Source of the DNA: an uncultured Ruminococcus sp. | GTDB taxonomy: Bacteria; Bacillota; Clostridia; Oscillospirales; CAG-272 | NCBI GenBank assembly: GCA_964494135.1 | Contig: CAZBQN010000005.1 | Coordinates: forward strand, 934-64,933 | Direction of reading: 5' to 3' | DNA: 64,000 nt | In this document: in pieces, positions 1 to 64,000 of the stretch | Position numbering within the stretch: position 1 is the stretch's first letter | How the letters are laid out: each line of letters begins with the position of its first letter | Notes under the pieces: generated by a model | Database searches by the model: none | What the model saw: only the letters and a program-made list of their open reading frames with translations | Told to the model about the DNA's origin: nothing | Program-made: the position numbers and the translations under genes

Positions 1-363
1 TTCCTTCGTGACAACCAAACGGCAATCGGGATATGCGGTCGCAAGCTCTGTCTTAAAAGCAGGGCCCTTCATCTTGTTTGACGGCGCGCCGTTTTTAATC
101 CCCTGTTTCTCGTATACGTCCAAAATTGCGGGAAGCAGCGGATCATCCTCTCTGAGAATTAAGGCGTGGTCAAAGTTCTTCAAAACCGACCAGGCGGTCT
201 TTTGTATTTCATTGCAAGGGAACACCATATTTACGCCCGGTTCAACGCTGTCTTCAACCTCGATAGTCAATTCGCCCGTATGACCGTGCAAATATTGAGC
301 TTCGCCCTTGAAGCCGTAAAATCTGTGGGCATACTGCAAATCCAATTTTGTAATGCTTCTCAT
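1..363 (-). CDS. QueD/PTPS-like (COG0720) protein, N-terminal part; runs off the left edge of the window
   Basis: Not in the ORF track. Manual translation from ATG at 363 (RBS AAAGGAG): MRSITKLDLQYAHRFYGFKGEAQYLHGHTGELTIEV...FDHALIL, carrying the AH...LHGH and DH motifs of the family. Confidence 0.75.
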   Translation of the reverse strand, partial: MRSITKLDLQYAHRFYGFKGEAQYLHGHTGELTIEVEDSVEPGVNMVFPCNEIQKTAWSVLKNFDHALILREDDPLLPAILDVYEKQGIKNGAPSNKMKGPAFKTELATAYPDCRLVVTKE

Positions 364-387
364 AATCCTTCTCCTTTAATTATATAT

Positions 388-798
388 TTACAGGCTTTTC
401 GGCCCGCATTTATCCGATACGGTTTTTTTATCACACTCACCGTCAGCCCGACAATCGGGACAAAGGTAATACACCTTTAAATCGTAAAACAAAAAGTCCT
501 GACCCAGCTGATTTTTAAGTGATGAGGTAATATCGTCGAATGAAATATCCGTCAGCTTTCCGCAACGGTTGCAAACCAGATGGTCGTGCTTACAGACAGC
601 GTCATATCTGTCAGGCATTCCCTCAATGGATATTTTGCGAACAAGCCCCGCCTCGGTAAGCTTGTTTAAGTTGTTATATACCGTCGCACGCACGACACGT
701 GGCATAATACTCCTCAGACGATCGTATATTTCGCCGGCACTGAGATGCTCGCGGCTTGCCGTAACTATTTCGTAAACGGCTCTTTCATATTTTGTCAT
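388..798 (-). CDS. Fur-family regulator, PerR-like
   Basis: HLSAGEIY, ATVYNNL and HDHLVCNRCG...CPDC (two CxxC). The H/D/H/H/D ligand set matches PerR-type proteins. Confidence 0.85.
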   Translation of the reverse strand: MTKYERAVYEIVTASREHLSAGEIYDRLRSIMPRVVRATVYNNLNKLTEAGLVRKISIEGMPDRYDAVCKHDHLVCNRCGKLTDISFDDITSSLKNQLGQDFLFYDLKVYYLCPDCRADGECDKKTVSDKCGPKSL

Positions 799-811
799 TT
801 CAATAGTCCTA

Positions 812-848
812 AATTAGAATAATTCTAATTATATTATAATCATTTTAA
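812..848. promoter_or_regulatory. Two tandem PerR-type boxes
   Basis: Perfect palindrome AATTAGAAT-A-ATTCTAATT (812-830) and TTATAATCATTTTAA (834-848). The PerR consensus is TTATAATnATTATAA. Confidence 0.7.
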
Positions 849-860
849 ATTTTTTGTCAA
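833..860 (-). promoter_or_regulatory. sigma-A promoter of the perR-like/queD-like unit
   Basis: TTGACA-N16-TATAAT on the minus strand. Confidence 0.65.
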
Positions 861-966
861 TAGTAAATCGAAAAAACTGTCGGATTTTCAAAAAGGCGTA
901 TCAAGCTTCTCTTGCAGAAAGCTTTTCATAGGATATTGACTTCAAAGTCAAAAACGCGCAAAGGAT

Positions 967-1006
967 AAGGGCGAAGACGCTGTATAAACAACACCCTCGC
1001 CCCTTT
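967..1006 (-). terminator. Probable intrinsic terminator after GH89 and the small peptide
   Basis: GGGCGA...TCGCCC stem with an inner GU-rich stem, followed by TTATCCTTT. Confidence 0.5.
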
Positions 1007-1072
1007 TTGACGGATATAACGGTTATATCCCGACCAAAGCAGTCTTTTCTCGCTCCCTCTCGGAGCCTTCAA

Positions 1073-1192
1073 TCAGTATATGAAAATATGCTCGTCGGTT
1101 TCAATCGGCTCCCCCGAGGAGGTAATGATATCCGTTTTGAAATCGATGGTCGCAATGACCGTCGCCTCCGGCGCCTCGTATTTTTTATCCAT
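1073..1192 (-). CDS. 39-aa peptide MDKKYEAPEATVIATIDFKTDIITSSGEPIETDEHIFIY
   Basis: Manual translation. ATG lies 4 nt after the GH89 stop, its RBS (AGGAGAG) is inside the last GH89 codons, and a terminator follows. Confidence 0.75.
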   Translation of the reverse strand: MDKKYEAPEATVIATIDFKTDIITSSGEPIETDEHIFIY

Positions 1193-1196
1193 AATC

Positions 1197-4100
1197 TTAC
1201 TCTCCTCTGCCGTTGTAATTCGATACGCTCGCTCCGTAGTTGTATATCGCTTTCAGAAGCTCAAGCATATCCGACGGTTCACCGTTCTGTTTGGCATACA
1301 GATAGGAATTGACCGAATAGGTAAGCGACTGTCCTGTCTGCACTCCGTTAATATAGAATTCGGCTGTTATTTCCTTATCGAATTCAGCGGCGGCAATCCC
1401 CTGAATATATATTCTGTAACAGTCGCCCTGAGAGACGAAGGAGTCCTGACCGTATTCTATCTCTCTGCCGTTTATCCGCACCTTAACGGTAAGGTTATCG
1501 GTGCTTGTGCAACAGAAGCTCAAATAAACCGCTGTTGGATATTCCAAACGCAGTCCGGCACCTCGCCAGTAAACCGACTCGTTTTTCTCGCCGACAATGG
1601 ACTGCTTATTATACTCATCGCCGAGAGTCTCGAAGCTGCTCGGCTTAAGAAGCTCGCCCAAGCCATCCGTTGCAAGATTTTCGGTATTATATCCGGAGAC
1701 TGTCTGTGCCTTTGCTCCGTAAACCAGAAGGTCGGATAAGAGCGTTATGAGAAGCTCATCCGTGCTGTTTTTCAGTTGATACTCGCAGTATTCTCTGACG
1801 CTGTACCCGTCTTTCACAACCTTGACCTCTTCGCCGCCGTAGGTTGCGCAAAGAGTGGCTGTAATATTATCTCGGAACTGCTGAGGAAGAACACCGGACA
1901 GGATAAACGATGAGGTATGGTCGCCATTTTCTTTGCCGTAAACTTTAGTTGTCATACCGTTGCACTCAAAAAGCATATATACGTTCTCGTATCCGTCCGG
2001 AACGACGGCGGTATAGACGATATTAACGTCGTCCTTTATCAAGAGCGCGGCACTCTGAAGCTTGAACTCATAGGCAAGTCCTGCTGCCGCCTGCTGTAAG
2101 AAATACTCCGCGCTCGAAAGAGCAAAGGCGTTGGAATTTACGGAAGACAGCACCCTCTCGGCGTAGCCGACGGCGTTTTCAAATTCTTTTGCGCTCTCGG
2201 CGGTGTAATTATACCTGTTGTAGCCCGCCGTCAAGTCCGTCAGCGAGCCCTTCAGCGTTTCTCTGCCGGTGCTGAAGCTCTCATCCTTAGGCGAGCCGTA
2301 AACCCTCAGCTCGTTGACGTGGAACGCCGTGTTTCTTGAATGATACGTGCCTACCAACTTGACGTACCTTGCGTACATACCCGACACGGGGTAATCTATG
2401 CCTTCCGCCACGGGCTCTGAATTATCGGTCTTCTCCCCTGCGAGCACCCAGTTCTCGCCGTCGGCACTTACGTAGATTTCGTACTTATAGTACCGACCCG
2501 TGTCGACGTAATTTACAATATTTATTTTCTTAATATCGTAAAGTTCGCCTAAATCTACGGTGATATACGGACGAAGCTCGGGAGTATTTGCCAGCCTGTT
2601 CCAGGTGTCGTCGACTGACTCTCCGGTAAGCTTCGGAACATCTCCGCAGTCCCAGTAACTGCCGTTGCCCGCGTTTCCGTCCACCGCAAGGTTGCCTGTG
2701 CGCCAGGAATTTGAGCCGCTGACCGTAGTGTCCTTGCCCTGAGAAATCAGCGATCCTATCAAAGAGCCGTAAGCCTCCAGCTCTCTTATATGAATCTGAT
2801 TGTTGCTGGTCTGGTTGCTGCCCGTTCCCACAACCTTAATATAGCGCGCCTCGGTGGACGGCAAGGACGTAGGATTGCCTGATATGGTAGCGACGTCGTC
2901 CGTGTCTTTCGAATATGCCAAGGTATACGTAACGTTATCAAGGCTGGTGTAAACCTCATAGTGATACCAGCGCACGCCGTTGTTGTAGGTTATGACGTTA
3001 ATTTGCGTCAGTGCGTATATGTCACCCAGGTCAATTGTAATATACTTTTCCACATCGGCTGTGTCTGCGGAATCCCAAAGCGTACTCGTGCTTCCGTCGT
3101 TAACTTTGTTTGAACCGCTCGAATAGTTTGTACCTACGACCGGCTTGTTCAGCGCGATATTCGAAAGCTCCTCGGGCAGGAAGCACTCGGATAAAACTTT
3201 AGCGCACGCCTCGGCAAGAAAGGCGGGAGAAGAGTTCGGTATTCTCGTATATTCGGGAGAATTGATGACCCACTTCCAACAGAGGCGGAAGTAATCCGAA
3301 ACGGTTTTCGCCGCGTAAGCCTCTCCGCCTTCCAGCTCAGCCTCCAGCCCGTCAAGATAATTCTGCCATCTTGGCAGGTAAATATCGGTTAACATTCCCG
3401 AATAGTGGCGGCGTGAATAATCGAGAAGGGCGCCGGTAGTTGCGGCATCGTAGCCTCCCCAGGTCGTAACCAAAGCCTTTGCGTTGATGACGAACATATC
3501 GTAGGTGAAGTCGTCGTACTTTTCCGCCCAGTCCTCAGCCTTACCTATCCATTCGCCGACCAAAAGATCCTTCTGCGTGCTCTGTATAAGGTCGCAGACG
3601 TAAAAGGCACTCAAAAAGCTCTCCTTACATTTTTTGAAAGCGGCGGCGTCGCCCGAGCTATAGGCCTCCATCATCGTTTTGTAAATCGAAAGCGTATAAT
3701 TGTTTATAATCTGCCGCACAATCTCGGCTATATCGTAGCGATAGCCCTCGCTCTCACAGAGAGCCGTGTAGTCCGCAAGAAGAAGCTCTAACGCATCTTC
3801 AAGAACCGTCTCGTTGTAAGGAATATTCTGCACGGTTGCTTTTTCGGGGATACGCTCCATAACGTAGGGACGGTTTCCGGTATTACTGTACACCGTCTTG
3901 AGAAGAAGCTTCCATGCCTCAATTGCTTTTGCGGAGGCGGTACCGTAACGGCGGAGAATATAGCTCTCTATCCAGGAGTTAAGGTTAAAGCTTCCCAGCG
4001 ACTCCCTGTCCTCCCACACAAGAGATAGGAACAGGTCGTAGACGACGGGGTTATCGTAGGTTGCCTCGGAAATAATGCCGATACCCGTCATATACTCCGC

Positions 4101-6407
4101 AGTATCGAGAGCCTCTTTGACGGCATTTACCGTTCTTTGAAGGTCCCAGTCGAGAGAGGGGTTGGCACCGTAGTTTTTCAATAGACACCATACCCAGGGC
4201 GTGCCGTCAAATTCTATTGCTTCAAGTTCGGTAGCACCGTAATTTGCGCCGTAATCGGTTTTACACCATCTGTTTTTATATATCGCGGTCAGGTCAAGCA
4301 CAACAGCGGGCTTTTCCGCAAGACCGTTTTCCGTACAGTATTCTTCAATACCGGTAAGCAATTCCTGCGTCGGATTTTGCTGCCAGGACTGAATTACCCA
4401 TACCGCCTCGCTGTCGTATGAAAGAAGCGAGGAGAGCACTTCCTTTGCAATGACGTTTTCGCCCAGGTCACCGGGTCTTATTCCGCCCTCGTGGAAGGGG
4501 TCGACCGCATAATAATGTGAGTTCTTTCCGAATGCCCATTCCTGACACTGATAGAAGACAGCCGCATATTCGTCATAAGCGTCGTTGTCAGTGCGAATGA
4601 TGCCGGGACGCTGATGTCCGCACCAGATGCCCTGCTTGAGAATTTCCGCGCCGGGCTGATAGTCGGAGAAGTCGGTGGGCACCATGCCTGCATAGCCCTG
4701 AAGTACCGTCTGAATTCCGAGCGAGCTCTTCCACCTCTGTGTTTTTCTCGCCATCTCCAGTCTGTCCTCTATCCATCCGTCGTGGACGGCACCGCCGTAG
4801 CTCTCCATATTGCCCATAAACTGCCATCCGTAGTAGGCAGGTCCCGTGAGCCAGTTTTTAGCGGCGTCAAAGGAATAACCGTAGCTCATAAGAAACTTCA
4901 CCCACACGGCTTCCTGTCCCGCAAGATCGAGCACGACGTTAACGCCGTTCAGGGCGAGCCAGTCGTTTTCTCTTTGGAAGTCCTCTTCATCGAAGAAAGC
5001 AAAGGTGTATTCGGTAGTGCAGTAGTTCACCGCATAGCGCACCTTATAGGGCGTTTCCTTCCTGACCGCAGTACCTATCTTTTGAACGGAGCCCGGCATT
5101 TTCGTCTGCCGTATCTGCTCGGAAATATGGACGTTGCAGTAGTTTTTATAATAGTAATTAAGACCTGAGGCAAGGCTGACGCCGTTGTTTCCCTTTATGA
5201 GAATTTTTCCGTCTGCGGTATCAGACAGCTCGTAGTAATCATTACCGCTTGCGGCTTCCTCCGAGAGCTCGAAAACAAACCAGTCGCGGTACTGTGCGCC
5301 GACGGTTCTTTCCACAATTCCGTATACGTTCTCCAGCGTTTCAGCCTCAGTAATCGGTGCGCTGTAAACGGAGTCAGCGAAAGATGTCAAATTAAGAATA
5401 TCCTCTATGCCGCCGTCGCGCAGGCTCTCTTTGTTGTTACCCGTTGCCGTGCCGTGTATGCGTATTTCAGAGAGAATTGCCTTTCCGCTGTCGCTGGCAT
5501 ATTCTATGCTGACACGGATAAAACGACAGGTATTGCCCGACAGGTCGGCTGTGTTTCCCTCGCTCCTTGAAGGAGTATCGTCTCTTTTCTTATACAGTCT
5601 CCGGTAGTTCTCACCGTCCGTGCTTCCGTATATGGAATAATAGTAATAAATGCCCTCATTTGCAAGAGGAAAGTAAAGCTGTGCATCCGACAACTCGTAG
5701 TTCTCCTCTAAGTCAATGTCTATGTAAGCAGGATAGTAAGCTCCCTGCCATGCTGTCGAATTCGCACCGTCCACCGCGTTTTGTGCAGTGTCCTTACCGG
5801 AATTGGCAGTCACGGGCTTATTGTAAGCGATATTTGAGGTTTCCTCGCCTTCCGCAGGCTCTTTGTAATTGGGATCCTCGTATCCGAACACCCGAAATTC
5901 ACTCATGTGTACCGAAGCGTTTTTCGTATTCTTTGTCATTCTCACGTATATGTACCTTATATTCAAGGGAGTCTCGAAAGTGTAACTGTCTCCCGTGGTA
6001 GTAGAGGGGTCATCATTCTTTTTCTCCCCCACAAAGCAAAGGCTGTTCTTATCCGGTCCTGCGTAAATCTCGTACTGATACGCTCTGCCGTCGTTGTTAT
6101 AATTGAGAGGGAAAGCAACCAGCTCCGAGACTATGCACCCCCGTCCCAGGTCTATCATAAACCAACCGGGCGCCACGCCTCCGTCCCAGAAATTAGTAGT
6201 TGAGCCGTCGATTATTCTGTCGAGGTTTGTTCCTGACCCCTCTACCGTTACCATACTGTTTGCACTCTTCAACGCCACGTTGGTAATCTCGGGCGTATCC
6301 GCCGCCGAGGCAATCAGTACCCCTGACACAAGCAGCATCAAAGAGCACAAAATCCCCGTAAGCAGGATTACAGTAATTTTGGAAAACGTTTTTTTCCGAA
6401 CTTCCAT
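1197..6407 (-). CDS. Secreted multimodular alpha-N-acetylglucosaminidase (GH89) with four F5/8 type C (CBM32-like) domains and a tandem C-terminal domain
   Basis: Signal peptide. GH89 motifs RYAVNYCT, ENDWLALNG, GWQFMGNM, VDPFHEG, WCLLKNYG and ISEATYDN. Four discoidin-like repeats (ITIDLG...RYIKV...ELE). Confidence 0.88.
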   Translation of the reverse strand: MEVRKKTFSKITVILLTGILCSLMLLVSGVLIASAADTPEITNVALKSANSMVTVEGSGTNLDRIIDGSTTNFWDGGVAPGWFMIDLGRGCIVSELVAFPLNYNNDGRAYQYEIYAGPDKNSLCFVGEKKNDDPSTTTGDSYTFETPLNIRYIYVRMTKNTKNASVHMSEFRVFGYEDPNYKEPAEGEETSNIAYNKPVTANSGKDTAQNAVDGANSTAWQGAYYPAYIDIDLEENYELSDAQLYFPLANEGIYYYYSIYGSTDGENYRRLYKKRDDTPSRSEGNTADLSGNTCRFIRVSIEYASDSGKAILSEIRIHGTATGNNKESLRDGGIEDILNLTSFADSVYSAPITEAETLENVYGIVERTVGAQYRDWFVFELSEEAASGNDYYELSDTADGKILIKGNNGVSLASGLNYYYKNYCNVHISEQIRQTKMPGSVQKIGTAVRKETPYKVRYAVNYCTTEYTFAFFDEEDFQRENDWLALNGVNVVLDLAGQEAVWVKFLMSYGYSFDAAKNWLTGPAYYGWQFMGNMESYGGAVHDGWIEDRLEMARKTQRWKSSLGIQTVLQGYAGMVPTDFSDYQPGAEILKQGIWCGHQRPGIIRTDNDAYDEYAAVFYQCQEWAFGKNSHYYAVDPFHEGGIRPGDLGENVIAKEVLSSLLSYDSEAVWVIQSWQQNPTQELLTGIEEYCTENGLAEKPAVVLDLTAIYKNRWCKTDYGANYGATELEAIEFDGTPWVWCLLKNYGANPSLDWDLQRTVNAVKEALDTAEYMTGIGIISEATYDNPVVYDLFLSLVWEDRESLGSFNLNSWIESYILRRYGTASAKAIEAWKLLLKTVYSNTGNRPYVMERIPEKATVQNIPYNETVLEDALELLLADYTALCESEGYRYDIAEIVRQIINNYTLSIYKTMMEAYSSGDAAAFKKCKESFLSAFYVCDLIQSTQKDLLVGEWIGKAEDWAEKYDDFTYDMFVINAKALVTTWGGYDAATTGALLDYSRRHYSGMLTDIYLPRWQNYLDGLEAELEGGEAYAAKTVSDYFRLCWKWVINSPEYTRIPNSSPAFLAEACAKVLSECFLPEELSNIALNKPVVGTNYSSGSNKVNDGSTSTLWDSADTADVEKYITIDLGDIYALTQINVITYNNGVRWYHYEVYTSLDNVTYTLAYSKDTDDVATISGNPTSLPSTEARYIKVVGTGSNQTSNNQIHIRELEAYGSLIGSLISQGKDTTVSGSNSWRTGNLAVDGNAGNGSYWDCGDVPKLTGESVDDTWNRLANTPELRPYITVDLGELYDIKKINIVNYVDTGRYYKYEIYVSADGENWVLAGEKTDNSEPVAEGIDYPVSGMYARYVKLVGTYHSRNTAFHVNELRVYGSPKDESFSTGRETLKGSLTDLTAGYNRYNYTAESAKEFENAVGYAERVLSSVNSNAFALSSAEYFLQQAAAGLAYEFKLQSAALLIKDDVNIVYTAVVPDGYENVYMLFECNGMTTKVYGKENGDHTSSFILSGVLPQQFRDNITATLCATYGGEEVKVVKDGYSVREYCEYQLKNSTDELLITLLSDLLVYGAKAQTVSGYNTENLATDGLGELLKPSSFETLGDEYNKQSIVGEKNESVYWRGAGLRLEYPTAVYLSFCCTSTDNLTVKVRINGREIEYGQDSFVSQGDCYRIYIQGIAAAEFDKEITAEFYINGVQTGQSLTYSVNSYLYAKQNGEPSDMLELLKAIYNYGASVSNYNGRGE

Positions 6408-6568
6408 TTCTCTGATTTCCTCCTTTGTAAAAAAGCCTTAAAGAAGCGTTTGATTATCTGTCAAGTTTTCTTGACAATCTCCCATTATTATGATACACTA
6501 TTGACAAATTCTAATCAACCAACTATTTCACGGTTTTTTTGCATTATTCAACTGATAAGGAGTGAAAA

Positions 6569-7441
6569 ATGAAATCTTTTGGGTATTATTCTTCTGCGAA
6601 CTCCAATAGGCAAAGCCTTATAAATTGGTCTGATTCCGAGCGGCTTGACGTCCCCTTGTTTGTCAACTGCTCCGGCATAATAAGCAGAAGAGCCGGGTTC
6701 ACTACCTACAATCCCTGCGGACGCAGCGACTACTATCTTATCTACGTCGTCCGTGGCACGCTTCACATACCTGTCGGAGAAGAAGAAAAGGAGGCGCCGG
6801 ACGGCAGCGTTATCATTTTCCCGCCTCACTATAAATACAAGTACACCTTCCGCGGGAGCGAGGACGGGCTTCTGTACTACTGGGCGCATTTCACGGGAGG
6901 CAGAATTGAGAAGTTTCTTTCCAACCTTCATCTGCACCCCTTGCCCCTCTTGGTAAACATCGGCTACAGAGAACGGATCTCGGAGGATTTCGACCGCATC
7001 TTCAATGCCTACGTCAAGGATGATGCCTTTCGCGACGCGGAAATTGCCTGCACCTTCGGCAACATTCTGACCGCTGTCGCCCAAAACATTGCAGGCGCGG
7101 ACAAGAAGGGGAAGCTCAGCAAATCCCTGACTTATATTCATCTGCACTATCACGAAAAAATCAAAGTGGAACAGCTGGCGACAATCGAATGCCTGAGCGT
7201 ATCAAGATACAACGAAGTTTTCAAACAGTCTGTCGGAGAGCCTCCGATGTCATATATCGTCAGCCTGAGGCTGAAAAACGCCTGCACTCTGCTCGCCACC
7301 ACAAATCTGCCGATTGGAAAGATTGCTGAAACCGTCGGAATTCCGGACGTGCACTTTTTCTCAAAGATTTTCAAGAAAAACATCGGTATGTCTCCGTCGG
7401 AGTATAAAAACAGACAGCCGCATAACGATATAACCGAGTAG
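6569..7441 (+). CDS. AraC-family transcriptional regulator
   Basis: Cupin-like N-terminus. C-terminal double HTH (LRLKNACTLL...IAETVG...HFFSKIFKKNIGMSPSEYK). Divergent from GH89. Confidence 0.92.
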   Translation: MKSFGYYSSANSNRQSLINWSDSERLDVPLFVNCSGIISRRAGFTTYNPCGRSDYYLIYVVRGTLHIPVGEEEKEAPDGSVIIFPPHYKYKYTFRGSEDGLLYYWAHFTGGRIEKFLSNLHLHPLPLLVNIGYRERISEDFDRIFNAYVKDDAFRDAEIACTFGNILTAVAQNIAGADKKGKLSKSLTYIHLHYHEKIKVEQLATIECLSVSRYNEVFKQSVGEPPMSYIVSLRLKNACTLLATTNLPIGKIAETVGIPDVHFFSKIFKKNIGMSPSEYKNRQPHNDITE

Positions 7442-7475
7442 CCGTATTCACGCCGCAAGCTGTCCGAATAAAAAG

Positions 7476-7531
7476 ATCTATTTGGAAAATTTACAAATCT
7501 ATTTGGAAAAATTATTGACTTATTTGAAAAA
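7476..7531 (+). repeat. Three 14-bp direct repeats at 21-bp period overlapping a promoter
   Basis: ATCTATTTGGAAAA at 7476 and 7497, ACTTATTTGAAAAA at 7518. Confidence 0.8.
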
Positions 7532-7543
7532 ATGTGATAATAT
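7515..7543 (+). promoter_or_regulatory. sigma-A promoter with extended -10
   Basis: TTGACT-N17-TAATAT, preceded by TGn. Confidence 0.6.
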
Positions 7544-7593
7544 ATTTGTACTTATTCGTACAATCCTATTTTATTGAGGAGGAAGTCACTGTA

Positions 7594-8628
7594 ATGAAAG
7601 TTTTTAATCAAGAAAAAGTAAAAAATTATATTTTGCGTCTGATCAAAAACGGAAGACGGGATTACGTTAAGTCTACGGTCGAGTCGTTTAACATCAGCAG
7701 ATCCAGTGTATATAACTACATTAAACAAATGGAACAGGACGGTTTAATTGAAAAAAAGGATAATTCTTACGTTCTTCGAACAAGCATATATCACTATTCC
7801 TTCAAAAACGATGGAACGTTAGGCGAAGACCGCATTTTCAGTCAATTTATATCACAGCATATACAATTCGCAAAAAACGTGAACTCCATATGGAATTACG
7901 CGTTTACCGAAATGATGAACAATGCAATCGAACACTCGGAAGCAGAGAATATTTCCGTCGGCATTTTTCAAAATTATCTTGAGACACAAATAATTATTAT
8001 CGATGACGGTATTGGAATTTTCAAGAACATTCAAAGATTTATGAAGGAGAACAAAAACGAAACCGTTCCACTCGGGGAATGCGTATCGCTTTTGTTTGCA
8101 GGGAAGTTTACCACAGCAAAACAATTTCACACGGGTGAGGGTATTTTCTTTACTTCGCATATTATGGATGAATTCGTTATTTATTCCGACAACAATTTTT
8201 TCACCAGAAACAATTTTACGTCCGCACAAATAGAGGACAGTAATTTGCACGGCTTTATGAAGATGGAAAAGGGTACGGTTGTCAAAATGACGCTGGGTAA
8301 CAGCTCGAGAAAGGTACTGTCCGAGGTTTTTAATACCTTTGCACCCGCCGACGAAGGATTTACAAAAACGTCTATACCCGTGGCTCATATGTTTTCAGGC
8401 GGCAATCCGGTATCGCGTTCAGAAGCAAGACGGTTATTGGAATGTACAGTTCTCTTTAATGATATCGATTTGGATTTCTCCGGCGTGGAGGAAATAGGGC
8501 AAGGATTTGCTCACGAGCTGTTCGTTGTCGGAAAACAAAAATATCCCCACATCAATTTGAGAACCAAAAACACCTGCAAGGCGGTTGAGGATATGATAAA
8601 GCGTGTCATAAATACTTCAACTCTATGA
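7594..8628 (+). CDS. HTH + HATPase_c + STAS-like (DUF4325-type) protein
   Basis: Start moved to ATG 7594 (RBS GAGGAGG). wHTH (ISRSSVYNYIKQM), EMMNNAIEHS / DDGIGIF / GEGIFF, and C-terminal SRSEARRL...DFSGVEEIGQGFAHELF. Visibly AT-rich. Confidence 0.75.
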   Translation: MKVFNQEKVKNYILRLIKNGRRDYVKSTVESFNISRSSVYNYIKQMEQDGLIEKKDNSYVLRTSIYHYSFKNDGTLGEDRIFSQFISQHIQFAKNVNSIWNYAFTEMMNNAIEHSEAENISVGIFQNYLETQIIIIDDGIGIFKNIQRFMKENKNETVPLGECVSLLFAGKFTTAKQFHTGEGIFFTSHIMDEFVIYSDNNFFTRNNFTSAQIEDSNLHGFMKMEKGTVVKMTLGNSSRKVLSEVFNTFAPADEGFTKTSIPVAHMFSGGNPVSRSEARRLLECTVLFNDIDLDFSGVEEIGQGFAHELFVVGKQKYPHINLRTKNTCKAVEDMIKRVINTSTL

Positions 8629-8913
8629 TTTTTTCATTCCAATTATAATATTGTCAAAATATGAAGTAAGTTATCAACGCTAAAAGGCAATCGATAATTT
8701 GAGAGTAATCAATTTTACTAATCTACAAATCATCACAAACTTTTCGGGTGTCTGTAAGTATATCGATGCCGCCGTAAAAGCCTCCCTCCAAGAGGGAGCC
8801 CGAGTGCCATATGCAATCTTGATTGCATGGCGCACAGCCCCTACGGTACATACTGTGAGTAGAAAAGTGTAAAAATACGCAACCCCATTCATCTCAGCCT
8901 TAAAGCCGAGGAA

Positions 8914-8943
8914 CCCCGACAGAACTTCAAAAATCTGTCGGGG
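8914..8943. terminator. Hairpin between convergent genes (end of the dapL operon)
   Basis: CCCCGACAGA / TCTGTCGGGG perfect 10-bp stem. Confidence 0.6.
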
Positions 8944-9018
8944 CTAATTCTTTATTTATTGCGGAGCAAAAGGCGCGCGGCAGATTTCCGACCGGAAGAA
9001 CTGTAAGCCGACGGAAGC

Positions 9019-10206
9019 TTACCTTCCGAGCAGCTTCACCAGTCTCCTTGCCGCCTCCTTCGTGTCCTCGGGACTGCCAAAGGTGGAAAACCGGAAATAG
9101 CCCTCGCCGCACTTACCGAAGCCCTCGCCGGGCGTGCCTACGACCTGAATTTCACGAAGCAGGTAGTCGAAGAACTCCCAGCTTCCCATACCCCCCGGGC
9201 ACTTCATCCATATATAAGGCGCGTTCTTACCGCCGGTGTACCAGATGCCCAGCTCGTCAAGAGCCTCCATCAGGACCTTGGCGTTGTTTTTATAGACACG
9301 GATATTCTCCTTAATCTGCCTCTGTCCCTCGGGCGTAAAGACGGCGGCACCGCCCTTCTGGATAATATACGACACGCCGTTGGTTTTGGTGGTGCGGTTG
9401 CGCACCCACATTGAGTTAAAGCTCATACCGCACCTGCAAAGAGCCTTCGGGATAACGGTATAGCCGAGACGGGTACCCGTAAAGCCTGCGGTCTTTGACA
9501 GCGAGCATATCTCTATGGCGCAGGTCCTCGCTCCCTCAATCTCAAAGATGCTGTGAGGAATGCTCTCGTCCTCGATAAACGCCTCGTACGCCGCGTCGAA
9601 AAGGATAACCGAGCCGTGCGAATTGGCAAAGTCCACCCATCCTTTAAGCTGTGCACGGCTGAAGGTCGCGCCCGTCGGGTTGTTCGGCGAGCAGATGTAG
9701 ATTAAATCCGCCACCGCCCCCTCGTCGGGCTCGGGCAAAAAGCCGTTCTCCTTACCCGAAGCCAGATGAACGATCTCTCTGCCCGCGATAATATTGGCAT
9801 CCACGTACGCAGGGTACGCCGGCTCTATAACCAGAGCTGAACTTGATCTGTCGAACAGGTCAAGGATGTCGCCCAGCTCGTCGCTGGCTCCGCTGGAGAC
9901 AAAGACCTCGTCGGGGTCAAGCAGGACGCCGCGCGCCTCGTAATGCTTCGCAATAATCTCGCGGAGAAAGCCTGCTCCGCACTCGGGCATATATCCGTGA
10001 AAGGACTCCTTTTTCGCCTGGTCATCCACGCCCCCGTGCAGAGCCGTGATAACGCTGTCGCACAAAGGCAGGGAAACGTCGCCGATGCCCATTTTGTACA
10101 GATGCTTATCCGGATGCTCCTTCAGGTACTGCGAAAGCTTTGCGGATATTCCCGCGAAAAGGTAGGAATCCTTCAGATTTGCGTAATTCATATTAGGTGT
10201 AATCAT
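9019..10206 (-). CDS. dapL: LL-diaminopimelate aminotransferase
   Basis: MGIGDVSLP, CSPNNPTGA, FDAAYEAFI, SLSKTAGFTGTRLG (PLP Lys), GTPGEGFG. Adjacent to dapF. Confidence 0.93.
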   Translation of the reverse strand: MITPNMNYANLKDSYLFAGISAKLSQYLKEHPDKHLYKMGIGDVSLPLCDSVITALHGGVDDQAKKESFHGYMPECGAGFLREIIAKHYEARGVLLDPDEVFVSSGASDELGDILDLFDRSSSALVIEPAYPAYVDANIIAGREIVHLASGKENGFLPEPDEGAVADLIYICSPNNPTGATFSRAQLKGWVDFANSHGSVILFDAAYEAFIEDESIPHSIFEIEGARTCAIEICSLSKTAGFTGTRLGYTVIPKALCRCGMSFNSMWVRNRTTKTNGVSYIIQKGGAAVFTPEGQRQIKENIRVYKNNAKVLMEALDELGIWYTGGKNAPYIWMKCPGGMGSWEFFDYLLREIQVVGTPGEGFGKCGEGYFRFSTFGSPEDTKEAARRLVKLLGR

Positions 10207-10994
10207 TCTATCGTATCTCCTTCGTAAACGAACTCACAGGGGCCCGTCATCAATACCGAATAATCGGGAAAGACAGTGATTTTCAGCGTGCCCCCGTCAA
10301 GATGAACCGAAATAGGCTCGCCGGGGTCGCAATAGCCCTTCTTTACCGCCGCCGCCGCAGAGGCGCAGGCTCCCGTGCCGCAAGCCATCGTAACTCCGCT
10401 ACCCCGCTCCCAGACGCGCATCTGCAATTCGCTCCTGTTCATCACTCTGACGAACTCCACGTTCACACCGCCCGGGAAAGCCTCGTGATGCTCAATGACG
10501 GGTCCCAGAGCCGTCAGGGGGGCTGTTTCCATATTATCTGTGAAAATTACCGCGTGGGGATTTCCTACCGAAACCGGCGTACACTCGACACGGGTGCCGC
10601 CTGCGGTAAGTGTCATATCCTCCGAGGGCACTGCGGTGCCCATATCTACGGTAACGCTCCTGACCTTACCGAAGCTTATGCCGAGATCGAGGGTTTTTAT
10701 TCCCGACAAGGTTTCCACGGTCAGTCTTCTTTTATCGGTATAGCCCTTGTCGTAAACGTATTTGCCTACGCAACGAATACCGTTGCCGCACATTTTTGCC
10801 TCGCTGCCGTCGGCGTTGAAAATCCGCATCCTGAAGTCGGCAACCTCCGAGGGGGATATATAGATCATACCGTCAGAGCCTGCGCCGAAGTGCCTGTCGG
10901 AGAGCTTTATTGATAATTCCTCTATATTGTCAGGGACCTCACCGAAAACATACAGATAGTCGTTTCCGAGGCCGTGCATCTTCGTAAAATGCAT
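10203..10994 (-). CDS. dapF: Diaminopimelate epimerase
   Basis: MHFTKMHGLGNDY, MCGNGIRC, VGNPH, ERGSGVTMACGTGA. Start set at 10994 (RBS AAGGAG). Confidence 0.95.
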   Translation of the reverse strand: MHFTKMHGLGNDYLYVFGEVPDNIEELSIKLSDRHFGAGSDGMIYISPSEVADFRMRIFNADGSEAKMCGNGIRCVGKYVYDKGYTDKRRLTVETLSGIKTLDLGISFGKVRSVTVDMGTAVPSEDMTLTAGGTRVECTPVSVGNPHAVIFTDNMETAPLTALGPVIEHHEAFPGGVNVEFVRVMNRSELQMRVWERGSGVTMACGTGACASAAAAVKKGYCDPGEPISVHLDGGTLKITVFPDYSVLMTGPCEFVYEGDTIE

Positions 10995-11079
10995 TTTTAA
11001 TTCTCCTTTTCGTATAGACGGGAGCAAGTATTTTTCATACCTTCAAAAGCCATATTGCCCCCGTCGCTTCTACCGTGCC

Positions 11080-14000
11080 TCATTTGGCATCAATCGTGGA
11101 AATGCCCATTGTAACCTCTTCAAGGACGTCAAGAAGCATTCTGACAGTATCAAGAGAGGTGAGCATAGTGATATTGTTCTGTGCGGCGAGACGGCGGATT
11201 GCCACACCGTCACCGAAATGCTTACCCGACAGAATAGCACGGGTATTTATAACGTAGCTGACGTACCCCTGTCTCAAAGAATCCAGCACTTCCTCACTGC
11301 CCTCGCTGGGCTTATGGAGAAGTCTTGTGCGTATGCCGTGCTCCTTCAGGTACTGCGCGGTCACCGTAGTTGCTTCGATATTGAAGCCCATATTGTAAAA
11401 TCTGCGCACTAAAGGAAGCGTCTCCGCCTTATCCTCGTCGGCAACGCTTACCAACACGGTGCCGTAATTGCGGAGCTTCAGCCCGGAGGCAATCATCGCT
11501 TTGTACATCGCTCGGTGAAGCTTTTTGTCGTAGCCTATCGCCTCGCCGGTCGATTTCATTTCCGGGGACAGGTAGGCATCCATACCGCGGAGCTTTGAGA
11601 AGGAGAAGGCAGGTGCCTTTACGTAATAGCGTTTTTTCTCATCGGGATAAATATCGAATATTCCCTGCTCTGCAAGCGAAACGCCCAAATTAACCATAGT
11701 CGCAATGTCGGCAAGGCTGTAGCCCGTGGCTTTGGACAGGAAGGGCACGGTTCGCGAGGAGCGCGGATTTACCTCTATTATATACACGTCGTCGTGCTCG
11801 TCGACGATAAACTGAATATTGTAAAGTCCTATAATGCCTATCCCAAGCCCCAGCTTTTTGGTATAATCCAAAATCGTGGCCTTCACTCTGTCGGAGATCG
11901 AAAATGTGGGATATACGCTGATAGAGTCGCCCGAATGGATACCAGTCCTCTCAACCAGCTCCATAATACCGGGGACGAAAACCCGCTTGCCGTCGCATAT
12001 AGCGTCGACCTCGACCTCCTTGCCCTTTATATATTTGTCAACCAGCACCGGCTTGTCCTCGTCAATCTCAACGGCGGTTTTCAGATATTCCCTGAGGGCT
12101 TCTTCCTTTGCAACTATCTGCATGGCTCTGCCTCCGAGAACGAAGCTGGGGCGGACGAGCACGGGATAACCAATCTCCGCCGCTGCCTGAACGCCGGCTT
12201 CAATATTCGTCACGGCTCTGCCCTTGGGCTGAGGTATATTCAAATCGGACAAAAGCTTTTCAAACGCATCGCGGTTTTCAGCCTTCTCTATGGCGTCGCA
12301 GTCGGTGCCGATGATTTTCACGCCCCGCTGTGCCAGAGGCTCTGCCAGATTGATGGCCGTCTGACCGCCCAGGGTGGCAATTACTCCCTCCGGTTTTTCA
12401 AGAGCTATGACGTTCATTACGTCCTCGACGCACAGAGGCTCGAAATAGAGCTTGTCAGAGCAGGTGTAATCGGTGGACACGGTTTCCGGGTTATTGTTTA
12501 TGATAATTGCCTCGTAGCCTGCCGCCTTGATTGTCTTGACCGCATGAACGGTGGAATAATCGAACTCCACGCCCTGTCCTATACGGATGGGACCCGAGCC
12601 CAGCACGACGACCTTCTTTTTGTCCGAAACCCGGGACTCGTTTTCCTCCTCGTAGGTGGAATAAAAGTACGGAATATAGCTCTCAAACTCGGATGCGCAG
12701 GTGTCTATCATCTTATATACCGGGAAAATACCGTGCTCCCCGCGCAGCTTGTAAATCTCGGTTTCCTCCCTGCCCCAAAGATATGCAATCTCCTTGTCCG
12801 AGAAGCCCATTTTCTTCGCTTTTCTCAACACGGGTACCGAGTCTTTGCCCTCGGCTATCTCTTTCTCCGCATCGACGATGTTCTTGAGCTTGCGGATGAA
12901 AAGCATATCGATCGCGGTTACGGACGCAATCCTTCCCGCGTCAACACCGCGGCGCAAAAGCTCGGCTATGGCGTAAATGCGGTCGTCTGTACCGATCTTT
13001 ATATACTCCAAAAGCTCGGAGTCCGGAGCACTGTCGAACTTGCGGTTATAGAGATGGTAAAGCCCTATTTCCAAAGAGCGTATGGCTTTGAGCAGGCTCT
13101 CCTCTACCGTGCGTCCGATGCTCATTACCTCTCCCGTCGCCTTCATCTGCGTAGAGAGCGAATTGTTCGCGTCAGCAAACTTGTCGAAGGGAAACCTTGG
13201 CATCTTCGTGACCACGTAGTCAAGGGTTGGCTCAAAGGACGCGGGGGTGTTGGCAATCCTGATTTCGTCAAGCGTCATACCAACGCCGATTTTCGCGGAA
13301 ACTCTCGCTATCGGGTAACCGCTCGCCTTCGATGCCAGGGCGGAAGAGCGCGAAACACGGGGATTTACTTCTATGAGATAATACCGGAAGGAATAAGGGT
13401 CAAGGGCAAACTGCACGTTACAGCCCCCCTCGATCTTCAACGCGCGGATGATCTTCAGCGCGCTGTTCCTCAGCATGTGATACTCCTTGTTCGTCAGCGT
13501 CTGAGAGGGACAGACGACTATGGAGTCGCCGGTATGGATGCCCACCGGATCAATATTTTCCATATTGCATATAGTAATGGCGGTGTCGTTTTTGTCGCGC
13601 ATTACCTCGTATTCTATTTCCTTAAAGCCCTTTATGCTCTTTTCTATCAGCACCTGCCCTACGGGAGAGAGCGACAGGGCGTTTTTCATAAGGGGTACAA
13701 ATTCTTCCTCGTTGTCGGCAAAGCCGCCGCCCGTACCGCCGAGAGTAAAGGCGGGGCGAAGCACTACGGGATATCCGATTTTCTCTGCTATTTTCAACCC
13801 CTCGTCCACACCGTGTGCAATATCCGAGGGAAGCACCGGCTCGCCCAGCTGCTCACACAGCTCCTTAAAAAGCTCTCTGTCCTCGGCGCGCTCAATAGAC
13901 TCACTGCCCGTACCGAGAAGCTCTACACGGCACTCTCTGAGTATTCCCTTCTTCTCAAGTTGCATGGCAAGGTTAAGTCCCGTCTGACCTCCGATACCGG

Positions 14001-14262
14001 GCAGAATTGCATCCGGACGCTCGTAGCGAATTATCTTGGCGATGTATTCAAGGGTCAGAGGCTCCATATACACCTTGTCGGCTATTGAGGTATCCGTCAT
14101 AATGGTAGCGGGGTTGGAGTTGCACAGCACTACCTCGTAGCCCTCCTCTTTCAGGGCGAGGCAAGCCTGTGTGCCGGCGTAGTCGAATTCCGCCGCCTGA
14201 CCTATGACGATAGGTCCGGAGCCAATAACGAGAACCTTTTTTATGTCAGTTCTTTTAGGCAT
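11080..14262 (-). CDS. carB: Carbamoyl-phosphate synthase large subunit
   Basis: [21 protein letters not shown], duplicated ATP-grasp halves, [11 protein letters not shown]-terminal MGS domain. Confidence 0.98.
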
Positions 14263-15348
14263 TGTTCTTTTCCCCTTCCATTATCCCTATGAATTTGTCA
14301 AACAAATACGAGCTGTCCTCCGGTCCCGGAGCGCTTTCGGGATGATACTGCACGCTGAAAATTTTATCCTCACGGCACTCTACACCCTCCACCGTTCCGT
14401 CAAGAATGTTGATATGTGTCGGCGTCAGCCTCGTTGCCCCAAGGCTTTCAAGGTCTACCGCATAGGAGTGATTCTGAGAGGTGATCTCTATTTTGTCGGT
14501 CTCGAGATTGCGCACGGGGTGGTTGCCGCCTCTGTGTCCGAACTTCAATTTATAGGTTTTAGCACCGTATGCCAGCGAAATTACCTGATGTCCGAGGCAA
14601 ATGCCGAAGATAGGGTATTTTCCTCTGATAGCCCTTACCGTTTTGATAACCGGCTGCACGTCTTTCGGGTCGCCCGGTCCGTTTGAGATAAATACTCCGT
14701 CGGGTGACAGACGTTCTATCTCTTTGGCAGGCGTGTTCCACGGAACGACGGTTACGGAACATCCGCGTCTATTCAGCGAGCGGATAATATTCTCTTTCAT
14801 ACCGCAATCAATGGCGACGACATGGTATTTCTCCATCGGAACCCGGGAATAGCGTATGCTTTTACAGCTGACACGGGACACGGCGTCGGTGGGTACGGCG
14901 GCATTCCTTAAAATTTCCAGCCCCTCTTCGAGCGAGGTGTCAACTCCCGTAATCAATACTTTACGTGAGCCGAGGTCGCGTATGGAGCGTGTCAGCTTTC
15001 TCGTATCAATCCCCCACACTCCGGGGATACCGTACTTCTTCATCACCTCGTCAAGGGTTGCCGTGCTTCTGAAGTTTGAGGGCTCGTCGTTATACTCCCT
15101 TACTATCAGCGCGCCTATGGTGGGCGTGCCGGTCTCGTAGTCGTCGTCGCAGACGCCGTAATTGCCAATCAAAGGATAGGTCATTACCACCGCCTGATAG
15201 GTGTAGGACGGGTCGGAGAGTATCTCCTGATAGCCTACCATAGAAGTATTGAAAACTATCTCCAGGACCCTATCGGAGCTGTCGCCGAAGCCGAAGCCCG
15301 TATACTCCTCGCCGTTTTCCAAAATTATCTTTCTGTTGTAGTTTTCTG

Positions 15349-15352
<4 letters not shown>
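14255..15352 (-). CDS. carA: Carbamoyl-phosphate synthase small subunit
   Basis: [31 protein letters not shown]. Confidence 0.97.
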
Positions 15353-20001
<4,649 letters not shown>

Positions 20002-20009
20002 TATTCACC

Positions 20010-21425
20010 TCAGATATTTATATCGGCATGGCTTTCGGCAATTCCGTCAAGCAGAGGCTTTACCTTCGCGAGAAAGGCGTCGACCTGCTCGGGACATCTG
20101 CCTATATATTTGTCCGGTATAAGAAGCGAATTTATCTCTTCTTCTGTCATACCGAAGGCGGGCTCGGCAGCCAGCCTTGCCGTCAGGTCGCACTCCTCGC
20201 CGTCTTTCATTCTTGCGGTGGCCTCCATTGAGCATTTACGGATGAGCTCGTGTATCTTTTGTCTGTCCCCGCCCCGCTTTACCGCCTCCATCATCAGGTT
20301 CTCCGTAGCGATGAAGGGCAGATATTCCCTGACGGTTTTATCGACTATCCTTTCGTTGACGTGAAGTCCGTCGGTAACGTTCTGACAGAGTCTCAGCACG
20401 GCGTCGGCGCACAGGAAGCCCTCGGGCAGAGAGATACGGCGGTTTGCCGAATCGTCAAGCGTTCTCTCCAACCACTGGACCGAGGCGGTCATGGGCGCGT
20501 TAGCGGCGTCAGCCATCAGGTATCTGGAAAGCGAGCATATACGCTCGCTCCTCATGGGATTGCGCTTATACGCCATGGCAGAGGAGCCTATCTGATTTTT
20601 CTCAAAGGGCTCCTCAAGCTGTCTGTCGTGCTGTAAAAGCCGAATATCGTTTGCCATTCTGTACGCGCTCTGCGCTACCGAGGACAGGACGTTAAGTATT
20701 CTCGAATCCACCTTTCTCGGATAGGTCTGCCCCGACACATCAAAGCATTCGTCAAAGCCGAAGTCACGGCAGATGAGCCGATTCATCTCGTCAATTTTTG
20801 AGCCGTCGCCGTCAAAAAGCTCAAGGAAGCTTGCCTCGGTTCCGGTTGTTCCGCGACAGCCGAGGAATTTTATATTTTCTGTCGCAAAGTCTATCTCCCG
20901 AAGGTCGGACAAAAAGTCCTGCATCCACAGCGTCGCGCGCTTGCCCACCGTCACCGGCTGTGCCGGCTGATAATGAGTATAACCCAAGGTGGGCGTGCTC
21001 TTGTATTTTTCCGCGAACCTTGAAAGGTTCAAAAGCACGCCCAGAAGCTCGCCCCTCAGATATCTGAGGGCGTCGCGGTAGATGATAAGGTCGGCGTTGT
21101 CGGTGACGTAACAGCTGGTGGCGCCGAGGTGAATGATGCCCGCGGCTGAGGGTGCTGCCTTGCCGTAAGCGTAGACATGTGCCATAACGTCGTGTCTGAC
21201 TTCCTTTTCACGCTCAGCCACGCACTCGTAGTCAATGTCGTCCGTGTGAGCCTCCAGCTCCTTTATCTGCTCCTCTGTGATGGGAAGACCCAAGGCGCGC
21301 TCTGCCTTTGCGAGAGATACCCAGAGCCTGCGCCAGGTGCCGAAGCGTGTATCGGCGGAAAACAGCTTCAGCATATACTCGGACGCGTAGCGCGAGGACA
21401 GAGGAGATTCGTATTTGTTCGTCAT
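20010..21425 (-). CDS. purB: Adenylosuccinate lyase
   Basis: RHDVMAH, THYQPAQ, GSSAMAYKRNPM. Confidence 0.96.
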   Translation of the reverse strand: MTNKYESPLSSRYASEYMLKLFSADTRFGTWRRLWVSLAKAERALGLPITEEQIKELEAHTDDIDYECVAEREKEVRHDVMAHVYAYGKAAPSAAGIIHLGATSCYVTDNADLIIYRDALRYLRGELLGVLLNLSRFAEKYKSTPTLGYTHYQPAQPVTVGKRATLWMQDFLSDLREIDFATENIKFLGCRGTTGTEASFLELFDGDGSKIDEMNRLICRDFGFDECFDVSGQTYPRKVDSRILNVLSSVAQSAYRMANDIRLLQHDRQLEEPFEKNQIGSSAMAYKRNPMRSERICSLSRYLMADAANAPMTASVQWLERTLDDSANRRISLPEGFLCADAVLRLCQNVTDGLHVNERIVDKTVREYLPFIATENLMMEAVKRGGDRQKIHELIRKCSMEATARMKDGEECDLTARLAAEPAFGMTEEEINSLLIPDKYIGRCPEQVDAFLAKVKPLLDGIAESHADINI

Positions 21426-21472
21426 AATTTACTCCTTTTTCGTTTCCGTCTGCGTTCCTTTGCGCACACCTG

Positions 21473-22747
21473 TCAGCGTATGATTATGCTGTCGCGCTCA
21501 GGACCTACGGAAATATATTTTATGGGGCAGCCGATCTCTTTTTCAATGAACAGAACGTATCTCCTTGCCGCCTCGGGAAGCTCCTCCCAGCTGCGGACAC
21601 CGCTGACGTCGCACCTCCAACCGTCGAAATATTCGATAACCGGCTTTGCACTATCAAGAGCTGTCGGGAAGGGGAAGTAATCTGTCTCCTCGCCGTCAAC
21701 GAGGTACTTCGTGCATACGGGGATTTTGTCCATATACGACAGCACGTCAAGCTTTGTCAGCGCAATCGCCGTTGCCGCCTGAACCTCTACTCCGTACCTC
21801 GTCGCCACGATGTCAATAGGTCCGACCCGGCGGGGTCTGCCCGTCTTTGCTCCGTACTCGGCACCTGCCGCACGAAGCGCCTCGGCTTCTTCCCCGAACA
21901 TCTCACATACAAATGGACCTTCGCCCACGCAGGTGGAATAAGCCTTCACCACGCCTACGACGTCGTCGATTTTCGCTCCGGGCAGACCCGAGCCTATGGG
22001 CGCGTACGCCGCTATGGTACTCGACGAGGTGGTATAGGGGTAAATTCCGTAATCTATATCGCGCAGTGAGCCCAGCTGTGCTTCAAACAAAATGCTCTTG
22101 CCCTCAGTGGCTGCCTCACCGAGAAATTTGCCCGTATCGCATACGTAAGGCTTGATTTTCTCGCAGGCATCACAAATCCAGCTCTCCAGCATTTCCACGG
22201 TATAGGGTCTTGCACCGTACACCCGGGTCAAGGTCAGATTTTTCCATTCGAGAAGATCCGCAAGGTGTGCCCTCAGCTTCTCGGGATAGAACAGCTCGCC
22301 CGCAAGCACCGTCTTCTTCTGATACTTGTCCGAATAGAAGGGAGCTATGCCCTGCTTCGTTGAGCCGTACTTTTTATCCGCCAGTCTTTCCTCCTCAAGG
22401 GCGTCAAGCTCTCTGTGCCAAGGGAGAAGAAGCGAGGCTCTGTCGCTGATTTTAAGGTTGTCCGGGGTAATAGCAACTCCCTGTGACGTAACCTGTCCCA
22501 TTTCGGCAAGAAGGTTCTCGGGGTCAAGAGCAACCCCGTTCCCGAGAATATTGACGACTCCCTTTCTGAAAATTCCCGAGGGGAGAAGATGCAATGCGAA
22601 TTTTCCGTATTCGTTTATTACCGTGTGGCCTGCGTTTCCGCCTCCCTGGTAACGGATTACCACGTCGTAAGCCTCGGTGAGCAGGTCGACCATTCTGCCT
22701 TTTCCCTCGTCACCCCAGTTGATTCCGACAATTGCACAGTTTGACAT
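21473..22747 (-). CDS. purA: Adenylosuccinate synthetase
   Basis: WGDEGKG, GGGNAGHT, DYGIYPYTTSS, TGRPRR, LTKLDVL. Confidence 0.97.
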   Translation of the reverse strand: MSNCAIVGINWGDEGKGRMVDLLTEAYDVVIRYQGGGNAGHTVINEYGKFALHLLPSGIFRKGVVNILGNGVALDPENLLAEMGQVTSQGVAITPDNLKISDRASLLLPWHRELDALEEERLADKKYGSTKQGIAPFYSDKYQKKTVLAGELFYPEKLRAHLADLLEWKNLTLTRVYGARPYTVEMLESWICDACEKIKPYVCDTGKFLGEAATEGKSILFEAQLGSLRDIDYGIYPYTTSSSTIAAYAPIGSGLPGAKIDDVVGVVKAYSTCVGEGPFVCEMFGEEAEALRAAGAEYGAKTGRPRRVGPIDIVATRYGVEVQAATAIALTKLDVLSYMDKIPVCTKYLVDGEETDYFPFPTALDSAKPVIEYFDGWRCDVSGVRSWEELPEAARRYVLFIEKEIGCPIKYISVGPERDSIIIR

Positions 22748-22768
22748 ATCAACTATCCTTTCCCCGTT

Positions 22769-23482
22769 TTATATATTGTCCGTCAGGCGTTTCATAACCT
22801 CGGCGTAAGCGTCCTCGACACCTCCAAGGTCTCTGCGGAAGCGGTCCTTGTCCAGCTTCTGTCCCGTCTTTATATCCCACAGACGGCAGGTGTCGGGGCT
22901 TATCTCATCGGCGAGAACTACATCCCCGCCTGACAGCTTTCCGAACTCCAGCTTGAAATCAACGAGAGTTATGCCGCAGGATTTCCAGAAGGCTTTTAGC
23001 TCGTCGTTTACCGTAAAGGAGTACTTTTTGATAATTTCGATCTCCTCTCCGGTTGCAAGACCCAAAGCCAGAGCGTGATATTCGTTCAGGAGCGGGTCGC
23101 CCAGCTCGTCGTTCTTATAGGAAAACTCAATAGTCGGAGAAGCAAATACTATACCCTCTTCCACGCCGTATCTCTTTGCAAAGGAGCCTGCCGAGACGTT
23201 TCTGATAATGACCTCAAGCGGGACTATGGAAACCTTTTTGACCAAGGTTTCTCTGTCGCTCAGCTCCTCGACGTAGTGGGTGGGGACGCCGGCTTTTTCA
23301 AGCCTTTGCATGAGCAGATTACTCATTCTGTTGTTGATAACACCCTTGCCTGCAACAGTGCCTTTTTTCAGTCCGTTGAACGCGGTGGCGTCATCCTTGT
23401 ACGACACGATAAGAAGCTCCGGGTCATCGGTGGCAAAGACCTTTTTCGCCTTCCCCTCGTACAGCTGTTCTCTCTTTTCCAT
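22769..23482 (-). CDS. purC: SAICAR synthetase
   Basis: LYEGKAK, PLEVIIRN, LVDFKLEFG, LADEISPDTCRLWD, LDKDRFR. Confidence 0.97.
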   Translation of the reverse strand: MEKREQLYEGKAKKVFATDDPELLIVSYKDDATAFNGLKKGTVAGKGVINNRMSNLLMQRLEKAGVPTHYVEELSDRETLVKKVSIVPLEVIIRNVSAGSFAKRYGVEEGIVFASPTIEFSYKNDELGDPLLNEYHALALGLATGEEIEIIKKYSFTVNDELKAFWKSCGITLVDFKLEFGKLSGGDVVLADEISPDTCRLWDIKTGQKLDKDRFRRDLGGVEDAYAEVMKRLTDNI

Positions 23483-23509
23483 GGTAGTTCTCCTTTATCT
23501 CGAATATTA

Positions 23510-23593
23510 TAAACAAAAATAAAAGCGGACAATCGGCACCGACAAAAACGAACGTATCATCTACGCCCGTCAAATCGGAAGACGCCATTGCCC
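23510..23593 (-). promoter_or_regulatory. ANTAR-type hairpin plus terminator in the purC leader
   Basis: GGC-AATGGC-GTC (23592-23581). GGGCAATGGC can instead pair with GCCGATTGTCC (23537-23527), which is followed by GCTTTTATTTTTG. Confidence 0.75.
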
Positions 23594-23603
23594 TCACGCG
23601 ATT

Positions 23604-23632
23604 ATTATACACGCGCGGAGCTTGTTTGTCAA
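23604..23632 (-). promoter_or_regulatory. sigma-A promoter of the purC operon
   Basis: TTGACA-N17-TATAAT. Confidence 0.9.
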
Positions 23633-23644
23633 CAAAAAAATAAA

Positions 23645-23703
23645 TAAAAAAACAAAAAAACAAAACGGATACAGACAAGGAGAAAATCCCGGTCTACACC
23701 CGT
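23645..23703 (-). terminator. Intrinsic terminator after asnB
   Basis: ACGGGTGTAGAC / GTCTGTATCCGT stem, followed by a long T tract. Confidence 0.75.
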
Positions 23704-23769
23704 TTTTCACATCAAAATCCAAAACAAAGTCTTTGTTTTTAACCGACGACCACCGGTATCGGTCAATTA

Positions 23770-25353
23770 TTATTTTCCGCTGTCGCCGTAGTTGGAAAGT
23801 ACTCTTGCCGACGGGTCGTTTACGTTACAGCCCTCCCAGGTTTTGTTGGGCATCCAGAAGTCTGCGACCATCTGTGACTGACCGGGATAATACTTCTCAA
23901 ATATCTCCCGATACAAGAGCGATTCTTTGGTAAAGGGGGAGGCGTGTACGTATTTCTTGCGTTTTTCCTCAAATTCCCCGTCGGTATATTTGCTCTCGGC
24001 GTACTCCTTCAGATAGTCAACCATAGAGTGTCCGACGGCATCCGAGAACGCCGCCTTCTCACGAAAGAGTATTTCGTCGGGCAGATAACCGCCATCCTCA
24101 AAGGCATGGCGAAGCAGGTACTTACCCTTGCCGTATTTGTTCATCTTGAGCTCCGGGTCAATGCTCATGACGTATCTGACGAAATCCAGATCGCCGAAGG
24201 GCACTCTGGCCTCCAGAGAGTTTACGGAAATACAGCGGTCTGCGCGGAGCACGTCGTACATATGAAGCTCCCGCACCCGCTTCTGCGACTCGCGCTGAAA
24301 TTCCGCGGCGCTCGGCGCGAAATCGGTATATTTATACCCGAACAGCTCATCCGAAATCTCACCGGTAAGAAGCACTCGAATGTCGGTTCTCTCATGGATA
24401 GCTTTACAGATAAGATACATACCCATGCTTGCTCTTATAGTGGTAATATCGTAGGTGCCGAGAAGCTCAATTACCCCCTCCAGCGAGGACAAAACCTCAT
24501 CCGGTGTCATATAAATCTCGGTATGGTCGCTGCCTATGTAGTCAGCAACCTGCTTTGCGTATTTGAGGTCAATCGCGTCCTCGCTCATACCTATGGCAAA
24601 GGTTTTTATGGGAGTTTTGCTCTTTCTCTGCGCTATGGCGCAAACCAGGGATGAGTCCAGCCCTCCGGATAGGAGAAATCCCACCTTCGCGTCTGCGACA
24701 AGGCGTTTTTCAACGCCCGAGATCAGCTTGTCGTGTATTTTGCGGCACACCGCGTCAAGTCCGTCGCCGCTGACCTTATCAACCGCCGCAATATCGGTAT
24801 AGCGGATAAACTCACCGCCTTTGTAGTAGCATCCGGGAGGAAAGGGCAGGATTTTTTCGACTATTCCTACTAAGTTCTTAGGCTCGCTGGCAAAAACGAT
24901 TACCCCTTTTTCGTCATAACCGTAGTACAGAGGCCGGATACCTATCGGGTCTCTTGACGCAATATATTCCTTATTCTCGCCGTCGTATATGATAAGGGCG
25001 TATTCCGCGTCAAGCATACCGAACATATCCGTGCCGTACTCGCGGTACATTGGCAGCAGTATTTCGCAGTCGCTGTCGCTTGAGAAGGTATAGCCTTTTT
25101 TCTTCAAGTCCTCGCGGATTTTCTCAAAGCCGTAGATTTCACCGTTGCATACAACGTAATCCGAGCCGAGGCGAAAGGGCTGCATACCCTCGGGGGTCAA
25201 GCCCATAATTGCCAGGCGGTGAAAACCGAGCAAGCCGGCACCCGTGTCAGCTAATTTACTGTCATCGGGACCTCTGGATACCGTGCGCCCGAAGGATGTG
25301 ACAAATTTGTCAATATCGGTACATTCACCGCAGTAGCCTATGATTGAACACAT
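23770..25353 (-). CDS. asnB: Asparagine synthase B (glutamine-hydrolysing)
   Basis: Starts MCSIIG (Ntn Cys2). RGPD, HRLAI, NGEIY, LSGGLDSS, EARVPF. Confidence 0.95.
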   Translation of the reverse strand: MCSIIGYCGECTDIDKFVTSFGRTVSRGPDDSKLADTGAGLLGFHRLAIMGLTPEGMQPFRLGSDYVVCNGEIYGFEKIREDLKKKGYTFSSDSDCEILLPMYREYGTDMFGMLDAEYALIIYDGENKEYIASRDPIGIRPLYYGYDEKGVIVFASEPKNLVGIVEKILPFPPGCYYKGGEFIRYTDIAAVDKVSGDGLDAVCRKIHDKLISGVEKRLVADAKVGFLLSGGLDSSLVCAIAQRKSKTPIKTFAIGMSEDAIDLKYAKQVADYIGSDHTEIYMTPDEVLSSLEGVIELLGTYDITTIRASMGMYLICKAIHERTDIRVLLTGEISDELFGYKYTDFAPSAAEFQRESQKRVRELHMYDVLRADRCISVNSLEARVPFGDLDFVRYVMSIDPELKMNKYGKGKYLLRHAFEDGGYLPDEILFREKAAFSDAVGHSMVDYLKEYAESKYTDGEFEEKRKKYVHASPFTKESLLYREIFEKYYPGQSQMVADFWMPNKTWEGCNVNDPSARVLSNYGDSGK

Positions 25354-25420
25354 ATTTAAAGCCTCCAAAGTACTGTATGCCGACGGAGCAAACATCCGTC
25401 GGCATTGATGTTTCTATAAA

Positions 25421-27163
25421 TTATTCCACATCCTGAAGTGCGTCGTAGCCTTCTTCTCCGGTACGAACCTTCACGACGTTTTCAATATCGTAAACGAAAA
25501 TCTTGCCGTCACCGATATGTCCGGTGTAAAGGGCCTTCTTTGCCGTTTCTATAACCTCGCGGACGGGTACCTTGCTGACGACGATGTCAACCTGTACCTT
25601 CGGCAAAAGATTTGCCTCCACGGGGACTCCGCGGTAGTATTCGGGCTTACCCTTCTGCATACCGCAGCCGAGAACGTGGGATACCGTCATTCCGGTAATG
25701 CCTATGCCCATCATTGCCGTTTTCAGAGTTTCAAGCCTTGCTTCCTTGCATATAATCTCAACCTTGGTGAACTTATGCGCCCCTTCTGCAAAGGAAGGAA
25801 CTTTCTTCACCGGAACAGCCTCTGCCGCGGGAACCTCGCCTGCAACAACCGTTGCCCCCTCGTAGCCGTAATCAACACTCTCAACTGCGGGAACAAAGTC
25901 AGCGTACGCGCTGGGAAGACCGTGCTCGGTAAGGTCAAGACCCTTAATCTGTTCTTCGTCGGATGCGCGAAGACCGATTGTTTTCTTGATTATAAAGAAT
26001 ACGAGAGTGATAGTAGCCGCAGTCCATGCGAGAATTGCAAGGATACCTACGAGCTGCTTGCCGAAAAGCTCAAAGCTTCCGGTATAGAAAAGACCGTTAA
26101 GACCTGCGGGAGCGGCAGGGTTTGCCAAAAGACCTACTGCCAGAGTACCCCATACACCGTTGACGAGGTGTACGCCGACAGCACCCACGGGGTCGTCTAT
26201 ATGAAGCTTCAAATCGAGAACCTCAACCGCGACGACGACGAGTATTCCCGAAACAACGCCGACGACTATTGAGCCGAGAGCATCAAGGGCGTCACAGCCT
26301 GCGGTAATACCGACAAGACCTGCCAGGGATGCGTTAAGGCACATCGACACGTCGGGCTTGCCGTTCTTAATCCAAGTGAAGAGCAAAGTAGTACAGGTGG
26401 CGACCGCGGGAGCAATTGTGGTAGTCAGGAATATAGATGCGAGCATGGAGCCGTCGGTTGCCGCCGCGCCGTTGAAGCCGTACCAGCCGAACCAGAGAAT
26501 AAAGCAGCCAAGGGCGCCGAGAGTAACCGAGTGGCCGGGAATTGCGTTGACCTTAGTCACCTTGCCCGTCGCCTTATCCTTGACGTACTTTCCGATTCGT
26601 GGACCGACCATAATGGCACCGATAAGAGCCATAAGACCGCCGACAGAGTGAATAGCGGCAGAGCCTGCGAAATCGTGAAAGCCCCACTGCGCGAGCCAGC
26701 CGTTCGGGTTCCACACCCAGCCTGCCTCAATAGGATAAATTACCAGTGAAATCACTGCGGAATAAACGCAGTATGATATGAACTTCGTTCTCTCCGCCAT
26801 AGCTCCCGATACTATCGTAGCAGCGGTAGCGCAGAACACGAGATTGAATACGAAGCTGGAAGCGTTCGTCTGAATAAAGCCGCCGAAGTCGGCGAATATA
26901 TTCATATTCGGAACGCCGATAATTCCGAGAACATAGTCCTCCGCCATCATAAGGCTGAAGCCCAAAAGCACGAACACAACCGTACCGATGCAGAAGTCCA
27001 TCAGGTTCTTCATAATGATGTTTCCCGCATTCTTCGCGCGGGTAAATCCGGTTTCAACCATAGCAAAGCCGGCTTGCATAAAGAACACGAGAGCTGCTCC
27101 TATCAGGAACCAGACGCCGAACACCTCTTCGCCTACCAGCTTAATAACATCAGATTCAAGCAT
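25421..27163 (-). CDS. amtB: Ammonium transporter fused to a C-terminal P-II domain
   Basis: Amt motifs FMQAGFAMVE, DFAGSAAIH and DDPVGAVGVH. P-II tail GMQKG...YRG...LLPK...TGHIGDGKIFV...VRTGE. Confidence 0.93.
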   Translation of the reverse strand: MLESDVIKLVGEEVFGVWFLIGAALVFFMQAGFAMVETGFTRAKNAGNIIMKNLMDFCIGTVVFVLLGFSLMMAEDYVLGIIGVPNMNIFADFGGFIQTNASSFVFNLVFCATAATIVSGAMAERTKFISYCVYSAVISLVIYPIEAGWVWNPNGWLAQWGFHDFAGSAAIHSVGGLMALIGAIMVGPRIGKYVKDKATGKVTKVNAIPGHSVTLGALGCFILWFGWYGFNGAAATDGSMLASIFLTTTIAPAVATCTTLLFTWIKNGKPDVSMCLNASLAGLVGITAGCDALDALGSIVVGVVSGILVVVAVEVLDLKLHIDDPVGAVGVHLVNGVWGTLAVGLLANPAAPAGLNGLFYTGSFELFGKQLVGILAILAWTAATITLVFFIIKKTIGLRASDEEQIKGLDLTEHGLPSAYADFVPAVESVDYGYEGATVVAGEVPAAEAVPVKKVPSFAEGAHKFTKVEIICKEARLETLKTAMMGIGITGMTVSHVLGCGMQKGKPEYYRGVPVEANLLPKVQVDIVVSKVPVREVIETAKKALYTGHIGDGKIFVYDIENVVKVRTGEEGYDALQDVE

Positions 27164-27267
27164 ATTATATCACCTCTTTATAGTTGTCTTTTGCGTTCAA
27201 TCCCGAAAAGCACGCCTTTCGGCAGTTTCCAAACTGCGCACATTCGGGATTTACTTATGTACTTAAA

Positions 27268-29364
27268 TTATTTTACCGAATAAAGCAGATCTCCGTAGGT
27301 GGGGAAGGGCCAGTATTCGGACGCGGTTACCGTCTCCGCCTCGTCACAGGCTACACGAAGCTCGCTCATAGCGGGGATAAGCAGGTCACGGACAGCATCC
27401 GCCTCCTCGCCTATCTCACCCTTTCCGGATACCTCAACCAGAACGCTCTCCAATTTGTCTGTGTTAACGGCAATTCTGTCGCAAAGGGCTGACAGCTTCT
27501 TTACCGTAGCCTTTTCGTAGCCGCAAGATATACCCGAGTCGAGCTGTATCTTCTTCTGTGCGTTTGCCGCCAGGTCGCTGGTATACGCCGCAACGGCGGG
27601 AAGGATCTGACGTCTGGACATTGAAGCCATGGTATTTGCCTCGATTATAACCGCCTTGCAGTAGTTCTCCAGAGTTATCTCGTAACGGGACTTCAGCTCC
27701 GCCTCTGTGAATATGCCGTGAGAGGTGAGCATCCTCACGTTCTTTTCGTCCAGCAGATGAGGCAGACAGTCTGGGGTCGTGCGATAATTGCAAAGACCTC
27801 TCTTTTCGGTCGCTTCCTTGATCCAGGAATCGTCGTAGCCGTTGCCGTTGAAAATAATTCTGCCGTGCTCCTTGATCGTTTCCTTTATCATCTCGTGCAG
27901 CTCACCCTCAAAGTCGGATGCGCCCTCAAGACGGTCGGCATATACCTTCAGCGACTCGGCAACCGCGGCGTTGAGCATGATGTTGGCGCAGGCGATGCTG
28001 TTGGACGAGCCGAGCATACGGAATTCGAACTTATTGCCGGTAAACGCAAAGGGAGAGGTACGGTTACGGTCGGTAGTATCTCTGTTGAATTTAGGAAGGA
28101 CGTCAACTCCCAGCTTCATCTGAGTCTTTGTTGCTCCGCTGTAGGGCGTGTCGTTTTTAATTGCCTCAAGAACGCCGTTCAGCTCGTCGCCGAGGAATAT
28201 AGATACCACAGCGGGAGGTGCCTCGTTTGCACCCAGACGGTGGTCGTTTCCTGCGGTGGCAACAGAAATTCTGAGAAGATCCTGATAATCGTCAACCGCC
28301 TTGATAACCGCGCAGAGGAAAAGCAAAAACTGTGCGTTCTCATAAGGGGTCTCGCCGGGAGAGAGCAGATTCTGTCCGCGGTCGGTGGCAATGGACCAGT
28401 TGTTGTGCTTACCGCTTCCGTTTACGCCTGCAAAGGGCTTCTCGTGAAGCAGGCATACAAGACCGTGCTTCAGGGCAACCTTCTGCATAATCTCCATAGT
28501 CAGCTGGTTATGGTCGGTAGCGATGTTGGTAGTGGAATAGATAGGTGCCAGCTCGTGCTGTGCGGGAGCAACCTCGTTGTGCTCGGTCTTTGCAAGCACG
28601 CCCAGCTTCCACAGCTCCTCGTTCAGCTCCTCCATATACGCCGCGACACGGGGCTTTATTACACCGAAATAGTGGTCATCCATCTCCTGTCCTTTAGGGG
28701 GCTTTGCACCGAAGAGGGTACGACCCGTGTAGACTAAATCACGTCTTTTCTCGTACATTTCACGGTCGACGAGGAAGTACTCCTGCTCGGGTCCGACAGA
28801 GCTGGTAACACGCTTCACATTAGTCTTGCCGAACAGCTTAAGTATGCGGAGCGCCTGCACGTTGAGTGCCTCCATGGAACGGAGCAAGGGCGTCTTCTTG
28901 TCAAGGGCCTCGCCGCCAAAGGAGCAGAACGCCGTGGGAATACAAAGCGTCTTTCCTTTAATAAAGGCAAAGGACGTAGGGTCCCAAGCGGTGTAGCCTC
29001 TCGCCTCGAAGGTAGCGCGTAAGCCACCCGAGGGGAAGGAGGACGCATCAGGCTCACCCTTGATAAGCTCCTTGCCCGAAAACTCCATAATGATACCGCC
29101 GTCGGGAGCAGGAGAGATAAAGCTGTCGTGCTTCTCTGCCGTAACGCCCGTCAAAGGCTGAAACCAGTGGGTGTAATGGGTCGCGCCCTTACTTACCGCC
29201 CAATCCTTCATTGCAGCGGCAACCGCGTTTGCAACGGTCAGATCCAGCTCCTTGCCCTCGTCGATAGTCTTTTTGAGGGAGGCGTAAACCTTACTGTCAA
29301 GGGTCGACTTCATTACTCTGTCGTCAAAAACCAAGCTGCCAAACATTTCTTTAACTTTTTCCAT
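27268..29364 (-). CDS. glnN: Glutamine synthetase type III
   Basis: [58 protein letters not shown]. 698 aa. Confidence 0.95.
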
Positions 29365-29410
29365 TTTATTTTCTCCTTTTGAAGGTTTTTTGCAAATTTC
29401 GTTTTTAATG

Positions 29411-29457
29411 AAAAACGGCGCCTCTCCTGCTTAATCCGCAAGAAAGACGCCTTTGCC
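29411..29457 (-). promoter_or_regulatory. Second ANTAR-type hairpin plus terminator in the GSIII leader
   Basis: AAGGC-AAAGGC-GTCTT. GGCGTCTTTCTTGC pairs with GCAGGAGAGGCGCC, followed by GTTTTT. Confidence 0.8.
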
Positions 29458-29523
29458 TTTTCTTCTATTTATTAATTAAATGCACTGCAAAGATAAATTG
29501 ACACAAAAGACTGCCACAAGTGT

Positions 29524-29581
29524 GAAAATCAGAAAGGGCAAGGGACTTTTTGGATTTACCAATCTAAGACGCCCTTGCCTT
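29524..29581 (-). promoter_or_regulatory. First ANTAR-type hairpin plus terminator in the GSIII leader
   Basis: AAGGC-AAGGGC-GTCTT. GGCAAGGG pairs with CCCTTGCC, followed by CTTTCTGATTTT. Confidence 0.75.
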
Positions 29582-29591
29582 TACGCGACTC

Positions 29592-29620
29592 ATTATACAC
29601 CCCGAAAAACCGTTTGTCAA
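29592..29620 (-). promoter_or_regulatory. sigma-A promoter of glnN-amtB-asnB
   Basis: TTGACA-N17-TATAAT. Confidence 0.9.
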
Positions 29621-29681
29621 GGGGTTTTTGAATTTTTCTTCAAAGAAAATTGCAAAATTTCATTTTTTCACCGAAAACGGC

Positions 29682-29710
29682 TTGACAATTTGCAAGTTTG
29701 GTGCTATAAT
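29682..29710 (+). promoter_or_regulatory. sigma-A promoter of the glutamate synthase operon
   Basis: TTGACA-N17-TATAAT. Confidence 0.9.
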
Positions 29711-29722
29711 GCTTGCATATAT

Positions 29723-29786
29723 GAGCAAAGGCGTTCATAGATAGCGGCGACTGCCGTTTTTTCGTGAGCCTTTGCTCTTTTCGTTT
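29723..29786 (+). promoter_or_regulatory. ANTAR-type hairpin plus terminator in the GOGAT leader
   Basis: GAGC-AAAGGC-GTTC. GAGCAAAGGC pairs perfectly with GCCTTTGCTC (29768-29777), followed by TTTTCGTTT. Confidence 0.8.
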
Positions 29787-29808
29787 ATGAAAGGCAACGG
29801 TTACTATT

Positions 29809-30903
29809 ATGTTAAAAGAAGGTCAGATACGTATTCCCTCCGGATGCGCCATTGCCGCCGTAATATCAAAGGACGGCGAAAGAATGTCGGGCAGACAGAT
29901 AATCGAGGCAATGAAGCCTATGCACGACCGCTCAAACGGCTTGGGCGGCGGCTTTGCCGCTTACGGCATTTATCCGGAATATAAAGACTTTTATGCTCTC
30001 CACTTTTTCTTTGACGACCGAAATACGAGAAAAAACTGCGAGGTATTCTTAAAGGAAAGATTTGAGATTGTGAAATCCGAGATAATTCCCACGAGGAAAA
30101 TCCCCGCAATCACCGACGAGCCGGTCATCTGGAGATACTTCGTCGCCCCTCTGCGCTCGGTGCTTGACTCGGCACAGCTGGACGAAAAGGAATTCGTCGT
30201 GCGCACGGTAATGAAGATAAACACCGAGATGCCCGGAGCTTACGTATTTTCAAGCGGAAAGAACATGGGCACCTTCAAGGCGGTGGGCTTCCCCGAGGAC
30301 GTAGGCGAATTTTACAGACTGGACGAATACGAGGGCTATTCCTGGACTGCCCACGGCAGATATCCCACCAACACCCCCGGCTGGTGGGGCGGCGCGCACC
30401 CTTTCACTCTGCTTGACTATTCCATTGTTCACAACGGAGAAATATCCTCCTACGACGCCAACAGAAGACATATCGAAATGTTCGGCTACAAGTGCAATCT
30501 TCAAACCGATACCGAGGTCATAACCTACATATTTGATTATCTGGTGCGCGTGCAGGGGCTTACTCTGTCCGAGGCGGCAAGCGTCGTCGCCGCTCCCTTC
30601 TGGAGCACTATCGAGAACAAGAGCGATCTTGATGACAAGAAGAAGCATATTTTCCTGCGCACGCTCTTCCCGGGTCTTCTCGTCACCGGACCCTTTTCCA
30701 TCGTCCTCGGCTACGACGGAGGTCTTATGGCACTGAACGACCGCCTGAAGCTGCGCTCAATGGTAGTAGGCGAGTGTGACGACAAGGTGTATATTGCAAG
30801 CGAGGAAGCCGCCATTCGGGTAATGGAGCCGAACGTGAAAAGCATCTGGGCACCGGCAGGCGGCGAGCCGGTTATCGTAAAAGTTAAGGAGGGCTGTTTC
30901 TGA
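29809..30903 (+). CDS. Class II glutamine amidotransferase domain of a split glutamate synthase (GltB1-like)
   Basis: Short propeptide then SG-C-AIAA, DRSNGLGGG, AHGRYPTNT, AHPF, VHNGEI, DRLKLR. Confidence 0.85.
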   Translation: MLKEGQIRIPSGCAIAAVISKDGERMSGRQIIEAMKPMHDRSNGLGGGFAAYGIYPEYKDFYALHFFFDDRNTRKNCEVFLKERFEIVKSEIIPTRKIPAITDEPVIWRYFVAPLRSVLDSAQLDEKEFVVRTVMKINTEMPGAYVFSSGKNMGTFKAVGFPEDVGEFYRLDEYEGYSWTAHGRYPTNTPGWWGGAHPFTLLDYSIVHNGEISSYDANRRHIEMFGYKCNLQTDTEVITYIFDYLVRVQGLTLSEAASVVAAPFWSTIENKSDLDDKKKHIFLRTLFPGLLVTGPFSIVLGYDGGLMALNDRLKLRSMVVGECDDKVYIASEEAAIRVMEPNVKSIWAPAGGEPVIVKVKEGCF

Positions 30904-32408
30904 TGGGAATCAATTATATATACCCCGAATTTGAAGTCGTAAGGTCGGACAGCCGCTGTATTGCCTGCCGCGTGTGCGAAAGGCAGTGTGCAAACGGTGT
31001 ACATTCCTACGACAAGGACCGCAAAATCATGCTCAGCGACGAAACGAAGTGCGTAAACTGTCAACGATGCGTATCCCTGTGCCCCACCCGAGCACTCAAG
31101 ATAGTCAAGAGCGACTGCCGTCTTCGGGAAAACGCCAACTGGCAACAGGACACGATAAACGAAATATACAAGCAGGCGGGCAGCGGTGCTGTGCTCCTGT
31201 CCTCTATGGGTAACCCGAAGCCCCTGCCCGTATACTGGGACAAAATTCTGATAAACGCCTCACAGGTAACCAATCCCCCCATAGACCCTCTGCGCGAGCC
31301 TATGGAAACAAAGGTATTCCTGGGCAAGAAGCCCGACAAACCGAGACGGGGCGAGGACGGCAAGCTAATATGCGAGCTTCCCCCTCAGCTTGAGCTGTCG
31401 ATGCCGATGATGTTCTCGGCGATGAGCTACGGGTCAATCAGCTACAACGCCCACGAGAGCCTTGCCAGAGCGGCGAGAGAGCTGGGCATTTACTACAACA
31501 CCGGCGAGGGCGGTCTGCACGAGGATTTCTACGTTTACGGCGACAACACCGTAGTACAGGTTGCGTCGGGCAGATTCGGCGTCCACGAGGAGTATCTGAA
31601 AGCAGGCGCGGCGGTTGAGATAAAGATGGGTCAGGGCGCAAAGCCCGGCATCGGCGGACATCTGCCCGGCGCGAAGATAGTCGGCGACGTGTCACGTACC
31701 CGTATGATTCCCGAGGGCTCGGACGCCATCTCCCCAGCACCCCATCACGACATATATTCCATTGAGGACCTGCGCCAGCTGGTATACTCGCTAAAGGAAG
31801 CGACCGAATACAAAAAGCCCATAATCGTCAAGGTGGCTGCGGTACACAATATCGCCGCAATTGCCAGCGGAATTGCCAGAAGCGGCGCGGATATTATAGC
31901 CATCGACGGCTTCCGCGGCGGCACGGGCGCGGCACCTACCAGAATTCGTGACAACGTCGGTATTCCTATCGAGCTTGCTTTGGCATCCGTGGACCAGCGT
32001 CTGCGGGACGAGGGAATAAGAAACAACGTTTCTCTCATAGTGGGCGGAAGCATTCGCTCTGCCGCCGACGTAGTAAAGGCAATAGCACTGGGTGCCGACG
32101 CCTGCTATATTGCCACAGCCGCGCTTATCGCCCTGGGCTGTCACTTGTGCCGTACCTGCCAGACCGGAAAGTGCAACTGGGGTATCGCAACCCAGCGTCC
32201 CGAGCTGGTAAAGCGGTTGAACCCCGACATAGGCTCCGGCAGGCTGGTAAACCTGATGCGCGCATGGCAGCATGAAATCAAGGAGCTGATGGGCGGTATG
32301 GGTATCAACTCGGTAGAAGCACTGCGCGGCAACCGCCTTATGCTCAGAGGCGTCGGACTTACCGACAGAGAGCTGAAAATTCTCGGCATATCCCACGCCG
32401 GCGAATAA
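30903..32408 (+). CDS. Ferredoxin + FMN-binding domain of a split glutamate synthase (GltB2-like)
   Basis: Two N-terminal CxxCxxC motifs. AMSYGS, NTGEGG, QVASGRFGV, EIKMGQGAKPGIGGHLPG, SPAPHHDIYSIEDL, GCHLCRTCQTGKC. Confidence 0.92.
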   Translation: MGINYIYPEFEVVRSDSRCIACRVCERQCANGVHSYDKDRKIMLSDETKCVNCQRCVSLCPTRALKIVKSDCRLRENANWQQDTINEIYKQAGSGAVLLSSMGNPKPLPVYWDKILINASQVTNPPIDPLREPMETKVFLGKKPDKPRRGEDGKLICELPPQLELSMPMMFSAMSYGSISYNAHESLARAARELGIYYNTGEGGLHEDFYVYGDNTVVQVASGRFGVHEEYLKAGAAVEIKMGQGAKPGIGGHLPGAKIVGDVSRTRMIPEGSDAISPAPHHDIYSIEDLRQLVYSLKEATEYKKPIIVKVAAVHNIAAIASGIARSGADIIAIDGFRGGTGAAPTRIRDNVGIPIELALASVDQRLRDEGIRNNVSLIVGGSIRSAADVVKAIALGADACYIATAALIALGCHLCRTCQTGKCNWGIATQRPELVKRLNPDIGSGRLVNLMRAWQHEIKELMGGMGINSVEALRGNRLMLRGVGLTDRELKILGISHAGE

Positions 32409-32553
32409 GGCGAAAAAAGTTATACAAGCCCGAACCCTTTTAATCAGCCGCAAGTGCCTTTAAAGGAAAACATAAACCTTTGTTGTCAAATAACTTGACA
32501 CGGGCCCCGGCATCGGCAAAGGTGCGTGCGGTATCAGGAGGAATATCAAAGGA

Positions 32554-32997
32554 ATGAAGCGAATATATGTAAATGAAAAATGGTGTCTCGGATGTCACCT
32601 GTGTGAATACAACTGTGCATTTGCAAACTCGGGGCTCTCCGACATGTCAGCGGCACTGAAGGGTAAGCCCATCTACCCCAGAATACACATTGAGGGAGAC
32701 GAGAGGGTTTCCTATGCGGTTTCCTGCCGTCACTGTACCGACCCAATATGTCAGAAAAGCTGTATTGCGGGCGCGATAACGGCAGAGGACGGAGTGGTGC
32801 GCATCAACAAAAGCAAGTGCGTGGGCTGTCACACCTGCGTTCTCGTCTGCCCCTACGGTGCGCTGGCAGCCTCCCCCGAGGGAGTTATGCAGAAATGCGA
32901 GCTGTGCCTGAAGAACAGCTGCGGTGAGCCCGCATGTGTCAAGGGCTGTCCCAACAACGCCATCGTATATGAGGAAAGGGGTGAAGAAAATGGCTGA
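32554..32997 (+). CDS. 4Fe-4S dicluster protein (CooF/HydN-like)
   Basis: CLGCHLCEYNC, CRHCTDPICQKSC, CVGCHTCVLVCPYG, KCELC...PACVKGCP. Confidence 0.9.
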   Translation: MKRIYVNEKWCLGCHLCEYNCAFANSGLSDMSAALKGKPIYPRIHIEGDERVSYAVSCRHCTDPICQKSCIAGAITAEDGVVRINKSKCVGCHTCVLVCPYGALAASPEGVMQKCELCLKNSCGEPACVKGCPNNAIVYEERGEENG

Positions 32998-34237
32998 ATA
33001 CGTAATTATCGGAGGAGGCGTCGCCGCCGTCGGGTGTATTGAAGGCATCAGAAGCGTTGACGGTACGTCGCCTATAACCGTTATTTGTGAGGAGAAGCAC
33101 CCCGTATACTGCCGTCCCCTCATCTCCTACTATCTGGAGGGAAAAACCACCCTCGAAAAAATGAATTACCGCCCGGATGACTTTTATGAGTCTCAGGGCT
33201 GCCGGATGCTCTTTGGCAGACGCGCCCTGTCGGTTGACAAAGACAGGAAGACCGTAGTGCTTGACGGAGGTGACACCCTGTCCTACACCTCCCTGTGCGT
33301 GGCGACCGGTTCTTCTCCTTTCGTGCCCCCTATCAAGGGGCTTGACGGTGTGAAAAACTGCTTCACGTTTATGACGCTTGACGACACGCTGGCACTGGAA
33401 AAGGCGATAAAGGAAAGCTCGCGGGTGCTGATCGTCGGCGCGGGTCTTATCGGACTGAAATGCGCGGAGGGCATCGCACAGCGGGTAGGAAGCATTACGG
33501 TCTGCGACCTTGCCCCCCGTATTCTTTCAAGTATTCTTGACGGCGAATGCGCGGCTATGATGCAGAAGGCCCTCGAAGAGCACGGGATTTCGCTTATGCT
33601 CGGCGACACGGTCTCGGAATTCCTGGGAAACCGCGCCCTGATGAAAAGCGGTAAAGCCGTTGACTTCGATATTCTGGTTATGGCGGTCGGCGTCCGCCCG
33701 AGCACCGCGCTGGTAAAGGATGCAGGCGGCGAGGTCAACCGCGGAATCATAGTTGACGAATATATGCGCACATCCCTTGACGGCATATACGCCGCCGGCG
33801 ACTGCACCGAGGGCATGGATATTTCCCTGGGAGCGAGAAGGGTCCTCGCCATTCTGCCAAACGCATATATGCAGGGTCACGCCGCAGGGGTGAATATGGC
33901 AGGGGGCAGCGAGAGCTTTGACAAGGCTATTCCCATGAACTCCATCGGGCTGTTCGGCACTCACGCAATTACGGCGGGAAGCTATTTCGGCTCTGACGAG
34001 GGCGGTGAAATTTTTGAGGAAAAGGGGGATGGCACGCTGAAGCGTTTTTACACGAAGGACGGCTTCCTGTGCGGTTACATCCTCATCGGCGACGTATGCA
34101 GAGCGGGAATTTACACCTCTCTCATTCGCGAAAAGGTGCCCCTTGACAGTTTGAACTTCGATTTACTCAAAAAAACTCCCGTTTTGTTCGCTTATTCTCA
34201 AAAAAAGCGTGGAAAAATTCTCGGAGGTGTGGTATAA
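32990..34237 (+). CDS. NAD(P)/FAD-dependent oxidoreductase (pyridine nucleotide-disulphide family)
   Basis: Start set at 32990. IIGGGVAA, ATGSSP, IVGAGLIG, IYAAGDC. Confidence 0.88.
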   Translation: MAEYVIIGGGVAAVGCIEGIRSVDGTSPITVICEEKHPVYCRPLISYYLEGKTTLEKMNYRPDDFYESQGCRMLFGRRALSVDKDRKTVVLDGGDTLSYTSLCVATGSSPFVPPIKGLDGVKNCFTFMTLDDTLALEKAIKESSRVLIVGAGLIGLKCAEGIAQRVGSITVCDLAPRILSSILDGECAAMMQKALEEHGISLMLGDTVSEFLGNRALMKSGKAVDFDILVMAVGVRPSTALVKDAGGEVNRGIIVDEYMRTSLDGIYAAGDCTEGMDISLGARRVLAILPNAYMQGHAAGVNMAGGSESFDKAIPMNSIGLFGTHAITAGSYFGSDEGGEIFEEKGDGTLKRFYTKDGFLCGYILIGDVCRAGIYTSLIREKVPLDSLNFDLLKKTPVLFAYSQKKRGKILGGVV

Positions 34238-34959
34238 TGATAAATATTGATGCAAAAGGTCTTGATTTCACCGCGCTGAACGAGGCAATCAGGGAGCACG
34301 ACTGCGACCTTGAAATTACGAACTGCCTCGGTCAGAGGTTCATAGCCTCGGGTATGTCGAGGAGGAAAATCAGGATAAAGGGCACGCCGGGCAACGCCCT
34401 GGGCGCATATCTGAACGGCGGCGAAATATACGTGGACGGGAACGCTCAGGATGCCGTCGGAGATACCATGAACGAGGGCTATATCGTCGTTGACGGCAAT
34501 ATCGGCGACGCCGCGGGCTACGCCATGCGAGGCGGAAAAATCTACGTCCGAGGCAATGCCGGCTACCGCGCCGGTATACATATGAAGGAATACAAGGAAA
34601 AGGTTCCGGTGATGATTATCGGCGGTAAGGCAGGCAGCTTTCTCGGCGAATATCAGGCAGGCGGAAAAATCATCGTCCTCGGTCTGTGCGACGACGGAAA
34701 GCCCATCGTCAGCAATTTTCCCTGCACGGGTATGCACGGCGGAAAAATGTATCTGCGCTCCGACTGTAAGGATTTAAGACTGCCCGACAAGGTAAAGGTA
34801 TCACGGGCTACCGAAGGCGATATGCTTGAAATCGTCGAATATCTGACCGAATATTGCGATATATTCGGACTTGACAAGGAGAAAATTCTCTCATCGGAAT
34901 TTACGGTAATCGTACCAGACACGAAAAATCCGTACAAGCAAATGTACGTAGCAAATTAA
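34237..34959 (+). CDS. GXGXG domain of a split glutamate synthase (GltB3-like)
   Basis: GQRFIA, GTPGNALGAYLNGG, GDAAGYAMRGG, FLGEYQAGG, GMHGG. Confidence 0.9.
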   Translation: MINIDAKGLDFTALNEAIREHDCDLEITNCLGQRFIASGMSRRKIRIKGTPGNALGAYLNGGEIYVDGNAQDAVGDTMNEGYIVVDGNIGDAAGYAMRGGKIYVRGNAGYRAGIHMKEYKEKVPVMIIGGKAGSFLGEYQAGGKIIVLGLCDDGKPIVSNFPCTGMHGGKMYLRSDCKDLRLPDKVKVSRATEGDMLEIVEYLTEYCDIFGLDKEKILSSEFTVIVPDTKNPYKQMYVAN

Positions 34960-34980
34960 GAAAACAGGAGATACGGAAAG

Positions 34981-36195
34981 ATGAAATACACGGCAGAGGA
35001 AGTTATGCAGTACGTAAACGAGGAGGACGTTAAGTTTATCCGCCTTGCATTCTGCGACATTTACGGCAAGCAAAAGAATATATCGATAATGCCCAGCGAG
35101 CTTCCCCGCGCGTTCTCGGACGGCATCGCCTTCGACGCCTCTGCCATTTCCGGATTTGGCGACGAGACCCATTCAGACCTTATTCTTCATCCCGACCCGT
35201 CAACCCTGTCGGTTCTGCCCTGGCGTCCCGAGCACGGCAGAGTGGTGCGCATGTTTTGCTCTATCACCCACCCCGACGGCACACCTGCCGAGTGCGACAC
35301 GAGAAGTCTGCTCATCCGTGCAGTGGAGGACGCAAGACTGGCGGGCGTGACCTTTGATTTCGGTCCGGAGCTGGAATTTTATCTTTTCAAATTGGACGAG
35401 CTCGGAAATAAGACGAGCATCCCTTATGACGAGGCGGGATATATGGACATTGCGCCCGAGGATAAGGGGGAGAACATTCGGCGTGAGATATGCCTGATGC
35501 TGGAGCAGATGGACATCCGTCCCGAAAGCTCACACCACGAGGAGGGGCCCGGTCAGAACGAGATAGACTTCCGCTATTCCGGTGCTCTCACCGCCGCAGA
35601 CAACGCCCAGACCTTTAAAACCGCAGTCAAGGCGGTTGCGGGCAGAAACGGACTGTGGGCAGATTTCAGCCCAAAGCCCTTGAAGGACAAGGCGGGAAAC
35701 GGCTTTCATATCAACATATCCGCCGACAGCGACGGAGGCAAGGACCTTCTGCCCCACATAATCGCGGGCATTCTCCGCTTCATCCCCGACATGACCGCCT
35801 TTCTCAATCCCACCGAAAATTCATACGCGCGCCTCGGCAAAAACAAGGCTCCCGCATATATTTCCTGGTCGGGCGAAAACCGTTCTCAGCTGGTCCGCCT
35901 GCCCGGTGCGGTATACGAGCACAAGAGAGTTGAGCTCCGCTCTCCCGACCCGACCGCCAATCCTTATATCTCCTTTGCCCTTCTGATTTACGCAGGTCTG
36001 TACGGAATAGAGAACAAGCTGACGCCGCCACCTGCCGCAGATATCAACTTCTTCCAGGCAGATGAGAGGACGCTGTCGAAATTCAAAAAGCTCCCCTCCA
36101 CGAAGGAAGAAGCTGTATCGCTGATGAGGGAGAGCGAATTTATAAAAGAGCATCTGCCGAAGCAGATAATAGAACATTACTGCAACAAGCGTTGA
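34981..36195 (+). CDS. Glutamine synthetase type I-like protein, degenerate and C-terminally truncated
   Basis: IRLAFCDIYG, GPELEFYLF, HHEEGPGQNEIDF, GNGFH, NRS, VELRSPDPTANPY. The flap reads RLGKNKAP instead of RLVPGYEAP. 404 aa. Confidence 0.88.
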   Translation: MKYTAEEVMQYVNEEDVKFIRLAFCDIYGKQKNISIMPSELPRAFSDGIAFDASAISGFGDETHSDLILHPDPSTLSVLPWRPEHGRVVRMFCSITHPDGTPAECDTRSLLIRAVEDARLAGVTFDFGPELEFYLFKLDELGNKTSIPYDEAGYMDIAPEDKGENIRREICLMLEQMDIRPESSHHEEGPGQNEIDFRYSGALTAADNAQTFKTAVKAVAGRNGLWADFSPKPLKDKAGNGFHINISADSDGGKDLLPHIIAGILRFIPDMTAFLNPTENSYARLGKNKAPAYISWSGENRSQLVRLPGAVYEHKRVELRSPDPTANPYISFALLIYAGLYGIENKLTPPPAADINFFQADERTLSKFKKLPSTKEEAVSLMRESEFIKEHLPKQIIEHYCNKR

Positions 36196-36233
36196 CCACG
36201 GGGCACGGTATTTTATGAAAGGAGGGGTAAAGC

Positions 36234-36818
36234 TTGAGCTTGCAAGAGCATGTTTACAGCGTGATGATAGTTTCCGCCTCGGAAGCCTTCAATTCCGCAT
36301 TGACCCCATTGCTTCCCGACTTCAAATTCACACCCGTCCGCATAGAAACCAGCGTTAATTCGGCAAAACGCACCCTGGCTGACCACCCATACGATTTTAT
36401 AGTAATCAATTCTCCCCTGCCCGACGACACGGGTGTCCGCTTTGCCATTGACGTTTCGGGGCTGAAAAGCTCGGTGGCGCTTCTCATGGTGCGCTCGGAT
36501 ATATACGCCGCCACCCAGAACAAGGTTGCCGAGCACGGCGTCTACGTACTGCCGAAGCCCACGTCAAAGCCCATTATAACCCAGGCGATAGACTGGATGA
36601 CAGCCACACTGGAAAGGCTCAAAAAGTTTCAGAAGAAAACAATGTCCACCGAGGAGAAAATGGAGGAGATACGTATCGTCAACCGTGCAAAGTGGGTATT
36701 GATAGACAGGCTGAAAATGACCGAGCAGGAGGCGCACCGCCATATTGAAAAGCAGGCGATGGACAGATGCACCTCAAAGCGCGAGGTCGCAGAAGAGATA
36801 ATAAAAATCTACACATAA
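36234..36818 (+). CDS. Pseudo-receiver + ANTAR RNA-binding antiterminator (NitR/AmiR-like)
   Basis: TTG start, RBS GAAAGGAGG. Receiver-like DFIVINSPLP. ANTAR motif IVNRAKWVLI...TEQEAHRHIEKQAMDR. Confidence 0.9.
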   Translation: MSLQEHVYSVMIVSASEAFNSALTPLLPDFKFTPVRIETSVNSAKRTLADHPYDFIVINSPLPDDTGVRFAIDVSGLKSSVALLMVRSDIYAATQNKVAEHGVYVLPKPTSKPIITQAIDWMTATLERLKKFQKKTMSTEEKMEEIRIVNRAKWVLIDRLKMTEQEAHRHIEKQAMDRCTSKREVAEEIIKIYT

Positions 36819-36856
36819 TACAAGAAAAATATATTCATAAAGCAAGGACCTATAAA

Positions 36857-38185
36857 ATGTTTAATTCGCAAAATCTGGGAGTTAACTCTCAAAACCACCT
36901 TACGATAGGAAGCCACGACACGGTGGAGCTGGCTCGGAAATTCGGCACGCCCCTGTACGTTATGGACGAAGACCTGATGAGGAGCAACTGCCGCGCCTAC
37001 AAAGGTGCTTTGGATAATTACTACGACGGCAACGGACTTATCCTATTTGCGAGCAAGGCGCTCTGTACCGTGTACACAGGCAGACTGGTCGCAGAGGAGG
37101 GGCTGGGTGCCGACGTGGTATCCGGCGGTGAGCTTTACACCCTTTACAAGGCGGGCTTTCCCATGGATAAGGTGTTTTTCCACGGCAACAACAAGACCCG
37201 TGACGAGTTAGAGCTGGCAACCGACCTCGGCGTCGGCCATATCGTCGTCGACAACAAATACGAGCTCGAGCTTTTGAACGAGATAGCATCGAAGAAGGAA
37301 ATTACGGTGCATATCCTGTTCCGCATCAAGCCCGGAGTGGACGCGCACACCCACGATTTTGTCAGAACCGGTCAGATAGATTCAAAGTTCGGCGTTGCTC
37401 TTGAAAACGGCGAGGCATTCGAAATTCACAAGCTGGCACTGTCCATGAGCCATATCCGCGTCGACGGCGTGCACTGCCACATCGGCTCGCAGATATTCGA
37501 CGTTGAGCCCTTCTGCGAGGCCGCGCGGGTTATGATAGGCTTCGTCGCCGATCTGTACGAAAAGCTCGGTATCAAGGCAAAGATTCTCAACCTGGGCGGC
37601 GGCTTCGGCATAAAGTATACCTCCTCCGACGACCCCCTTGACCCCGCCGAATACATCAGGCAGGTCACGGACGTTGTGAAGACGGTGTCAGCTGAGCGGG
37701 GCATCGAGACTCCCTTCCTCGTATTTGAGCCGGGCAGGTCCATAGTTGCCACGGCGGGAATTACTCTCTATACAGTCGGATGCGTCAAGCACATTGAGAA
37801 CGTACGCACCTACGTTTCCATAGACGGTGGTATGTGCGACAACCCGAGATATATTCTCTACGGCTCAAAGTACACCGCAGTGCTGGCTAACAATGCGTCA
37901 GCCGAGCCCACAGCCCCCGTGACTATCGCCGGAAAATGCTGTGAGTCAGGCGACCTGATTCAGGAGCACGTAATGATGCCCGAAATACACGTAGGCGACA
38001 CTCTCGCCGTGCTTGCGACCGGCGCGTATAACTACTCTATGTCAAGCAACTACAACCGCATCCCCCGCCCTCCCATCGTTATGGTCAAGGGCGACGAGGC
38101 AAAGGTCATTGTCAAGCGCGAAACCTATGAGGATCTTATCAAAAACGATCTCTATGAGCCACAGACGGTTTTGCAGGAGGTTTGA
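36857..38185 (+). CDS. lysA: Diaminopimelate decarboxylase
   Basis: FGTPLYV, FASKA, DVVSGGEL, HCHIGSQI, NLGGGFG, EPGRSI, GKCCESGD, GAYNYSMSSNYN. Confidence 0.96.
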   Translation: MFNSQNLGVNSQNHLTIGSHDTVELARKFGTPLYVMDEDLMRSNCRAYKGALDNYYDGNGLILFASKALCTVYTGRLVAEEGLGADVVSGGELYTLYKAGFPMDKVFFHGNNKTRDELELATDLGVGHIVVDNKYELELLNEIASKKEITVHILFRIKPGVDAHTHDFVRTGQIDSKFGVALENGEAFEIHKLALSMSHIRVDGVHCHIGSQIFDVEPFCEAARVMIGFVADLYEKLGIKAKILNLGGGFGIKYTSSDDPLDPAEYIRQVTDVVKTVSAERGIETPFLVFEPGRSIVATAGITLYTVGCVKHIENVRTYVSIDGGMCDNPRYILYGSKYTAVLANNASAEPTAPVTIAGKCCESGDLIQEHVMMPEIHVGDTLAVLATGAYNYSMSSNYNRIPRPPIVMVKGDEAKVIVKRETYEDLIKNDLYEPQTVLQEV

Positions 38186-38293
38186 GAAGAGTATACAAGG
38201 TATCGGCAAGTCCATGCGGAATAACTGAGCGGAGTTAACCGTACACCGTAAACGCGTTTTCCCAAAGAAACATAACCCGGCGGAGACAGATAT

Positions 38294-38704
38294 ATGAAGA
38301 AATACCAGATTACCGGCAGAGACCGAGAGCTTATAGCCCTGGGGCTTGAAGCTTTGGAAAAGAATTTTGACGACGGCGTGTATCACCACACGGTCGGCTG
38401 TGCGCTTTCGTGTAAAAGCGGCAAGATTTATACCGGCGTGAACTGTGACGGAATTCACGGCTCCTGCGCCGAATATATAACAATCGGCAGAGCGATATCA
38501 AGCGGAGATCGGGAGTTTGACACCATAGTCGCAGTGCACGAGAAAAGCCCAAACGGCGTAGTTTCCCCCTGCGGCAACTGCCGTCAGATGCTCTTTGAAT
38601 ACTGTCCTGACATAAAGGTAATTCTGAACGCCGAAGACGGCAGACTGATTAAGGTAAAAGCCAGGGATTTGCTTCCCTTTCCCTGGAAGCCCGTAATATG
38701 CTGA
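38294..38704 (+). CDS. Cytidine deaminase superfamily protein, blasticidin-S-deaminase-like
   Basis: CAE and SPCGNCRQ Zn motifs, HHTVG, FDTIVAV. Confidence 0.8.
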   Translation: MKKYQITGRDRELIALGLEALEKNFDDGVYHHTVGCALSCKSGKIYTGVNCDGIHGSCAEYITIGRAISSGDREFDTIVAVHEKSPNGVVSPCGNCRQMLFEYCPDIKVILNAEDGRLIKVKARDLLPFPWKPVIC

Positions 38705-38714
38705 TTTTTTCAAT

Positions 38715-38817
38715 CCGAGCAACGCGAGGATTTCATCCGCCTGCGGCGGATTTCACACGTCTATGACGTATTTCACCCGAGCATATCGAGGATTTCATGT
38801 TCCGGGGGCTGCTTCAC
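38715..38817. repeat. Array of short hairpin + ATTTCA units (REP-like)
   Basis: ATTTCA at 38730, 38750, 38770 and 38792. Each is preceded by a small inverted repeat (for example CCGCC-TGC-GGCGG and ACGTC-TAT-GACGT). Confidence 0.7.
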
Positions 38818-38850
38818 AGCATTAACAAGTGAACGCTATGTGCATCCAAT

Positions 38851-38892
38851 AAAAAAACCAAGGTCAAACAAAATCGTTGATCTTGGTTTTTT
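38851..38892. terminator. Bidirectional intrinsic terminator
   Basis: AAAAAAACCAAGGTCAA / TTGATCTTGGTTTTTT between convergent genes. Confidence 0.85.
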
Positions 38893-38964
38893 GTTGTTTT
38901 TTTATTGGGTGAAAGTCATTTTTTTAATTTGACTCGCCCCTTTTCACGCTTTTACAATGTCCGG

Positions 38965-39909
38965 TCAATACAAATCCTCGTAAATTCCGCCGGGGATAAA
39001 CTCGCGGATAAGCGAATTGTCGGGCACGAGGCTCTCATCCACCTCGGTTATATACTCAAGAGCTGCGCGAACTCTTCTTGCATACTCATTCTCGCGGCAG
39101 ACCTCCGCCGTCAAAAGCGACTCGGCAAAGGGCTTCATAACTCCCAGCTCAAACATATGGAAGGTATCGAAGGCTATGTCGGCAAAGGGCTTGAAGGGAT
39201 AGAGATAAATATCCTCCGAGTCAAGAACCGCGCGCCACATAGAGAGGGTCCGCTCCGCAGAGGAAGCGCGGTAAATGCTGTCCCTGACAAGACGGCGCAG
39301 AAATCTGACCTTCCTGCCCGAAAGAATACGCTTGCCGTCCATATTTATGTTAGTGGAAACGCTGACGAAAAGACGCAAAACTCCCACCCTCGGTCCGTCG
39401 TATATCTTCGGATTGAGCGCGTGCAAGCCCTCTATGATAACACAGCCGTTTGGCATCGACATAGGCTCGGAAAGCTCGACACGCCTCCCCAGCTTGAAGT
39501 CGTATTTAGGCAGACGGAAGGGCTCGGCGTTTGAAATTCTGCGAACCAGCTCACTGATCTCGGAAAGGTGGAGCGACTCGGGGCACTCGAAATCCCGCTC
39601 TCCGTTTTTCTGTCTCGGGTAATCCGGGTCGGTCGAATCGCGGTAAAAGTCGTCCAGCGACACCACGATGCTGTCCTCGCCCCGCGCTATCAGCGCGTCC
39701 TTGATAAGATTTGCAGAGGTAGTCTTGCCCGAACCGGAGGGACCGGCGAGAAGCAGAACTCTTATATTCTTATTTCCCACTATATAATCCGCAATCTCCC
39801 CTACTCTTTTGTGAAAGGCGCGCTCCGCCTCTGCAATTGCTCCCTCGGGGCTCATTTCAATTGTGCTATTCAATTTATTAACGTTAAGTTCAGCCATGTT
39901 GTACTCCAT
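38965..39909 (-). CDS. Uridine kinase-like nucleoside kinase
   Basis: LAGPSGSGKTT, SLDDFY, IIEGLHALN, RFLRRLVRD. Confidence 0.8.
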   Translation of the reverse strand: MEYNMAELNVNKLNSTIEMSPEGAIAEAERAFHKRVGEIADYIVGNKNIRVLLLAGPSGSGKTTSANLIKDALIARGEDSIVVSLDDFYRDSTDPDYPRQKNGERDFECPESLHLSEISELVRRISNAEPFRLPKYDFKLGRRVELSEPMSMPNGCVIIEGLHALNPKIYDGPRVGVLRLFVSVSTNINMDGKRILSGRKVRFLRRLVRDSIYRASSAERTLSMWRAVLDSEDIYLYPFKPFADIAFDTFHMFELGVMKPFAESLLTAEVCRENEYARRVRAALEYITEVDESLVPDNSLIREFIPGGIYEDLY

Positions 39910-40034
39910 TTTCCTGCCTCCGCCGCGAAAGATCTGTCACAAACCGTATTAGTCCGCGAAGGCATTATATGATTTATTTCTCCTTTGTATTACTATAACA
40001 GTCAATTGTAAAACCGCATTTTTCAATCTAATTA

Positions 40035-40538
40035 CTAAAAACCGCTGATAGGCAAATCCTCGTTGTCCTCGCCCTTGATTATTTTCATTACCTTGACATA
40101 GTAGCTCATAGTTGGGTTTACCTCAATCAGCACCCGATCGCCCTCTCTGTGACCCATGAGCGCACCGCCCAGAGGAGACTCCTTGCTGATATAGCCCTGA
40201 AGGGCGTTCTGCCTGAGGGTGGTGACTATCTGTATTTCACGCTCCGCACCCATTTTCTCATTGAAGATAACCACCCTGTCGAAAAGGCATATTGTGTCCG
40301 GCGCATCCTCTATCTCAATAACCTTAGCGGTCCTTATCATATTTTCAAGATAGCGAATTCTGGACTCGTTCTTACGCTTAGCCCTCTTCGCCTCTTTATA
40401 TTCCGCATTCTCGGACAGGTCACCGTACTCTCTGGTTCGCTTCAGCTCCTCGCCCAGCTTCGGTGCCAGCTCCACCTTGCGGTATCGGATCTCCTCCTCC
40501 ATTTTCTGTATATCGACACGGGTCAACTCGTCGTACAT
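40035..40538 (-). CDS. greA: GreA-family transcription elongation factor
   Basis: YGDLSENAEY, RIRYLE, ISKESPLGGALMG. Confidence 0.9.
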   Translation of the reverse strand: MYDELTRVDIQKMEEEIRYRKVELAPKLGEELKRTREYGDLSENAEYKEAKRAKRKNESRIRYLENMIRTAKVIEIEDAPDTICLFDRVVIFNEKMGAEREIQIVTTLRQNALQGYISKESPLGGALMGHREGDRVLIEVNPTMSYYVKVMKIIKGEDNEDLPISGF

Positions 40539-40559
40539 AACTTTTTCTCTCCTTATTCC

Positions 40560-40590
40560 AAAAATAAAAGGGGTACGTTCACCGTGCCCC
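40560..40590 (-). terminator. Intrinsic terminator after the PAP2-like gene
   Basis: GGGGCACG / CGTACCCC stem followed by TTTTATTTTT. Confidence 0.6.
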
Positions 40591-40624
40591 TTTACGTGTT
40601 AATACGTCCTCAATGCTCTGCCGA

Positions 40625-41164
40625 TCAAGGTCTCGAAAAGATAACCGGATTGTCGGTCAGACCGCAATACGGAATTCCCTTAACCGCGCAGAATATGACG
40701 GTAACTATAACGCCTACCAAAATTCCGAAGAATACCTGAAGCGGGGTGTGTCCCACCAGCTCTTTAATCTTCTCGGTCTTAATCTCCTCGTCCTTGTTCT
40801 CCACCATATTATTGATGACCTCGGCGATAAGCTTGATTGACACGGCGTGCTTACCTGCCTCCCTACGGACTCCCGTAGCGTCATGCGTAACTATTATCAT
40901 AAGAATGGCGGTAATCGCGAATACCACGCTGTCAAAGCCGTAGTACCAGCCACAGCTTGCCGCCAGTGCCGCAACGGTAGCCGAATGTCCGCTGGGCATA
41001 CCGCCGTCGCCCCAAAGGCGCTCGGGCACGAACTTCCTGTGCACTACGAGATTGATTAAAATTTTAAGGGTCTGCGCCACGAGCCAGGATAATATGCACG
41101 CCCAGAGAATATCGTTCTCAAATATTGCGGCAAAAATCGGCATTGCAATTAAAATCAGTTCCAT
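40625..41164 (-). CDS. Divergent PAP2-family membrane protein (DUF212-like)
   Basis: AQTLK, GGMPSGHSA, HDATGVRREAG, GHTP. Start at 41164 (RBS AAGGAG). Confidence 0.88.
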   Translation of the reverse strand: MELILIAMPIFAAIFENDILWACILSWLVAQTLKILINLVVHRKFVPERLWGDGGMPSGHSATVAALAASCGWYYGFDSVVFAITAILMIIVTHDATGVRREAGKHAVSIKLIAEVINNMVENKDEEIKTEKIKELVGHTPLQVFFGILVGVIVTVIFCAVKGIPYCGLTDNPVIFSRP

Positions 41165-41324
41165 ACCCGGCTCCTTTCCTATCAATCGGTTTCATTTTTC
41201 ATGTGCGAAGGGCACATTCATAAGTATTTTAACATTTTTCAGTTCGTATTTCAAGAGTTTTTTATGTTTTCTTCTCCTTTTCGGCGATAATTTTATGACC
41301 GAGTTCCCAAAATAAAGCAAAAAC

Positions 41325-41353
41325 TTGACAAAGCAGAAGATTTGGTATATACT
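41325..41353 (+). promoter_or_regulatory. sigma-A promoter of ppa and the DtxR/MntR-family gene
   Basis: TTGACA-N17-TATACT. Confidence 0.8.
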
Positions 41354-41408
41354 CTTTGGTGATAAAATACACTGTTTTTGGCAAAAGTAATAATCAGGAG
41401 ATGAAAAA

Positions 41409-41942
41409 ATGTCAAACATCTGGCACGATATATCGCCCAAGAGAATAACCCCCACCGACTTTTTCTGCGTCGTTGAGATAACCAAGGGAAGCAAGAAAAA
41501 ATACGAGCTGGACAAGGAGACCGGTCACCTGATGCTGGACCGTATCCTGTATACCTCAACCCACTATCCCGCAAACTACGGCTTCATCCCCCGCACCTAC
41601 GGAGACGACGGCGACCCTCTGGACGTTCTGCTCATCTGCGCGGAGCCTATCGAGCCTATGACTCTGGTCAGAGCCTATCCCATTGGCGTCATCACCATGA
41701 TTGACAACGGCAAGAACGACGAGAAGATCATAGCCATTCCCTTCGGCGACCCCAGCTACAACCATTACACCGATATAGACCAGCTTCCGCCTCATATTTT
41801 CGATGAAATGCGTCATTTCTTCTCTGTTTACAAGTCCCTGGAAGGTAAGACCACCGCGGTAAACGAGGTCAGCCCAAGAGAAGCCGCCGTGCGCGTAATA
41901 TCCGACGCCATCGACAGCTATATAGAGAACTTCTGCAAATAA
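41409..41942 (+). CDS. ppa: Family I inorganic pyrophosphatase
   Basis: KYELDK, YPANYGFIPRT, DDGDPLDVL, DEKIIA, FFSVYK. Confidence 0.95.
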   Translation: MSNIWHDISPKRITPTDFFCVVEITKGSKKKYELDKETGHLMLDRILYTSTHYPANYGFIPRTYGDDGDPLDVLLICAEPIEPMTLVRAYPIGVITMIDNGKNDEKIIAIPFGDPSYNHYTDIDQLPPHIFDEMRHFFSVYKSLEGKTTAVNEVSPREAAVRVISDAIDSYIENFCK

Positions 41943-41963
41943 AAGCAAAACGGGAGACGGAAA

Positions 41964-42350
41964 ATGAATCTTCAGGAATCAGGAGAGATGTATCTGGAAA
42001 CGATACTGATTCTTACAAATGAAAATCCCCACGTGCGCTCTATCGACGTATGCGAATATATGGGCTTCTCGAAGCCCAGCGTGTCAAGAGCCATAGGGCT
42101 TTTAAAAAACGGCGGATACGTAAACGTGGACCGCGACGGATATCTTACTCTTACCGAGCCCGGCCGCGAGGTGGCAGTGAAGGTGTACGACAGGCACCGC
42201 GTCCTCAGCGAAATGCTCATAAGACTGGGCGTCAGCCCCGAGGTCGCCGTGCAGGACGCCTGCAAGATAGAGCACCATATTTCAGACGAAACCTTTGAAG
42301 CGATAAAGAAGCACATGGACAAAGAGGCTGGCTCAAGTTCAAAAACGTGA
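41964..42350 (+). CDS. DtxR/MntR-family metal-dependent regulator
   Basis: EMYLETI, KPSVSRA, RHRVL, DACKIEHHIS. Confidence 0.92.
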   Translation: MNLQESGEMYLETILILTNENPHVRSIDVCEYMGFSKPSVSRAIGLLKNGGYVNVDRDGYLTLTEPGREVAVKVYDRHRVLSEMLIRLGVSPEVAVQDACKIEHHISDETFEAIKKHMDKEAGSSSKT

Positions 42351-42632
42351 GCCAGCCTCTTTGGCATCCAGGGGATAGGGGGATCCCGAGCGAAAATCTT
42401 CGTTCTTCGCTCCGAAGGCGTACGGGTGTACGACGAGAGGGCGAAAACGGAGATAGAAGATGACCTCGTTTTAATGGAGAAATCCGTAGAATTTCAACCT
42501 TATACAGTAAATTCTCAGCTCATCTATTGATTTTTTAGCTGTTCTATTTATTTTTCGGTCATTTTCGGTTTCGCCGGGATGCGCCAGCCCCTTTCACAGT
42601 CAAAATCGGACGGCAATTCCGTATAAATCCTT

Positions 42633-43388
42633 TTACAGCTCGGTTTTTTTATTGAAATACATTCCGCCGAGCACAAAGGCGGCAATGTAGCAAATCGAAG
42701 CGAAAAGACAGCCGAGCAGTCTTTCGTTGCTGACGGTAAATGCCGAAACGTCGCTCAAAAAAGAGGAAAGCCAGATACTCGCCAGGGAGAAGCTTTCGTT
42801 TTCCAAAAACGAATCAATAAGGCTGAGCAACAAACCGACAAGCATGGGCAGAACGATAGTTGCGGCAATTGAAAAGCCGTTTTTGCGGATTATCGAAGAA
42901 AGGGCATAGAACAGCGACACGTACGCCATGCATACAACGTACTGCACGCAGAGTATACCGATAAATCTTAAATTCTCCGCCTCTCCTGCTCCGAAAAACA
43001 GGCTTCCGAAAACAAAAGCGGAAAGCTCGACAGCCGCGAACATAACAGTCGTGACGATCCATGCGGAAACGAGCTTCGCAAAATAAACCCTTCTTCTCGA
43101 ATACCCTCTTGCGAAAACCGTCTTGATTGTCTGCTGCTCGTAATCCTCGCACACGGTTAAAGCCGTGAAAATACCTACGATAAGAATAAACGAGCTGTTA
43201 TTTGCCGCGCCGATTAAACAGCCGATACCCGACAAACCGATTTCCCCGAACGATTCGGATTCCGTCTTCAAAAACAGGTAAGACATCAGCATTGGCAGGA
43301 CAAGCAGTAAAACCATAACGGCAGTGCATATATAAAAGCTTCTTTGCTTCCTTGTTTTTCTTAACTCAAAGCTCAATAGTCTGTTCAT
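42633..43388 (-). CDS. ABC-2 type transporter permease
   Basis: About six hydrophobic segments, EDYEQQTIK...ARGYSR. Follows an ATPase gene. Confidence 0.8.
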   Translation of the reverse strand: MNRLLSFELRKTRKQRSFYICTAVMVLLLVLPMLMSYLFLKTESESFGEIGLSGIGCLIGAANNSSFILIVGIFTALTVCEDYEQQTIKTVFARGYSRRRVYFAKLVSAWIVTTVMFAAVELSAFVFGSLFFGAGEAENLRFIGILCVQYVVCMAYVSLFYALSSIIRKNGFSIAATIVLPMLVGLLLSLIDSFLENESFSLASIWLSSFLSDVSAFTVSNERLLGCLFASICYIAAFVLGGMYFNKKTEL

Positions 43389-43390
43389 AC

Positions 43391-44281
43391 TTATTTACCC
43401 AACCTTTTAATGAAGAAATCTTCAAATCCGATACTTTCGTTTCTCAGCTCGTAGACCCTGACGTTGCCTCTGACAAGCTCCTCGTTAATAACGGAGGGGT
43501 CAATCACCTGTGAGTAAATTCTGATATATCCGTTTTCATTTTCCGTCTGTACGTCAGGATGATTCTGCTTGAGAATTGCCATGGCAGACGGCACGTCGTC
43601 CACCGCTACGTGCAGGCATGTACGGCACTTAAACTCAAGCTCATCCGCCGTAATCTCTTCAACAAGCACGCCGTCAGACATAATGCCGTAGTTTGTGGCT
43701 ATTTTACCCAGCTCGTCAAGCAAATGGCTTGAAATGATAAACGTAACGCCCGCTTTGTTCAAATTCAAAATAGTATCTCTTATCTCTTTAATTCCGGCAG
43801 GGTCAAGACCGTTGATGGGCTCGTCGAGAATTAAAACCTCCGGCTTGCCCAGCAAAGCAATTGCTATGCCGAGCCTTTGCTTCATTCCGAGAGAAAAGGC
43901 TCCGGCTTTTTTATTACCCGTGTCGGCAAGGCCTACAAGCGTTAACAACCCACGAATTTCCTCATCCGAGGTAGGCGAAAGAATTGCGAAGCGCTTCATA
44001 TTCTCAAAAGCCGTTTGGTTCTTGTATACAGACGGCGTTTCGATAAGAGAGCCGATTTTTCTTCTCGCGCCGTCAAGGTCCGCCGTGCCGAGCAGATATA
44101 TCTCGCCGGACTCGGGGATTGTCAGTCCGAGCAGTAATTTCAAAAGACTCGTCTTACCTGCTCCGTTCTTTCCGATAAGTCCGTATATATCTCCCTTCTT
44201 GACGTGGAGCGACAGGTCGTTGACCACCTTCTTATCACCGTATTTTTTCGTCAATGACTTTGTCTCGATAATGTAATCCAT
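43391..44281 (-). CDS. ABC transporter ATP-binding protein (BcrA/lantibiotic-immunity-like)
   Basis: GKNGAGKT, FSLGMKQRL, LILDEPINGLDP, ISSH. Confidence 0.92.
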   Translation of the reverse strand: MDYIIETKSLTKKYGDKKVVNDLSLHVKKGDIYGLIGKNGAGKTSLLKLLLGLTIPESGEIYLLGTADLDGARRKIGSLIETPSVYKNQTAFENMKRFAILSPTSDEEIRGLLTLVGLADTGNKKAGAFSLGMKQRLGIAIALLGKPEVLILDEPINGLDPAGIKEIRDTILNLNKAGVTFIISSHLLDELGKIATNYGIMSDGVLVEEITADELEFKCRTCLHVAVDDVPSAMAILKQNHPDVQTENENGYIRIYSQVIDPSVINEELVRGNVRVYELRNESIGFEDFFIKRLGK

Positions 44282-44322
44282 AAATCCTCCGCTTTCAAAG
44301 AAATTGCCGCTGTTTATTTCAA

Positions 44323-44362
44323 GGGGAGCTCAAGCTTTTTCAACTTGAGCTCCCCTCTTTTT
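44323..44362. terminator. Hairpin after PFOR
   Basis: GGGGAGCTCAAG / CTTGAGCTCCCC 12-bp stem. The T tract is stronger on the plus strand. Confidence 0.6.
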
Positions 44363-44392
44363 ATTTGTTAATTCATGGTCCACACCGGAAAA

Positions 44393-47300
44393 TTAAACGT
44401 TGTAGAACTCTACGAGCTTCTTCAGACGCTCATACTTAGCCTTTGCATTAGCCTCAGCCTTTGCAAACAGCTCCTTCGCGCGCTCGGGGAAGGACTGAGC
44501 AAGACGAGTGTATCTCGCCTCGTTATTGATGAAGTCCTGATAGGAAGCGGTAGGCTCCTTGGAGTCGAGGGTAAAGGGATTCTTGCCCTCTGCCTTGAGT
44601 GCAGGGTTGTATCTGAACATCTGCCAGTAGCCTGCCTCAACAGCCTTCTTCATCTCAGCCTGGCAGTTAGCCATACCGCCCTTGATGGAGTGCATCTCAC
44701 AGGGAGCGTAGCCGATAACGAGAGAGGGTCCGGGATAAGCCTCAGCCTCTGCAATCGCCTTGAGGGTCTGGGTCATATCAGCGCCCATAGCGATCTGTGC
44801 TACGTAAACGTAGCCGTAGGACATTGCGATCTCTGCAAGGTTCTTCTTGCCGATTGCCTTACCTGCCGCCGCGAACTGAGCAACCTGACCGATGTTGGAA
44901 GCCTTGGATGCCTGTCCGCCGGTGTTGGAGTAAACCTCGGTATCGAATACCATGATATTTACGTCCTCGCCGGATGCAAGCACGTGGTCAAGACCGCCGA
45001 AGCCGATGTCGTAAGCCCAGCCGTCGCCGCCGAAGATCCATACTGCCTTCTTGGACAGGAAGGACTTCTCGGCAAGGATCTCCTTAGCCTGCTCGTTACC
45101 CTCAGCTGCCCAGCCTTCAAGCAGAGCTACGAGAGCCTTGGTTGCGGGCTCGTTTGCCTTACCGTCGTTAACGGTGTTAAGGTACTCGTCAACGATAGCG
45201 CGGCACTTCTCACAGGGAGTCTCAAGAGCCTTAACCTTGTTGATAAGCTTATCACGGATCGCCTTCTGACCTAAGTACATACCGAGACCGTGCTCTGCGT
45301 TGTCCTCGAACAGGGAGTTAGCCCATGCGGGACCTCTGCCGGTCGCATTGTTTACGGTGTAGGGAGTAGCAGGTGCGGAGCCGCCCCAGATGGAGGAGCA
45401 GCCGGTAGCGTTGGAGATATACATTCTCTCGCCGAAGAGCTGAGTGATGATACGGGCGTAAGAGGTCTCCGCACAGCCTGCGCAGGAGCCGGAGAACTCA
45501 AGCAGGGGCTGCTTGAACTGGCTGCCCTTAACTGTAACGTTGATACGCTCGGGCTTCTCGGAAACGTTTGCGTAAGCGTAGTCGTAAACTGCCTGCTGAT
45601 CAAGCTGAGTGGCGATGGGCTTCATCTCAAGAGCGGGAGCCTTGCCGGTCTTAGCGGAGTTAGCTGTAACAGGGCACGCCTTTACGCAAAGGGTACAGCC
45701 CATACAGTCAAGAGGAGATACAGCCATGGTGAACTTGTACTCGGTCTTGGCAACGGGGTTCTTCGTGAACTTGGTAACCTCGGGTGCGTTTGCAGCCTCC
45801 TCGGCAGTCATGGCGAAGGGACGGATACAAGCGTGAGGACATACGAATGCACAGCTGTTACACTGGATACAGGTCTCGGAATTCCACTGAGGAACGGTTA
45901 CGGCAACGCCGCGCTTCTCGAAAGCGGATGAACCCTGAGGAAGAGTACCGTCAGCATACTTAGCGAAGGTGGAAACAGGGAGGCTGTCACCCTTCATTGC
46001 GCCAACGGGAACGACTATCTCGTTAACGAAGTCAATAAGGTCTGCTCTCTTACCGGTAACCTTAGCGGCGGGAGCGTCCTCGCCTGCCTTTGCCCAAGCG
46101 GCGGGAACGTCAACAACGTGAAGCGCATCCTTACCTGCGTCGATAGCCGCATGGTTAAGGTCAACGATAGCCTGACCCTTCTTGAGGTAGGACTTGGTTG
46201 CCATATACTTCATGTAGCCGATAGCTTCATCTATGGGAAGGATCTTCGCAAGAGTGAAGAACGCGGACTGAAGAACGGTATTCTTAACCTTTGCGTTACC
46301 GAGGGAGATAGCAAGCTGAGTTGCGTTGATGGTGTAGAACTTGATATTGTTCTTAGCGATATAGGACTTAACGTGAGCGGGCAGGTGAGCGTCAAGCTCC
46401 TCGTCCGTCCACTGGCAGTCGAGAAGGAAGGTACCGCCGGGCTTAACGTCCGAAATCATATCGTACTTGTTAAGGTATGCGGAGTTATGGCAGGCAACGA
46501 AGTCAGCCTTGTTGATATAATAGGAAGACTTGATGGGAGAATCACCGAAACGAAGGTGGGAAATGGTGATACCGCCGGTCTTCTTGGAGTCGTACTGGAA
46601 GTACGCCTGAATGTACTTGTCGGTGTGGTCGCCGATAATCTTGATGGAGTTCTTGTTTGCACCAACGGTGCCGTCGCCGCCCAGACCCCAGAACTTGCAC
46701 TGAATCATATCCTTGGGGGAGGTATCGGGAGCAGCCTTCTCCTCAAGAGAGTGACCGGTGAGGTCGTCAACTATACCTACGGTAAAGTGGTTCTTGGGCT
46801 CAGCCTTCGCAAGATTCTCGTATACCGCGAATACAGATGCGGGAGTGGTATCCTTAGAGCCGAGACCGTATCTGCCGCCTACAACCTTCAGACTTCTGCC
46901 GCACTCTGCGAGAGCCGTAACTACGTCGAGGTAAAGAGGCTCGCCGAGAGAGCCGGGCTCCTTGGTTCTGTCAAGAACCGCAACGACCTTAGCGGTAGCG
47001 GGAATAGCCTCGCAAAGCTTCTCCGCAACGAAGGGTCTGTAAAGTCTTACCTTAACAAGACCGACCTTCTCGCCCTTAGCGGTCAGGTAGTCGATAACCT
47101 CCTCCGCAACGTCGCAAACGGAGCCCATGGCGACGATAACGCGCTCTGCGTCGGGCGCGCCGTAGTAGTTGAAGAGCTTGTAGTCGGTGCCGAGCTTGGC
47201 ATTAACCTTGTCCATATATTCCTCAACGATTGCGGGGAACGCATCGTAATAGGGGTTGCAAGCCTCTCTGTGCTGGAAGAAGATATCTCCGTTCTCAGCA

Positions 47301-47977
47301 GAGCCGTGAAGCACGGGATGCTCGGGGCTGAGAGCTCTGTCGCGGAATGCCTGAACTGCGTCGAAGTCCAGCATCTCGGCAAGGTCCTTGTAATCCCAAG
47401 CGGCAACCTTCTGAATCTCGTGAGAGGTTCTGAAGCCGTCGAAGAAGTTAAGAACCGGAACTCTGCCCTTGATGGTGGCAAGGTGAGCAACTGCGCCCAG
47501 GTCCATAATCTCCTGAGGGTTAGTCTCGGCGAGCATAGCGAAACCGGTCTGACGGCACGCATATACGTCGGAGTGGTCGCCAAATATGTTAAGAGCGTGG
47601 GAAGCAACGCATCTTGCGGAAACGTGAATTACGCAAGGAAGAAGCTCGCCGGCGATCTTGTACATATTGGGGATCATCAGAAGAAGACCCTGAGACGCGG
47701 TGTAGGTGGTGGTCAGCGCGCCTGCGCCGAGAGAACCGTGAACAGCACCTGCGGCACCTGCCTCAGACTGCATTTCAACAACCTTGACGTTCTCGCCGAA
47801 GATGTTTTTGGCAGGCTGACCGAAGATGTTCCTGTCAGACGCCGACCAGGTGTCGGTAACTTCCGCCATAGGGCTGGAAGGGGTGATAGGGTAGATGGCG
47901 GCAACCTCTGTGAACGCATAAGAAACGTGCGCCGCAGCGGTGTTACCATCCATAGAAATTTTCTTTCTTTCTATCAT
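44393..47977 (-). CDS. nifJ: Pyruvate:ferredoxin (flavodoxin) oxidoreductase
   Basis: DGNTAAA, YPITPSS, GLGGDGTVGA, CIQCNSCAFVCPH, DCMGCTLCVKACP, CAGC, GGDGWAYDIG. Confidence 0.97.
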   Translation of the reverse strand: MIERKKISMDGNTAAAHVSYAFTEVAAIYPITPSSPMAEVTDTWSASDRNIFGQPAKNIFGENVKVVEMQSEAGAAGAVHGSLGAGALTTTYTASQGLLLMIPNMYKIAGELLPCVIHVSARCVASHALNIFGDHSDVYACRQTGFAMLAETNPQEIMDLGAVAHLATIKGRVPVLNFFDGFRTSHEIQKVAAWDYKDLAEMLDFDAVQAFRDRALSPEHPVLHGSAENGDIFFQHREACNPYYDAFPAIVEEYMDKVNAKLGTDYKLFNYYGAPDAERVIVAMGSVCDVAEEVIDYLTAKGEKVGLVKVRLYRPFVAEKLCEAIPATAKVVAVLDRTKEPGSLGEPLYLDVVTALAECGRSLKVVGGRYGLGSKDTTPASVFAVYENLAKAEPKNHFTVGIVDDLTGHSLEEKAAPDTSPKDMIQCKFWGLGGDGTVGANKNSIKIIGDHTDKYIQAYFQYDSKKTGGITISHLRFGDSPIKSSYYINKADFVACHNSAYLNKYDMISDVKPGGTFLLDCQWTDEELDAHLPAHVKSYIAKNNIKFYTINATQLAISLGNAKVKNTVLQSAFFTLAKILPIDEAIGYMKYMATKSYLKKGQAIVDLNHAAIDAGKDALHVVDVPAAWAKAGEDAPAAKVTGKRADLIDFVNEIVVPVGAMKGDSLPVSTFAKYADGTLPQGSSAFEKRGVAVTVPQWNSETCIQCNSCAFVCPHACIRPFAMTAEEAANAPEVTKFTKNPVAKTEYKFTMAVSPLDCMGCTLCVKACPVTANSAKTGKAPALEMKPIATQLDQQAVYDYAYANVSEKPERINVTVKGSQFKQPLLEFSGSCAGCAETSYARIITQLFGERMYISNATGCSSIWGGSAPATPYTVNNATGRGPAWANSLFEDNAEHGLGMYLGQKAIRDKLINKVKALETPCEKCRAIVDEYLNTVNDGKANEPATKALVALLEGWAAEGNEQAKEILAEKSFLSKKAVWIFGGDGWAYDIGFGGLDHVLASGEDVNIMVFDTEVYSNTGGQASKASNIGQVAQFAAAGKAIGKKNLAEIAMSYGYVYVAQIAMGADMTQTLKAIAEAEAYPGPSLVIGYAPCEMHSIKGGMANCQAEMKKAVEAGYWQMFRYNPALKAEGKNPFTLDSKEPTASYQDFINNEARYTRLAQSFPERAKELFAKAEANAKAKYERLKKLVEFYNV

Positions 47978-48040
47978 TGGATTATCCTCCGTAAAAAAAT
48001 TATTAACAACTCAAAGCGAGGGCGTGTCCCTCAAAGCAGA

Positions 48041-48069
48041 ATTATAACATAAAATAATAAAAAAGTAAA
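48041..48069 (-). promoter_or_regulatory. sigma-A promoter of PFOR with extended -10
   Basis: TTTACT-N17-TATAAT with TGn. Confidence 0.75.
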
Positions 48070-48152
48070 TACTTTTTTTCCAAAAAGCTCAAAAAAACCG
48101 GCAAAAAGTCGGCACCGGCAGAGCGATCGGCACTGACGGCAGCTTACCGCTT

Positions 48153-48764
48153 CTAATCCTCCCAAAGCCCAAGCTCAGACACCCGTGCCAGATACTCTTC
48201 ACGGCAGGATAAAAGGTTCAGCGCCTCAAGAAGCGCGTTTGCCGTCATGTCGGGAGGCAGCCCGTAGCTCTCTGCAAGACGCCCGCGGCGCACAGAAGAA
48301 TTCTTACTTCCCGACAAACCTGCGAGAAAAAAGTCAACTTTAGTTATCATTTCGTCCTCTTTTTTCTCGTTAAACTCGGCACGCCCCTCACCTACCGCAA
48401 AAGGCGAGAGAATTTGCACCAACAGGTCCTTATTCATTCCCTCAACGCCGAGAAGTCCCTCGGCACCCGGCGAGGACTTCCGTCTTTCCTTGCCTTCGAC
48501 CTTCGGGATGTAGACGTTATATATCTTATCTTTCGGCAAAATTCCGCGAAGGAAAGAGCGGATAATCTTCCCTCCCCCGTCGGAATCGGTGAGCACTATA
48601 ATTCCCCTCTCGCCGAGGCGGCGTATCAAAAGCTGTTTTTCTCGGGAGTTGAAGACAGAGAAGCCGTCGGTCGTCAGAATATGCGCGTCAAATACCTGCG
48701 ACAGAGTGTTCTTGTCGTACTTTCCCTCAACGATTACGGGAAACCTGAGCTTGATTTTCTCCAT
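48153..48764 (-). CDS. Toprim-domain ribonuclease M5-like protein
   Basis: IVEGKYD, VLTDSDGGG, C-terminal GLSG...RRGRL...GLP. Confidence 0.82.
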   Translation of the reverse strand: MEKIKLRFPVIVEGKYDKNTLSQVFDAHILTTDGFSVFNSREKQLLIRRLGERGIIVLTDSDGGGKIIRSFLRGILPKDKIYNVYIPKVEGKERRKSSPGAEGLLGVEGMNKDLLVQILSPFAVGEGRAEFNEKKEDEMITKVDFFLAGLSGSKNSSVRRGRLAESYGLPPDMTANALLEALNLLSCREEYLARVSELGLWED

Positions 48765-48789
48765 TATTCAATCTTCCTGTCCGCCTGAT

Positions 48790-49506
48790 TTACACGGCAC
48801 CGCGTTTGTCAATTTGCGGTTTTTTTTCGTTTGCCCCGGTACCCGCGGCTTTTTCTTTCTCTTTTTTGTATTTCTCACACAAATCGGACAGAGGACACTC
48901 ATTACACTCCGGTGAACGCGCGGAGCAAGTATCCCTGCCGAACATAACTATTCTGTGACAAAAATCCGAGCCCTCTTTCGGGTCCATAAGTCCGAGAAGT
49001 ATTTTCTCAATCTTATAAGGGTCGCGCTGACTCTCGGGATACATTCCCAGTCTTCCGCAAATCCGGATACAGTGTGTATCACATACTACCGCCGGCTTCT
49101 TGTATACGTCTCCGAGGAGTAGGTTCGCGATTTTCCTGCCCACCCCCGGCAGGGTCAGGAGGCTGTCCATATCGCATGGCAGCACTCCGCCGAAGTTATC
49201 CTCCAGCATACGCGAAGCTTCCTTAATATTTTCCGCCTTCTTCTTGTACAGTCCGCAGGGCTTCACGATCTCTTCTATACGCTCAAGCTCCCCATTCGCC
49301 ATAGCCTCGGCAGTTGGAAACTCCGAGAACAGCTCGCGGCACACAACGTTCACCCGTGCGTCGGTGCACTGTGCAGACAGCCTGCCCATTACCAGAAGCC
49401 GCCACGGGTCGCCGCCGTATTCCAGAGCGCACTCCGCGCTCGGATAAATCTCCTTCAGTCTTTCTATTATAAGAGCCAGCCGCTCTCTTTTTTCGGTTTT
49501 ATTCAT
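48790..49506 (-). CDS. nth: Endonuclease III
   Basis: LSAQCTDARVN, LPGVGRKIAN, DTH, C-x6-C-x2-C-x5-C. Confidence 0.93.
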   Translation of the reverse strand: MNKTEKRERLALIIERLKEIYPSAECALEYGGDPWRLLVMGRLSAQCTDARVNVVCRELFSEFPTAEAMANGELERIEEIVKPCGLYKKKAENIKEASRMLEDNFGGVLPCDMDSLLTLPGVGRKIANLLLGDVYKKPAVVCDTHCIRICGRLGMYPESQRDPYKIEKILLGLMDPKEGSDFCHRIVMFGRDTCSARSPECNECPLSDLCEKYKKEKEKAAGTGANEKKPQIDKRGAV

Positions 49507-49548
49507 CCGTTCTTCACTCCTGCCTTGATACTGCCCGAAGGCGTCATT

Positions 49549-50124
49549 TCAGTCCTCCGCTGAAAGTGCGCGGTTTATCAGCTCCCGGGTCAAGCTCAGC
49601 GAAAGTCCTATAACAGAGTCGAAATTGCCGCGCACCTCGCCGACGAACCCCCGCGCACCGCTTTGTATTCCGTAAGCACCCGCCTTGTCCATCGGGTCGC
49701 CCGAGGCGACGTAATCGGCTATCTCTCCGTCCGTCAGCTCTCTGAAGGTCACCGCGGTGCTGTCGGTGCCGCTGTATACTCTGCCGTGATAATGTACCGC
49801 AACTCCTGTATGTACGTTGTGTGTCCTGCCGGACAGGCTTCTCAGCATAGATACAGCTTCATTCTCATCCCGTGGCTTGCCCAGCGGTACGCCGTCCAGC
49901 TCCACCAAGGTGTCCGAGGAGATTATAAGGCAATCCTCTCTGCCGCCCGCAACAGCCGCCCCCTTCCTCACGGCAAGCAGCTCCACTCCCTCCTTCGGGT
50001 GCATGCCTGCCGGAATAGTCTCGTCCACCTCGCAGGTGATTATTTCAAAGTTGTCAAGAAGCCTGCCGAGCAGCTCGCGCCTGCGCGGCGACTTGGATGC
50101 CAGAATATATTTTATCCTCTCCAC
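49549..50124 (-). CDS. maf: Maf-family nucleoside triphosphate pyrophosphatase
   Basis: ILASKSPRRRELL, SSDT, GKP, DKAGAYGIQ. Confidence 0.92.
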   Translation of the reverse strand: MERIKYILASKSPRRRELLGRLLDNFEIITCEVDETIPAGMHPKEGVELLAVRKGAAVAGGREDCLIISSDTLVELDGVPLGKPRDENEAVSMLRSLSGRTHNVHTGVAVHYHGRVYSGTDSTAVTFRELTDGEIADYVASGDPMDKAGAYGIQSGARGFVGEVRGNFDSVIGLSLSLTRELINRALSAED

Positions 50125-50204
50125 TTGGATCCTCCGTCATGTCGTAAAACGACAGCCTTCATATTCCGTATATAGAATACCGCAAAACGGCATTTTTCAC
50201 ATAA

Positions 50205-50233
50205 AGTATATACAATTATGAAGGAAAAGTCAA
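50205..50233 (-). promoter_or_regulatory. sigma-A promoter of the maf-nth-RNase M5-like unit
   Basis: TTGACT-N17-TATACT. Confidence 0.7.
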
Positions 50234-50358
50234 GTGGTTCACGGCTTTCGGGCATATAAGCGGACGGTATTCTTTAATATTCCTCCGCATTACAGCCTGA
50301 CGTACCGAAAAGCATTGAAAACCTAAAACTGACGTACAAACGCACGCCGACCTATGCG

Positions 50359-50388
50359 AAAAAAGGCGACCCGTTTTCACGGGTCGCC
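50359..50388 (-). terminator. Intrinsic terminator after the large lipoprotein
   Basis: GGCGACCCG / CGGGTCGCC stem followed by TTTTTT. Confidence 0.85.
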
Positions 50389-50415
50389 GAAGCTTATTCT
50401 GTGTCTTAACCGAAA

Positions 50416-53193
50416 TTACATCGGCAGAGTCGCGTAAGAGGCCTTCAAGGACTGAAGCTGTTGTTGCTTAACAACAACGAGTCTTGCGTACTCGGATTTC
50501 ATAGAGTCCGCGCTGAGCTTGAAGCCGGCATCCTTAATAAGGTAGTGCCACTGCTGTCCTTTCGAATTGGTGTCGCCCTGAGAGTTACCGAACTGAACGC
50601 TGATTGCGTCCTCAAACGCCTTATCGAAGGAAGAACGTACATTTCTACGAATGTAGTTAAGGATTTCAACGTTCTTACCGCCGCCTGCGATACCGTAAGA
50701 AAGCTCGTTCTTATAGTAGTCGTTAAGGATAGCGGTGGAGTGGGTCGACTGGTAGTCAAGGTAAGCGGAACACTGAGTGAACTTGTTGGTAGTACGGGAA
50801 ATTGCGCCTACACGTCCAAGGTTGTGAATCTGAGTCTGATAGTCGTCAGCTCTGCCGTTCTCATTTACTGCTCTGTAAAGCGGAACGGGCGCAACACCGA
50901 AGCCTGCCTGCATACCCGTGTACTCGTCGTACTCAAGAGAACCAAGGCAGATAACTCCGCCGAACAGGATTCTGTCAGACGCGAATCTGTTACGTATAGC
51001 AGTAAGTCCGTTGGTACCGTAACCGAGAGCCTGGTCGTTACCTATAGCTATAACGCCTCTGGTATTCGAGAACAGGTCTGTAAGGTTGTTACAGAAGTCA
51101 AGCAGCTCCTGGTTCGTAGCGGGATAATCGAATACCCAGTTACCCTCATCATCGCTCCACTCACGGTGGATGATCTCAATAGTGGTAGTATAGAGCATAC
51201 CGGACGCGGGAAGACCGGACTGAGTACCCAGAGCAAATCCAAGCTGGTCGTTGAGCGTACCTGCGGAATCACCGCCGGAAACAGCCTCACCGGGTACGTA
51301 AATAGCATTGGAGAAGTCTGCAAGGGTCTCGTAGTTCCATCTCTTATCTTTGATAAGCTCGTAGAAGTCGTCGATGGTAAACTTACCGTCACCGGTACGG
51401 TCGCTGTTGTACTCATCCGAGTAAGGATCGTCATTGACGGCAACCGACTCAAGCAGAGTGATGTTTACGGGAACGACAAGGAATGCACGAACCATATCGA
51501 TGAAATAGTCGGAGGAAAGCAGATACATCTGGCTGTAAGAAAGAGTCATGGACTGCATATACTCTACCATGTAGCCCGTACCGGTATCCTTGAAGGATCT
51601 GTCGGTGAACTGGAATTCGTTAGAACCCTTTCTGGTGGTATAAAGGTTCGAGAAGCAGCCCTTCAGAGAAGCGGACAGCATATCGTATACGAAGTTGATA
51701 TAAACGTCAGGCTTTTCGGGGTTGCTTCCGCCTACCTCAGCCGTGATGTTATCTACGTTCTGACCCCAGGCGTAGCCCTTACCGTCTTCAAGGTATCTGT
51801 AATCTGCCGTAACGGAAGTTGCGGCGGTAGCAGCTGCGTTTCTGCTTCTGACATACTTATCTATCTGCTGATTGTCGGAAGTGCCGCCGGCAAGATATCT
51901 CTTACAGGATGCGGGAAGCTCCTGGCTGTTGGAGTCCTCGTTCATCTGTATGATGATCGTAGTAGGCTCCCAGGTGATGGTATATTCCTTCTCCCACGCC
52001 GGATCGCGTCTGCCGCAAACCGTGCAGTAGCTCTCGGAATCGTATGTGTGCTCACCGATTTCTGATTTCAGACCCCAGTGCTCACAGGAGGATTCATGCC
52101 AGTGCTCGTAATCGTCGAAAGACCACTCCGTCTCGTAGGTATGCTCGTGTACCTCGGTGGTGGAATGTGCCTCCCACTTAGCATAAAGCGTAATCTCGGC
52201 TGCCGTATCGGTGCTGAAGTTTGTACAACGGTTTGTACAATTCTCATCGGTATACCAGCCTAAGAAGGTGTAAGTATAATCCTGAGTATTGTTTCTCGAA
52301 GGATTCTTAAGATAGTAGGTACCCTGACTTGCAAAGAACACGGGGTTCTCGTTAACAATCACTGCACCGTCTGCATCAAGGTAAATGTATGTAACCTTTA
52401 CAGTAGCGGTAACACCGCATCCCTCTCTCTGACATACGCCGTTTTCATCAAAGTCGTGACCGAGTGCGGAAACGAAGCTCTCCTCAACGGAATGTCCCTC
52501 CGTGTCCTCGGTACAGCCCTCTCTGTTACAGGTCTTGAGAGTGTATCCCTCATCGGTACAGGTAGGAGGAATTACCTCCTCGTCATACTCGTGACCGAGA
52601 GCGAGCAAAACTATCTGACCGTCGTAAACTCTTCCTGCCTCATCACAGTCGGGACAGGTAAAAATTTCAATACCGTCGGCTACGCATGTAGGAGGCTGAT
52701 TAAACACAACTACCTTATTCGGGTGGTCGCACACACCGGCGCCGCAAACCGTACAGGTGCCGCCTTCGATCGTGTGCGCAGCCTTATCGCCTTCACCTGC
52801 GTCAGTGTGATCGCAGGTAGCCTCGTGCCAGTGATAGTCGTTGTCGTAGCTCCACTCGGTGCTGTAAATATGCTTCGTGGGGTCAGGATCGGTTACGCCT
52901 GTCGTTACCTCTTTGCCGCAATCCGCACATACGTTCTTAGTGTAGCCGCCGGTCTGACAGTTAGCCTCAACCGTCTCTGTGGGAACCAAGGTATGAGCCC
53001 ACGGAACGGTATCGCCGGTATAGCTGTCGCCGCATTCGCAAGTATACGTGGTATAGCCGTCTGTCTCGTTCGCACACGACGGAGGCGTTACCGTCGCTTT
53101 GTATTCGTGCGTATGTCCGCCGCCCGCACAGGACGCAAACACGAAGACAAGCAATGCCAGTACAAATGCCAATGCAAATAACTTTCTTTTCAT
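50416..53193 (-). CDS. 925-aa lipoprotein: Cys/His-rich repeats, an InlB B-repeat-like module and a C-terminal solute-binding-protein-like domain
   Basis: Lipobox FASC. Repeated H..(P/A)(T/S/N)C...G..CxxCG. YTFLGWYTD...LYAKW. SBP-like C-terminal half. Confidence 0.65.
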   Translation of the reverse strand: MKRKLFALAFVLALLVFVFASCAGGGHTHEYKATVTPPSCANETDGYTTYTCECGDSYTGDTVPWAHTLVPTETVEANCQTGGYTKNVCADCGKEVTTGVTDPDPTKHIYSTEWSYDNDYHWHEATCDHTDAGEGDKAAHTIEGGTCTVCGAGVCDHPNKVVVFNQPPTCVADGIEIFTCPDCDEAGRVYDGQIVLLALGHEYDEEVIPPTCTDEGYTLKTCNREGCTEDTEGHSVEESFVSALGHDFDENGVCQREGCGVTATVKVTYIYLDADGAVIVNENPVFFASQGTYYLKNPSRNNTQDYTYTFLGWYTDENCTNRCTNFSTDTAAEITLYAKWEAHSTTEVHEHTYETEWSFDDYEHWHESSCEHWGLKSEIGEHTYDSESYCTVCGRRDPAWEKEYTITWEPTTIIIQMNEDSNSQELPASCKRYLAGGTSDNQQIDKYVRSRNAAATAATSVTADYRYLEDGKGYAWGQNVDNITAEVGGSNPEKPDVYINFVYDMLSASLKGCFSNLYTTRKGSNEFQFTDRSFKDTGTGYMVEYMQSMTLSYSQMYLLSSDYFIDMVRAFLVVPVNITLLESVAVNDDPYSDEYNSDRTGDGKFTIDDFYELIKDKRWNYETLADFSNAIYVPGEAVSGGDSAGTLNDQLGFALGTQSGLPASGMLYTTTIEIIHREWSDDEGNWVFDYPATNQELLDFCNNLTDLFSNTRGVIAIGNDQALGYGTNGLTAIRNRFASDRILFGGVICLGSLEYDEYTGMQAGFGVAPVPLYRAVNENGRADDYQTQIHNLGRVGAISRTTNKFTQCSAYLDYQSTHSTAILNDYYKNELSYGIAGGGKNVEILNYIRRNVRSSFDKAFEDAISVQFGNSQGDTNSKGQQWHYLIKDAGFKLSADSMKSEYARLVVVKQQQLQSLKASYATLPM

Positions 53194-53476
53194 TTCTTTC
53201 TCCTTTTTTTGATTTTACCGTTAACACCGAAAGATGACCGAGCTAAAATCCGTTAATGACGCAACCTTTGAAGAACGCCGGGTAAAGTCCGTATCGGAAA
53301 AAATCGCGGACGCCTTCGGTACCGTCCTACGGTAATCGGACGGCGCTAAAGCTTTGTGTACCCTTTAATGATTATGAGCAGAGACCGCCCACAGGCAGCC
53401 AAAGGGATTACTGCCCCGCCGAAGATAAATACCTTTATCTTAGTTCGGCGGATAATCACTCCACTTTACCGCCGTA

Positions 53477-53505
53477 ATAATAACATAAAAAAAAATTCAA
53501 GTCAA
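53477..53505 (-). promoter_or_regulatory. sigma-A promoter about 280 nt upstream of the lipoprotein start
   Basis: TTGACT-N17-TATTAT with TGn. Confidence 0.65.
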
Positions 53506-53728
53506 GCGGAAGATATGAACGCCCGTGTTTTTTCCACGTTTTATCCAACTTTAAGTCAGTACTTTTGTGCATATTACTAAATATAATTTACTTAGATTGC
53601 TGTTACTCGGAGAATGCAGTCGGCGTCTCAGGTCTCCGGCGCGCTTGTGCGCCTTCAGGCATAATTCCGGGCGAATGGTTATCCGCAAACGAAGGCACAT
53701 CCCAATGCACCCGGCGGCGGACTTTGTT

Positions 53729-54574
53729 TTACTTGATATTTCGCCCTGCCAGCTCCCAGAATGCAACCGCACCCGCCGAGGCGACGTTCAAAGAATCCAC
53801 TCCGTGGGACATAGGTATCCTTGCAACATAGTCACAGCCCCTGACGGTGGGTGCGGTCAGTCCGTCGCCCTCGGTGCCCAGAACTATTGCCAGTTTTTCG
53901 GTGGCGGCGAGGGTGGGGTCGTCGATCCGCATGCTGTCGTCGGACAGCGCCATTGCCACGCTCTCAAAGCCGAAGGCACGCAGGGTGTCAAGTCCGTGAG
54001 CCTGCCAATCCTCCATGCTAGTTCCGATATAACCCCACGGTACCTGGAGCACGGTTCCCATGCTGACTCTCAGAGCACGGCGGCACAAAGGGTCGCAGCA
54101 GGTAGGTGTAAGAAGTACCGCGTCAATATTCATTGCAGCCGCGGAGCGAAAGACGGCACCGATATTCGTAGAATCGCACACCCCCTCAAGCACCGCCACA
54201 CGCCGCGCATCAGCCAGCAGGTCGGACAGAGGAGGATTTTTCGGTCGTTTCATGGCGCAGAGGGCACCCCGTGTCAAATCAAAGCCGGTTATTTGCCTGA
54301 GCACTTCCCTCTCGGCGATGTAAATCGGAACCTCTCCGACGCGCGAAATTGCAGCCATGACGTCCGAGTTTATAAGTCTTTTTTCGGTAAGCAGCGACAC
54401 CGGCTCACAGCCCGCCGACAGCGCAACATCTATGACGGTCGGACTCTCTGCTATGAATATTCCCCGCTCCGGGTCCCGCCTGTTGCGCAGCTCGGCTCCG
54501 GTCAGCCTGACATACACGTCAAGCTCAGACATATTAAGGTCGGTTATTTCAATTATCCGAGGAGTGTTTTCCAT
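53729..54574 (-). CDS. TrmH/SpoU-family RNA methyltransferase
   Basis: FIAES, NIGAVFRSAAA, LGTEGDGL, IPMSHGVDSLNVA. Confidence 0.92.
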   Translation of the reverse strand: MENTPRIIEITDLNMSELDVYVRLTGAELRNRRDPERGIFIAESPTVIDVALSAGCEPVSLLTEKRLINSDVMAAISRVGEVPIYIAEREVLRQITGFDLTRGALCAMKRPKNPPLSDLLADARRVAVLEGVCDSTNIGAVFRSAAAMNIDAVLLTPTCCDPLCRRALRVSMGTVLQVPWGYIGTSMEDWQAHGLDTLRAFGFESVAMALSDDSMRIDDPTLAATEKLAIVLGTEGDGLTAPTVRGCDYVARIPMSHGVDSLNVASAGAVAFWELAGRNIK

Positions 54575-54752
54575 TTCTCAATTTCCTTTTCAAATAAGTC
54601 GGTTATGTGCCGCCCGGTAAATAGCTTCACCGACGGTCAGCCGGCTTTGCCATGCGAACGATATGCCCTCATAAAAGCAAAGCCCCCGAGCCTGATTAAA
54701 CATATCGGCTTTTACGGGGGCTTTATGTTTTCCGATAACTTCGGAGTTTATT

Positions 54753-56924
54753 TTACAGGTGAAGCACTCTGTCGTTGATCTCTGAGGTTCTTCCCTGATT
54801 CCAGTACTGGGTGCCTATGTAACCGCAGGTACGGCGCGCGACATTCATCTTTGACTGGTCGCGGTTCTTACAGTTCGGGCACTCCCAAACCAGCTTGCCG
54901 TCGTCCTCTACAATCTGAATTTCTCCGTCGTAGCCGCACGCCTGGCAGTAGTCGCTCTTGGTATTCAGCTCGGCGTACATAATATTGTCGTAGATGAACT
55001 CCATAACGCCGAGAACCGCGTCGATATTGTTCTGCATATCGGGCACTTCAACGTAGGAAATCGCGCCTCCCGGGGAAAGTGCCTGGAACTTCGCTTCAAG
55101 CGTCAGCTTGGAAAAAGCGTCGATGGGCTCGGTTACGTGAACGTGGTAGGAATTAGTGATGTAATTGCGGTCGGTAACGTCCTTGACGATACCGAAGCGC
55201 TTCTGCAAGCATTTCGCAAACTTGTAGGTAGTGCTTTCAAGCGGTGTGCCGTAAAGCGAATAGTCGATATTTTCAGCCGCCTTCCACTTTGCGGTGTATT
55301 CGTTGAGCTTACGCATTATGGCAAGTCCCAGCTCCTCACCCTCGGGCTCGGTCAGCTTTTTGCCGTTCAGAGAGTACACGCACTCCCAGAGTCCCGCATA
55401 GCCCAGCGACAGGGTCGAATAGCCGCCGTACAGATATTTGTCTATGGTTTCGCCCTTCTTCAGTCTGGTCAGAGCACCGTACTGCCAAAGGATCGGTGCC
55501 GCGTCGGAGAGCGTGCCCAGCAGTCTTTCGTGACGCTGGCGGAGTGCCCTGTGGCACAGCTCCATTCTCTCGTCAAAGACCTGCCAGAAGCGTTCCATAT
55601 CCCCCTCTGCGGAAAGTCCGATGTCAACGAGGTTAACCGTAACGACGCCCTGATTGAATCTGCCGTAATACTTGGGCTTTCCGTTCTCGTCTACGTAGGG
55701 AGTAAGGAAGGAGCGGCAACCCATGCAGGTATAGCAGTGACCCTCGCCGTTCTTGTCTACCTTATTTGCGAGCATTACCTTTTCCGAAATATAATCGGGC
55801 ACCATACGGCGGGCGGTGCATTTTGCGGCAAGCTCGGTGAGATAATAATACTTTGAGCCGGGACGGACGTTGTCCTCCTCAAGCACGTATATCAGCTTTG
55901 GGAAAGCGGGAGTGATCCAAACGCCTGCCTCGTTCTTGACACCGCGGTATCTCTGAAGGAGAATTTCCTCTATAATAACAGCCAAATCGGCGCGCTCCTG
56001 CTCGTTCTTCGCCTCGCCGAGATACATGAATACGGTGATAAAGGGAGCCTGTCCGTTCGTGGTCAAAAGAGTTACTACCTGATACTGAATACACTGCACG
56101 CCGCGGCGTATTTCATCGCGCAGACGCTGCTCGGTTATCCTGGCAATAGCCGCCTCGTCGTGTACCCCGACCTCCTCCAGCTCCTTTGTGACCTCAGCCC
56201 TGATCTTCTCACGGCTGACCTGCACGAAGGGCGCGAGATGTGTAAGACTTATTGACTGACCGCCGTACTGGTTTGAGGCAACCTGAGCTATTATCTGAGT
56301 GGAAATGTTGCAGGCGGTGGAGAAGCTGTGGGGCTTCTCAATCATTGTACCGCTGATTACCGTGCCGTTCTGTAGCATATCCTCCAGATTGACAAGGTCG
56401 CAGTTGTGCATATGCTGTGCAAAATAGTCCGCGTCGTGGAAGTGAATAAGACCCTCCTCGTGCGCCTTTACTATATCCTCTGGCAGAAGTATTCTTCTGG
56501 TAATATCCTTGGAAACCTCGCCTGCCATATAGTCGCGCTGTACGCTGTTGACGGTGGGATTCTTGTTGGAATTCTCCTGCTTTACTTCCTCGTTGTTGCA
56601 CTCTATCAGAGACAGTATCTTGTCGTCGGTGGTATTGGATTTACGCACCAATGCTCTCTTGTAGCGGTAGGTGATATACGCCTTTGCCAGATCGAAGGCT
56701 CCGAGCTTCATCAGCTCCTTCTCTACCAGGTCCTGTACTTCCTCGACTCCGGCAGAGCGGCTCTGCAAAGAGCATATCTCCTCCACCCTCTTTGATATAT
56801 CTTCAATGTCGCCTTCCCGAATTCTGAACTTGGCGTCAACCGCCTCGTTCGCCTTTCTTACGGCGGCAGCTATCTTTTCTCTGTCAAATACAACTTCCTG
56901 CCCGTTACGCTTAATAAGTTTCAT
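54753..56924 (-). CDS. nrdD: Anaerobic ribonucleoside-triphosphate reductase (class III)
   Basis: N-terminal ATP cone, HNCDL, CMGCRSFL, CQAC...CPNC, RRTCGYIG. Confidence 0.96.
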   Translation of the reverse strand: MKLIKRNGQEVVFDREKIAAAVRKANEAVDAKFRIREGDIEDISKRVEEICSLQSRSAGVEEVQDLVEKELMKLGAFDLAKAYITYRYKRALVRKSNTTDDKILSLIECNNEEVKQENSNKNPTVNSVQRDYMAGEVSKDITRRILLPEDIVKAHEEGLIHFHDADYFAQHMHNCDLVNLEDMLQNGTVISGTMIEKPHSFSTACNISTQIIAQVASNQYGGQSISLTHLAPFVQVSREKIRAEVTKELEEVGVHDEAAIARITEQRLRDEIRRGVQCIQYQVVTLLTTNGQAPFITVFMYLGEAKNEQERADLAVIIEEILLQRYRGVKNEAGVWITPAFPKLIYVLEEDNVRPGSKYYYLTELAAKCTARRMVPDYISEKVMLANKVDKNGEGHCYTCMGCRSFLTPYVDENGKPKYYGRFNQGVVTVNLVDIGLSAEGDMERFWQVFDERMELCHRALRQRHERLLGTLSDAAPILWQYGALTRLKKGETIDKYLYGGYSTLSLGYAGLWECVYSLNGKKLTEPEGEELGLAIMRKLNEYTAKWKAAENIDYSLYGTPLESTTYKFAKCLQKRFGIVKDVTDRNYITNSYHVHVTEPIDAFSKLTLEAKFQALSPGGAISYVEVPDMQNNIDAVLGVMEFIYDNIMYAELNTKSDYCQACGYDGEIQIVEDDGKLVWECPNCKNRDQSKMNVARRTCGYIGTQYWNQGRTSEINDRVLHL

Positions 56925-57074
56925 TACATCCTCCGTATTGTTTCTGTCATTATCCCGGACTGTGCCTGATTCTGCGGGCTTCTCAAAAATCCCGCGTGCC
57001 CGCCTCCGGCAGACACGGCAAGCCGCGGTCCTTAACCGTCACCTCCGCAAAAAGCGCGAAGGTGAATATAGTAT

Positions 57075-57122
57075 ACACTATATGTAGTGTCTTTGTCAAG
57101 TCGAAAATACTACATATTGCGT
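57075..57122. promoter_or_regulatory. Tandem NrdR boxes flanking the nrdD -35
   Basis: ACACTATATGTAGTGT (57075-57090) and ATACTACATATTGCGT (57107-57122), 32 bp apart. The minus-strand promoter is TTGACA (57099-57094)-N18-TATACT. Confidence 0.88.
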
Positions 57123-57165
57123 TTAATTTTTTTGTTCATATTGATGAAAAGCAGGCGGTCTGCTC

Positions 57166-57194
57166 TTGACTTTATGGTGTTGAGATGTTAAAAT
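57166..57194 (+). promoter_or_regulatory. sigma-A promoter of the FRG gene
   Basis: TTGACT-N17-TAAAAT with TGn. Confidence 0.75.
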
Positions 57195-57216
57195 AAAGTT
57201 GTAACAGGAGGGCGAC

Positions 57217-57969
57217 ATGGATACGAAAATATTTGACAGCTTTCCGGAGCTGAGACTGTATATCAACGGTCTTACGGACAACCCGAATTACATTTACCGC
57301 GGATACAACCGCGACGAGGAGATTTATCCCAGCATTATTCACGGCGAGGACTTTTCAAAGCTGGAGGGAGCTTTTCTGCGCGAGTTCGAGAGGTACGGGC
57401 TTGCCTATTTCTCAGCCAACAACGCCATGGAATTTCTCTCGACCGCACAGCATTACGGCTTGCCGACACGTCTGCTGGACTTTACCTATAATCCCTTTGT
57501 TGCCATGTTCTTCTCGCTGTACAACGTCAAGGCAAAAACCGACGACCCTTACTACAAAATAATATACTGCGACATCAGAAATTGCTGTAAATTCAATGAA
57601 ATCAGCCGCACCGTCGATGAACTCTGCGAGCCTGAAGGTACCACCCGCTCGTTCACCAACGAGCTTCTGACCCGATTTGCCACCCTTGGCGACGCGAACC
57701 GCCTGTGCATTGTCGACCCGGCGCTGAACAATCAGCGCATTATCATGCAGCAGGGTCTGTTTCTCGTACCTACGACGCTTGATAAGGAAAAGCACCGGAC
57801 GCTGATTGAGGAAAACACGTCTAAAATTCTGATACACAAGTCCATTCGCCACGAGGCTATGCGGTATCTGGACGTTCTGGGCTTCAACGCCTTTCGTCTG
57901 ATGCCCGACCTGGCAAGTGCCTGTCAGGCGATAAAGAACAGAGTTATTGCCAGAGGGGCGAGAAAGTGA
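57217..57969 (+). CDS. FRG domain protein
   Basis: YIYRG, AQHYGLPTRLLDFTYNPFVAMFFS, NQRIIMQQGLF. Confidence 0.9.
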   Translation: MDTKIFDSFPELRLYINGLTDNPNYIYRGYNRDEEIYPSIIHGEDFSKLEGAFLREFERYGLAYFSANNAMEFLSTAQHYGLPTRLLDFTYNPFVAMFFSLYNVKAKTDDPYYKIIYCDIRNCCKFNEISRTVDELCEPEGTTRSFTNELLTRFATLGDANRLCIVDPALNNQRIIMQQGLFLVPTTLDKEKHRTLIEENTSKILIHKSIRHEAMRYLDVLGFNAFRLMPDLASACQAIKNRVIARGARK

Positions 57970-58102
57970 AGAAAATTATTTTAAATTCTCGTTGACATAT
58001 CATTATTCGTGATTGACGTCCTGCTCGGGTTGTAACAATCAAAGATTGATTGAAAACCGACCGCTTTCCAACCATTTTATAAATGAATTCCCGCATTTTT
58101 TT

Positions 58103-58139
58103 GGGGGCATTGTGCAAAAGCACAATGCCCCCGTTTTTT
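58103..58139 (+). terminator. Intrinsic terminator after the FRG gene
   Basis: GGGGGCATTGTGC / GCACAATGCCCCC perfect 13-bp stem followed by GTTTTTT. Confidence 0.85.
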
Positions 58140-58231
58140 CGCTTATTCAGAAAACCGAAAACGCCGTTTTTTAATTTTCGGCTTCCGGTTTTCAATTTTT
58201 CTTATGTGCAGTTTTCTGCTTCGGAGAACGA

Positions 58232-58462
58232 TTAGTTCTCTTCAAGCCACTTTTCCGCAGCAGCCTTGGACATACGCTTGATGCCCTCCTCGGCGTACTT
58301 GGACTCTGCGCCGCCGTTGGTATAAAGGAAATACTTACCGTCAGATGTTACGTAGAGGGTCTCCTCGTAGCCGCAGGGATCGCCGTATGCGCCGGAAACG
58401 GTCTTCTTAACGATCTGGGAAGCCGCGGTATCGTACTCTACCTTGCAAATGATTTTCTTCAT
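58232..58462 (-). CDS. Small hypothetical protein (76 aa)
   Basis: RBS-like AAGGA, 16 nt after the metA stop. MKKIICKVEYDT...YEETLY..DGKYFLY..GG pattern. Confidence 0.8.
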   Translation of the reverse strand: MKKIICKVEYDTAASQIVKKTVSGAYGDPCGYEETLYVTSDGKYFLYTNGGAESKYAEEGIKRMSKAAAEKWLEEN

Positions 58463-58478
58463 TTTTTCTTATCCTTTC

Positions 58479-59432
58479 TTATTTATTTATATTCATCTCA
58501 CCCACGGAGCCGGCATCCTTTATCCTGCCGATATCGTACGGGGTGGTTTGATATACGAAGTAATTGAGCCAGTTGGTAAACAGGAGCGTCGCATGTCCGC
58601 GCCAGGTTATCAGAGGACGCTTGGTGTCGTCGTCGTTCGGATAATAATTCTTAGGCACATTAGGTGCGATACCTGCTTTTTTATCCCTCAGGTACTCCTT
58701 TTCCAGAGTATCCGCGTCGTACTCGGAATGTCCTGTCAGGAACACCTGCTTACCGCCGGGAGTGATAACGGCGTAGACGCCCGCCTCAGGCGAAGAAGCG
58801 AGAATGCGCAATCCGTCAACCGCCTCTATATCCTCGCGCCTGACGGTGGTGTATCTGGAATGAGGGACGTAAAACACGTCGTCGAAGCCCCGGAAGAGAA
58901 TGGACCTCTTATAGTCCACCGAATGGGGATAGACGCCGGAAAGCTTTTCTTCCATCAGGTGCTTTTTGATGCCGTAGTGGTAATACAGTCCCGCCTGCGC
59001 TCCCCAGCATATATGAAGGGTGCTGTGCACGTGAGTCTTCGTCCACTCCATAATCTCGGACAGCTCCTGCCAATACTCTACCTGTTCAAACTCCAGCTTC
59101 TCCACCGGTGCGCCGGTAATTATCATTCCGTCAAAATATCTGTCGCGCACGTCGGAAAACTCCTTGTAAAACGCCAAAAGATGCTCCTCGGAGGTATTCT
59201 TCGATTTATGCGTCGAGGTATGTATCAATTCTATCTCCACCTGCAGGGGCGTGTTGCCCAGCAGTCTTGACAGCTGTGTCTCCGTGTCAACCTTAGTCGG
59301 CATCAGATTGAGTATAAGTATTTTCAGCGGTCTTATATCCTGCGTTATCGCCCGGGTCTCGGTCATAACGAAAATATTTTCGTCTTCAAGCACTTTGACG
59401 GCAGGCAGCTCGTTTGGTATTTTTATCGGCAT
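58479..59432 (-). CDS. metA: Homoserine O-acyltransferase, predicted acetyl-specific
   Basis: [28 protein letters not shown] has Glu at the specificity position (acetyl type); the succinyl type has Gly there. Confidence 0.92.
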
Positions 59433-59503
59433 TTTTCCCTCTCCTTTACTGCCTCCCCGCCGCACATAAGCAGAAAAAACACGGCACGGGTGGCACCTTT
59501 CGT

Positions 59504-60796
59504 TTAGTTCAGAGAATCAAGAGCCTGCTTCAGGTCCGCAATAAGGTCGTCCTTGTTCTCAATGCCGCAGGAATAGCGGATGAGGTCGGCTCCGACTCCC
59601 GCCGCGGCAAGCTCGGCATCGCTCATCTGTCTGTGAGTGGTGGACGCGGGATGCAGACAGCAGGTCCGCGCGTCGGCGACGTGGGTTTCGATAGCACCCA
59701 GCTTCAGTTCCTTCATAACCTTTTGCGCGGCTTCTCTGCCGCCCTTGACTCCGAAGCTGATAACGCCGCAGGTTCCCCTCGGCATATATTTCTTTGCCAG
59801 CTCGTAATACTTATCCCCTTCCAGCGAGGGATAGCTGACCCAGGTAACGTTCCCATGGCTCTTCAAAAACTTTGCAACCGCCAGCGCGTTCTCGCAATGT
59901 CTTGCCATCCTGACGTGCAGACTCTCAAGTCCCAGTCCGAGGATAAACGCGCTCTGAGGCGACTGAGTACAGCCGAAGTCACGCATCAGCTGAACGGTGG
60001 CCTTGGTTATAAACGCGCCCTCCTTGCCGAATCTCTCCACGTAGGTGACGCCGTGGTAGCTGTCGTCGGGTGTGCAGAGTCCGGGGAATTTGTCCGGGTA
60101 CTTGCTCCAGTCAAAATTGCCCGAATCCACGATACAGCCGCCGACAGCGGAGCCGTGTCCGTCCATATACTTCGTGGTGGAATGGGTGACGATGTCCGCA
60201 CCCCACTCAAAGGGACGGCAGTTTATGGGGGTCGCAAAGGTGTTGTCAACTATAAGCGGAACGCCGTGAGCGTGGGCAACCCTTGCAAATTTCTCAATAT
60301 CGAGTATGTTCAGCGCAGGGTTTGCGATAGTTTCACCGAATACCGCCTTGGTCCTCGGGGTAAAAGCGGCATTCAGCTCCTCCTCGGTAGCGTCGGGAGA
60401 AACGAAGGTGAAATCAATGCCCATACGCTTCATGGTAACGGCAAACAGGTTATAAGAGCCGCCGTAAATCGCCGAAGAGGAAACCACGTGGTCGCCTGCG
60501 GACGCGATATTGAATACGGCAAAGAAGTTCGCCGACTGACCCGACGAGGTCAGCATAGCGGCAGTACCGCCCTCAAGCTGACAAATGCGTGCGGCAACGG
60601 TGTCGCAGGTGGGGTTCTGAAGCCGGGAATAGAAATAGCCCGAGGTCTCAAGGTCAAACAGCTTTCCCATATCCTCGCCGGTAGCGTATTTAAAGGTAGT
60701 GCTCTGTACTATCGGTATTTGCCTCGGCTCTCCGCTGTTCGGCGAATAACCGCCCTGCACACAGGTTGTTTCTATGCTTACTTTTCTCTTATCCAT
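59504..60796 (-). CDS. metY: O-acetylhomoserine sulfhydrylase
   Basis: [34 protein letters not shown]. Next to metA, behind a Met T-box. Confidence 0.9.
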
Positions 60797-60899
60797 TTTA
60801 TTTTGCCTCCGTTTTCTTACCTTCCGTAAAAATCATAACGAGCCCTGCGATTTATAGCCGATAAAGCAAAAATCGGCAACCCGTTTTTCAAAATTCAGT

Positions 60900-61152
60900 A
60901 AAAATCAAAACAAGTCACCCATCCCAAAGCTTTGAGACGAGTGACTGACAAGTCAATCGCGGTACCACTCACGTGCCCCTCACAGGCTCTGACAAGCCCT
61001 CACCGATAACGCAGTGTCGCGTGCTGCCCTGAAGAACATCGGGCAACCGACTCGGGAGCCATAAAATTTTCTCTGCCGCTGCCGCCTCTCAGCCAAGGGC
61101 GGTTCTCTGTAAGCGACCTTGTGACAAAATTTCTCTCCGTCTGTAGTCTTTT
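60900..61152 (-). ncRNA. T-box riboswitch with an AUG (Met) specifier
   Basis: AGAGA and GCTGAGA stem I motifs. AUG at 61062-61060 bulged between AAAATTTT and CTCC. T-box GAGTGGTACCGCG (60970-60958). Terminator GTCACTCGTC...GGGTGAC followed by a T tract. Confidence 0.88.
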
Positions 61153-61157
61153 CGTTT

Positions 61158-61186
61158 ATTTTAACATACGGAAGAGAAATTGTCAA
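61158..61186 (-). promoter_or_regulatory. sigma-A promoter of the T-box/met operon
   Basis: TTGACA-N17-TAAAAT. Confidence 0.85.
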
Positions 61187-61223
61187 GCATTTTTACTATA
61201 TTTGCGCAGGTAATATTGTGAAA

Positions 61224-63413
61224 TTAGACCAAAGAGAAAAACAAATTGACCAACATACAGAAAATACAGCCCAGTGCCGTTGGTGCAATCGCCGAGAGGA
61301 GCGTAACCTTTATACTGCCCGTTTCCTTGTAAATTGTGGAAAGAGTAGTGGCGCAGGGCCAATGCATAAGCGAGAAGAGGACTACGCAGACACCCGTTTT
61401 CACCGTCCAGCCGGCAGAGATGAGAATACTCGCCGCATCCGCCGAGGCGATGGCATCCCCGAAGCCCATGCCGAGATACCCGACCAGAGCCAGAGGTATG
61501 ACGATCTCCGAGGCGGGTATGCCGATAATGAAAGCGGCGAGGACGACTCCGTCAAAGCCCAGCAGCTGCCCTATCGGGTCAAGCGCCGCCGTTATGTGGT
61601 GAAGAAGCGTTCCCTCCCCGACCGTAACCGTGCTGAGCAGCCAGATTACAGCACCGGCAGGTATGGCAACTACCACCGCGCGCCACAGCACCTTCAGCGT
61701 TCGGTCGATGAAGGAGCGTGCAAGTCCTTCGGCTATGTTCGGTATACGGAAGGGCGGCAGCTCTATGGTGAAGAAGGTCCCCGCTCCGCGAAAAAAGGTT
61801 TTGGACAGCAAAAAGGACAACAGGAAGGTCGCCCCCACCCCCAGCATTATTACCGACAGCACCAAAAGAGCCGACAGCGCGGGATTCAGAAATCCCCCTG
61901 CCGCAAGAAACATTCCGCACACGAGAATTATCGTGGGAAATCTGCCGTTACAGGGCATCAGCGAATTGGTTATTATGGCAATCCGCCTTTCTCTCTGTGA
62001 ATCGATGATCCGACAGCCGGTAACTCCCACGGCGTTACAGCCGAGGCCCATACACATCGTAAGCGCCTGCTTACCGCAAGCTCCGACGCATCGCAAGGGC
62101 GCGTCAAGGTTATATGCAAAGCGAGGCAGAAATCCGATGTCCTCAAGCAGAGTAAACAGAGGAAAGAAGATAGCCATCGGCGGAAGCATAACGGAGACGA
62201 TCTCGGTGAGGGTCGTATATATTCCGTCGTACAGAAGACCGTGAAGCCATAATGGCGCGCCTGCCCACGACAGCAAGCTGTCAAAATGACCGCCGATAAA
62301 GCCGAACAGCTCCGACAAAAGCTCCGAGGGATAATTTGACAAAAAGACGGTTATCGACAGCACCAAAAACAACAGAAGCATCATAATCGGGTAAGCGGTG
62401 CGCTTGCCCGTAAGCCAGGAATCCAAGGTTTTATCCAGCTTCGTTCTGCTCTCGCAGGCACCGCGGGACACCCTCTCGGCAACCGTTCTTGCACGGAGCG
62501 CGAAATCGGCGGATATCCTCTCCAGCTCCGAGTCAATTGATGTATTATTTGTAACTAATTGTTTACGGTATTCATCGCACAAGGAGCGGATTTTCCCGAC
62601 ACGCCCCGGGTCTAATCCCAAAGTTTGCATCAGGTCTGCCCCGTCCGCACCGGAAAACAAAATCATACTTCCGAGAAAGTGTGCGCGCCGGCTTCCCCAC
62701 TCGGGAAAGGCATTTTTTATACAGTCAGCAATCCGCGACACGTACTTATCCGTCAGGTTACTATCCCCTGCTCCGAAGGAGACGTGCGCCGTCGTATCCT
62801 CAACCTGTGTGCCCTCGTTTTCCGAGCGTGTACAGCCGTCGCACGGCATCTCTTTATACCCCTCCCCTGCACAGAGAAGCTCAAATATCGCATTGCGAAG
62901 CGGCATCAGCGTTTTTCTCCTCTTCGCGCTGACCGCCATGGCAGGTGCGCCGATTATACTCTCTGCCAAGGGGATATCTATTTCCACGCCACGCCTCTTT
63001 GCTTCGTCTATGAGATTGAAGCAAAGAAACACCTTATCCGTAACCTCACGTAGCTGCAGCGCCAGATTTATGCTTCTGTCCGGACAGCTGCTGTCAATGA
63101 CGACGACGTACAGATCCGCCTCCGACTTCAATATGTAATCCCTGGCGACCTCCTCCTCGGGAGAGTGGCTGTACAGCGAATAAGTACCCGGCAGGTCTAT
63201 CATTTCAAAAGACCCGCCGGATGCCCTGCATAAGCCGAGGGCACATTCCACAGTCTTGCCCGCCCAGTTGCCCGTGTGCTGTCTTTGCCCAGTCAGGGCG
63301 TTGAAAAGCGTACTCTTTCCCACGTTCGGTGTACCGACAAGAGCTACTCTGCCGATTATTTTTCCTTTTCCCGACTTCACACTTTTTGACGGTTTTTCAA
63401 TAACCAAAGGCAA
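61224..63413 (-). CDS. feoB: Ferrous iron transporter B
   Basis: GTPNVGKS, TGNWAGKT, DLPGTYSL, GLGCNA, PCNGR, ELPPFRIP, PCATT. Confidence 0.93.
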   Translation of the reverse strand: MPLVIEKPSKSVKSGKGKIIGRVALVGTPNVGKSTLFNALTGQRQHTGNWAGKTVECALGLCRASGGSFEMIDLPGTYSLYSHSPEEEVARDYILKSEADLYVVVIDSSCPDRSINLALQLREVTDKVFLCFNLIDEAKRRGVEIDIPLAESIIGAPAMAVSAKRRKTLMPLRNAIFELLCAGEGYKEMPCDGCTRSENEGTQVEDTTAHVSFGAGDSNLTDKYVSRIADCIKNAFPEWGSRRAHFLGSMILFSGADGADLMQTLGLDPGRVGKIRSLCDEYRKQLVTNNTSIDSELERISADFALRARTVAERVSRGACESRTKLDKTLDSWLTGKRTAYPIMMLLLFLVLSITVFLSNYPSELLSELFGFIGGHFDSLLSWAGAPLWLHGLLYDGIYTTLTEIVSVMLPPMAIFFPLFTLLEDIGFLPRFAYNLDAPLRCVGACGKQALTMCMGLGCNAVGVTGCRIIDSQRERRIAIITNSLMPCNGRFPTIILVCGMFLAAGGFLNPALSALLVLSVIMLGVGATFLLSFLLSKTFFRGAGTFFTIELPPFRIPNIAEGLARSFIDRTLKVLWRAVVVAIPAGAVIWLLSTVTVGEGTLLHHITAALDPIGQLLGFDGVVLAAFIIGIPASEIVIPLALVGYLGMGFGDAIASADAASILISAGWTVKTGVCVVLFSLMHWPCATTLSTIYKETGSIKVTLLSAIAPTALGCIFCMLVNLFFSLV

Positions 63414-63440
63414 TATATTTCCTCCCGTTCGCTCCTTATT

Positions 63441-63740
63441 CTATTTTCTATCCGGAGGACAGCCGGTGACCGATATTTTCGCCGCGTCCCTGCCTCTTAT
63501 GGCAACCACGGCGCCCCGTACCTCATACGCCCTCGGGTCTCCCATCGGGCTCTGTCCGACACAGCGCACCTCAGCTCCGCCGAAGAAGCCCAGATCTATC
63601 AGTCTGCGAAGCCCCGAGCCATCGAAATCAAGCCCGGATATCCGCGCCCTCTCGCCGACCGCAAGCTCCGCCAGCGTCAAAGCAGAGCCGCTTCCACTGC
63701 CTATGTACTTTTTCAAAACTCCCGTGCTTTTTCCGTCCAT
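63441..63740 (-). CDS. feoA: Ferrous iron transport protein A
   Basis: RRLIDLGF, SPMGDP...EVRGAVVAIR. Start placed at MDGKS from RBS spacing. Confidence 0.88.
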   Translation of the reverse strand: MDGKSTGVLKKYIGSGSGSALTLAELAVGERARISGLDFDGSGLRRLIDLGFFGGAEVRCVGQSPMGDPRAYEVRGAVVAIRGRDAAKISVTGCPPDRK

Positions 63741-63803
63741 CTTTTTCATTCTCCTTTGTTTTGTCACTAATCATTTTATTCCGACTCGGAAAAAGCGTTA
63801 CCT

Positions 63804-63839
63804 AAAAAGCCGCCCGCGGCGTATTTTGCCGCGGGCGGT
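63804..63839 (-). terminator. Intrinsic terminator of the partial upstream gene
   Basis: CCGCCCGCGGC / GCCGCGGGCGG stem followed by CTTTTT. Confidence 0.85.
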
Positions 63840-63862
63840 AGGAAAGCTTTATTCGTTTTTAA

Positions 63863-64000
63863 TTACAGCGCGTACTTTGCGGAGTAGGCCTTGTACTTCT
63901 TCTCGAAGTCCTCACTGCCGTGCTTGACGTCAGCCAGATACTTGTGCATATCAAGGGCATCGTGGGCGGATATTTCTATGACGCAGCCCGCGATGTTGGA
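63863..64000 (-). CDS. C-terminal fragment of an unidentified protein
   Basis: Open frame SNIAGCVIEISAHDALDMHKYLADVKHGSEDFEKKYKAYSAKYAL*, followed by a terminator. Confidence 0.6.
   Translation of the reverse strand, partial: SNIAGCVIEISAHDALDMHKYLADVKHGSEDFEKKYKAYSAKYAL

What the first reader, a model, noticed from the sequence alone, without database searches (positions are those of the whole stretch)
1073..1192. Unannotated 39-aa RiPP-leader-like peptide coupled to the GH89 surface enzyme
Seen: MDKKYEAPEATVIATIDFKTDIITS|SGEPIETDEHIFIY, with its own RBS and closing the transcription unit. Known: YxxP near the N-terminus is the RRE/PqqD-binding motif of lasso-type leaders, which also have Thr at -2 and a core starting G/S/C with D/E at 7-9. 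Cleavage after ITS would give S1...D8/E9. No cyclase, peptidase or RRE is nearby. Inference: an orphan precursor processed in trans, or a partner of the enzyme's uncharacterised C-terminal domain (a possible surface-anchoring or export system).
Basis: partly seen in the sequence, partly recalled or inferred. Interest (0 to 1): 0.65.

Follow-up and report, generated by a model that had tools for sequence, protein, structure and literature searches.

The report
Orphan precursor of phosphorylated linear peptide
The 39-residue reading frame is a real gene from a very large, unnamed family of gut-Clostridia precursor peptides matured by the recently described "linear polyphosphorylated peptide" (LPP) machinery. 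Its fixed position behind genes for secreted enzymes that share one C-terminal module suggests a testable role for these peptides, whose function is unknown.

Summary
The ORF is confirmed on the minus strand at 1073-1192. It has a GGAGAG ribosome-binding site, starts 4 nt after the GH89 stop codon, and is followed by a terminator-like hairpin.

It is not a chance ORF:
- A profile built without it scores it at E=3.9e-8 in its own genome.
- The family has about 1,956 cluster representatives, all 29-59 aa.
- An ortholog shows a conserved leader and a changing tail.

It is not a lasso precursor. In dozens of genomes, family members lie directly upstream of a cassette of HprK-like kinase, PqqD recognition protein, SipW-type peptidase, ABC exporter and nucleotidyltransferase. 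That cassette is the LPP system published in 2026 for Bacilli (PMC13381572). The window's genome carries these genes scattered on other contigs, so "orphan precursor processed in trans" is supported.

By analogy with LPP, cleavage after Thr24 would release SSGEPIETDEHIFIY, phosphorylated on the invariant Ser26.

What appears to be new:
- Precursors are multi-copy. About 75% sit just 3' of genes for large secreted proteins.
- Many of those proteins end in a 290-aa module with no Pfam family, and the window's GH89 has it.
- Tail type follows module type.
- Lipoproteins encoded in the cassettes end in ELPFVP.
- One AlphaFold2 fusion model docks the tail on the module.

I rate it a new variant of a known kind.

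The parts
1073..1192 (-). 39-aa LppA-like precursor peptide gene, stop codon included
   Evidence: ORF and translation. Independent family HMM scores it E=3.9e-8. Ortholog comparison.
1121..1192 (-). Predicted leader, residues 1-24 (MDKKYEAPEATVIATIDFKTDIIT)
   Evidence: This is the conserved half of the family. Against the ortholog it has 7 synonymous and 4 conservative changes. The boundary is set by analogy with the T(-1) cleavage of LppA (PMC13381572).
1169..1180 (-). Y5-E-A-P8, the YxxP motif for binding a PqqD-type recognition element
   Evidence: P8 is at least 90% conserved among 150 family representatives. In LppA, Y-16 and P-13 are needed for binding LppB (PMC13381572).
1112..1132 (-). 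Leader/core junction D21-I-I-T24-S-S26-G27
   Evidence: D21 and S26 are invariant. I23 and T24 are at least 90% conserved in 150 sequences. Reading T24 as the cleavage site and S26 as the phospho-acceptor is inference.
1076..1120 (-). Predicted core SSGEPIETDEHIFIY, with an acidic tail and an E-T-D motif
   Evidence: This is the variable half of the family. All 5 changes against the ortholog are non-synonymous. Tails with E[LT]P or ETD go with class A upstream modules.
1200..1205 (-). GGAGAG ribosome-binding site, inside the last codons of the GH89 gene
   Evidence: Read from the sequence: 7 nt before the ATG.
950..1004 (-). Terminator-like hairpin (17 bp) with a U-rich tail
   Evidence: RNA fold, centroid structure, z = -2.95.
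1197..6407 (-). Gene for the secreted 1736-aa GH89 (NAGLU) enzyme with four F5/8-type-C domains, directly upstream of the peptide gene
   Evidence: Pfam domains. The N-terminal hydrophobic segment is visible in the translation.
1200..2069 (-). C-terminal "class A" module of the GH89 protein, about residues 1447-1736. It has two units, each a beta-sandwich plus a helical hairpin.
   Evidence: No Pfam match. It aligns with the C-termini of 22 other proteins that precede family peptides. AF2 gives pLDDT 84.6 and pTM 0.79. Foldseek finds only generic Ig-like matches in the PDB.

Best explanation
The ORF encodes a ribosomal precursor peptide of the LPP (linear polyphosphorylated peptide) type. It is made together with the GH89 enzyme and matured by enzymes encoded elsewhere in the genome.

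Proposed steps:
1. The leader, with its Y5xxP8 motif, is bound by the PqqD-type recognition protein (LppB-like, contig C3:66863-67129).
2. An HprK-like kinase (LppK-like, C3:17982-18755) phosphorylates the invariant Ser26.
3. The adjacent SipW/archaeal-type signal-peptidase homolog (LppS-like, C3:67125-67622, with Ser29/His68/Asp83) cuts after Thr24.
4. The 15-residue core SSGEPIETDEHIFIY is exported. It may be further decorated by one of two NTP_transf_5 enzymes that lie in a polysaccharide locus (C4).

Shown here:
- The gene is real and belongs to the family.
- The family is physically and phylogenetically linked to this cassette.
- The cassette genes are present in this genome.

Inferred by analogy with the Bacilli system:
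- The cleavage site, the phosphorylation and the export.

My best guess at function is held at lower confidence. The exported core, like the ELPFVP-tailed lipoproteins found in the cassettes, may be an extracellular ligand for the C-terminal class A module of the enzyme encoded just upstream. That would tether or organise the enzyme at the cell surface.
For: Family membership:
- The independent HMM scores the ORF at E=3.9e-8.
- The family has 1,956 cluster representatives.

Cassette adjacency:
- Eleven loci in this order have a family peptide 1-3 kb upstream of a PqqD gene on the same strand.
- Among the 79 loci fetched from species genomes, blastp found 36 HprK-like kinase (K), 16 PqqD (B), 27 peptidase (S), 22 ABC exporter (D) and 23 nucleotidyltransferase (N) homologs. 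Many sit as a contiguous K-B-S-D-N block 0.1-4 kb after the peptide.
- Cassette proteins match HprK-related kinase/ScmC, lasso-type PqqD, archaeal/SipW signal peptidase I and MsbA-like ABC models.

Co-occurrence in 401 genomes of the order:
- Peptide with the LppS-like peptidase: 85/101 against 49/300, odds ratio 27, p=3e-35.
- Peptide with PqqD: 88/101 against 111/300, odds ratio 11.5.

This genome:
- It has the LppB+LppS pair, an LppK-like gene and two LppN-like genes.
- Ser29, His68 and Asp83 of the peptidase are invariant.
- The peptidase is homologous to SpI peptidases listed in the LPP paper.

Other:
- The LPP system and its mechanism are described in PMC13381572.
- Leader-conserved, core-variable evolution.
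- Metatranscriptome contigs of a relative about 91% identical run from the GH89 3' end through the ORF.
Against: - There is no evidence of translation or of any modification. The RNA evidence comes from assembled contigs of a relative and may include DNA.
- The junction differs from LppA. Here it is T-x-S, and in Bacilli it is T|x-x-S. The consensus leader also differs, apart from YxxP.
- The predicted core has 15 residues, against 45 in the characterised LppA.
- In this genome the cassette is dispersed, and no dedicated exporter could be singled out among many ABC genes.
- The genome is only 82% complete.
- This copy has a two-residue insertion in the leader and scores lower than two of its paralogs.
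- The co-occurrence statistics are not corrected for phylogeny.
Confidence: 0.72

Rival explanations
1. It is an LPP-type precursor whose product acts on its own, for example as a bacteriocin, a signal or a capsule-associated factor. It would have no physical link to the upstream enzyme. Its position behind secreted-protein genes would only provide co-expression, or would reflect duplication of 3' gene ends together with the peptide.
For: - LPP and paeninodin clusters show patchy, conflict-like distributions, and no function is known (PMC13381572).
- Some family members stand alone with their own promoter. Examples are the C1 copy of this genome and four tandem copies in L167.
- The tail/module correlation could come from shared ancestry of duplicated units.
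Against: - About 75% of judgeable copies lie within 100 nt of the end of a gene that mostly encodes a large, signal-peptide-bearing protein.
- The class A module is found almost only in genomes with the LppS-like peptidase: 36/41 against 98/360.
- Lipoproteins exported by another route carry the same motif at their free end.
- AF2 places the tail on the module.
Confidence: 0.3
2. It is a true lasso-peptide precursor. Cleavage would follow ITS, and Ser1 would be cyclised onto Asp8 or Glu9 by a cyclase encoded elsewhere.
For: - The leader has YxxP and a Thr near the junction.
- This particular core has D/E at positions 8-9 counted from Ser26.
- Lasso and LPP leaders share the RRE-binding motif (PMC13381572).
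Against: - No Transglut_core3 (B2) gene is present in the genome.
- The cassettes next to family members are contiguous K-B-S-D-N blocks with no room for a cyclase.
- Their peptidase is a serine SpI type, not B2.
- Many family cores lack the ring geometry, for example GDFDDIGNYPDVWE.
Confidence: 0.03
3. It is an unmodified small protein, for example a secretion or folding partner of the upstream enzyme, that merely resembles a RiPP leader.
For: - It is tightly coupled in translation to the upstream gene. Gaps range from -4 to +30 nt in many loci.
- No modification has been shown.
Against: - A generic partner protein would not be expected to co-occur and co-localise with an RRE, peptidase and kinase cassette.
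- Only the leader half is conserved.
Confidence: 0.08
4. It is a chance ORF with no product.
For: - Short ORFs are common in this sequence.
- There is no direct evidence of protein.
Against: - Independent HMM hit at E=3.9e-8.
- Thousands of homologs of similar length.
- The frame and its length are kept in the ortholog, and synonymous changes are concentrated in the leader.
- A ribosome-binding site is present.
Confidence: 0.02

Closest known systems
LPP (linear polyphosphorylated peptide) system of Bacilli: LppA, K, B, S, D, N (Popov et al., Nat Commun 2026, PMC13381572)
   Same: - The gene set is the same: HprK-like kinase, discrete PqqD RRE, SipW/archaeal-type Ser/His/Asp leader peptidase, MsbA-like exporter and NTP_transf_5.
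- The precursor has an N-terminal YxxP motif, a conserved Thr at the junction, a nearby conserved Ser and a variable C-terminus.
- There is no cyclase.
- The genes lie near polysaccharide loci. In this genome the LppN-like genes sit in such a locus.
   Different: - The leader consensus differs: MKKxYExPEhEhIxFExEDhITTSG against YxxPxVLxHQxIxFETxxS. The Thr-to-Ser spacing is one residue shorter.
- Cores are much shorter, about 8-25 aa against 45.
- There are up to 9 dispersed precursor genes per genome for mostly one, at most three, peptidase genes.
- Precursors sit at the 3' end of genes for large secreted proteins.
- The cassettes encode ELPFVP-tailed lipoproteins.
- The paper lists a few clostridial SpI homologs in minor network clusters but does not study them or their precursors.
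Paeninodin/pseudomycoidin-type lasso peptide clusters of Bacillota
   Same: - The [Y/W]xxP leader is read by a B1 PqqD protein.
- They also have an HprK-like kinase, a nucleotidyltransferase and an ABC exporter.
   Different: - The lasso clusters have a macrolactam cyclase and a B2 cysteine peptidase, which are absent here.
- Their kinase acts on the C-terminal Ser of a lasso fold.
Cohesin-dockerin and other non-covalent surface-anchoring pairs (functional analogy only)
   Same: - Secreted enzymes with varied catalytic parts share one C-terminal module.
- A short partner sequence is displayed on membrane-anchored proteins.
   Different: - There is no sequence or fold relationship. Foldseek finds only generic Ig-like sandwiches.
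- Binding has not been shown.
- The partner here would be a roughly 10-residue linear motif, carried in part by RiPP-type peptides.

Membership tests
LPP precursor (LppA-like) | N-terminal leader with a YxxP motif for a discrete PqqD-type RRE | tested here: met
   Y5-E-A-P8 is present. P8 is at least 90% conserved and Y/F is usual in 150 family representatives.
LPP precursor (LppA-like) | Conserved junction: hydrophobic(-3), x, T(-1), cut, x, x, S(+3), with Ser as the phospho-acceptor | tested here: inconclusive
   The family junction is D-[VI]-I-T-x-S-G. T24 is at least 90% conserved and S26 is invariant. The Thr-to-Ser spacing is one residue shorter than in the Bacilli logo.
LPP precursor (LppA-like) | Encoded next to lppK-lppB-lppS-lppD-lppN | tested here: not met
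   This copy is an orphan, with no such gene in the window. Many other family members are adjacent to the full cassette. The genome carries K-, B-, S- and N-like genes on other contigs.
LPP precursor (LppA-like) | Genome encodes an RRE-adjacent SpI-type (SipW/archaeal) leader peptidase with a Ser/His/Asp triad | tested here: met
   The gene is at C3:67125-67622 and overlaps the end of the PqqD gene. It hits TIGR02228 (1.9e-9) and the SipW model. S29, H68 and D83 are invariant. It is 30% identical to WP_113034598.1 and matches SCH01704.1 at E=9e-21, both from the paper's table.
LPP precursor (LppA-like) | Phylogenetic co-occurrence of precursor and machinery | tested here: met
   85/101 genomes with the peptide have the LppS-like gene, against 49/300 without it. 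Odds ratio 27, p=3e-35, not corrected for phylogeny.
LPP precursor (LppA-like) | Polyphosphorylation of the core Ser and RRE-dependent cleavage | not testable with these tools
   This needs mass spectrometry of co-expressed peptide and enzymes.
Lasso peptide precursor | Macrolactam cyclase (Asn-synthetase-like) and B2 transglutaminase-like peptidase in the cluster or genome | tested here: not met
   No PF13471 match in the genome, which is 82% complete. The cassettes are contiguous K-B-S-D-N blocks without a cyclase-sized gene. The cyclase itself was not searched genome-wide, because AsnB paralogs would confound the search.
Lasso peptide precursor | Thr at -2 and a core starting G/A/S/C with D/E at positions 7-9 | tested here: inconclusive
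   This peptide can be read that way (S26...D33/E34). Many relatives cannot. In the LPP frame the Thr is at -1.

The most novel reading that the evidence does not exclude
Gut Clostridia would use LPP-type peptides and ELPFVP-tailed lipoproteins as extracellular docking ligands for a conserved 290-aa C-terminal module that has no Pfam family. The module has two beta-sandwich-plus-helical-hairpin units and is carried by many secreted enzymes and adhesin-like proteins.

Each enzyme gene would bring its own ligand gene. After leader removal and Ser phosphorylation or glycosylation, which might link it to wall or capsule polymers, the ligand would hold the enzyme at the cell surface or release it. 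This would be a new non-covalent surface-display system. It would also be the first proposed function for LPP peptides.
Probability: 0.3. Interest if true: 0.88.

Novelty: new variant of a known kind. Interest (0 to 1): 0.66.

Why it matters
The biological role of LPP peptides is stated to be unknown (PMC13381572), and the system has been characterised only in Bacilli. This locus adds several points:

- A much larger branch exists in gut and rumen Clostridia, including Ruminococcus, Lachnospiraceae and Oscillospiraceae. It comprises thousands of short genes that carry no name in the public sources checked and match no Pfam or NCBIfam model.
- One maturation machinery serves many dispersed precursors.
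- Precursor genes are wired to genes for secreted glycoside hydrolases and other surface proteins that share an undescribed C-terminal module.

This turns an open question into simple experiments, such as peptide-module binding or enzyme localisation in deletion mutants. It bears on how mucin- and fibre-degrading gut bacteria keep their enzymes at the cell surface. It also gives annotators a reason to call these small genes.

Tried and rejected
- Pfam and NCBIfam scans of the peptide gave nothing.
- The word-indexed search of 5.8 billion proteins found only the peptide itself. The first attempt failed because the query was under 40 aa.
- A single-sequence search of 301 genomes of the family gave only marginal hits. 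They were nevertheless real and seeded the profile.
- Literature searches for sequence strings (DVITTS and similar) and for "ScmC" led nowhere. A paper on rumen lasso peptides showed different leaders.
- The local Pfam copy did not reproduce the precomputed ScmC hit. NCBIfam gave weak ScmC and HprK_rel_A matches.
- The PDB has no chain resembling the peptide family.
- Foldseek found no specific structural relative of the class A module.
- A search of the window's genome for ELPFVP-type lipoproteins found only a 68-aa membrane protein ending GGFDTPIIDI, in no telling context.
- Model coordinates and PAE are not available, so the contacts in the fusion model could not be listed.
- The lasso reading and the chance-ORF reading were considered and rejected, as set out under the rival explanations.

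Full report
**1. The observation**

The minus strand of the window carries an ATG-started 39-codon frame at 1073-1192. It encodes MDKKYEAPEATVIATIDFKTDIITSSGEPIETDEHIFIY.

- The frame begins 4 nt after the TAA of a 1736-aa protein. That protein has NAGLU N-terminal, TIM-barrel and C-terminal domains (GH89) and four F5/8-type-C domains.
- A GGAGAG ribosome-binding site lies 7 nt before the ATG.
- Downstream there is a 17-bp hairpin followed by a U-rich stretch.
- The next gene, a Fur-family regulator, has its own perfect TTGACA-16-TATAAT promoter.

**2. The ORF is not a chance frame**

Short frames are common here: the first 6 kb hold 71 ORFs of 25 aa or more. Homology therefore decides.

- The peptide alone gave only weak hits in 301 genomes of the same family. 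These were short ORFs with the same pattern, M-x-K-x-[YF]-x-x-P...D-[VI]-I-T-x-S-G.
- A seven-sequence profile found matches in 101 of 401 genomes of the order, with up to nine per genome. It found four further copies in the window's own genome, on contigs C1, C23 and C26 (two copies).
- Against 1.84 billion cluster representatives, the profile found 1,956 proteins at E<=0.001. The 150 best listed are 29-59 aa long. The consensus is MKKxYExPExEIIxFxxEDIITTSG followed by a variable tail.
- An HMM built without the window peptide and its ortholog scores the window ORF at E=3.9e-8 among 48,898 frames of the genome. It retrieves exactly the five paralogs.
- An orthologous locus with 92% nucleotide identity keeps the frame. 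The first 24 codons carry 7 synonymous and 4 conservative changes. The last 15 carry 5 non-synonymous and no synonymous changes. This is the leader-conserved, core-variable pattern of RiPP precursors.
- Assembled bovine metatranscriptome contigs from a relative about 91% identical run without a break from the GH89 3' end through the ORF. This is weak evidence of co-transcription and says nothing about translation.
- No source names any of the ten family members that were checked.

**3. What the family goes with**

One family member (L077) lay 2 kb from a block of five genes: an HprK-like protein, PqqD, a small GxSMxP peptidase, an ABC exporter and NTP_transf_5.

- A PqqD search of the same 401 genomes showed 11 loci where a family peptide lies 1-3 kb upstream of PqqD on the same strand.
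- In 79 further loci from species genomes (Ruminococcus, Lachnospiraceae, Oscillospiraceae, Roseburia, Blautia and others), many peptides are followed by a contiguous block. The order is kinase, PqqD, peptidase, exporter, nucleotidyltransferase, starting 0.1-1 kb downstream.
- Co-occurrence is strong. 85 of 101 genomes with the peptide have the peptidase, against 49 of 300 without it (odds ratio 27, p=3e-35). For PqqD the figures are 88/101 against 111/300. These tests are not corrected for phylogeny or for genome incompleteness.
- Most genomes have one peptidase gene (a few have two or three) but several peptide genes. Processing in trans is therefore the rule.

**4. Identity of the cassette**

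Notes from earlier agents of this scan pointed to a published system, and I read the paper. Popov et al. (Nat Commun 2026, PMC13381572) describe linear polyphosphorylated peptides in Bacilli.

- The components are the precursor LppA, HprK-like kinase LppK, RRE LppB, archaeal/SipW-type signal peptidase LppS, exporter LppD and NTP transferase LppN.
- LppB binds the YxxP leader.
- LppS, with LppB, cuts after Thr(-1).
- LppK puts several phosphates on core Ser3.
- The function of the system is unknown, and the clusters often sit in capsule loci.

The window's genome has the following matching genes:
- A PqqD gene (C3:66863-67129), overlapped at its end by a SipW-like peptidase gene (C3:67125-67622).
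- An HprK-like gene (C3:17982-18755), 38% identical to a cassette kinase.
- Two NTP_transf_5-like genes in a polysaccharide locus on C4.

The peptidase keeps Ser29, His68 and Asp83. It is homologous to SpI proteins tabulated in the paper. The paper lists a few clostridial SpI homologs in minor network clusters but does not analyse them or their precursors. No lasso B2 peptidase is present in the genome, and the cassettes have no room for a cyclase.

The peptide is therefore best read as an LppA-like orphan precursor, not a lasso precursor. By analogy, cleavage after Thr24 gives SSGEPIETDEHIFIY with the invariant Ser26 as phosphate acceptor. The Thr-to-Ser spacing is one residue shorter than in Bacilli, so the exact site remains an inference.

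**5. The link to the upstream gene**

*Position.*
- Of 72 judgeable family genes in the 79 loci, 54 have a same-strand ORF ending within 100 nt upstream.
- 47 of those ORFs are 300 aa or longer.
- 36 of the 43 with a complete N-terminus look like signal-peptide proteins, by a crude test.
- Gaps of -4 to +30 nt are common.

*Class A module.*
- Many upstream proteins end in the same module of about 290 aa, which I call class A. Its last helix reads ..SYSPMSYAYxVLxS....LKNLVKALYLYxxAAxAY.
- The window's GH89 has this module. So do the proteins preceding two of the other four copies in this genome.
- The module has no Pfam model.
- AF2 folds the GH89 copy confidently (pLDDT 84.6) as two units, each a seven-stranded sandwich plus a helical hairpin. 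Foldseek finds only generic Ig-like tandems.

*Second type of upstream protein.* A second type of upstream C-terminus (..WYARAYLVYTDKNGNxHTVYG, here called class B), found after Listeria-Bacteroides repeats, goes with different tails.

*Tail type follows module type.* Tails containing E[LT]P or ETD follow class A in 22 of 26 cases and class B in 0 of 9 (p=1e-5). The patterns were defined after seeing the data. The window peptide (..IETDEHIFIY) fits the class A type.

*Co-occurrence of the module.* Class A modules occur in 41 of 401 genomes. Of these, 36 have the LppS-like peptidase, against 98 of the other 360 (odds ratio 19, p=3e-14). 33 have the peptide.

*Lipoproteins.*
- In the Ruminococcus-type loci, a lipoprotein of 135-165 aa lies between the peptide gene and the kinase gene.
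- It has a Thr/Ser/Glu-rich linker and ends in (V/D)(I/N)ELPFVP(V/A/I)x. This is seen in at least 11 loci.
- Similar tails occur on membrane proteins beside cassettes in L077, L097 and L100.
- The same short motif is thus displayed outside the cell in two ways: on a membrane anchor, and on the exported peptides.

*Fusion model.*
- At locus L125 the module and the peptide are in frame across a TAA stop. I modelled this natural read-through fusion with AF2.
- The module scores pLDDT above 90.
- The linker and leader score below 50.
- The last ten or so residues (..EGETPFVPI) rise to 81-88 and form beta-bridges. The tail is therefore predicted to dock on the module.
- This is one prediction, without controls, PAE or coordinates.

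**6. Reading**

Well supported:
- The gene is real.
- It is an LPP-type precursor.
- It is an orphan in this genome, processed in trans.
- It is coupled genetically to the GH89 gene and its C-terminal module.

Inferred by analogy: the cleavage site, Ser26 phosphorylation and export.

Hypothesis (about 30%): the core tail is a ligand for the class A module, making the peptides and the ELPFVP lipoproteins parts of a surface-docking system.

Main alternative: the product acts independently, and the linkage reflects co-expression or co-duplication.

**7. Novelty**

The RiPP class has been known since May 2026, so this is not categorically new. Four things are new relative to that description:
- A clostridial branch with its own leader and junction.
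- The scale and dispersal of the precursor genes.
- Their fixed position behind genes for secreted proteins that share an undescribed module.
- The ELPFVP lipoproteins.

An earlier agent of this scan had already noted, in another genome, a cassette whose substrate gene lies after a gene for a secreted carbohydrate-binding protein. My results agree with that note and generalise it.

Noticed in passing
L103, L104, L107, L111, L116, L121, L131, L138, L150, L164, L165 (the gene just upstream of the kinase gene): Small lipoproteins (135-165 aa) with a Thr/Ser/Glu-rich linker all end in ..ELPFVP(V/A/I)x. In L180 the motif instead follows the signal peptide of a protein with a C-terminal membrane anchor.
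   Followed up: partly
L117, L122, L126, L129, L132, L140, L145, L152, L169 (upstream proteins): A second recurrent C-terminus (..WYARAYLVYTDKNGNxHTVYG, after Listeria-Bacteroides repeats) precedes family peptides whose tails are Gly/Asp-rich (..GDGGxED) and lack the E[LT]P motif.
   Followed up: partly
L167:2481-3223: Four family precursor genes lie in tandem directly upstream of the kinase gene, with no large upstream protein.
   Followed up: no
L098:7384-8739, and also L153 and L172: Some cassettes include a radical-SAM-like gene of about 450 aa (CxxxCxxC) next to PqqD and the kinase. This suggests sub-types with an extra cross-linking step.
   Followed up: no
Own genome, contig C3:15044-18755 (outside the window): The LppK-like kinase gene directly follows, and slightly overlaps, a gene for a 992-aa leucine-rich-repeat surface protein. 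It is followed by chain-length-determinant-like genes, and a run of N interrupts the assembly just downstream.
   Followed up: partly
Own genome, contig C20:18618-18824 (outside the window): A 68-aa membrane-anchored protein has a Gly/Asn-rich linker and ends GGFDTPIIDI, which resembles the ETP/ELP tails. It lies after a PEP carboxykinase-like gene, in no telling context.
   Followed up: partly
window 388-860 (minus strand): A Fur-family regulator gene (388-798) has a 12/12 consensus promoter (833-860). It is followed by a QueD/PTPS-like gene (1-363).
   Followed up: no
window 6569-7441 (plus strand; contig C5:7502-8374): An AraC-family regulator gene lies divergent from the GH89 gene and is conserved in the three public contigs that carry the identical peptide. 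It is a likely regulator of the GH89-peptide unit.
   Followed up: no

Follow-up and report, generated by a model that had tools for sequence, protein, structure and literature searches.

The locus raises the question of which regulator controls its nitrogen genes. Within the 64 kb window (the whole 64,000-nt stretch of DNA analysed, from an uncultured Ruminococcus sp.), profile searches found no GlnR/TnrA, no sigma-54 activator and no classical histidine kinase, in agreement with the initial annotation, which had listed a kinase, GlnR and a sigma-54 activator as absent. The genes are arranged behind three sigma-70-type promoters at 29620(-), 23632(-) and 29682(+), each matching TTGACA-17-TATAAT at 12/12 positions; according to a promoter scan, these are the top three sites in the interval 23300-30000 (Table 1). 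Reading of the sequence placed a terminator after position 9019, at the end of the pur operon, and none between the ANTAR gene and lysA, whose start is likely the ATG at 36857. The products of the operon extending from purC to the LL-DAP aminotransferase gene are consumers of Gln, Asp or Glu. The glnN product, a type III glutamine synthetase (GSIII), is likely the assimilatory GS of the genome. Also encoded in the cluster, though not mentioned in the initial annotation, is a PII signal domain that forms part of an AmtB fusion.

Table 1. Promoters, leader RNA elements and genes of the locus, with positions in the window.
Feature	Position	Strand	Evidence or remark
Promoter, pur/pyr/car/dap operon	23604..23632	-	TTGACA-17-TATAAT, 12/12 consensus
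Promoter, glnN-amtB/PII-asnB	29592..29620	-	12/12 consensus
Promoter, GOGAT - GS-like - ANTAR - lysA operon	29682..29710	+	12/12 consensus; extended -10 TG
ANTAR-type hairpin GAGGGC[AATGGC]GTCTTC, 5' end of pur leader	23578..23595	-	covariance model 22.3 bits, E=1e-4
glnN leader hairpin 1, AAAGGC[AAGGGC]GTCTTA	29565..29582	-	covariance model 29.7 bits
glnN leader hairpin 2, AAAGGC[AAAGGC]GTCTTT	29443..29460	-	covariance model 33.8 bits, E=1e-8
Hairpin ATGAGC[AAAGGC]GTTCAT, 5' end of GOGAT leader	29721..29738	+	covariance model 29.4 bits
Long bipartite terminator, pur leader	23514..23593	-	MFE -33 kcal/mol, z -3.1
Terminator 1, glnN leader	29526..29579	-	5' arm overlaps hairpin 1 loop; fold and sequence, z -1.9
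Terminator 2, glnN leader	29407..29451	-	14-bp stem + GTTTTT; terminator scan, fold z -5.6
GOGAT leader terminator: outer helix GAGCAAAGGC/GCCTTTGCTC, inner hairpin, then TTTTCGTTT	29721..29786	+	MFE -33 kcal/mol, z -4.0
purC-purA-purB-guaA-pyrG-purF-carA-carB-dapF-LL-DAP aminotransferase operon	9019..23482	-	Pfam and NCBIfam
asnB, glutamine-dependent asparagine synthetase	23770..25395	-	Asn_synthase 245 bits
Ammonium transporter fused to PII domain	25421..27163	-	Ammonium_transp 393 bits, P-II 82 bits
glnN, type III glutamine synthetase	27268..29364	-	GSIII_N 268 bits
Split glutamate synthase, archaeal-type, five genes	29809..34959	+	GATase_2, Glu_synthase, Fer4, Pyr_redox_2, GXGXG domains
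GSI-alpha-like protein, 404 aa	34981..36195	+	flap Glu -> Lys, Arg62 -> Asp, C-terminal helix absent, 2-oxoglutarate pocket residues kept
Pseudo-receiver ANTAR antiterminator (predicted), 194 aa	36234..36818	+	TTG start 8 nt after AGGAGG
lysA, diaminopimelate decarboxylase	36857..38185	+	TIGR01048 472 bits, match from residue 40 of longer ORF

The three leaders share one RNA element. The motif RGCAANGGCGTY occurs six times in the window, where 0.24 copies are expected, and none of 100 shuffled sequences reached six. Four copies sit in leaders, at 23581-23592(-), 29568-29579(-), 29446-29457(-) and 29724-29735(+); those nearest the promoters begin 11, 12 and 13 nt past the three -10 boxes, and the fourth lies 122 nt farther along the glnN leader. 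Promoter scan and motif search thus agree with the initial annotation, according to which each promoter is trailed 11-13 nt past the -10 box by a hairpin RGC-AANGGC-GTY, with a fourth copy down the GSIII leader. The two other copies (2121+ and 28883+) are antisense within coding regions and look like chance occurrences. When a hairpin covariance model was run unfiltered, the four leader sites alone scored above 22 bits in the window, and the next match reached 13 bits. The hairpin comprises 18 nt, with a 6-bp stem, an invariant C-G and then a G.U pair closing the hexaloop AANGGC, and the copy nearest each promoter starts 8-10 nt after the -10 box, close to the transcript's 5' end (about +1 to +3). 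Its loop positions A1 and G4 agree with the rule for ANTAR recognition, a hexaloop with A1 and G4 (PMC3369931), and the fit to ANTAR targets claimed at the outset holds. Unlike the canonical dual hairpin, the presumed RNA target consists of one hairpin only, at the extreme 5' end of the transcript; since the canonical pair is bound by an ANTAR dimer, recognition may differ here.

Folding showed that all four hairpins overlap the 5' arm of a terminator, as the initial annotation had it. In the pur, glnN-1 and GOGAT leaders, the 5' half and the loop of the hairpin form the 5' arm of an extended stem that leads into a T tract; in the pur leader they constitute the outer 5' arm around an inner hairpin, with the T tract at the end. 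In glnN-2, loop and 3' half play this role, the 5' arm of the terminator beginning inside the hairpin loop. The consensus terminator of 20 GOGAT leaders takes in the loop and the 3' stem.

The scan of relatives that the initial annotation had suggested gave 112 matches of the hairpin model in 1.0 Mb of related loci, and the element recurs before glnN (45 matches), GOGAT (27), the GS-like gene of the GS-like/ANTAR pair (5) and purC (2). Where the downstream ORF was unnamed, 17 of 19 matches precede a 444-aa protein, which we take to be a glutamate dehydrogenase (gdhA). The stem is 98.4% paired, and four of its six pairs vary on both sides, in a compensatory manner. The GOGAT leader hairpin is nearly identical in 19/19 related leaders (ATGAGC, or GTGAGC/ATGGGC; the loop is AAGGGC in L054).

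These data also bear on the idea that the element works without an ANTAR protein, whether by offering an unseen repressor a DNA operator across +1 or by acting as a metabolite-sensing leader RNA. The element is indeed an imperfect inverted repeat, and at each promoter its first copy spans roughly +1 to +20, a classical operator position. However, the G.U of the stem would be a mismatch in DNA, and this otherwise invariant pair is swapped for A-U or G-C in distant loci; further copies, without exception in sense orientation, lie 120 nt past promoters or in intergenic positions; and the asymmetric loop, complementary to the 3' arm of the terminator, is the most conserved part. Direct sensing by the RNA is opposed by the lack of any Rfam match at E<=1 and by the 18-nt hairpin, whose small size leaves no room for a ligand pocket. 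We therefore regard a function without an ANTAR protein as highly improbable.

The candidate for binding the hairpin is the protein encoded at 36234-36818, in which an ANTAR domain scored 63.8 bits, whereas the receiver match stayed under the Pfam cutoff. In the alignment, the phospho-acceptor Asp of Rv1626 corresponds to Asn59, which is invariant even at 30-38% identity; the acidic pair of strand beta-1 is Ser/Ala. AmiR (1QO0) is a sequence match (E=5e-5). The protein is thus a pseudo-receiver, as described initially. With Asn at the acceptor position it cannot accept a phosphoryl group, so that gating most likely falls to the GSI-alpha derivative encoded directly upstream.

This GS-like protein (34981-36195) keeps, according to the alignment, all metal and substrate ligands. 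Its losses are confined to the flap Glu, Arg62 and the last, ring-joining C-terminal helix alpha-15: the flap PGYEAP reads KN-KAP, so that Glu304 is Lys. The initial annotation correctly stated that a GSI homologue lacking its catalytic Glu precedes the ANTAR gene; the term pseudo-GS overstates the case for the window copy with its intact ligands. Residual chemistry may persist, since a protein with every metal and substrate ligand could retain turnover or respond to ligands in its active site. The close subfamily (n=66) likewise keeps all ligands, has Lys for Glu304 in 65/66 and Asp for Arg62 in 60/66 members.

The pairing of GS-like and ANTAR genes was followed across related loci, and a one-genome-per-species collection yielded at least 536 matching stretches. 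Where a related locus extends 190 nt or more upstream of the ANTAR gene, the GS-like gene directly precedes the latter, in 75/75 cases (median gap about 30 nt), and the two stay joined even where GOGAT lies elsewhere. Distant non-canonical GS-like proteins are directly followed by an ANTAR gene in 8/8 cases, canonical GS controls in 0/2. At 45-55% identity, GS-like representatives have lost metal and substrate ligands and the ANTAR gene is still directly next (P0244, P0245, P0253, P0257, P0267, P0280 and P0347), some degenerate representatives being metagenome gene calls of uncertain quality. That several distant ANTAR-paired partners are catalytically dead argues that the conserved role is regulatory, and the assignment as a putative GS-derived sensor partner of the ANTAR protein is well supported by these comparisons.

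Alternatively, the GS-like protein might be a second working GS, co-transcribed with GOGAT, while the ANTAR protein receives its signal otherwise, for instance through a metabolite bound directly by its pseudo-receiver, the AmtB PII domain or free PII. The catalytic metal ligands of the window copy are all intact, a PII domain belongs to the regulon, and the C. saccharobutylicum glnA gene, which precedes nitR, encodes a working enzyme. We consider this quite unlikely, given the near-invariable Lys in the flap, the missing ring-joining helix, a score of 352 bits against an NCBIfam GlnA cutoff of 429, the genome's own regulated GSIII, and a pairing that persists with dead partners and independently of GOGAT.

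If the GS-like protein is a sensor, its ligand has to be considered. The initial annotation proposed Gln (or Glu/ATP); on this reading the ligand would sit in the active site, as in the feedback-inhibited GS of B. subtilis, and the GS-like protein would in that state capture the ANTAR protein. All Glu, ATP and metal ligands are retained in the window protein; the change of Arg62 to Asp and Glu304 to Lys in its subclade resembles an exchange of charges at the Arg62-Glu304 contact, which holds Gln in place in FBI-GS; and the altered regions are exactly those (E flap, D50 loop, thong helices) by which B. subtilis GS contacts GlnR/TnrA (PMC9249791). Arg62, on which Gln feedback depends (PMC10799026), is however absent in 66/66 close members and present in only 9/86 degenerate representatives, the D/K pairing is limited to the window's subclade, and ANTAR-paired sister proteins lack metal ligands and active-site Arg/Glu residues. 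In contrast, the allosteric 2-oxoglutarate (2-OG) pocket defined in MtGS (PMC10799026) and M. mazei GlnA1 (PMC11957540) is maintained: the window protein has F-R-N-S/A-R-R-R-S, which includes R21, R82 and an Arg pair corresponding to B. subtilis R169/R170, and these pocket residues are conserved in 66/66 or 65/66 close members. In the 86 catalytically incomplete representatives, pocket residues are 86-99% and catalytic residues 39-74% conserved, with ranks of 5-61 and 94-237, respectively, among 390 positions. The missing Arg62, the family-wide decay of the active site and the kept pocket make 2-OG a better candidate than Gln, Glu or ATP; 2-OG is more likely the ligand, and a Gln sensor appears unlikely. 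Note that some GSI-alpha enzymes that look canonical, e.g. P0332, carry the pocket motif as well; it indicates descent from a 2-OG-responsive GS and is by itself no proof of a sensor role.

Nitrogen regulons under ANTAR antitermination are already known, namely NitR and those predicted in Desulfotomaculum by Ramesh et al. (2012), whose targets precede PII, amt, GS and GOGAT genes, as in the window. Antitermination control of GS/GOGAT under nitrogen limitation was proposed in work on C. saccharobutylicum glnA-nitR-gltAB (PMC6316151) and on a C. thermocellum cluster of ANTAR gene Clo1313_2030, type I GS 2031 and GOGAT 2032-2036 (PMC4676874, PMC9888227). In both, the type I GS gene directly precedes the ANTAR regulator near glutamate synthase genes; for Clo1313_2030-2036 the order (five GOGAT genes, GSI, ANTAR) is identical to that of the window. 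The window regulon adds GSIII, AmtB-PII, asnB and a 14-kb purine/pyrimidine/carbamoyl-phosphate/lysine operon, and differs from C. saccharobutylicum in that the GS there is a working enzyme. We know of no sensor role, 2-OG pocket or pseudo-enzyme partner described for NitR-type clusters. The dual-hairpin motif of EutV/EutW (Ramesh et al. 2012) shares the A1/G4 hexaloop, sequence-conserved closing pairs and the overlap with the 5' base of the terminator; EutV, however, receives its phosphate from a kinase and binds a pair of hairpins separated by 5-12 nt, whereas the window has no classical histidine kinase, no acceptor Asp and single hairpins at about +1 to +3. AmiC/AmiR of P. aeruginosa and NasS/NasT of Paracoccus resemble the window in their non-phosphorylatable, receiver-like ANTAR protein and an adjacent, co-transcribed sensor gene; a ligand on the sensor releases the antiterminator. 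AmiC and NasS adopt a periplasmic-binding-protein fold and respond to amides or nitrate, whereas the window partner would be an oligomeric GS derivative sensing a central metabolite. In B. subtilis, too, a GSI-alpha dodecamer serves as nitrogen sensor by contacting a nucleic-acid-binding regulator, as proposed here; that GS is fully catalytic, senses Gln via Arg62 and Glu304 and has MerR-type DNA-binding partners, whereas the window protein carries other residues at both positions, lacks helix alpha-15 and has an RNA-binding protein as its presumed partner. The GS of M. thermolithotrophicus and M. mazei GlnA1 share with the window protein the pocket Phe, Arg, small residue, loop Arg88/87, the Arg-Arg of helix alpha-3 and Ser, and MtGS also lacks the Gln-feedback Arg. 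In these archaeal enzymes, 2-OG acts as a switch of activity or assembly; the window protein has lost the flap Glu, its sister clades most catalytic residues, and its output is presumably control of an antiterminator.

Taken as a whole, an ANTAR antitermination regulon gated by a GSI-alpha derivative with 2-OG as signal is, in our judgement, on balance probable. The three transcripts (pur/pyr/car/dap; glnN-amtB/PII-asnB; GOGAT-GS-like-ANTAR-lysA) would form one nitrogen transcription-attenuation regulon of about 29 kb. By default, the hairpin loop and one stem half would be drawn into the bipartite intrinsic terminator, and transcription would stop in the leader; most likely, the 194-aa ANTAR protein binds the hexaloop hairpin and keeps it shut, which would block the terminator and allow readthrough by RNA polymerase. 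The GSI-alpha derivative would gate the ANTAR protein as AmiC does AmiR and NasS does NasT, with 2-OG occupying the allosteric pocket that lies between subunits in methanogen GS: at low 2-OG (nitrogen excess) the GS-like oligomer would keep the ANTAR protein inactive, and at high 2-OG (nitrogen limitation) it would free or activate it. This direction of regulation is suggested by analogy and by a C. thermocellum mutant, as deletion of the type I GS reportedly deregulates nitrogen metabolism there, to go by the title of a 2017 study by Rydzak. Such a deletion might have polar effects on the ANTAR gene. Under nitrogen limitation, ammonium uptake, GSIII, GOGAT and, in relatives, GDH would be switched on, together with the Gln- and Asp-consuming biosynthetic enzymes; that nitrogen-consuming pathways should be induced jointly with assimilation is a point against this reading. 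As the genes of the putative sensor and antiterminator lie behind one of the hairpins, the circuit would exert positive feedback on itself.

Scans against Pfam and NCBIfam resolved three transcription units, which are arranged around two intergenic regions of the window; the coordinates of these and of all other features are listed in the table. The closest relatives are uncultured gut and rumen Clostridia carrying the labels Lachnospiraceae, Oscillospiraceae or Acutalibacteraceae. In agreement with the initial annotation, which had seen no kinase, GlnR or sigma-54 activator, these scans of the 64-kb window returned neither GlnR/TnrA nor a sigma-54 activator nor a classical histidine kinase. 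A protein of 364 aa has a winged-helix-like region at its N-terminus, a histidine-kinase-like ATPase domain and a STAS-like DUF4325 domain; as it lacks a HisKA domain, it is not a classical sensor kinase. An alpha-N-acetylglucosaminidase (NAGLU) of 1736 aa with four F5/8 type C domains is consistent with a gut organism degrading host glycans. Within the glnN unit, a PII (GlnK-like) domain is fused to the C-terminus of the ammonium transporter. This AmtB-PII fusion is also located 3' of glnN in many of the related loci (designated L plus number) retrieved with a profile of the ANTAR protein, and in L082; the fused PII is potentially a second sensor of 2-oxoglutarate (2-OG) and ATP inside the predicted regulon. 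The frame of asnB begins with MPTDV-C..., such that the nucleophilic Cys of the class II amidotransferase is residue 6; this hints at a short propeptide similar to that of PurF from B. subtilis. The asnB start codon lies inside an 11-bp hairpin. Between glnN and amtB, AATCCCGAA and TTCGGGATT form a stem without T tract, which is not a hairpin of the ANTAR type and may be a processing or stability element.

Positions of the features in the window and of selected hairpins in related loci
Feature	Position	Strand	Remark
purC, purA, purB, guaA, pyrG, purF, carA, carB, dapF, LL-diaminopimelate aminotransferase	23482 to 9019	minus	transcription unit
glnN (type III GS), AmtB-PII fusion, asnB	29364 to 23770	minus	transcription unit
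Split glutamate synthase (five genes), GSI-like, ANTAR, lysA	29809 to 38185	plus	transcription unit
GSI-like (GS-like) protein	34981-36195	plus	404 aa
ANTAR protein	36234-36818	plus	194 aa; TTG start behind AGGAGG
lysA	36857	plus	probable start
NAGLU gene	1197-6407	minus
Protein with histidine-kinase-like ATPase	7534-8628	plus
asnB frame	23770-25395	minus
Hairpin enclosing the asnB start codon	25377-25405
Ammonium transporter with C-terminally fused PII domain	25421-27163	minus
Stem between glnN and amtB	27190-27250	minus
Gut-1 RNA	38725-38800	minus
Core copy within the NAGLU gene	2121-2132	plus	antisense
Core copy within glnN	28883-28894	plus	antisense
Hairpin(s) 5' of GDH-like gene, locus L003	3458-3482	minus
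Hairpin(s) 5' of GDH-like gene, locus L011	2851-2953	minus
Hairpin(s) 5' of GDH-like gene, locus L031	3240-3346	minus

The ANTAR protein possesses a C-terminal ANTAR three-helix domain (PF03861; residues 139-190, 63.8 bits at a cutoff of 27.3), and a PDB search matched it to Rv1626, AmiR and a 192-aa 'Response regulator' chain (6WSH), which we take to be EutV. The N-terminal half is only receiver-like, with a Response_reg score of 21.1, which is below the cutoff of 30.2. The earlier description of an ANTAR protein devoid of phospho-acceptor residues proved correct: aligned with Rv1626 (1S8N), the protein has Asn59 in place of the acceptor Asp after beta-3, and the acidic pair following beta-1 is replaced by Ser/Ala, which sets the protein apart from phosphorylatable receivers of the EutV/Rv1626 type. 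Both features are invariant among 18 close homologues and among five further ones at 30-38% identity. Judged by these residues, the ANTAR protein cannot be a phospho-switch and, because Asn59 occupies the acceptor position and Ser/Ala that of the acidic pair, it belongs to the AmiR-like subclass of pseudo-receivers, together with AmiR and NasT. The latter two are held by a ligand-binding partner and freed by the inducer.

With respect to the leaders, the initial annotation had stated that each of three promoters is followed 11-13 nt past the -10 box by the same hairpin, that a fourth copy lies further down the leader of the type III GS gene, and that each hairpin overlaps a longer stem followed by a T tract. 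A promoter scan, a motif search and RNA folding corroborated these statements. All three promoters match TTGACA-17-TATAAT at 12 of 12 positions. The core RGCAANGGCGTY occurs six times in the window (0.24 expected); four copies sit in leaders, at distances of 11, 12 and 13 nt past the -10 boxes and, for the fourth, 122 nt further into the glnN leader. Spanning 18 nt, the complete element is a hairpin whose stem has 6 bp. Its loop and one half of the stem also take part in the 5' arm of a longer helix of two tiers preceding the T tract; consequently, hairpin and terminator are mutually exclusive. The covariance analysis suggested in the initial annotation was based on 74 hairpin instances: in an unfiltered scan of the 64 kb only the four leader sites stood out, scoring 22-34 bits with the next best hit at 13 bits, and relatives were matched as well. 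The two remaining core copies, which lie antisense in coding regions and score at most 13 bits, were treated as chance occurrences. One of them is found within the NAGLU gene; the other one (AGCAAGGGCGTC, within glnN) reaches 9 bits with the hairpin model, has no promoter nearby and is probably due to chance. In C. saccharobutylicum, glnA reportedly has an antisense RNA. Rfam scans detected no family in the leaders, neither at the gathering threshold for the whole window nor at E ≤ 1 for positions 23400-29900. The sole match at the gathering threshold was a full-length Gut-1 RNA (RF01706; 53 bits, gathering score 50), flanked by a cytidine deaminase gene and a uridine-kinase-like gene.

A one-genome-per-species collection was searched with the ANTAR protein profile, which gave at least 536 matching stretches, and the closest 80 loci were taken for comparison. 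In these 80 of the at least 536, the hairpin model produced 112 matches at E < 0.05, nearly always on the sense strand and just 5' of glnN (45), the first GOGAT gene (27), the GS-like gene (5) and purC (2); in one further locus (L013) the hairpin lies 5' of purA. Among 19 matches with an unnamed downstream ORF, 17 are located 5' of a 444-aa protein for which the sequence itself, rather than a family search, suggests an NADP-type glutamate dehydrogenase (GDH). Many relatives carry this gene between glnN and GOGAT, with one or two hairpins 5' of it. It therefore seems that GDH is induced along with GS/GOGAT, an unexpected feature of a nitrogen-limitation regulon.

Two stem classes dominate, AAAGGC/GTCTTT 5' of glnN and gdhA and ATGAGC/GTTCAT 5' of GOGAT, which differ at four pairs with pairing retained. 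Overall, the stem was 98.4% paired, and values were far lower in shuffled and slid controls; note that a minimum of 5 of 6 pairs had been required of the instances and that two stem classes amount to few independent events. In 74 of 74 instances, the loop is AANGGC and the stem closes with C-G and G.U. It is only in loci further away that A-U or G-C takes the place of this G.U, which speaks for an RNA helix rather than a DNA operator. The AT-rich distant locus L085 showed no clear hairpin of the type. In the consensus terminator of 20 GOGAT leaders, the hexaloop and the 3' half of the stem pair with AAATGAGCGCCTTT, which is followed by the T tract, and in all 20 the hairpin begins 8-10 nt past the -10 box, i.e. 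within the first few nucleotides of the RNA.

In the ANTAR target described by Ramesh et al. (2012; PMC3369931), A1 and G4 mark the hexaloops of two hairpins, of which the second sits at the 5' base of the terminator; one subunit of the dimer binds to each hairpin. The element studied here resembles this target in that a short stem carries a hexaloop with A1 and G4, that its closing pairs are conserved and that hairpin and intrinsic terminator exclude each other. In contrast, it is a single hairpin and not a tandem pair with a short linker: starting 8-10 nt past the -10 box, it cannot be preceded by a second hairpin, and the two copies in the glnN leader are 122 nt apart, each having a separate terminator. 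A second A1/G4 hairpin completing a P1/P2 pair was sought in all leaders; the inner leader hairpin was considered for this role and rejected: the top of its stem (CAGA...TCTG) is conserved, but its loops are variable and lack A1/G4. On the basis of these features, the element is described as one that would work like an ANTAR target yet fails the 'dual hairpin' feature.

The GS-like protein comprises Gln-synt_N and Gln-synt_C, scores 352 bits with TIGR00653 (GlnA), which is below the NCBIfam cutoff of 429, and is about 44% identical to B. subtilis GS. For a residue-wise comparison, 66 full-length relatives (those of 65 loci and the window's own) were aligned with B. subtilis GlnA, whose numbering (Bs) is used below. 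The catalytic flap Glu (Bs Glu304 / St Glu327), which the initial annotation had found missing from this GSI homologue, is indeed a Lys in the window and in 65 of the 66 members of the subfamily, with a flap shortened by one residue. At position 62, the window and 60/66 carry Asp instead of Arg. Bs E132, E134, E189, E196, H245, E333, R316, R321, R335 and D53 are all present in the window's protein; within the subfamily, E189 is conserved in 65 and the other metal and substrate ligands in all 66 members, and these ligands are lost to varying degree in sister clades. Compared to B. subtilis GlnA, the subfamily lacks a 12-residue loop and the last ~23 residues, which by their position would correspond to helix alpha-15 of the ring-joining 'thong'. 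In the B. subtilis enzyme, the regions that are altered or missing here bind the glutamine amide (Glu304 being braced by Arg62) and the tails of GlnR/TnrA (PMC9249791). Unlike the feedback-inhibited GS of the GlnR-TnrA circuit, the GS-like protein has an Asp at position 62, and no MerR-type regulator as a partner was found within the 64-kb window. Speculatively, Arg62Asp and Glu304Lys constitute a charge swap confined to the window's subclade. The window's protein represents the mild end of its family and may retain chemistry.

The initial annotation had further suggested a check of the co-occurrence of the GS-like and the ANTAR gene, which turned out to be strict. In 75 of 75 loci with at least 190 nt of upstream sequence, the GS-like gene is located directly 5' of the ANTAR gene at a median gap of ~30 nt, resembling AmiC/AmiR and NasS/NasT, where a sensor gene is adjacent to and co-transcribed with that of a pseudo-receiver ANTAR protein. 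The pairing is kept even where GOGAT is outside the operon; in such loci, the pair has its own hairpin (e.g. L070, L077), which would make the circuit self-regulating. An exhaustive search of 50%-identity cluster representatives (P plus number) added many GS-like proteins at 40-55% identity. The catalytic set is incomplete in 86 of 107 aligned representatives, some of which are metagenomic gene calls of uncertain quality, and a curated alignment showed several losses of metal ligands and of catalytic Arg/Glu in P0245, P0253, P0257, P0267 and P0280. These five as well as P0244 and P0347 (7/7) are directly followed by a pseudo-receiver ANTAR gene (~190 aa), in nitrogen-related neighbourhoods containing glnN, amtB-PII, GOGAT, carAB, pyrG, asnB, gdh and purA/B/C. 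Including the window's own, all eight non-canonical GS-like genes thus precede an ANTAR gene; neither of two representatives with canonical flap and Arg62 has one on its 3' side. A partner whose gene remains next to that of the antiterminator even as its own active site degenerates must have a non-catalytic function. The top-scoring matches of the representative search were P0241 (4424 aa) and P0242 (2757 aa) with 12 and 6 GS-like stretches, respectively, which could be tandem arrays of GS domains or artefacts of assembly or gene calling.

Methanogen GSI-alpha enzymes are activated by 2-OG, which binds to an inter-subunit pocket (PMC10799026, PMC11957540). This pocket is formed by Phe18, Arg20, a small residue at position 34, Arg88, Arg174, Arg175 and Ser191 in M. 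thermolithotrophicus GS (MtGS; PMC10799026) and by F24, R26, S38, R87, R172, R173 and S189 in M. mazei GlnA1 (PMC11957540); B. subtilis GS has Tyr20 and Glu36 at the pocket and no equivalent of Arg88 (PMC10799026). Like the two 2-OG-regulated enzymes, the window's protein possesses the pocket residues (F19, R21, S35, R82 plus an Arg-Arg pair and a Ser): at Bs 20, 22, 34, 36, 83, 169, 170 and 186 it has F, R, N, S, R, R, R and S, the last three positions being those of the pair and the Ser, with MtGS mapped via B. subtilis numbering (Y20 and E36 are given in PMC10799026) and not by direct alignment. In the 66-member subfamily, each pocket residue is found in 65-66 sequences, and solely position 34 varies (N 62, S 4). 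Conservation of the pocket residues amounts to 86-99% among the 86 representatives with an incomplete catalytic set, 83 of which have a small residue at position 36, whereas that of the catalytic residues is 39-74%; among 390 positions ranked by conservation, the pocket residues occupy ranks 5 to 61 and the catalytic residues ranks 94 to 237. The pocket motif was found in some canonical GS, too. Applied to this conservation pattern, the criteria of PMC10799026 predict that the family binds 2-OG and escapes inhibition by glutamine. This argues against glutamine, which had initially been proposed as the ligand: Arg62, the Gln-feedback residue, is Asp in the window and is kept in only 9 of the 86 representatives, and it is the 2-OG pocket which is conserved instead.

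These observations can be combined to a model of the circuit. Transcripts begin with the hairpin, and the terminator forms by default, as the leaders show; the ANTAR protein, acting as known for its family, would bind the A1/G4 loop and prevent termination. The strict synteny, the pseudo-receiver and the catalytically dead partners suggest that an oligomer of the GS-like protein controls the ANTAR protein by contact, and the conservation of the pocket points to 2-OG as the signal. By analogy to AmiC/AmiR and NasS/NasT, and considering a mutant of C. thermocellum, the GS-like partner would be inhibitory and 2-OG would relieve the inhibition. In this organism, deletion of the type I GS reportedly 'deregulates nitrogen metabolism', as a title by Rydzak (2017) has it, and assimilation genes are said to be up although glutamine is high. 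Its gene order is the same as that of the window, with ANTAR (2030), type I-alpha GS (2031) and GOGAT (2032-2036) (PMC4676874, PMC9888227). In its full extent, our proposal is that a large family of GS-derived proteins, ranging from nearly intact to fully dead, has become 2-OG receptors which gate a non-phosphorylatable ANTAR protein by partner switching; together with a single 5'-terminal hexaloop hairpin, the pair would serve many Clostridia of gut and rumen as their master nitrogen regulator, replacing GlnR/TnrA, NtrBC or NtcA and co-regulating assimilation with glutamine-consuming nucleotide and amino-acid pathways; we regard this as a serious possibility, held with slightly less than even confidence.

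To our knowledge, nitrogen sensing in strictly anaerobic gut and rumen Clostridia is poorly understood, and the window encodes no textbook nitrogen regulator. Already known are NitR-type ANTAR control of GS/GOGAT in clostridia, predicted ANTAR nitrogen regulons in Firmicutes, the regulation of GlnR/TnrA by GS, the 2-OG-switched GS of methanogens, and partner-gated pseudo-receiver ANTAR proteins. In literature searches, which included a 2025 review of GS regulation, we found no description of a GS-like/ANTAR sensor pair, of a family of GS-derived, often catalytically dead ANTAR partners with a 2-OG pocket, of a single 5'-terminal hairpin, or of a regulon reaching purine, pyrimidine, carbamoyl-phosphate, asparagine and lysine genes. 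Owing to their small size, the modules of hairpin and terminator could serve as nitrogen-responsive expression parts. If true, the model would account for the unexplained 'deregulation' in the C. thermocellum type I GS deletion, which is relevant to the engineering of biofuel strains, and would provide a clear case of an ancient enzyme turned metabolite receptor as well as of ANTAR proteins acting on a single hairpin. One compact circuit, consisting of a sensor, an antiterminator and an 18-nt RNA, would then operate in at least ~500 species-level genomes, with a regulon linking ammonium assimilation to the synthesis of purines, pyrimidines, asparagine and lysine.

Follow-up and report, generated by a model that had tools for sequence, protein, structure and literature searches.

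Layout of the purC–dapL genes and their neighbors

The window analyzed here is a 64,000-nt stretch of contig CAZBQN010000005.1 (GCA_964494135.1); all coordinates are window positions, and the gene censuses and copy counts given below are to be read against an assembly of 1.77 Mb that is 82% complete. Ten genes, purC-purA-purB-guaA-pyrG-purF-carA-carB-dapF-dapL, lie closely packed from 23482 down to 9019, and a profile search placed all ten above the NCBIfam curated cut-offs. The co-orientation and tight spacing described in the original prediction were confirmed: the minus strand carries the whole block, and the intergenic gaps range from -8 to +86 nt once the starts of dapF and pyrG are corrected.

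Aspartate is the nitrogen donor for the products of the first two genes, purC (SAICAR synthase, 22769..23482; TIGR00081, 252 bits), which has no other close copy in the genome, and purA (adenylosuccinate synthase, 21473..22747; NF002223, 486 bits), which is present in single copy. Both aspartate-nitrogen transfers are finished by PurB (adenylosuccinate lyase, 20010..21425; TIGR00928, 370 bits), likewise encoded by a single-copy gene. Next come guaA (18469..20001; NF000848, 757 bits), a full-length, glutamine-hydrolyzing GMP synthase gene with a class-I glutamine amidotransferase (GATase) domain (PF00117), and two genes for users of glutamine amide nitrogen: pyrG (CTP synthase, 16781..18403; NF003792, 833 bits) and purF (amidophosphoribosyltransferase, 15349..16791; TIGR01134, 507 bits), the latter a second copy. 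The pyrG start was corrected to the ATG at 18403, where a ribosome binding site precedes MTKYIFV; the NF003792 match leaves out the first 25 residues of the long ORF. The glutaminase subunit of carbamoyl-phosphate synthase is encoded by carA (14255..15352; TIGR01368, 459 bits), the sole carA in the genome according to a PF00117 census, and the large subunit by carB (11080..14262; NF003671, 1494 bits), again a second copy. The block ends with dapF (diaminopimelate epimerase, 10203..10994; TIGR00652, 286 bits), its start corrected to the ATG at 10994 with the ribosome binding site AAGGAG, and its partner dapL (LL-diaminopimelate aminotransferase, 9019..10206; TIGR03542, 478 bits against a cut-off of 364.7), whose product uses glutamate amino nitrogen; DapF itself transfers no nitrogen.

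These genes are part of a nitrogen cluster of ~29 kb that holds two further units. Upstream of purC, on the same strand (23770..29364), lie glnN, encoding a GSIII (27268-29364; PF12437/PF18318), an Amt-PII fusion gene (25421-27163; PF00909+PF00543) and asnB (23770-25395; NF006949). This unit is preceded at 29411..29620 (minus strand) by a promoter (TTGACA 29620-29615, TATAAT 29597-29592) and, judging from folds and motif count, two tandem attenuators of the type found ahead of purC. The divergent operon (GOGAT-glnA-ANTAR-lysA; 29809..38185, plus strand; Pfam matches) comprises a split glutamate synthase (GOGAT, four genes) and three further genes, encoding a GS-I-like protein (34981-36195), an ANTAR protein (36234-36818; PF03861, E 1.2e-17) and a member of the Orn/DAP-decarboxylase family (36767-38185). 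Its own attenuator (29720..29795, plus strand; P1 AUGAGC[AAAGGC]GUUCAU) folds as a 10-bp terminator plus UUUUCGUUU (z -3.47).

Unit boundaries and the leader element

A sigma-70 promoter, TTGACA-17-TATAAT, lies ahead of purC (23604..23632, minus strand). No other minus-strand site within 8400-24000 matches the consensus at 12/12 positions; weaker 10/12 matches occur within purA and carB and at the start of carA. No terminators were found between the genes inside the block. It is flanked by a terminator-like hairpin after dapL (8913..8945, minus strand; 12-bp stem, weak U-run, -23.2 kcal/mol, z -4.85) and by an intrinsic terminator after asnB (23640..23706, minus strand; 15-bp stem, then a long U-run; z -5.3). 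Since there is one 12/12 promoter, no internal terminator and a terminator on either side, we infer that the ten genes are co-transcribed as a single unit. The asnB terminator makes glnN-amt-asnB and purC–dapL separate units, and the idea of one promoter for the block and its neighbors must thus give way to two, purC having its own promoter and attenuator.

It had also been proposed that nitrogen acts at that promoter. No known riboswitch was found in the purC–dapL operon; its leader holds a predicted terminator, and control would instead be exerted after initiation, by attenuation. The attenuator (23511..23595, minus strand; -33 kcal/mol, z -3.25) consists of a P1 hairpin, GAGGGC[AAUGGC]GUCUUC (23595-23578), and a terminator whose 5' arm P1 overlaps; in the predicted fold the terminator's 3' arm spans 23540-23527 and its U-run 23526-23511. 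Because the P1 sequence is the 5' arm of the terminator, the two structures are mutually exclusive by construction. The motif GGCAANGGCGTCTT occurs exactly three times in the 1.77-Mb genome, all in the leaders of this cluster, and a fifth attenuator of this type is located elsewhere, ahead of gdhA, so that the element is confined to five nitrogen-related leaders (purC, glnN with two, GOGAT and gdhA). All of these leaders fold as terminators, and the P1 loop has six bases, AxxGxx, in the leader of each cluster unit as well as in that of gdhA.

Conservation of P1 is evident at the level of pairing. Across 33 leaders, C, A1, G4 and G are invariant, five of the seven pairs show double changes, and 41 covarying cells were counted compared to 16±3 in shuffles, a value matched by 0/500 shuffles; the P1 stem of the GOGAT leader likewise differs from those of glnN and purC through compensatory changes. 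In relatives the same leader stands ahead of guaA, asnB, glmS, pyrG, glnN, glnA and gdhA units. A1 and G4 of the hexaloop are the bases that define ANTAR recognition, and characterized ANTAR targets carry two hexaloop hairpins (PMC3369931), whereas only one clear AxxG hexaloop was seen per site here, the apical hairpins carrying other loops.

The lone hexaloop, in place of the canonical pair, would fit a leader that is no ANTAR switch but an ordinary, constitutive 5' stem or a stability element, or the target of some other factor; the operon would in that case be constitutively expressed, and its genes would be grouped for stoichiometry or to share pools of glutamate, glutamine and fumarate rather than for regulation. 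Oscillospirales-like genomes, which have a purC-purF-purB-purA-glmS-guaA grouping without this leader, point the same way, and the grouping is therefore independent of ANTAR control. Nevertheless, we regard this explanation as improbable, given that the element is limited to those five leaders, that exclusion between hairpin and terminator is built in, that P1 covaries around an invariant A1 and G4, and that the ANTAR gene and its GS-like neighbor accompany the cluster in relatives. Nitrogen-linked control is the best reading for the purC–dapL operon because its leader is the same conserved element that precedes glnN, GOGAT-glnA-ANTAR and gdhA, and the operon would on these grounds be expected to respond to nitrogen.

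Remaining pathway genes and gene neighborhoods across the order

The genes purD/E/H/L/M/N and pyrB-F, reported as missing from the window, are indeed elsewhere: a search of the genome located a classical pur operon on contig C26 (a ZTP riboswitch, then purE-purF2-purM-purN-purO-purH-purD-purL) and a classical pyr operon on contig C4 (pyrC-carB2-pyrK-pyrD-pyrF-pyrE-pyrB). The window copies of purF and carB are 60% identical to purF2 and 71% identical to carB2, respectively; for these two genes the notion that steps were “collected” from their pathways does not hold, as they are extra copies and the pathway operons retain their own. The class-I GATase domains of the genome (PF00117) are those of trpG, carA, guaA and pyrG, with three of the four in the purC–dapL operon, and the class-II domains are those of asnB, purF, GOGAT and purF2, three of which are in the operon or its immediate neighbors. 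The proposal that nitrogen-drawing steps were brought together thus describes the membership well but fails as a full rule: the glutamine users PurL, TrpG and PdxT and the aspartate users ArgG/ArgH are encoded in loci of their own outside the cluster, and DapF is included without transferring nitrogen.

We compared the guaA neighborhoods of a 60-genome panel, sampled evenly from the same order and with guaA at full length in each genome, using the non-nitrogen pur, pyr and his families and guaB as control families in the query set. In 35/60 genomes guaA shares a same-strand run with further reference genes. These runs contribute 90 co-run genes, every one of which serves nitrogen assimilation or nitrogen transfer, encodes a partner subunit in such a step or belongs to the regulator pair (asnB, glnN, amt, purA/B/C/F, pyrG, carAB, glmS, hisHF, nadE, dapFL, GOGAT and GS-like/ANTAR). 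None of purD/E/H/M/N/O, guaB, pyrB-F or hisA/B/C/D/G/I was found in a guaA run at any of the 60 panel loci, and purM was never near guaA although it is present in 88/101 genomes. Relatives add further nitrogen-transfer steps to the neighborhood (glmS, hisH-hisF, nadE and asnB), and the gene orders are shuffled, with 23 distinct arrangements counted in the panel and at least 24 gene orders around guaA in relatives; a cultured Christensenella strain, for example, has the arrangement glnN-asnB-guaA-pyrG. Both the concentration of GATases and the recurrence of guaA partners in relatives speak against a chance order in one genome; the arrangement exceeds chance. That operon membership tracks nitrogen-group transfer rather than pathway is supported for this genome and order-wide.

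In many bacteria the main pur and pyr operons lack purA, purB, guaA, pyrG and carAB anyway. The operon might thus be a merger of “stray” branch-point nucleotide genes, made for promoter economy in a small, streamlined genome and following no nitrogen logic; the nitrogen-donor pattern would be a by-product of the fact that steps at branch points are amidations. The genomes of the order are small (1.3-3 Mb), the classical pur and pyr operons here lack exactly these genes, and the most frequent pair in the panel, purA-guaA (13/60 genomes), consists of two purine genes. We nonetheless find such a merger unlikely: it leaves unexplained purC and the second purF and carB, the pathway operons having kept purF and carB; the recurrent dapL/dapF, asnB, glmS, nadE, GS, GOGAT and amt partners; the association with hisH-hisF without the remaining his genes; and a leader common only to ammonia-assimilation units. 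The usual partner of guaA, guaB, is adjacent in 0/60.

Horizontal transfer offers another account, in which a mobile “selfish” cluster stays together chiefly through its movement as one unit among gut Clostridia and co-regulation is secondary. By pairwise identity the window GuaA, PyrG and PurF are nearer to other families (72-87%) than to their own (GuaA 58-60%, PyrG 76-79%), while housekeeping purM is about equally distant from all families; the best guaA matches bear mixed taxon labels, and G+C is 52-54% in the cluster compared to 48.4% in the genome. Conserved biosynthetic genes are usually higher in G+C as well, however, no mobility genes, tRNA or repeats were found flanking the block, the internal order is reshuffled among relatives rather than moved intact, and the conserved leader and regulator suggest selection on regulation; we consider this origin quite unlikely.

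A probable nitrogen-spending operon under putative ANTAR control

In classical Firmicutes arrangements PurR or a riboswitch (purine or ZTP) controls the pur operon and PyrR the pyr operon. Such operons, including the copies on C26 (with its ZTP riboswitch) and C4 in this genome, encode the same enzymes as the window operon but are organized by pathway and sense pathway products, whereas the window operon holds only the nitrogen-transfer steps of three or four pathways behind a nitrogen-type leader. The locus also resembles an uber-operon (or supra-operon), a conserved neighborhood of functionally linked operons with shuffled internal order: membership is kept while order and operon boundaries vary (about 24 arrangements within one order). 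It differs in its theme, which is a shared nitrogen-donor co-substrate and a shared riboregulator rather than a pathway or complex.

The closest parallel is with the ANTAR antitermination regulons of nitrogen metabolism, known from EutV, NasR and AmiR targets and predicted in Desulfotomaculum and Pelobacter (Ramesh et al., 2012; PMC3369931); a passage in PMC4676874 also cites NitR with glnA/GOGAT in solventogenic and cellulolytic clostridia. Both have a leader hairpin whose hexaloop carries A1 and G4 and which overlaps an intrinsic terminator; in both, the gene for an ANTAR protein whose N-terminus is receiver-like neighbors a GS gene, and the targets include GS, GOGAT, ammonium transporter/PII and GDH. 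Unlike those regulons, the one predicted here has one clear hexaloop per site instead of two, places the hairpin at the extreme 5' end of the transcript, and extends to a ten-gene purine, pyrimidine/arginine and diaminopimelate operon; nucleotide genes do not figure among the targets in the 2012 survey, where the word “purine” has 0 occurrences (PMC3369931).

Taken together, we think it likely that purC–dapL is a genuine ten-gene operon within a nitrogen cluster, its members chosen by nitrogen handling and its leader putatively under ANTAR-type control. It would spend glutamine amide nitrogen (GuaA, PyrG, PurF, and CarA with CarB), aspartate nitrogen (PurC and PurA, with PurB) and glutamate amino nitrogen (DapL, with DapF), each member being a nitrogen-spending step or the obligate partner of one, and the other steps of the same pathways would be left in classical operons under pathway-specific control (for pur, the ZTP riboswitch). 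With purA, purB, pyrG and dapF/L, essential single-copy genes lie behind a terminator, an arrangement that requires leakiness or weak internal promoters; basal read-through would have to sustain them when nitrogen is not short. When fixed nitrogen runs short, a state probably sensed through glutamine by way of the adjacent GS-like protein, the cluster-encoded ANTAR protein may bind and stabilize the P1 hairpin, so that the terminator could not form and read-through would rise. Because ANTAR binding would block the terminator in this way, the enzymes of glutamine and glutamate synthesis and those that have to compete for both products would be raised jointly.

An operon of nitrogen-transfer steps and its counterparts in the genome

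Ten minus-strand open reading frames match NCBIfam equivalogs far above the curated cut-offs: purC (22769-23482), purA (21473-22747), purB (20010-21425), guaA (18469-20001), pyrG (16781-18403), purF (15349-16791), carA (14255-15352), carB (11080-14262), dapF (10203-10994) and dapL (9019-10206). The listed frames of pyrG and dapF were too long; we corrected their starts to an ATG at 18403 after GAGGAG (the protein then reads MTKYIFV) and to an ATG at 10994 after AAGGAG, and with these starts the gaps within the operon run from -8 nt (an overlap) to +86 nt. The window spans C5:934-64933 in the 82%-complete genome (1.77 Mb, 34 contigs) of an uncultured Clostridia bacterium of the gut, whose GuaA is closest to those of MAGs from goat, rabbit, pig and human gut that carry the labels Clostridia, Christensenellaceae and Acutalibacteraceae. 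The sequencing runs found to contain the region are DNA metagenomes, pig or ruminant gut samples among them, with no RNA run.

A consensus scan of the minus strand from 8400 to 24000 found a single 12/12 sigma-70 match, TTGACA-17-TATAAT at 23632-23604, and the internal matches reach at most 10/12 and all lie within coding sequence, so that internal promoters do not appear to split the block. On the same strand, a hairpin with a 15-bp stem and a long U-run follows asnB (23706-23640, z = -5.3) and another with a 12-bp stem follows dapL (8945-8913, z = -4.85); no terminator-like site was found between the genes of the operon. Taken together, the sole full promoter match, the flanking hairpins and the lack of an internal terminator suggest that purC through dapL form one bounded transcription unit, distinct from the upstream glnN unit. 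The original prediction had put the collected steps under one nitrogen-responsive promoter; for asnB plus the block we rejected a single promoter because of the strong terminator that follows asnB.

The upstream unit, also on the minus strand, carries glnN (GSIII), the Amt-PII gene and asnB. Amt-PII (25421-27163, minus strand) is a 580-aa ammonium transporter with a fused C-terminal PII domain; a comparable fusion has been reported in Clostridium thermocellum (PMC4676874). A second operon, transcribed divergently from glnN, has a four-gene split glutamate synthase (GOGAT), a GS-I-like gene, a gene for a 194-aa ANTAR protein (36234-36818, plus strand; PF03861, E 1.2e-17) and a gene of the Orn/DAP-decarboxylase family. 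The ANTAR gene adjoins the GS-like gene both here and in relatives. Elsewhere in the window, 1197-6407 on the minus strand encodes a 1736-aa alpha-N-acetylglucosaminidase with NAGLU N, TIM-barrel and C domains and four F5/8 type C carbohydrate-binding domains, likely a degrader of host glycans (mucin or heparan-type).

The other pur and pyr genes were located by whole-genome tblastn with E. coli protein queries, and matches were checked with NCBIfam and Rfam. Contig C26 carries a classical pur operon, purE-purF2-purM-purN-purO-purH-purD-purL (locus L096, 2623-13655; purL is fused), preceded by a ZMP/ZTP riboswitch (65 bits). With purE/M/N/H/D placed behind that riboswitch, the window operon is not a classical pur operon; purC and purB are missing from the C26 operon, which means that the genes for making purines de novo are divided between one operon controlled by ZTP and another with an ANTAR-type leader. 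The purF2 of C26 is 60% identical to the window purF. Contig C4 carries a classical pyr operon, pyrC-carB2-pyrK-pyrD-pyrF-pyrE-pyrB (locus L097, 4570-13267), in which carB2 is full-length and 71% identical to the window carB. It has no carA, and since the only carA of the genome is that of the window operon, CarB2 must either borrow that CarA or use ammonia directly. Genome-wide, purC, purA, purB, full-length guaA, pyrG, carA, dapF and dapL are found only in the window operon, while purF and carB occur twice, once in the window operon and once in a pathway operon. These duplicates suggest divided control, with one purF answering to ZTP (folate/purine state) and the other to nitrogen.

The original prediction, that steps drawing nitrogen from glutamine, glutamate or aspartate had been collected here, held in part. 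A Pfam census of the genome gave four clear class I glutamine amidotransferase (GATase) domains (in trpG, carA, guaA and pyrG) and four of class II (in asnB, purF, a GOGAT subunit and purF2); PurL has a GATase domain of its own. Six of at least ten users of the glutamine amide lie in the 29-kb cluster formed by the operon and the two adjacent units, four of them in the operon. The glutamine users PurL, TrpG, PdxT and purF2 and the aspartate-nitrogen pair ArgG/ArgH lie outside the cluster (argG and argH on C10, the trp operon on C17), so the rule of the nitrogen donor is incomplete.

A leader hairpin shared with ammonia-assimilation genes

The operon is tied to the rest of the cluster by its leader. 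The genome contains exactly three copies of the 14-mer GGCAANGGCGTCTT, two of them in the glnN leader and one in the purC leader, and each lies a few bases past a consensus promoter. In the purC leader the hairpin, which we call P1, reads GAGGGC[AAUGGC]GUCUUC, with a six-base loop (bracketed); the GOGAT leader carries the same type of loop on a different stem, AUGAGC[AAAGGC]GUUCAU. In all four leaders of the window and in that of gdhA, P1 doubles as the 5' side of a longer stem with a U-run behind it, so that hairpin and terminator exclude each other; the window leaders all give terminator folds. A fold-based scan of the genome added one further site, before gdhA on contig C7, and no ANTAR-type leader was found in that genome for a second GSIII (glnN) paralogue (C1:143012-145096), which is 55% identical to the cluster copy and has a TPP riboswitch a few kb upstream. 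Genome-wide, then, the motif and hairpin are restricted to the glnN (twice), GOGAT-glnA-ANTAR, purC and gdhA units: the operon shares its cis-element with core ammonia-assimilation genes.

Three features never vary among 33 leaders from the source genome and its relatives, namely the C-G pair that closes the loop, A at loop position 1 (A1) and G at position 4 (G4), and five of the seven stem pairs show double-sided changes. The inner region of the leaders is variable and aligns poorly. There were 41 covarying cells in P1 versus 16±3 in shuffled alignments, a value reached by none of 500 shuffles, and the signal collapses in slid controls. The terminators' apical hairpins have 4-7-nt loops, most of them without A1 and G4 (one relative, L025, has AACGGA). 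An A1/G4 hexaloop in competition with a terminator, as in P1, is the recognition element published for ANTAR antiterminators, whose predicted targets are mostly nitrogen genes (PMC3369931); clostridia are assumed to control GS/GOGAT through NitR-type ANTAR proteins (PMC4676874). The characterised targets carry two AxxG hexaloops, however, whereas the leaders described here have one clear AxxG loop per site. In relatives the same leader directly precedes units that start with guaA, asnB, glmS, pyrG, glnN, glnA or gdhA.

We had also considered a purine, ZTP, glutamine or T-box element as the control of the operon and rejected it, since no such match is present among the Rfam results for the window, where a search at gathering thresholds gave no riboswitch and matched only a Gut-1 RNA. 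The latter (RF01706; 38725-38800, minus strand; 53 bits, just above the gathering score) lies downstream of the decarboxylase gene.

Grouping around guaA in related genomes

The grouping is not a chance arrangement of one genome. In a first sample of 80 species-representative loci, found via GuaA and mapped by tblastn, the same class of genes surrounds guaA in many orders, in arrangements such as guaA-pyrG-purF-carA-carB-dapF-dapL, glnN-asnB-guaA-pyrG-carAB-dapFL, glnN-purA-glmS-purB-guaA-pyrG-carA, and glmS-purC-purA-purB-guaA followed by a second leader and pyrG-dapF-dapL. Genomes of Oscillospirales type show (carB)-purC-purF-purB-purA-glmS-guaA (loci L032, L041, L043, L044 and L046, with a divergent gdhA in two of them). 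Neither an ANTAR-type leader nor an Rfam match was found upstream of these last clusters, which implies that the switch described here is younger or less widespread than the grouping.

A second, less biased sample consisted of 101 genomes drawn evenly from 30 families of the window's order. Sixty of these formed a panel with a full-length guaA and its flanks (±10 kb), onto which 70-odd reference proteins were mapped, including this genome's purE/M/N/O/H/D/L, pyrB-F/K, guaB, argG/H and trpE/G; a run was defined as genes on the same strand with gaps of at most 600 nt. In 35 of the 60 genomes guaA stands in a run with other reference genes. Its partners are purA (13 genomes), asnB and glnN (10 each), purF (6), amt, pyrG, the GS-like gene and the ANTAR gene (5 each), glmS, purB and dapF (4 each), carA (3), carB, purC, dapL, hisH with hisF, and parts of GOGAT (2 each) and nadE (1). 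All 90 partner occurrences, spread over 23 distinct arrangements, belong to the nitrogen-transfer or nitrogen-assimilation set; purD/E/H/M/N/O, guaB, pyrB-F/K, hisA/B/C/D/G/I, trp and argB/C were absent from the guaA runs of the panel. The comparison of synteny thus bears out the original prediction, in that partners of the nitrogen set recur and pathway mates without nitrogen transfer are excluded. The two hisH-hisF-guaA runs (locus L137 in genome G067 and L143 in G041), which have no other his genes, are informative: of histidine synthesis they take in the amidotransferase step alone. The control gene purM, which 88 of the 101 genomes contain, does not lie near guaA in any of them. For pyrG, about 17 of the 62 genomes that have both genes, from at least eight families, carry it within 8 kb of guaA; pyrG and purF are adjacent in seven further genomes, and in two genomes (G003 and G059) a second purF adjoins purM, as it does in the source genome.

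These partners also bear on a less likely explanation, the coalescence of "stray" nucleotide genes. This would explain purA-guaA, but it leaves unexplained the extra purF and carB, partners such as dapL, asnB, glmS, hisHF and nadE, and the nitrogen-type leader. Horizontal transfer of the cluster as a mobile module has some support: the window GuaA, PyrG and PurF match other families of the order at 72-87% versus 58-79% for their own family, and the G+C content of the cluster (9019-38185) is 52-54% versus 48.4% genome-wide. No mobility genes flank the block, however, and the similarity to other families together with the G+C content may stem from transfer of the module or from its descent as an old line of paralogues.

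A stand-alone 333-aa protein of the GMP synthase C-terminal (ATP-pyrophosphatase) type is encoded at C24:6527-7462 (locus L098, 3525-4526, minus strand), and no GATase domain or subunit to go with it was found anywhere in the genome. A weak fifth class I GATase match on C30 was rejected as its glutaminase subunit, as the N-terminal sequence reads like PdxT. The short GuaA may be an ammonia-dependent GMP synthase. It directly adjoins full-length guaA in genomes G015 and G036, and about 40 of the 101 genomes of the order have the short form alone and also lack pyrG. It is conceivable, but on balance we think it unlikely, that the cluster is a switchable "glutamine mode" of biosynthesis: the glutaminase-less carB2 and the stand-alone GuaA domain could use free ammonia at times when the gut is rich in it, and under ammonia scarcity the ANTAR-controlled cluster would supply the Gln-, Asp- and Glu-dependent versions along with GS, GOGAT and Amt. 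As part of the same reading, the ~40% of sampled genomes that lack PyrG and have only the short GuaA suggest gain and loss of the whole module at once, perhaps with transfer from one family to another.

A proposed nitrogen-donor regulon

We infer from the leaders that the purC operon is under ANTAR control, and the direction of that control given here is tentative. When fixed nitrogen (probably glutamine) is low, the ANTAR protein would stabilise the leader hairpin, allowing read-through, so that GS, GOGAT, Amt and AsnB would rise together with the enzymes that spend Gln-, Asp- and Glu-nitrogen; at other times, basal read-through would cover the essential single-copy genes.

ANTAR nitrogen regulons and nitrogen-assimilation clusters are already known. 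Full-text literature searches found papers on ANTAR nitrogen regulons but none that describes amidation steps of purine, pyrimidine, DAP, hexosamine or histidine synthesis as removed from their pathways and set under a nitrogen leader of this kind. The genes of an operon usually share a pathway or a complex; in this case organisation, and probably regulation as well, follows a common co-substrate, the nitrogen donor.

Should this be confirmed, the ANTAR nitrogen regulon would extend to nucleotide synthesis, and hundreds of uncultured genomes could be annotated by a simple rule; experimental access is offered by those cultured Christensenellaceae that have a related glnN-asnB-guaA-pyrG arrangement. 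It would also mean that gut Clostridia tune the amidation steps of nucleotide and cell-wall synthesis to nitrogen status via an RNA antiterminator, alongside pathway-specific riboswitches that control the remaining steps and the duplicate isozymes, and would give a testable model for the sharing of scarce glutamine in ammonia-dependent anaerobes of the gut.

Follow-up and report, generated by a model that had tools for sequence, protein, structure and literature searches.

A candidate single-hexaloop ANTAR-type attenuator ahead of a purine, pyrimidine and lysine operon in an uncultured Ruminococcus

The stretch of DNA analysed here, 64,000 nucleotides long and referred to in the following as the window, carries on its minus strand an operon of ten genes, all of them with NCBIfam equivalog matches above cut-off; the description given in the initial annotation, that of a purine, pyrimidine and lysine operon, is thus borne out. 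The genes are separated by gaps of no more than about 65 nt, or overlap, and the last of them, dapL, codes for LL-DAP aminotransferase. Upstream of the operon, on the same strand, lie glnN (type III glutamine synthetase), an amt-PII domain fusion and asnB, while the genes for glutamate-synthase-like subunits (gltB-like), glnA, the gene of a 194-aa ANTAR protein and lysA are divergent from the purC strand. According to standard biochemistry, eight of the ten products of the purC operon use or complete the donation of nitrogen by glutamine, aspartate or glutamate: the glutamine amide is used by the products of guaA, pyrG, purF and carAB, the amino nitrogen of aspartate or glutamate by those of purC, purA and dapL, and the product of purB completes the donation from aspartate. 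Some genes of the operon (pyrG, guaA and purA) are probably essential, and its control must therefore be leaky or modulatory; modulation rather than an on/off switch is to be expected. The operon and the features found between asnB and purC are the following:

9019-23482, minus strand: operon purC-purA-purB-guaA-pyrG-purF-carA-carB-dapF-dapL
23480-23482, minus strand: purC start codon ATG (23482-23480), preceded by the Shine-Dalgarno sequence AAAGGAG (23496-23490)
23511-23524, minus strand: U tract UUUUAUUUUUGUUU of the leader terminator
23527-23593, minus strand: leader terminator rod of 26 bp, in both the MFE and the centroid fold
23547-23571, minus strand: apical hairpin of the rod, GACGGGCGUA-GAUGA-UACGUUCGUU, with a 10-bp stem, -11.3 kcal/mol
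23576-23598, minus strand: purC EL hairpin, candidate antiterminator, 23-nt RNA CGUGAGGGCAAUGGCGUCUUCCG
23604-23632, minus strand: purC promoter, perfect sigma-70 consensus TTGACA-N17-TATAAT
23662-23706, minus strand: intrinsic terminator of the upstream asnB, a 19-bp hairpin with a U-rich run at 23661-23636
23770, minus strand: end of asnB

The asnB terminator, which folds at -38 kcal/mol (z = -3.97 for 23636-23775, minus strand), separates the purC unit from that of glnN, amt and asnB. The purC promoter consists of the -35 box TTGACA (23632-23627), a 17-nt spacer and the -10 box TATAAT (23609-23604); promoters of this perfect form occur three times in the 64 kb, against 0.01 expected. A hairpin which we call EL, with the core GAGGGC[AAUGGC]GUCUUC (23595-23578), begins about 8 nt past the -10 box, some 3 nt into the predicted transcript; its hexaloop AAUGGC (23589-23584) has A1 and G4 and is closed by a C-G pair, followed by a G.U pair. 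Both the perfect promoter and the hexaloop hairpin after it had been pointed out in the initial annotation, and both were located on the minus strand, at 23632-23578; the string GGC-AATGGC-GTC is likewise present (23592-23581), but the stem, which had been given as 3 bp, is of 6 bp.

The 5' arm and loop of this hairpin also form the 5' strand of the rod, at the base of which GGGCAAUGGCG (23593-23583) pairs with UGCC-G-AUUGUCC (23538-23527); this is the alternative pairing that had been proposed from the first reading, and the T-rich tail reported with it is present as well. The middle of the rod is formed by CCGAU (23578-23574) and GUCGG (23543-23539), and its end is followed by GC and then by the U tract, which ends 28 nt ahead of the purC start codon. 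The rod (23593-23527) thus has the composition of an intrinsic terminator, namely a G+C-containing hairpin with a U tract directly after it. As the MFE structure of the 121-nt leader it has -37.7 kcal/mol (z = -2.8), a stability that 200 shuffled sequences all fail to reach. The apical hairpin was also considered as an independent strong terminator and rejected, only UUUGU being found after its 10-bp stem; it is unlisted in the consensus scan.

By structure prediction, the EL hairpin and the downstream terminator of the purC leader are mutually exclusive, in keeping with the earlier view of two alternative structures, the rod being the MFE fold and the EL hairpin the alternative. When the hairpin is enforced, the last 16 nt or so ahead of the U tract are left unpaired, at -22.7 compared to -33.0 kcal/mol; in the folding model, this is the geometry that an antiterminator needs. 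Since the terminator fold is favoured over the antiterminated one by about 10 kcal/mol, protein binding or kinetics must bring about the switch. The purC copy of the hairpin (-8.2 kcal/mol) is more stable than the other three of the window (-3.6 to -6.4 kcal/mol), and this unusual stability may, we infer, result in a higher basal read-through.

In Firmicutes, purine genes are controlled by guanine/adenine, ZTP and PRPP riboswitches and by PurR acting at the PurBox; the purC leader has in common with these systems the position of the control point, in the leader or promoter ahead of pur genes, and differs from them in that neither a riboswitch of this kind nor a PurBox was detected in it. The absence of a guanine riboswitch or PurBox, already noticed on first reading, holds: Rfam 15, applied to the whole window at gathering level, gives no match in the purC leader, and with the threshold relaxed to E up to 10, positions 23300-23900 again yield no known riboswitch or leader, the best matches being unrelated and having E above 2; weak matches to the L20-leader, FsrA and a frameshift-site family are attributed to chance. 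PurBox-like words (consensus AWWWCCGAACWWT, up to two mismatches) number 37 in the window compared to 29.7 expected, that is, without enrichment; none is found upstream of the purC -35 box, and the sole match in the leader, with two mismatches, falls inside the terminator strand. No GlnR/TnrA box (TGTNAN7TNACA) is found near the three perfect promoters of the window; a single perfect GlnR/TnrA palindrome is present elsewhere, at 32484-32500. Additional control of the purC operon, for example by a PurR encoded elsewhere, may exist.

The EL hairpin is present in four copies in the window, always after one of its only three perfect promoters: two copies precede glnN-amt/PII-asnB, one precedes the gltB-like..glnA-ANTAR-lysA unit and one precedes purC. 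The nitrogen link made in the initial annotation is thereby supported, the same element heading the glnN and gltB operons. The leader of the gltB-like gene has its perfect promoter at 29682-29710 (plus strand) and a terminator rod that extends to about 29776. The copies other than that of purC, and the regulator gene to which we return below, are:

29438-29465, minus strand: EL hairpin 2, glnN leader; a 14-bp terminator (29451-29417) begins inside its loop
29560-29587, minus strand: EL hairpin 1, glnN-amt/PII-asnB leader, after the perfect promoter 29620-29592, with its own terminator
29716-29743, plus strand: EL hairpin of the gltB-like..glnA-ANTAR-lysA leader, with the class II stem AUGAGC/GUUCAU
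36234-36818, plus strand: gene of the ANTAR-domain regulator, directly 3' of glnA (Pfam PF03861, 63.8 bits, 1.2e-17; cut-off 27.3 bits)

Two 28-nt models of the element, R1 and R2, give four matches in the window, at 23.6-31 bits, the next best being at 16 bits. For the covariance model R2, trained on 36 EL copies from elsewhere, with neither the window nor its closest ortholog in the training set, the only sites are those of the four leaders (23.6-30.2 bits; next match 15.9 bits), and the purC hairpin scores 23.6 bits, with E = 3e-4 for the window.

The distribution of the element was further analysed in 80 species-level PurC loci, each taken with 10 kb on either side. These loci are of two types, and EL is confined to the nitrogen-cluster type, with the gene order (glnN-amt-asnB-)purC-purA-purB-guaA-pyrG-purF-carAB; none was found in the classical purE-purC-purF loci among the 80. 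EL lies immediately 5' of purC in 13 loci, while in at least eight others purC follows glnN(-amt)(-asnB) without a leader of its own, under the EL-led leader of glnN; in two loci the element precedes the gene for NADP-glutamate dehydrogenase. Among the carriers are Oscillospiraceae-like MAGs, Allobaculum stercoricanis (L004), Emergencia, Eubacterium saphenum and a Thermotaleaceae MAG. In L004, from the cultured strain DSM 13633, the units are ANTAR-glnA-gltB, glnN-asnB behind one EL, and purC-pyrG-purF-carAB behind two. Homologs of the ANTAR protein are encoded close to EL in nine PurC loci, and in five (L023, L037, L040, L052 and L060) an ANTAR-glnA pair is divergent from the adjoining EL-led purC.

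The closest known systems are the ANTAR-target antiterminator RNAs (Ramesh et al. 2012; PMC3369931), which are bound by EutV in E. faecalis (eutP/G/S/A), by NasR in K. oxytoca (nasF) and by AmiR in P. aeruginosa (amiE). In the seed alignment of the same work (Figure S1), the P1 hairpin of nasF is GCC[AAUGGC]GGC and its P2 hairpin GGAU[AAAGGC]GUCC, P1 of both eutP and eutG is C[AAUGGC]G, and P2 of eutA is GC[AAAGGC]GC. The purC hairpin shares its C[AAUGGC]G with P1 of three validated targets, nasF, eutP and eutG, the [AAAGGC]GUC of the EL family is identical to P2 of nasF, and the 13-nt eut motif AGCAANGRRGCUY fits EL apart from pair-compatible changes. As in the targets of EutV, NasR and AmiR, the hexaloop has A1 and G4 and a C-G closing pair, the hairpin overlaps the 5' strand of a terminator, the genes downstream are those of nitrogen metabolism, and an ANTAR gene is found nearby.

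A canonical target is a tandem of P1 and P2, with a linker of 5-12 nt in eut and of 2-25 nt in later searches. Within 45 nt on either side of all four EL hairpins of the window there is no second A1/G4 hexaloop hairpin of at least 3 bp, and over the copies of all loci a second A1/G4 hexaloop occurs near 14 of 54, compared to 15.2 expected, that is, at the level of chance. EL is therefore a single-hexaloop variant, and of the earlier proposal of an ANTAR-type leader, the A1/G4 hexaloop, its predicted mutual exclusion with the terminator and the ANTAR gene stand; the single hexaloop departs from the canonical dual hairpin. Unlike the EutV, NasR and AmiR targets, EL offers a single hexaloop per terminator and lies right at the start of the predicted transcript. 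Its terminator usually starts inside the loop, as it does at P2 of the canonical targets; in the purC and gltB leaders of the window, the 5' arm and loop are used instead, unlike the canonical arrangement, where it is the 3' half of P2.

In the crystal structure of EutV bound to RNA (Walshe et al. 2022; PMC8934654), the ANTAR dimer contacts a single hexaloop, which is proposed as the minimal binding unit, although antitermination by EutV requires both hairpins with a fixed linker; single-hexaloop sites were predicted in the same work, and expected to serve in sequestration, a setting in which no advancing polymerase limits the time for binding. In contrast to this expectation, the single hexaloops of the window appear, judging from their predicted folds, to drive antitermination.

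The closest solved relatives of the ANTAR protein encoded at 36234-36818 in the PDB are Rv1626, AmiR and EutV. Aligned to Rv1626, it has an Asn at the position of the phospho-acceptor Asp (nine of ten ANTAR homologs, from the window and related loci, have N here, and that of L018 has S), and its score with Pfam Response_reg is 21.1, below the cut-off of 30.2. As the phospho-acceptor Asp is missing, the receiver is read as a pseudo-receiver, and the protein does not belong with the receivers of the EutV/Rv1626 type; from its sequence, it would not be switched by phosphorylation. The Lys equivalent to Lys149 of EutV is kept, while the stacking Tyr164 of EutV is replaced by His, as in AmiR.

AmiR and NasT are pseudo-receiver ANTAR regulators that are controlled by a partner protein (AmiC and NasS, respectively), and by analogy the ANTAR protein of the window, predicted like them to be independent of phosphorylation, is probably switched by a partner too. 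Unlike the genes of AmiR and NasT, its gene has no adjoining amiC- or nasS-like gene; the conserved neighbour is glnA, and it may be speculated that the glnA product (GS) or the PII domain is the partner. In solventogenic Clostridium, ANTAR-mediated antitermination of nitrogen genes has been modelled for the arrangement glnA-nitR; the window resembles it in that the ANTAR gene is directly 3' of glnA and glutamate synthase genes belong to the cluster, and to our knowledge no link of glnA-nitR to nucleotide genes has been made. The ANTAR gene, a candidate for the trans-acting antiterminator of EL, is itself inside the EL-led gltB..glnA-ANTAR-lysA unit, a location which suggests positive autoregulation.

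Taken as a whole, these features make it probable that the purC leader attenuates transcription in a protein-dependent, ANTAR-type manner, in which an ANTAR protein binds the 5' hexaloop hairpin and allows read-through, and that the operon is co-regulated with ammonium assimilation. Transcription would begin at the consensus-strength purC promoter, and the first 20 nt or so of the RNA would fold into the EL hairpin. If nothing held the hairpin, the strand 23543-23527 would invade it and complete the 26-bp rod next to the U tract, and RNA polymerase would terminate before purC. The active ANTAR regulator would bind the hexaloop hairpin via A1, G4 and the C-G closing pair and so block the invasion; the 3' strand beside the U tract would then stay unpaired, and the polymerase would read through from purC to dapL. 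We infer that the binder is the ANTAR protein, that binding leads to read-through and that the signal, nitrogen limitation, is passed on by a partner protein. Since the same element would control glnN-amt/PII-asnB and gltB..glnA-ANTAR-lysA, the purC operon would belong to a nitrogen regulon, and most likely nucleotide synthesis here follows nitrogen status and not the level of purines.

The same switch could in principle be operated by another RNA-binding protein or by a small ligand, for example glutamine, which would read the EL hairpin as a regulatory RNA. The ANTAR protein is a predicted binder, EL differs from canonical ANTAR targets in its single hexaloop, and its invariant G.U pair and conserved loop GGC could represent another kind of contact; nevertheless, its loop and closing pair are identical to those of ANTAR sites validated biochemically, and the cluster includes an ANTAR gene both in the window and in the nine PurC loci mentioned, directly beside an EL-led purC in five of them. 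As for a ligand, a hairpin of 18 nt is too small for the known metabolite aptamers, and the glutamine riboswitch families of Rfam are unmatched. This explanation is accordingly considered unlikely.

In an ungapped alignment of 41 leader copies of EL (alignment A1), a stem of 6-7 bp surrounds the hexaloop, the commonest loop being AAAGGC; the positions A12, A13, G15 and G16 do not vary, and neither do the C-G pair that closes the loop and the G.U pair after it. Stem cells are paired to 88.5%, compared to 79.8% in shuffled alignments (none of 500 reaches the observed value) and to 42-58% in slid controls, and the covariation score is 0.361 compared to 0.186 in the shuffles (again 0 of 500). Three stem pairs switch jointly between two classes, AAGGC/GUCUU in glnN/purC leaders and AUGAGC/GUUCAU in gltB leaders. 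The covariation, read from the alignment, supports an RNA hairpin; the compensatory changes, which mostly separate the two sequence classes, may go back to a small number of events in evolution. By a simple test, nucleotides of EL take part in a hairpin directly ahead of a U tract in at least 37 of 55 copies, and most failures are due to false early U tracts.

Conservation was also followed in orthologous purC leaders, taken from near-identical PurC proteins found by homolog search, an exact-sequence look-up of the window PurC having returned no record. Where PurC is 83-99% identical (L201, L204-207, L001 and L009), both hairpin and rod are kept, as the proposal made on first reading would require. 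The consensus structure of the rod is kept in five orthologous leaders, through changes that are one-sided and wobble-compatible, with 0 double compensatory changes; its apical hairpin is conserved in the closest relatives and missing from L009. In L001, L207 and L009 a second EL with a terminator follows in tandem, and the window purC leader has none. Motif matches within coding sequence were discarded because they reflect conserved protein; they fall in purA, in an ATP-grasp motif of the carB/purD-like kind and, in many loci, in purC codons at about position 10134, and in a metagenome scan with the 17-mer GGGCAATGGCGTCTTCC, among the at least 120 matches listed, none is upstream of purC; these are chance matches in unrelated contigs.

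Another possible view is that of a structured 5' UTR without regulation, in which a leaky terminator, or a hairpin that confers stability at the 5' end, does no more than set the level of expression, its likeness to an ANTAR target being a coincidence. Hairpins at the 5' terminus can stabilise mRNA in Firmicutes, and EL could act in this way on an operon whose housekeeping genes need constant expression. A model built independently of the window, however, finds EL in its 64 kb at the four leaders of the nitrogen cluster only; in many genera the element is conserved, with covariation, before nitrogen-related operons only, and its systematic overlap with terminators suits a switch and not a stabiliser. 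We therefore regard an unregulated leader as distinctly improbable. A repressor of the nitrogen regulon that binds the word GGCAANGGCGUC at +5 to +25 as an operator in the DNA, with incidental RNA structures, is hardly credible: although EL is just 3' of the promoter in three cases of the window, a typical position for a repressor, second copies are found 75-125 nt further along from the promoter (29465-29438 in the window; L002, L004, L006, L007 and L010), the orientation always follows transcription, the arms covary via G.U and A-U, the invariant G.U would be a mismatch in a DNA palindrome, and the element is coupled to terminators in the at least 37 of 55 copies given above.

The preferred reading of an ANTAR-type attenuator can be extended beyond the window, at about even chances, to a distinct class of single-hexaloop, 5'-terminal ANTAR attenuators in gut and rumen Clostridia and at least one member of the Erysipelotrichaceae, with a non-phosphorylatable regulator beside glnA and a regulon defined by the use of nitrogen donors and not by pathway. 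Such a regulon would comprise the ammonium-assimilation genes together with an operon in which the steps of purine, pyrimidine and lysine synthesis that use up glutamine or aspartate are brought together (purC, purA, purB, guaA, pyrG, purF, carAB and dapL), and its members would be mostly enzymes that draw on the glutamine amide or on the amino nitrogen of aspartate or glutamate. If this is true, antitermination can do with one hexaloop, against the rule of two hairpins that was drawn from EutV, and the mechanistic model based on EutV needs to be widened.

Control of nitrogen genes by ANTAR proteins is already known; published lists of targets include PII, amt, the urea and nitrate systems, nitrogenase and the glutamate, glutamine and arginine synthases, and the published supplementary tables contain an asparagine synthase and a lysA homologue and no pur or pyr genes. 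The EL targets differ from these lists in that purine, pyrimidine and lysine genes are among them. A limited literature search returned neither a link of ANTAR proteins to purine or pyrimidine genes nor single-hexaloop attenuators like EL; as far as this literature goes, the extension to nucleotide and lysine genes and the single hexaloop are new. Among the genome-wide searches for ANTAR targets that were accessible, two hairpins were required, and because of this requirement such searches would miss the EL class. In a multi-omics study of the rumen (2026; PMC13196213), nitrogen regulators of the E. coli type were found to be missing in many dominant species; the purC locus with its EL element is a concrete candidate for the missing nitrogen control in gut and rumen Clostridia, and with it nitrogen control would reach those reactions in the making of nucleotides and lysine for which glutamine or aspartate is spent.

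The 28-nt models R1 and R2 provide a simple handle for mapping the regulon in metagenomes. The element can also be traced in the window by word counts: the word GCAANGGCGT is over-represented, with 38 matches at up to one mismatch compared to 17 expected, and three of its six exact matches are located in the leaders of glnN (two) and of the gltB-like gene (one).

The perfect promoter sequence TTGACA-N17-TATAAT occurs only three times in the 64 kb of the window, against 0.01 occurrences expected, and all three copies drive nitrogen units under the control of the element, the small hexaloop RNA hairpin overlapping an intrinsic terminator:

23604-23632, minus strand, perfect promoter
29592-29620, minus strand, perfect promoter
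29682-29710, plus strand, perfect promoter

This coincidence suggests that initiation at the three promoters is strong and constitutive, control being exerted at elongation.

The number of attenuators preceding purC varies among orthologous leaders; a single element with its terminator is found in the window and at L201 and L204-206 (loci around PurC homologs of other genomes), whereas in the close relatives L001, L207 and L009 a second, tandem element and terminator (L001 2471-2498; L009 335-362; compared with 23510-23483 of the window) lies between the first attenuator and purC, a difference suggesting that an attenuator module was gained or lost recently. In the minimum free energy fold of the window's purC leader there is weak pairing, within 23524-23487 of the minus strand, between the terminator U tract (CUUUUAUUUU) and the Shine-Dalgarno region of purC (GAGAUAAAGG); this predicted pairing might slightly affect the translation of read-through transcripts, or be incidental.

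The purC leaders of L005, L024 and L048 carry variant hairpins, e.g., GAUG[GCAAUGG]CAUC and AGAC[GAAAGGU]GUCU, each with a loop of 7 nt (in brackets), and here too the hairpin is the 5' strand of the terminator; since these variants escape R1, the 28-nt covariance model of the element, the element counts are lower bounds. The regulon is widened by copies of the same hairpin-plus-terminator element preceding the gene for NADP-specific glutamate dehydrogenase in two related genomes (L003 2645-2672; L030 2669-2696). A weak element-like match of 16 bits within the window (4990-5017, plus strand), antisense within the first ORF listed below, is probably due to chance.

Other features of the window are the following:

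1197-6407, minus strand, large ORF of 1736 aa
7534-8628, plus strand, gene convergent with the purC operon end, its product combining an HTH-like N-terminus with histidine-kinase-like ATPase and STAS-like DUF4325 domains
25421-27163, minus strand, ammonium transporter carrying, fused at its C-terminus (residues about 466-575), a GlnB/K-like PII domain
32484-32500, plus strand, perfect palindrome TGTCAAATAACTTGACA, fitting the GlnR/TnrA-type pattern TGTNAN7TNACA, upstream of the gene for a 147-aa 4Fe-4S protein (32554-32997) within the glutamate-synthase-like cluster
50416-53193, minus strand, large ORF of 925 aa, with no match in an NCBIfam search at 1e-10
38725-38800, minus strand, match to the Gut-1 RNA of Rfam (RF01706; 53 bits, gathering score 50), directly 3' of a PRK/uridine-kinase-family gene (38965-39909, minus strand) and convergent with lysA
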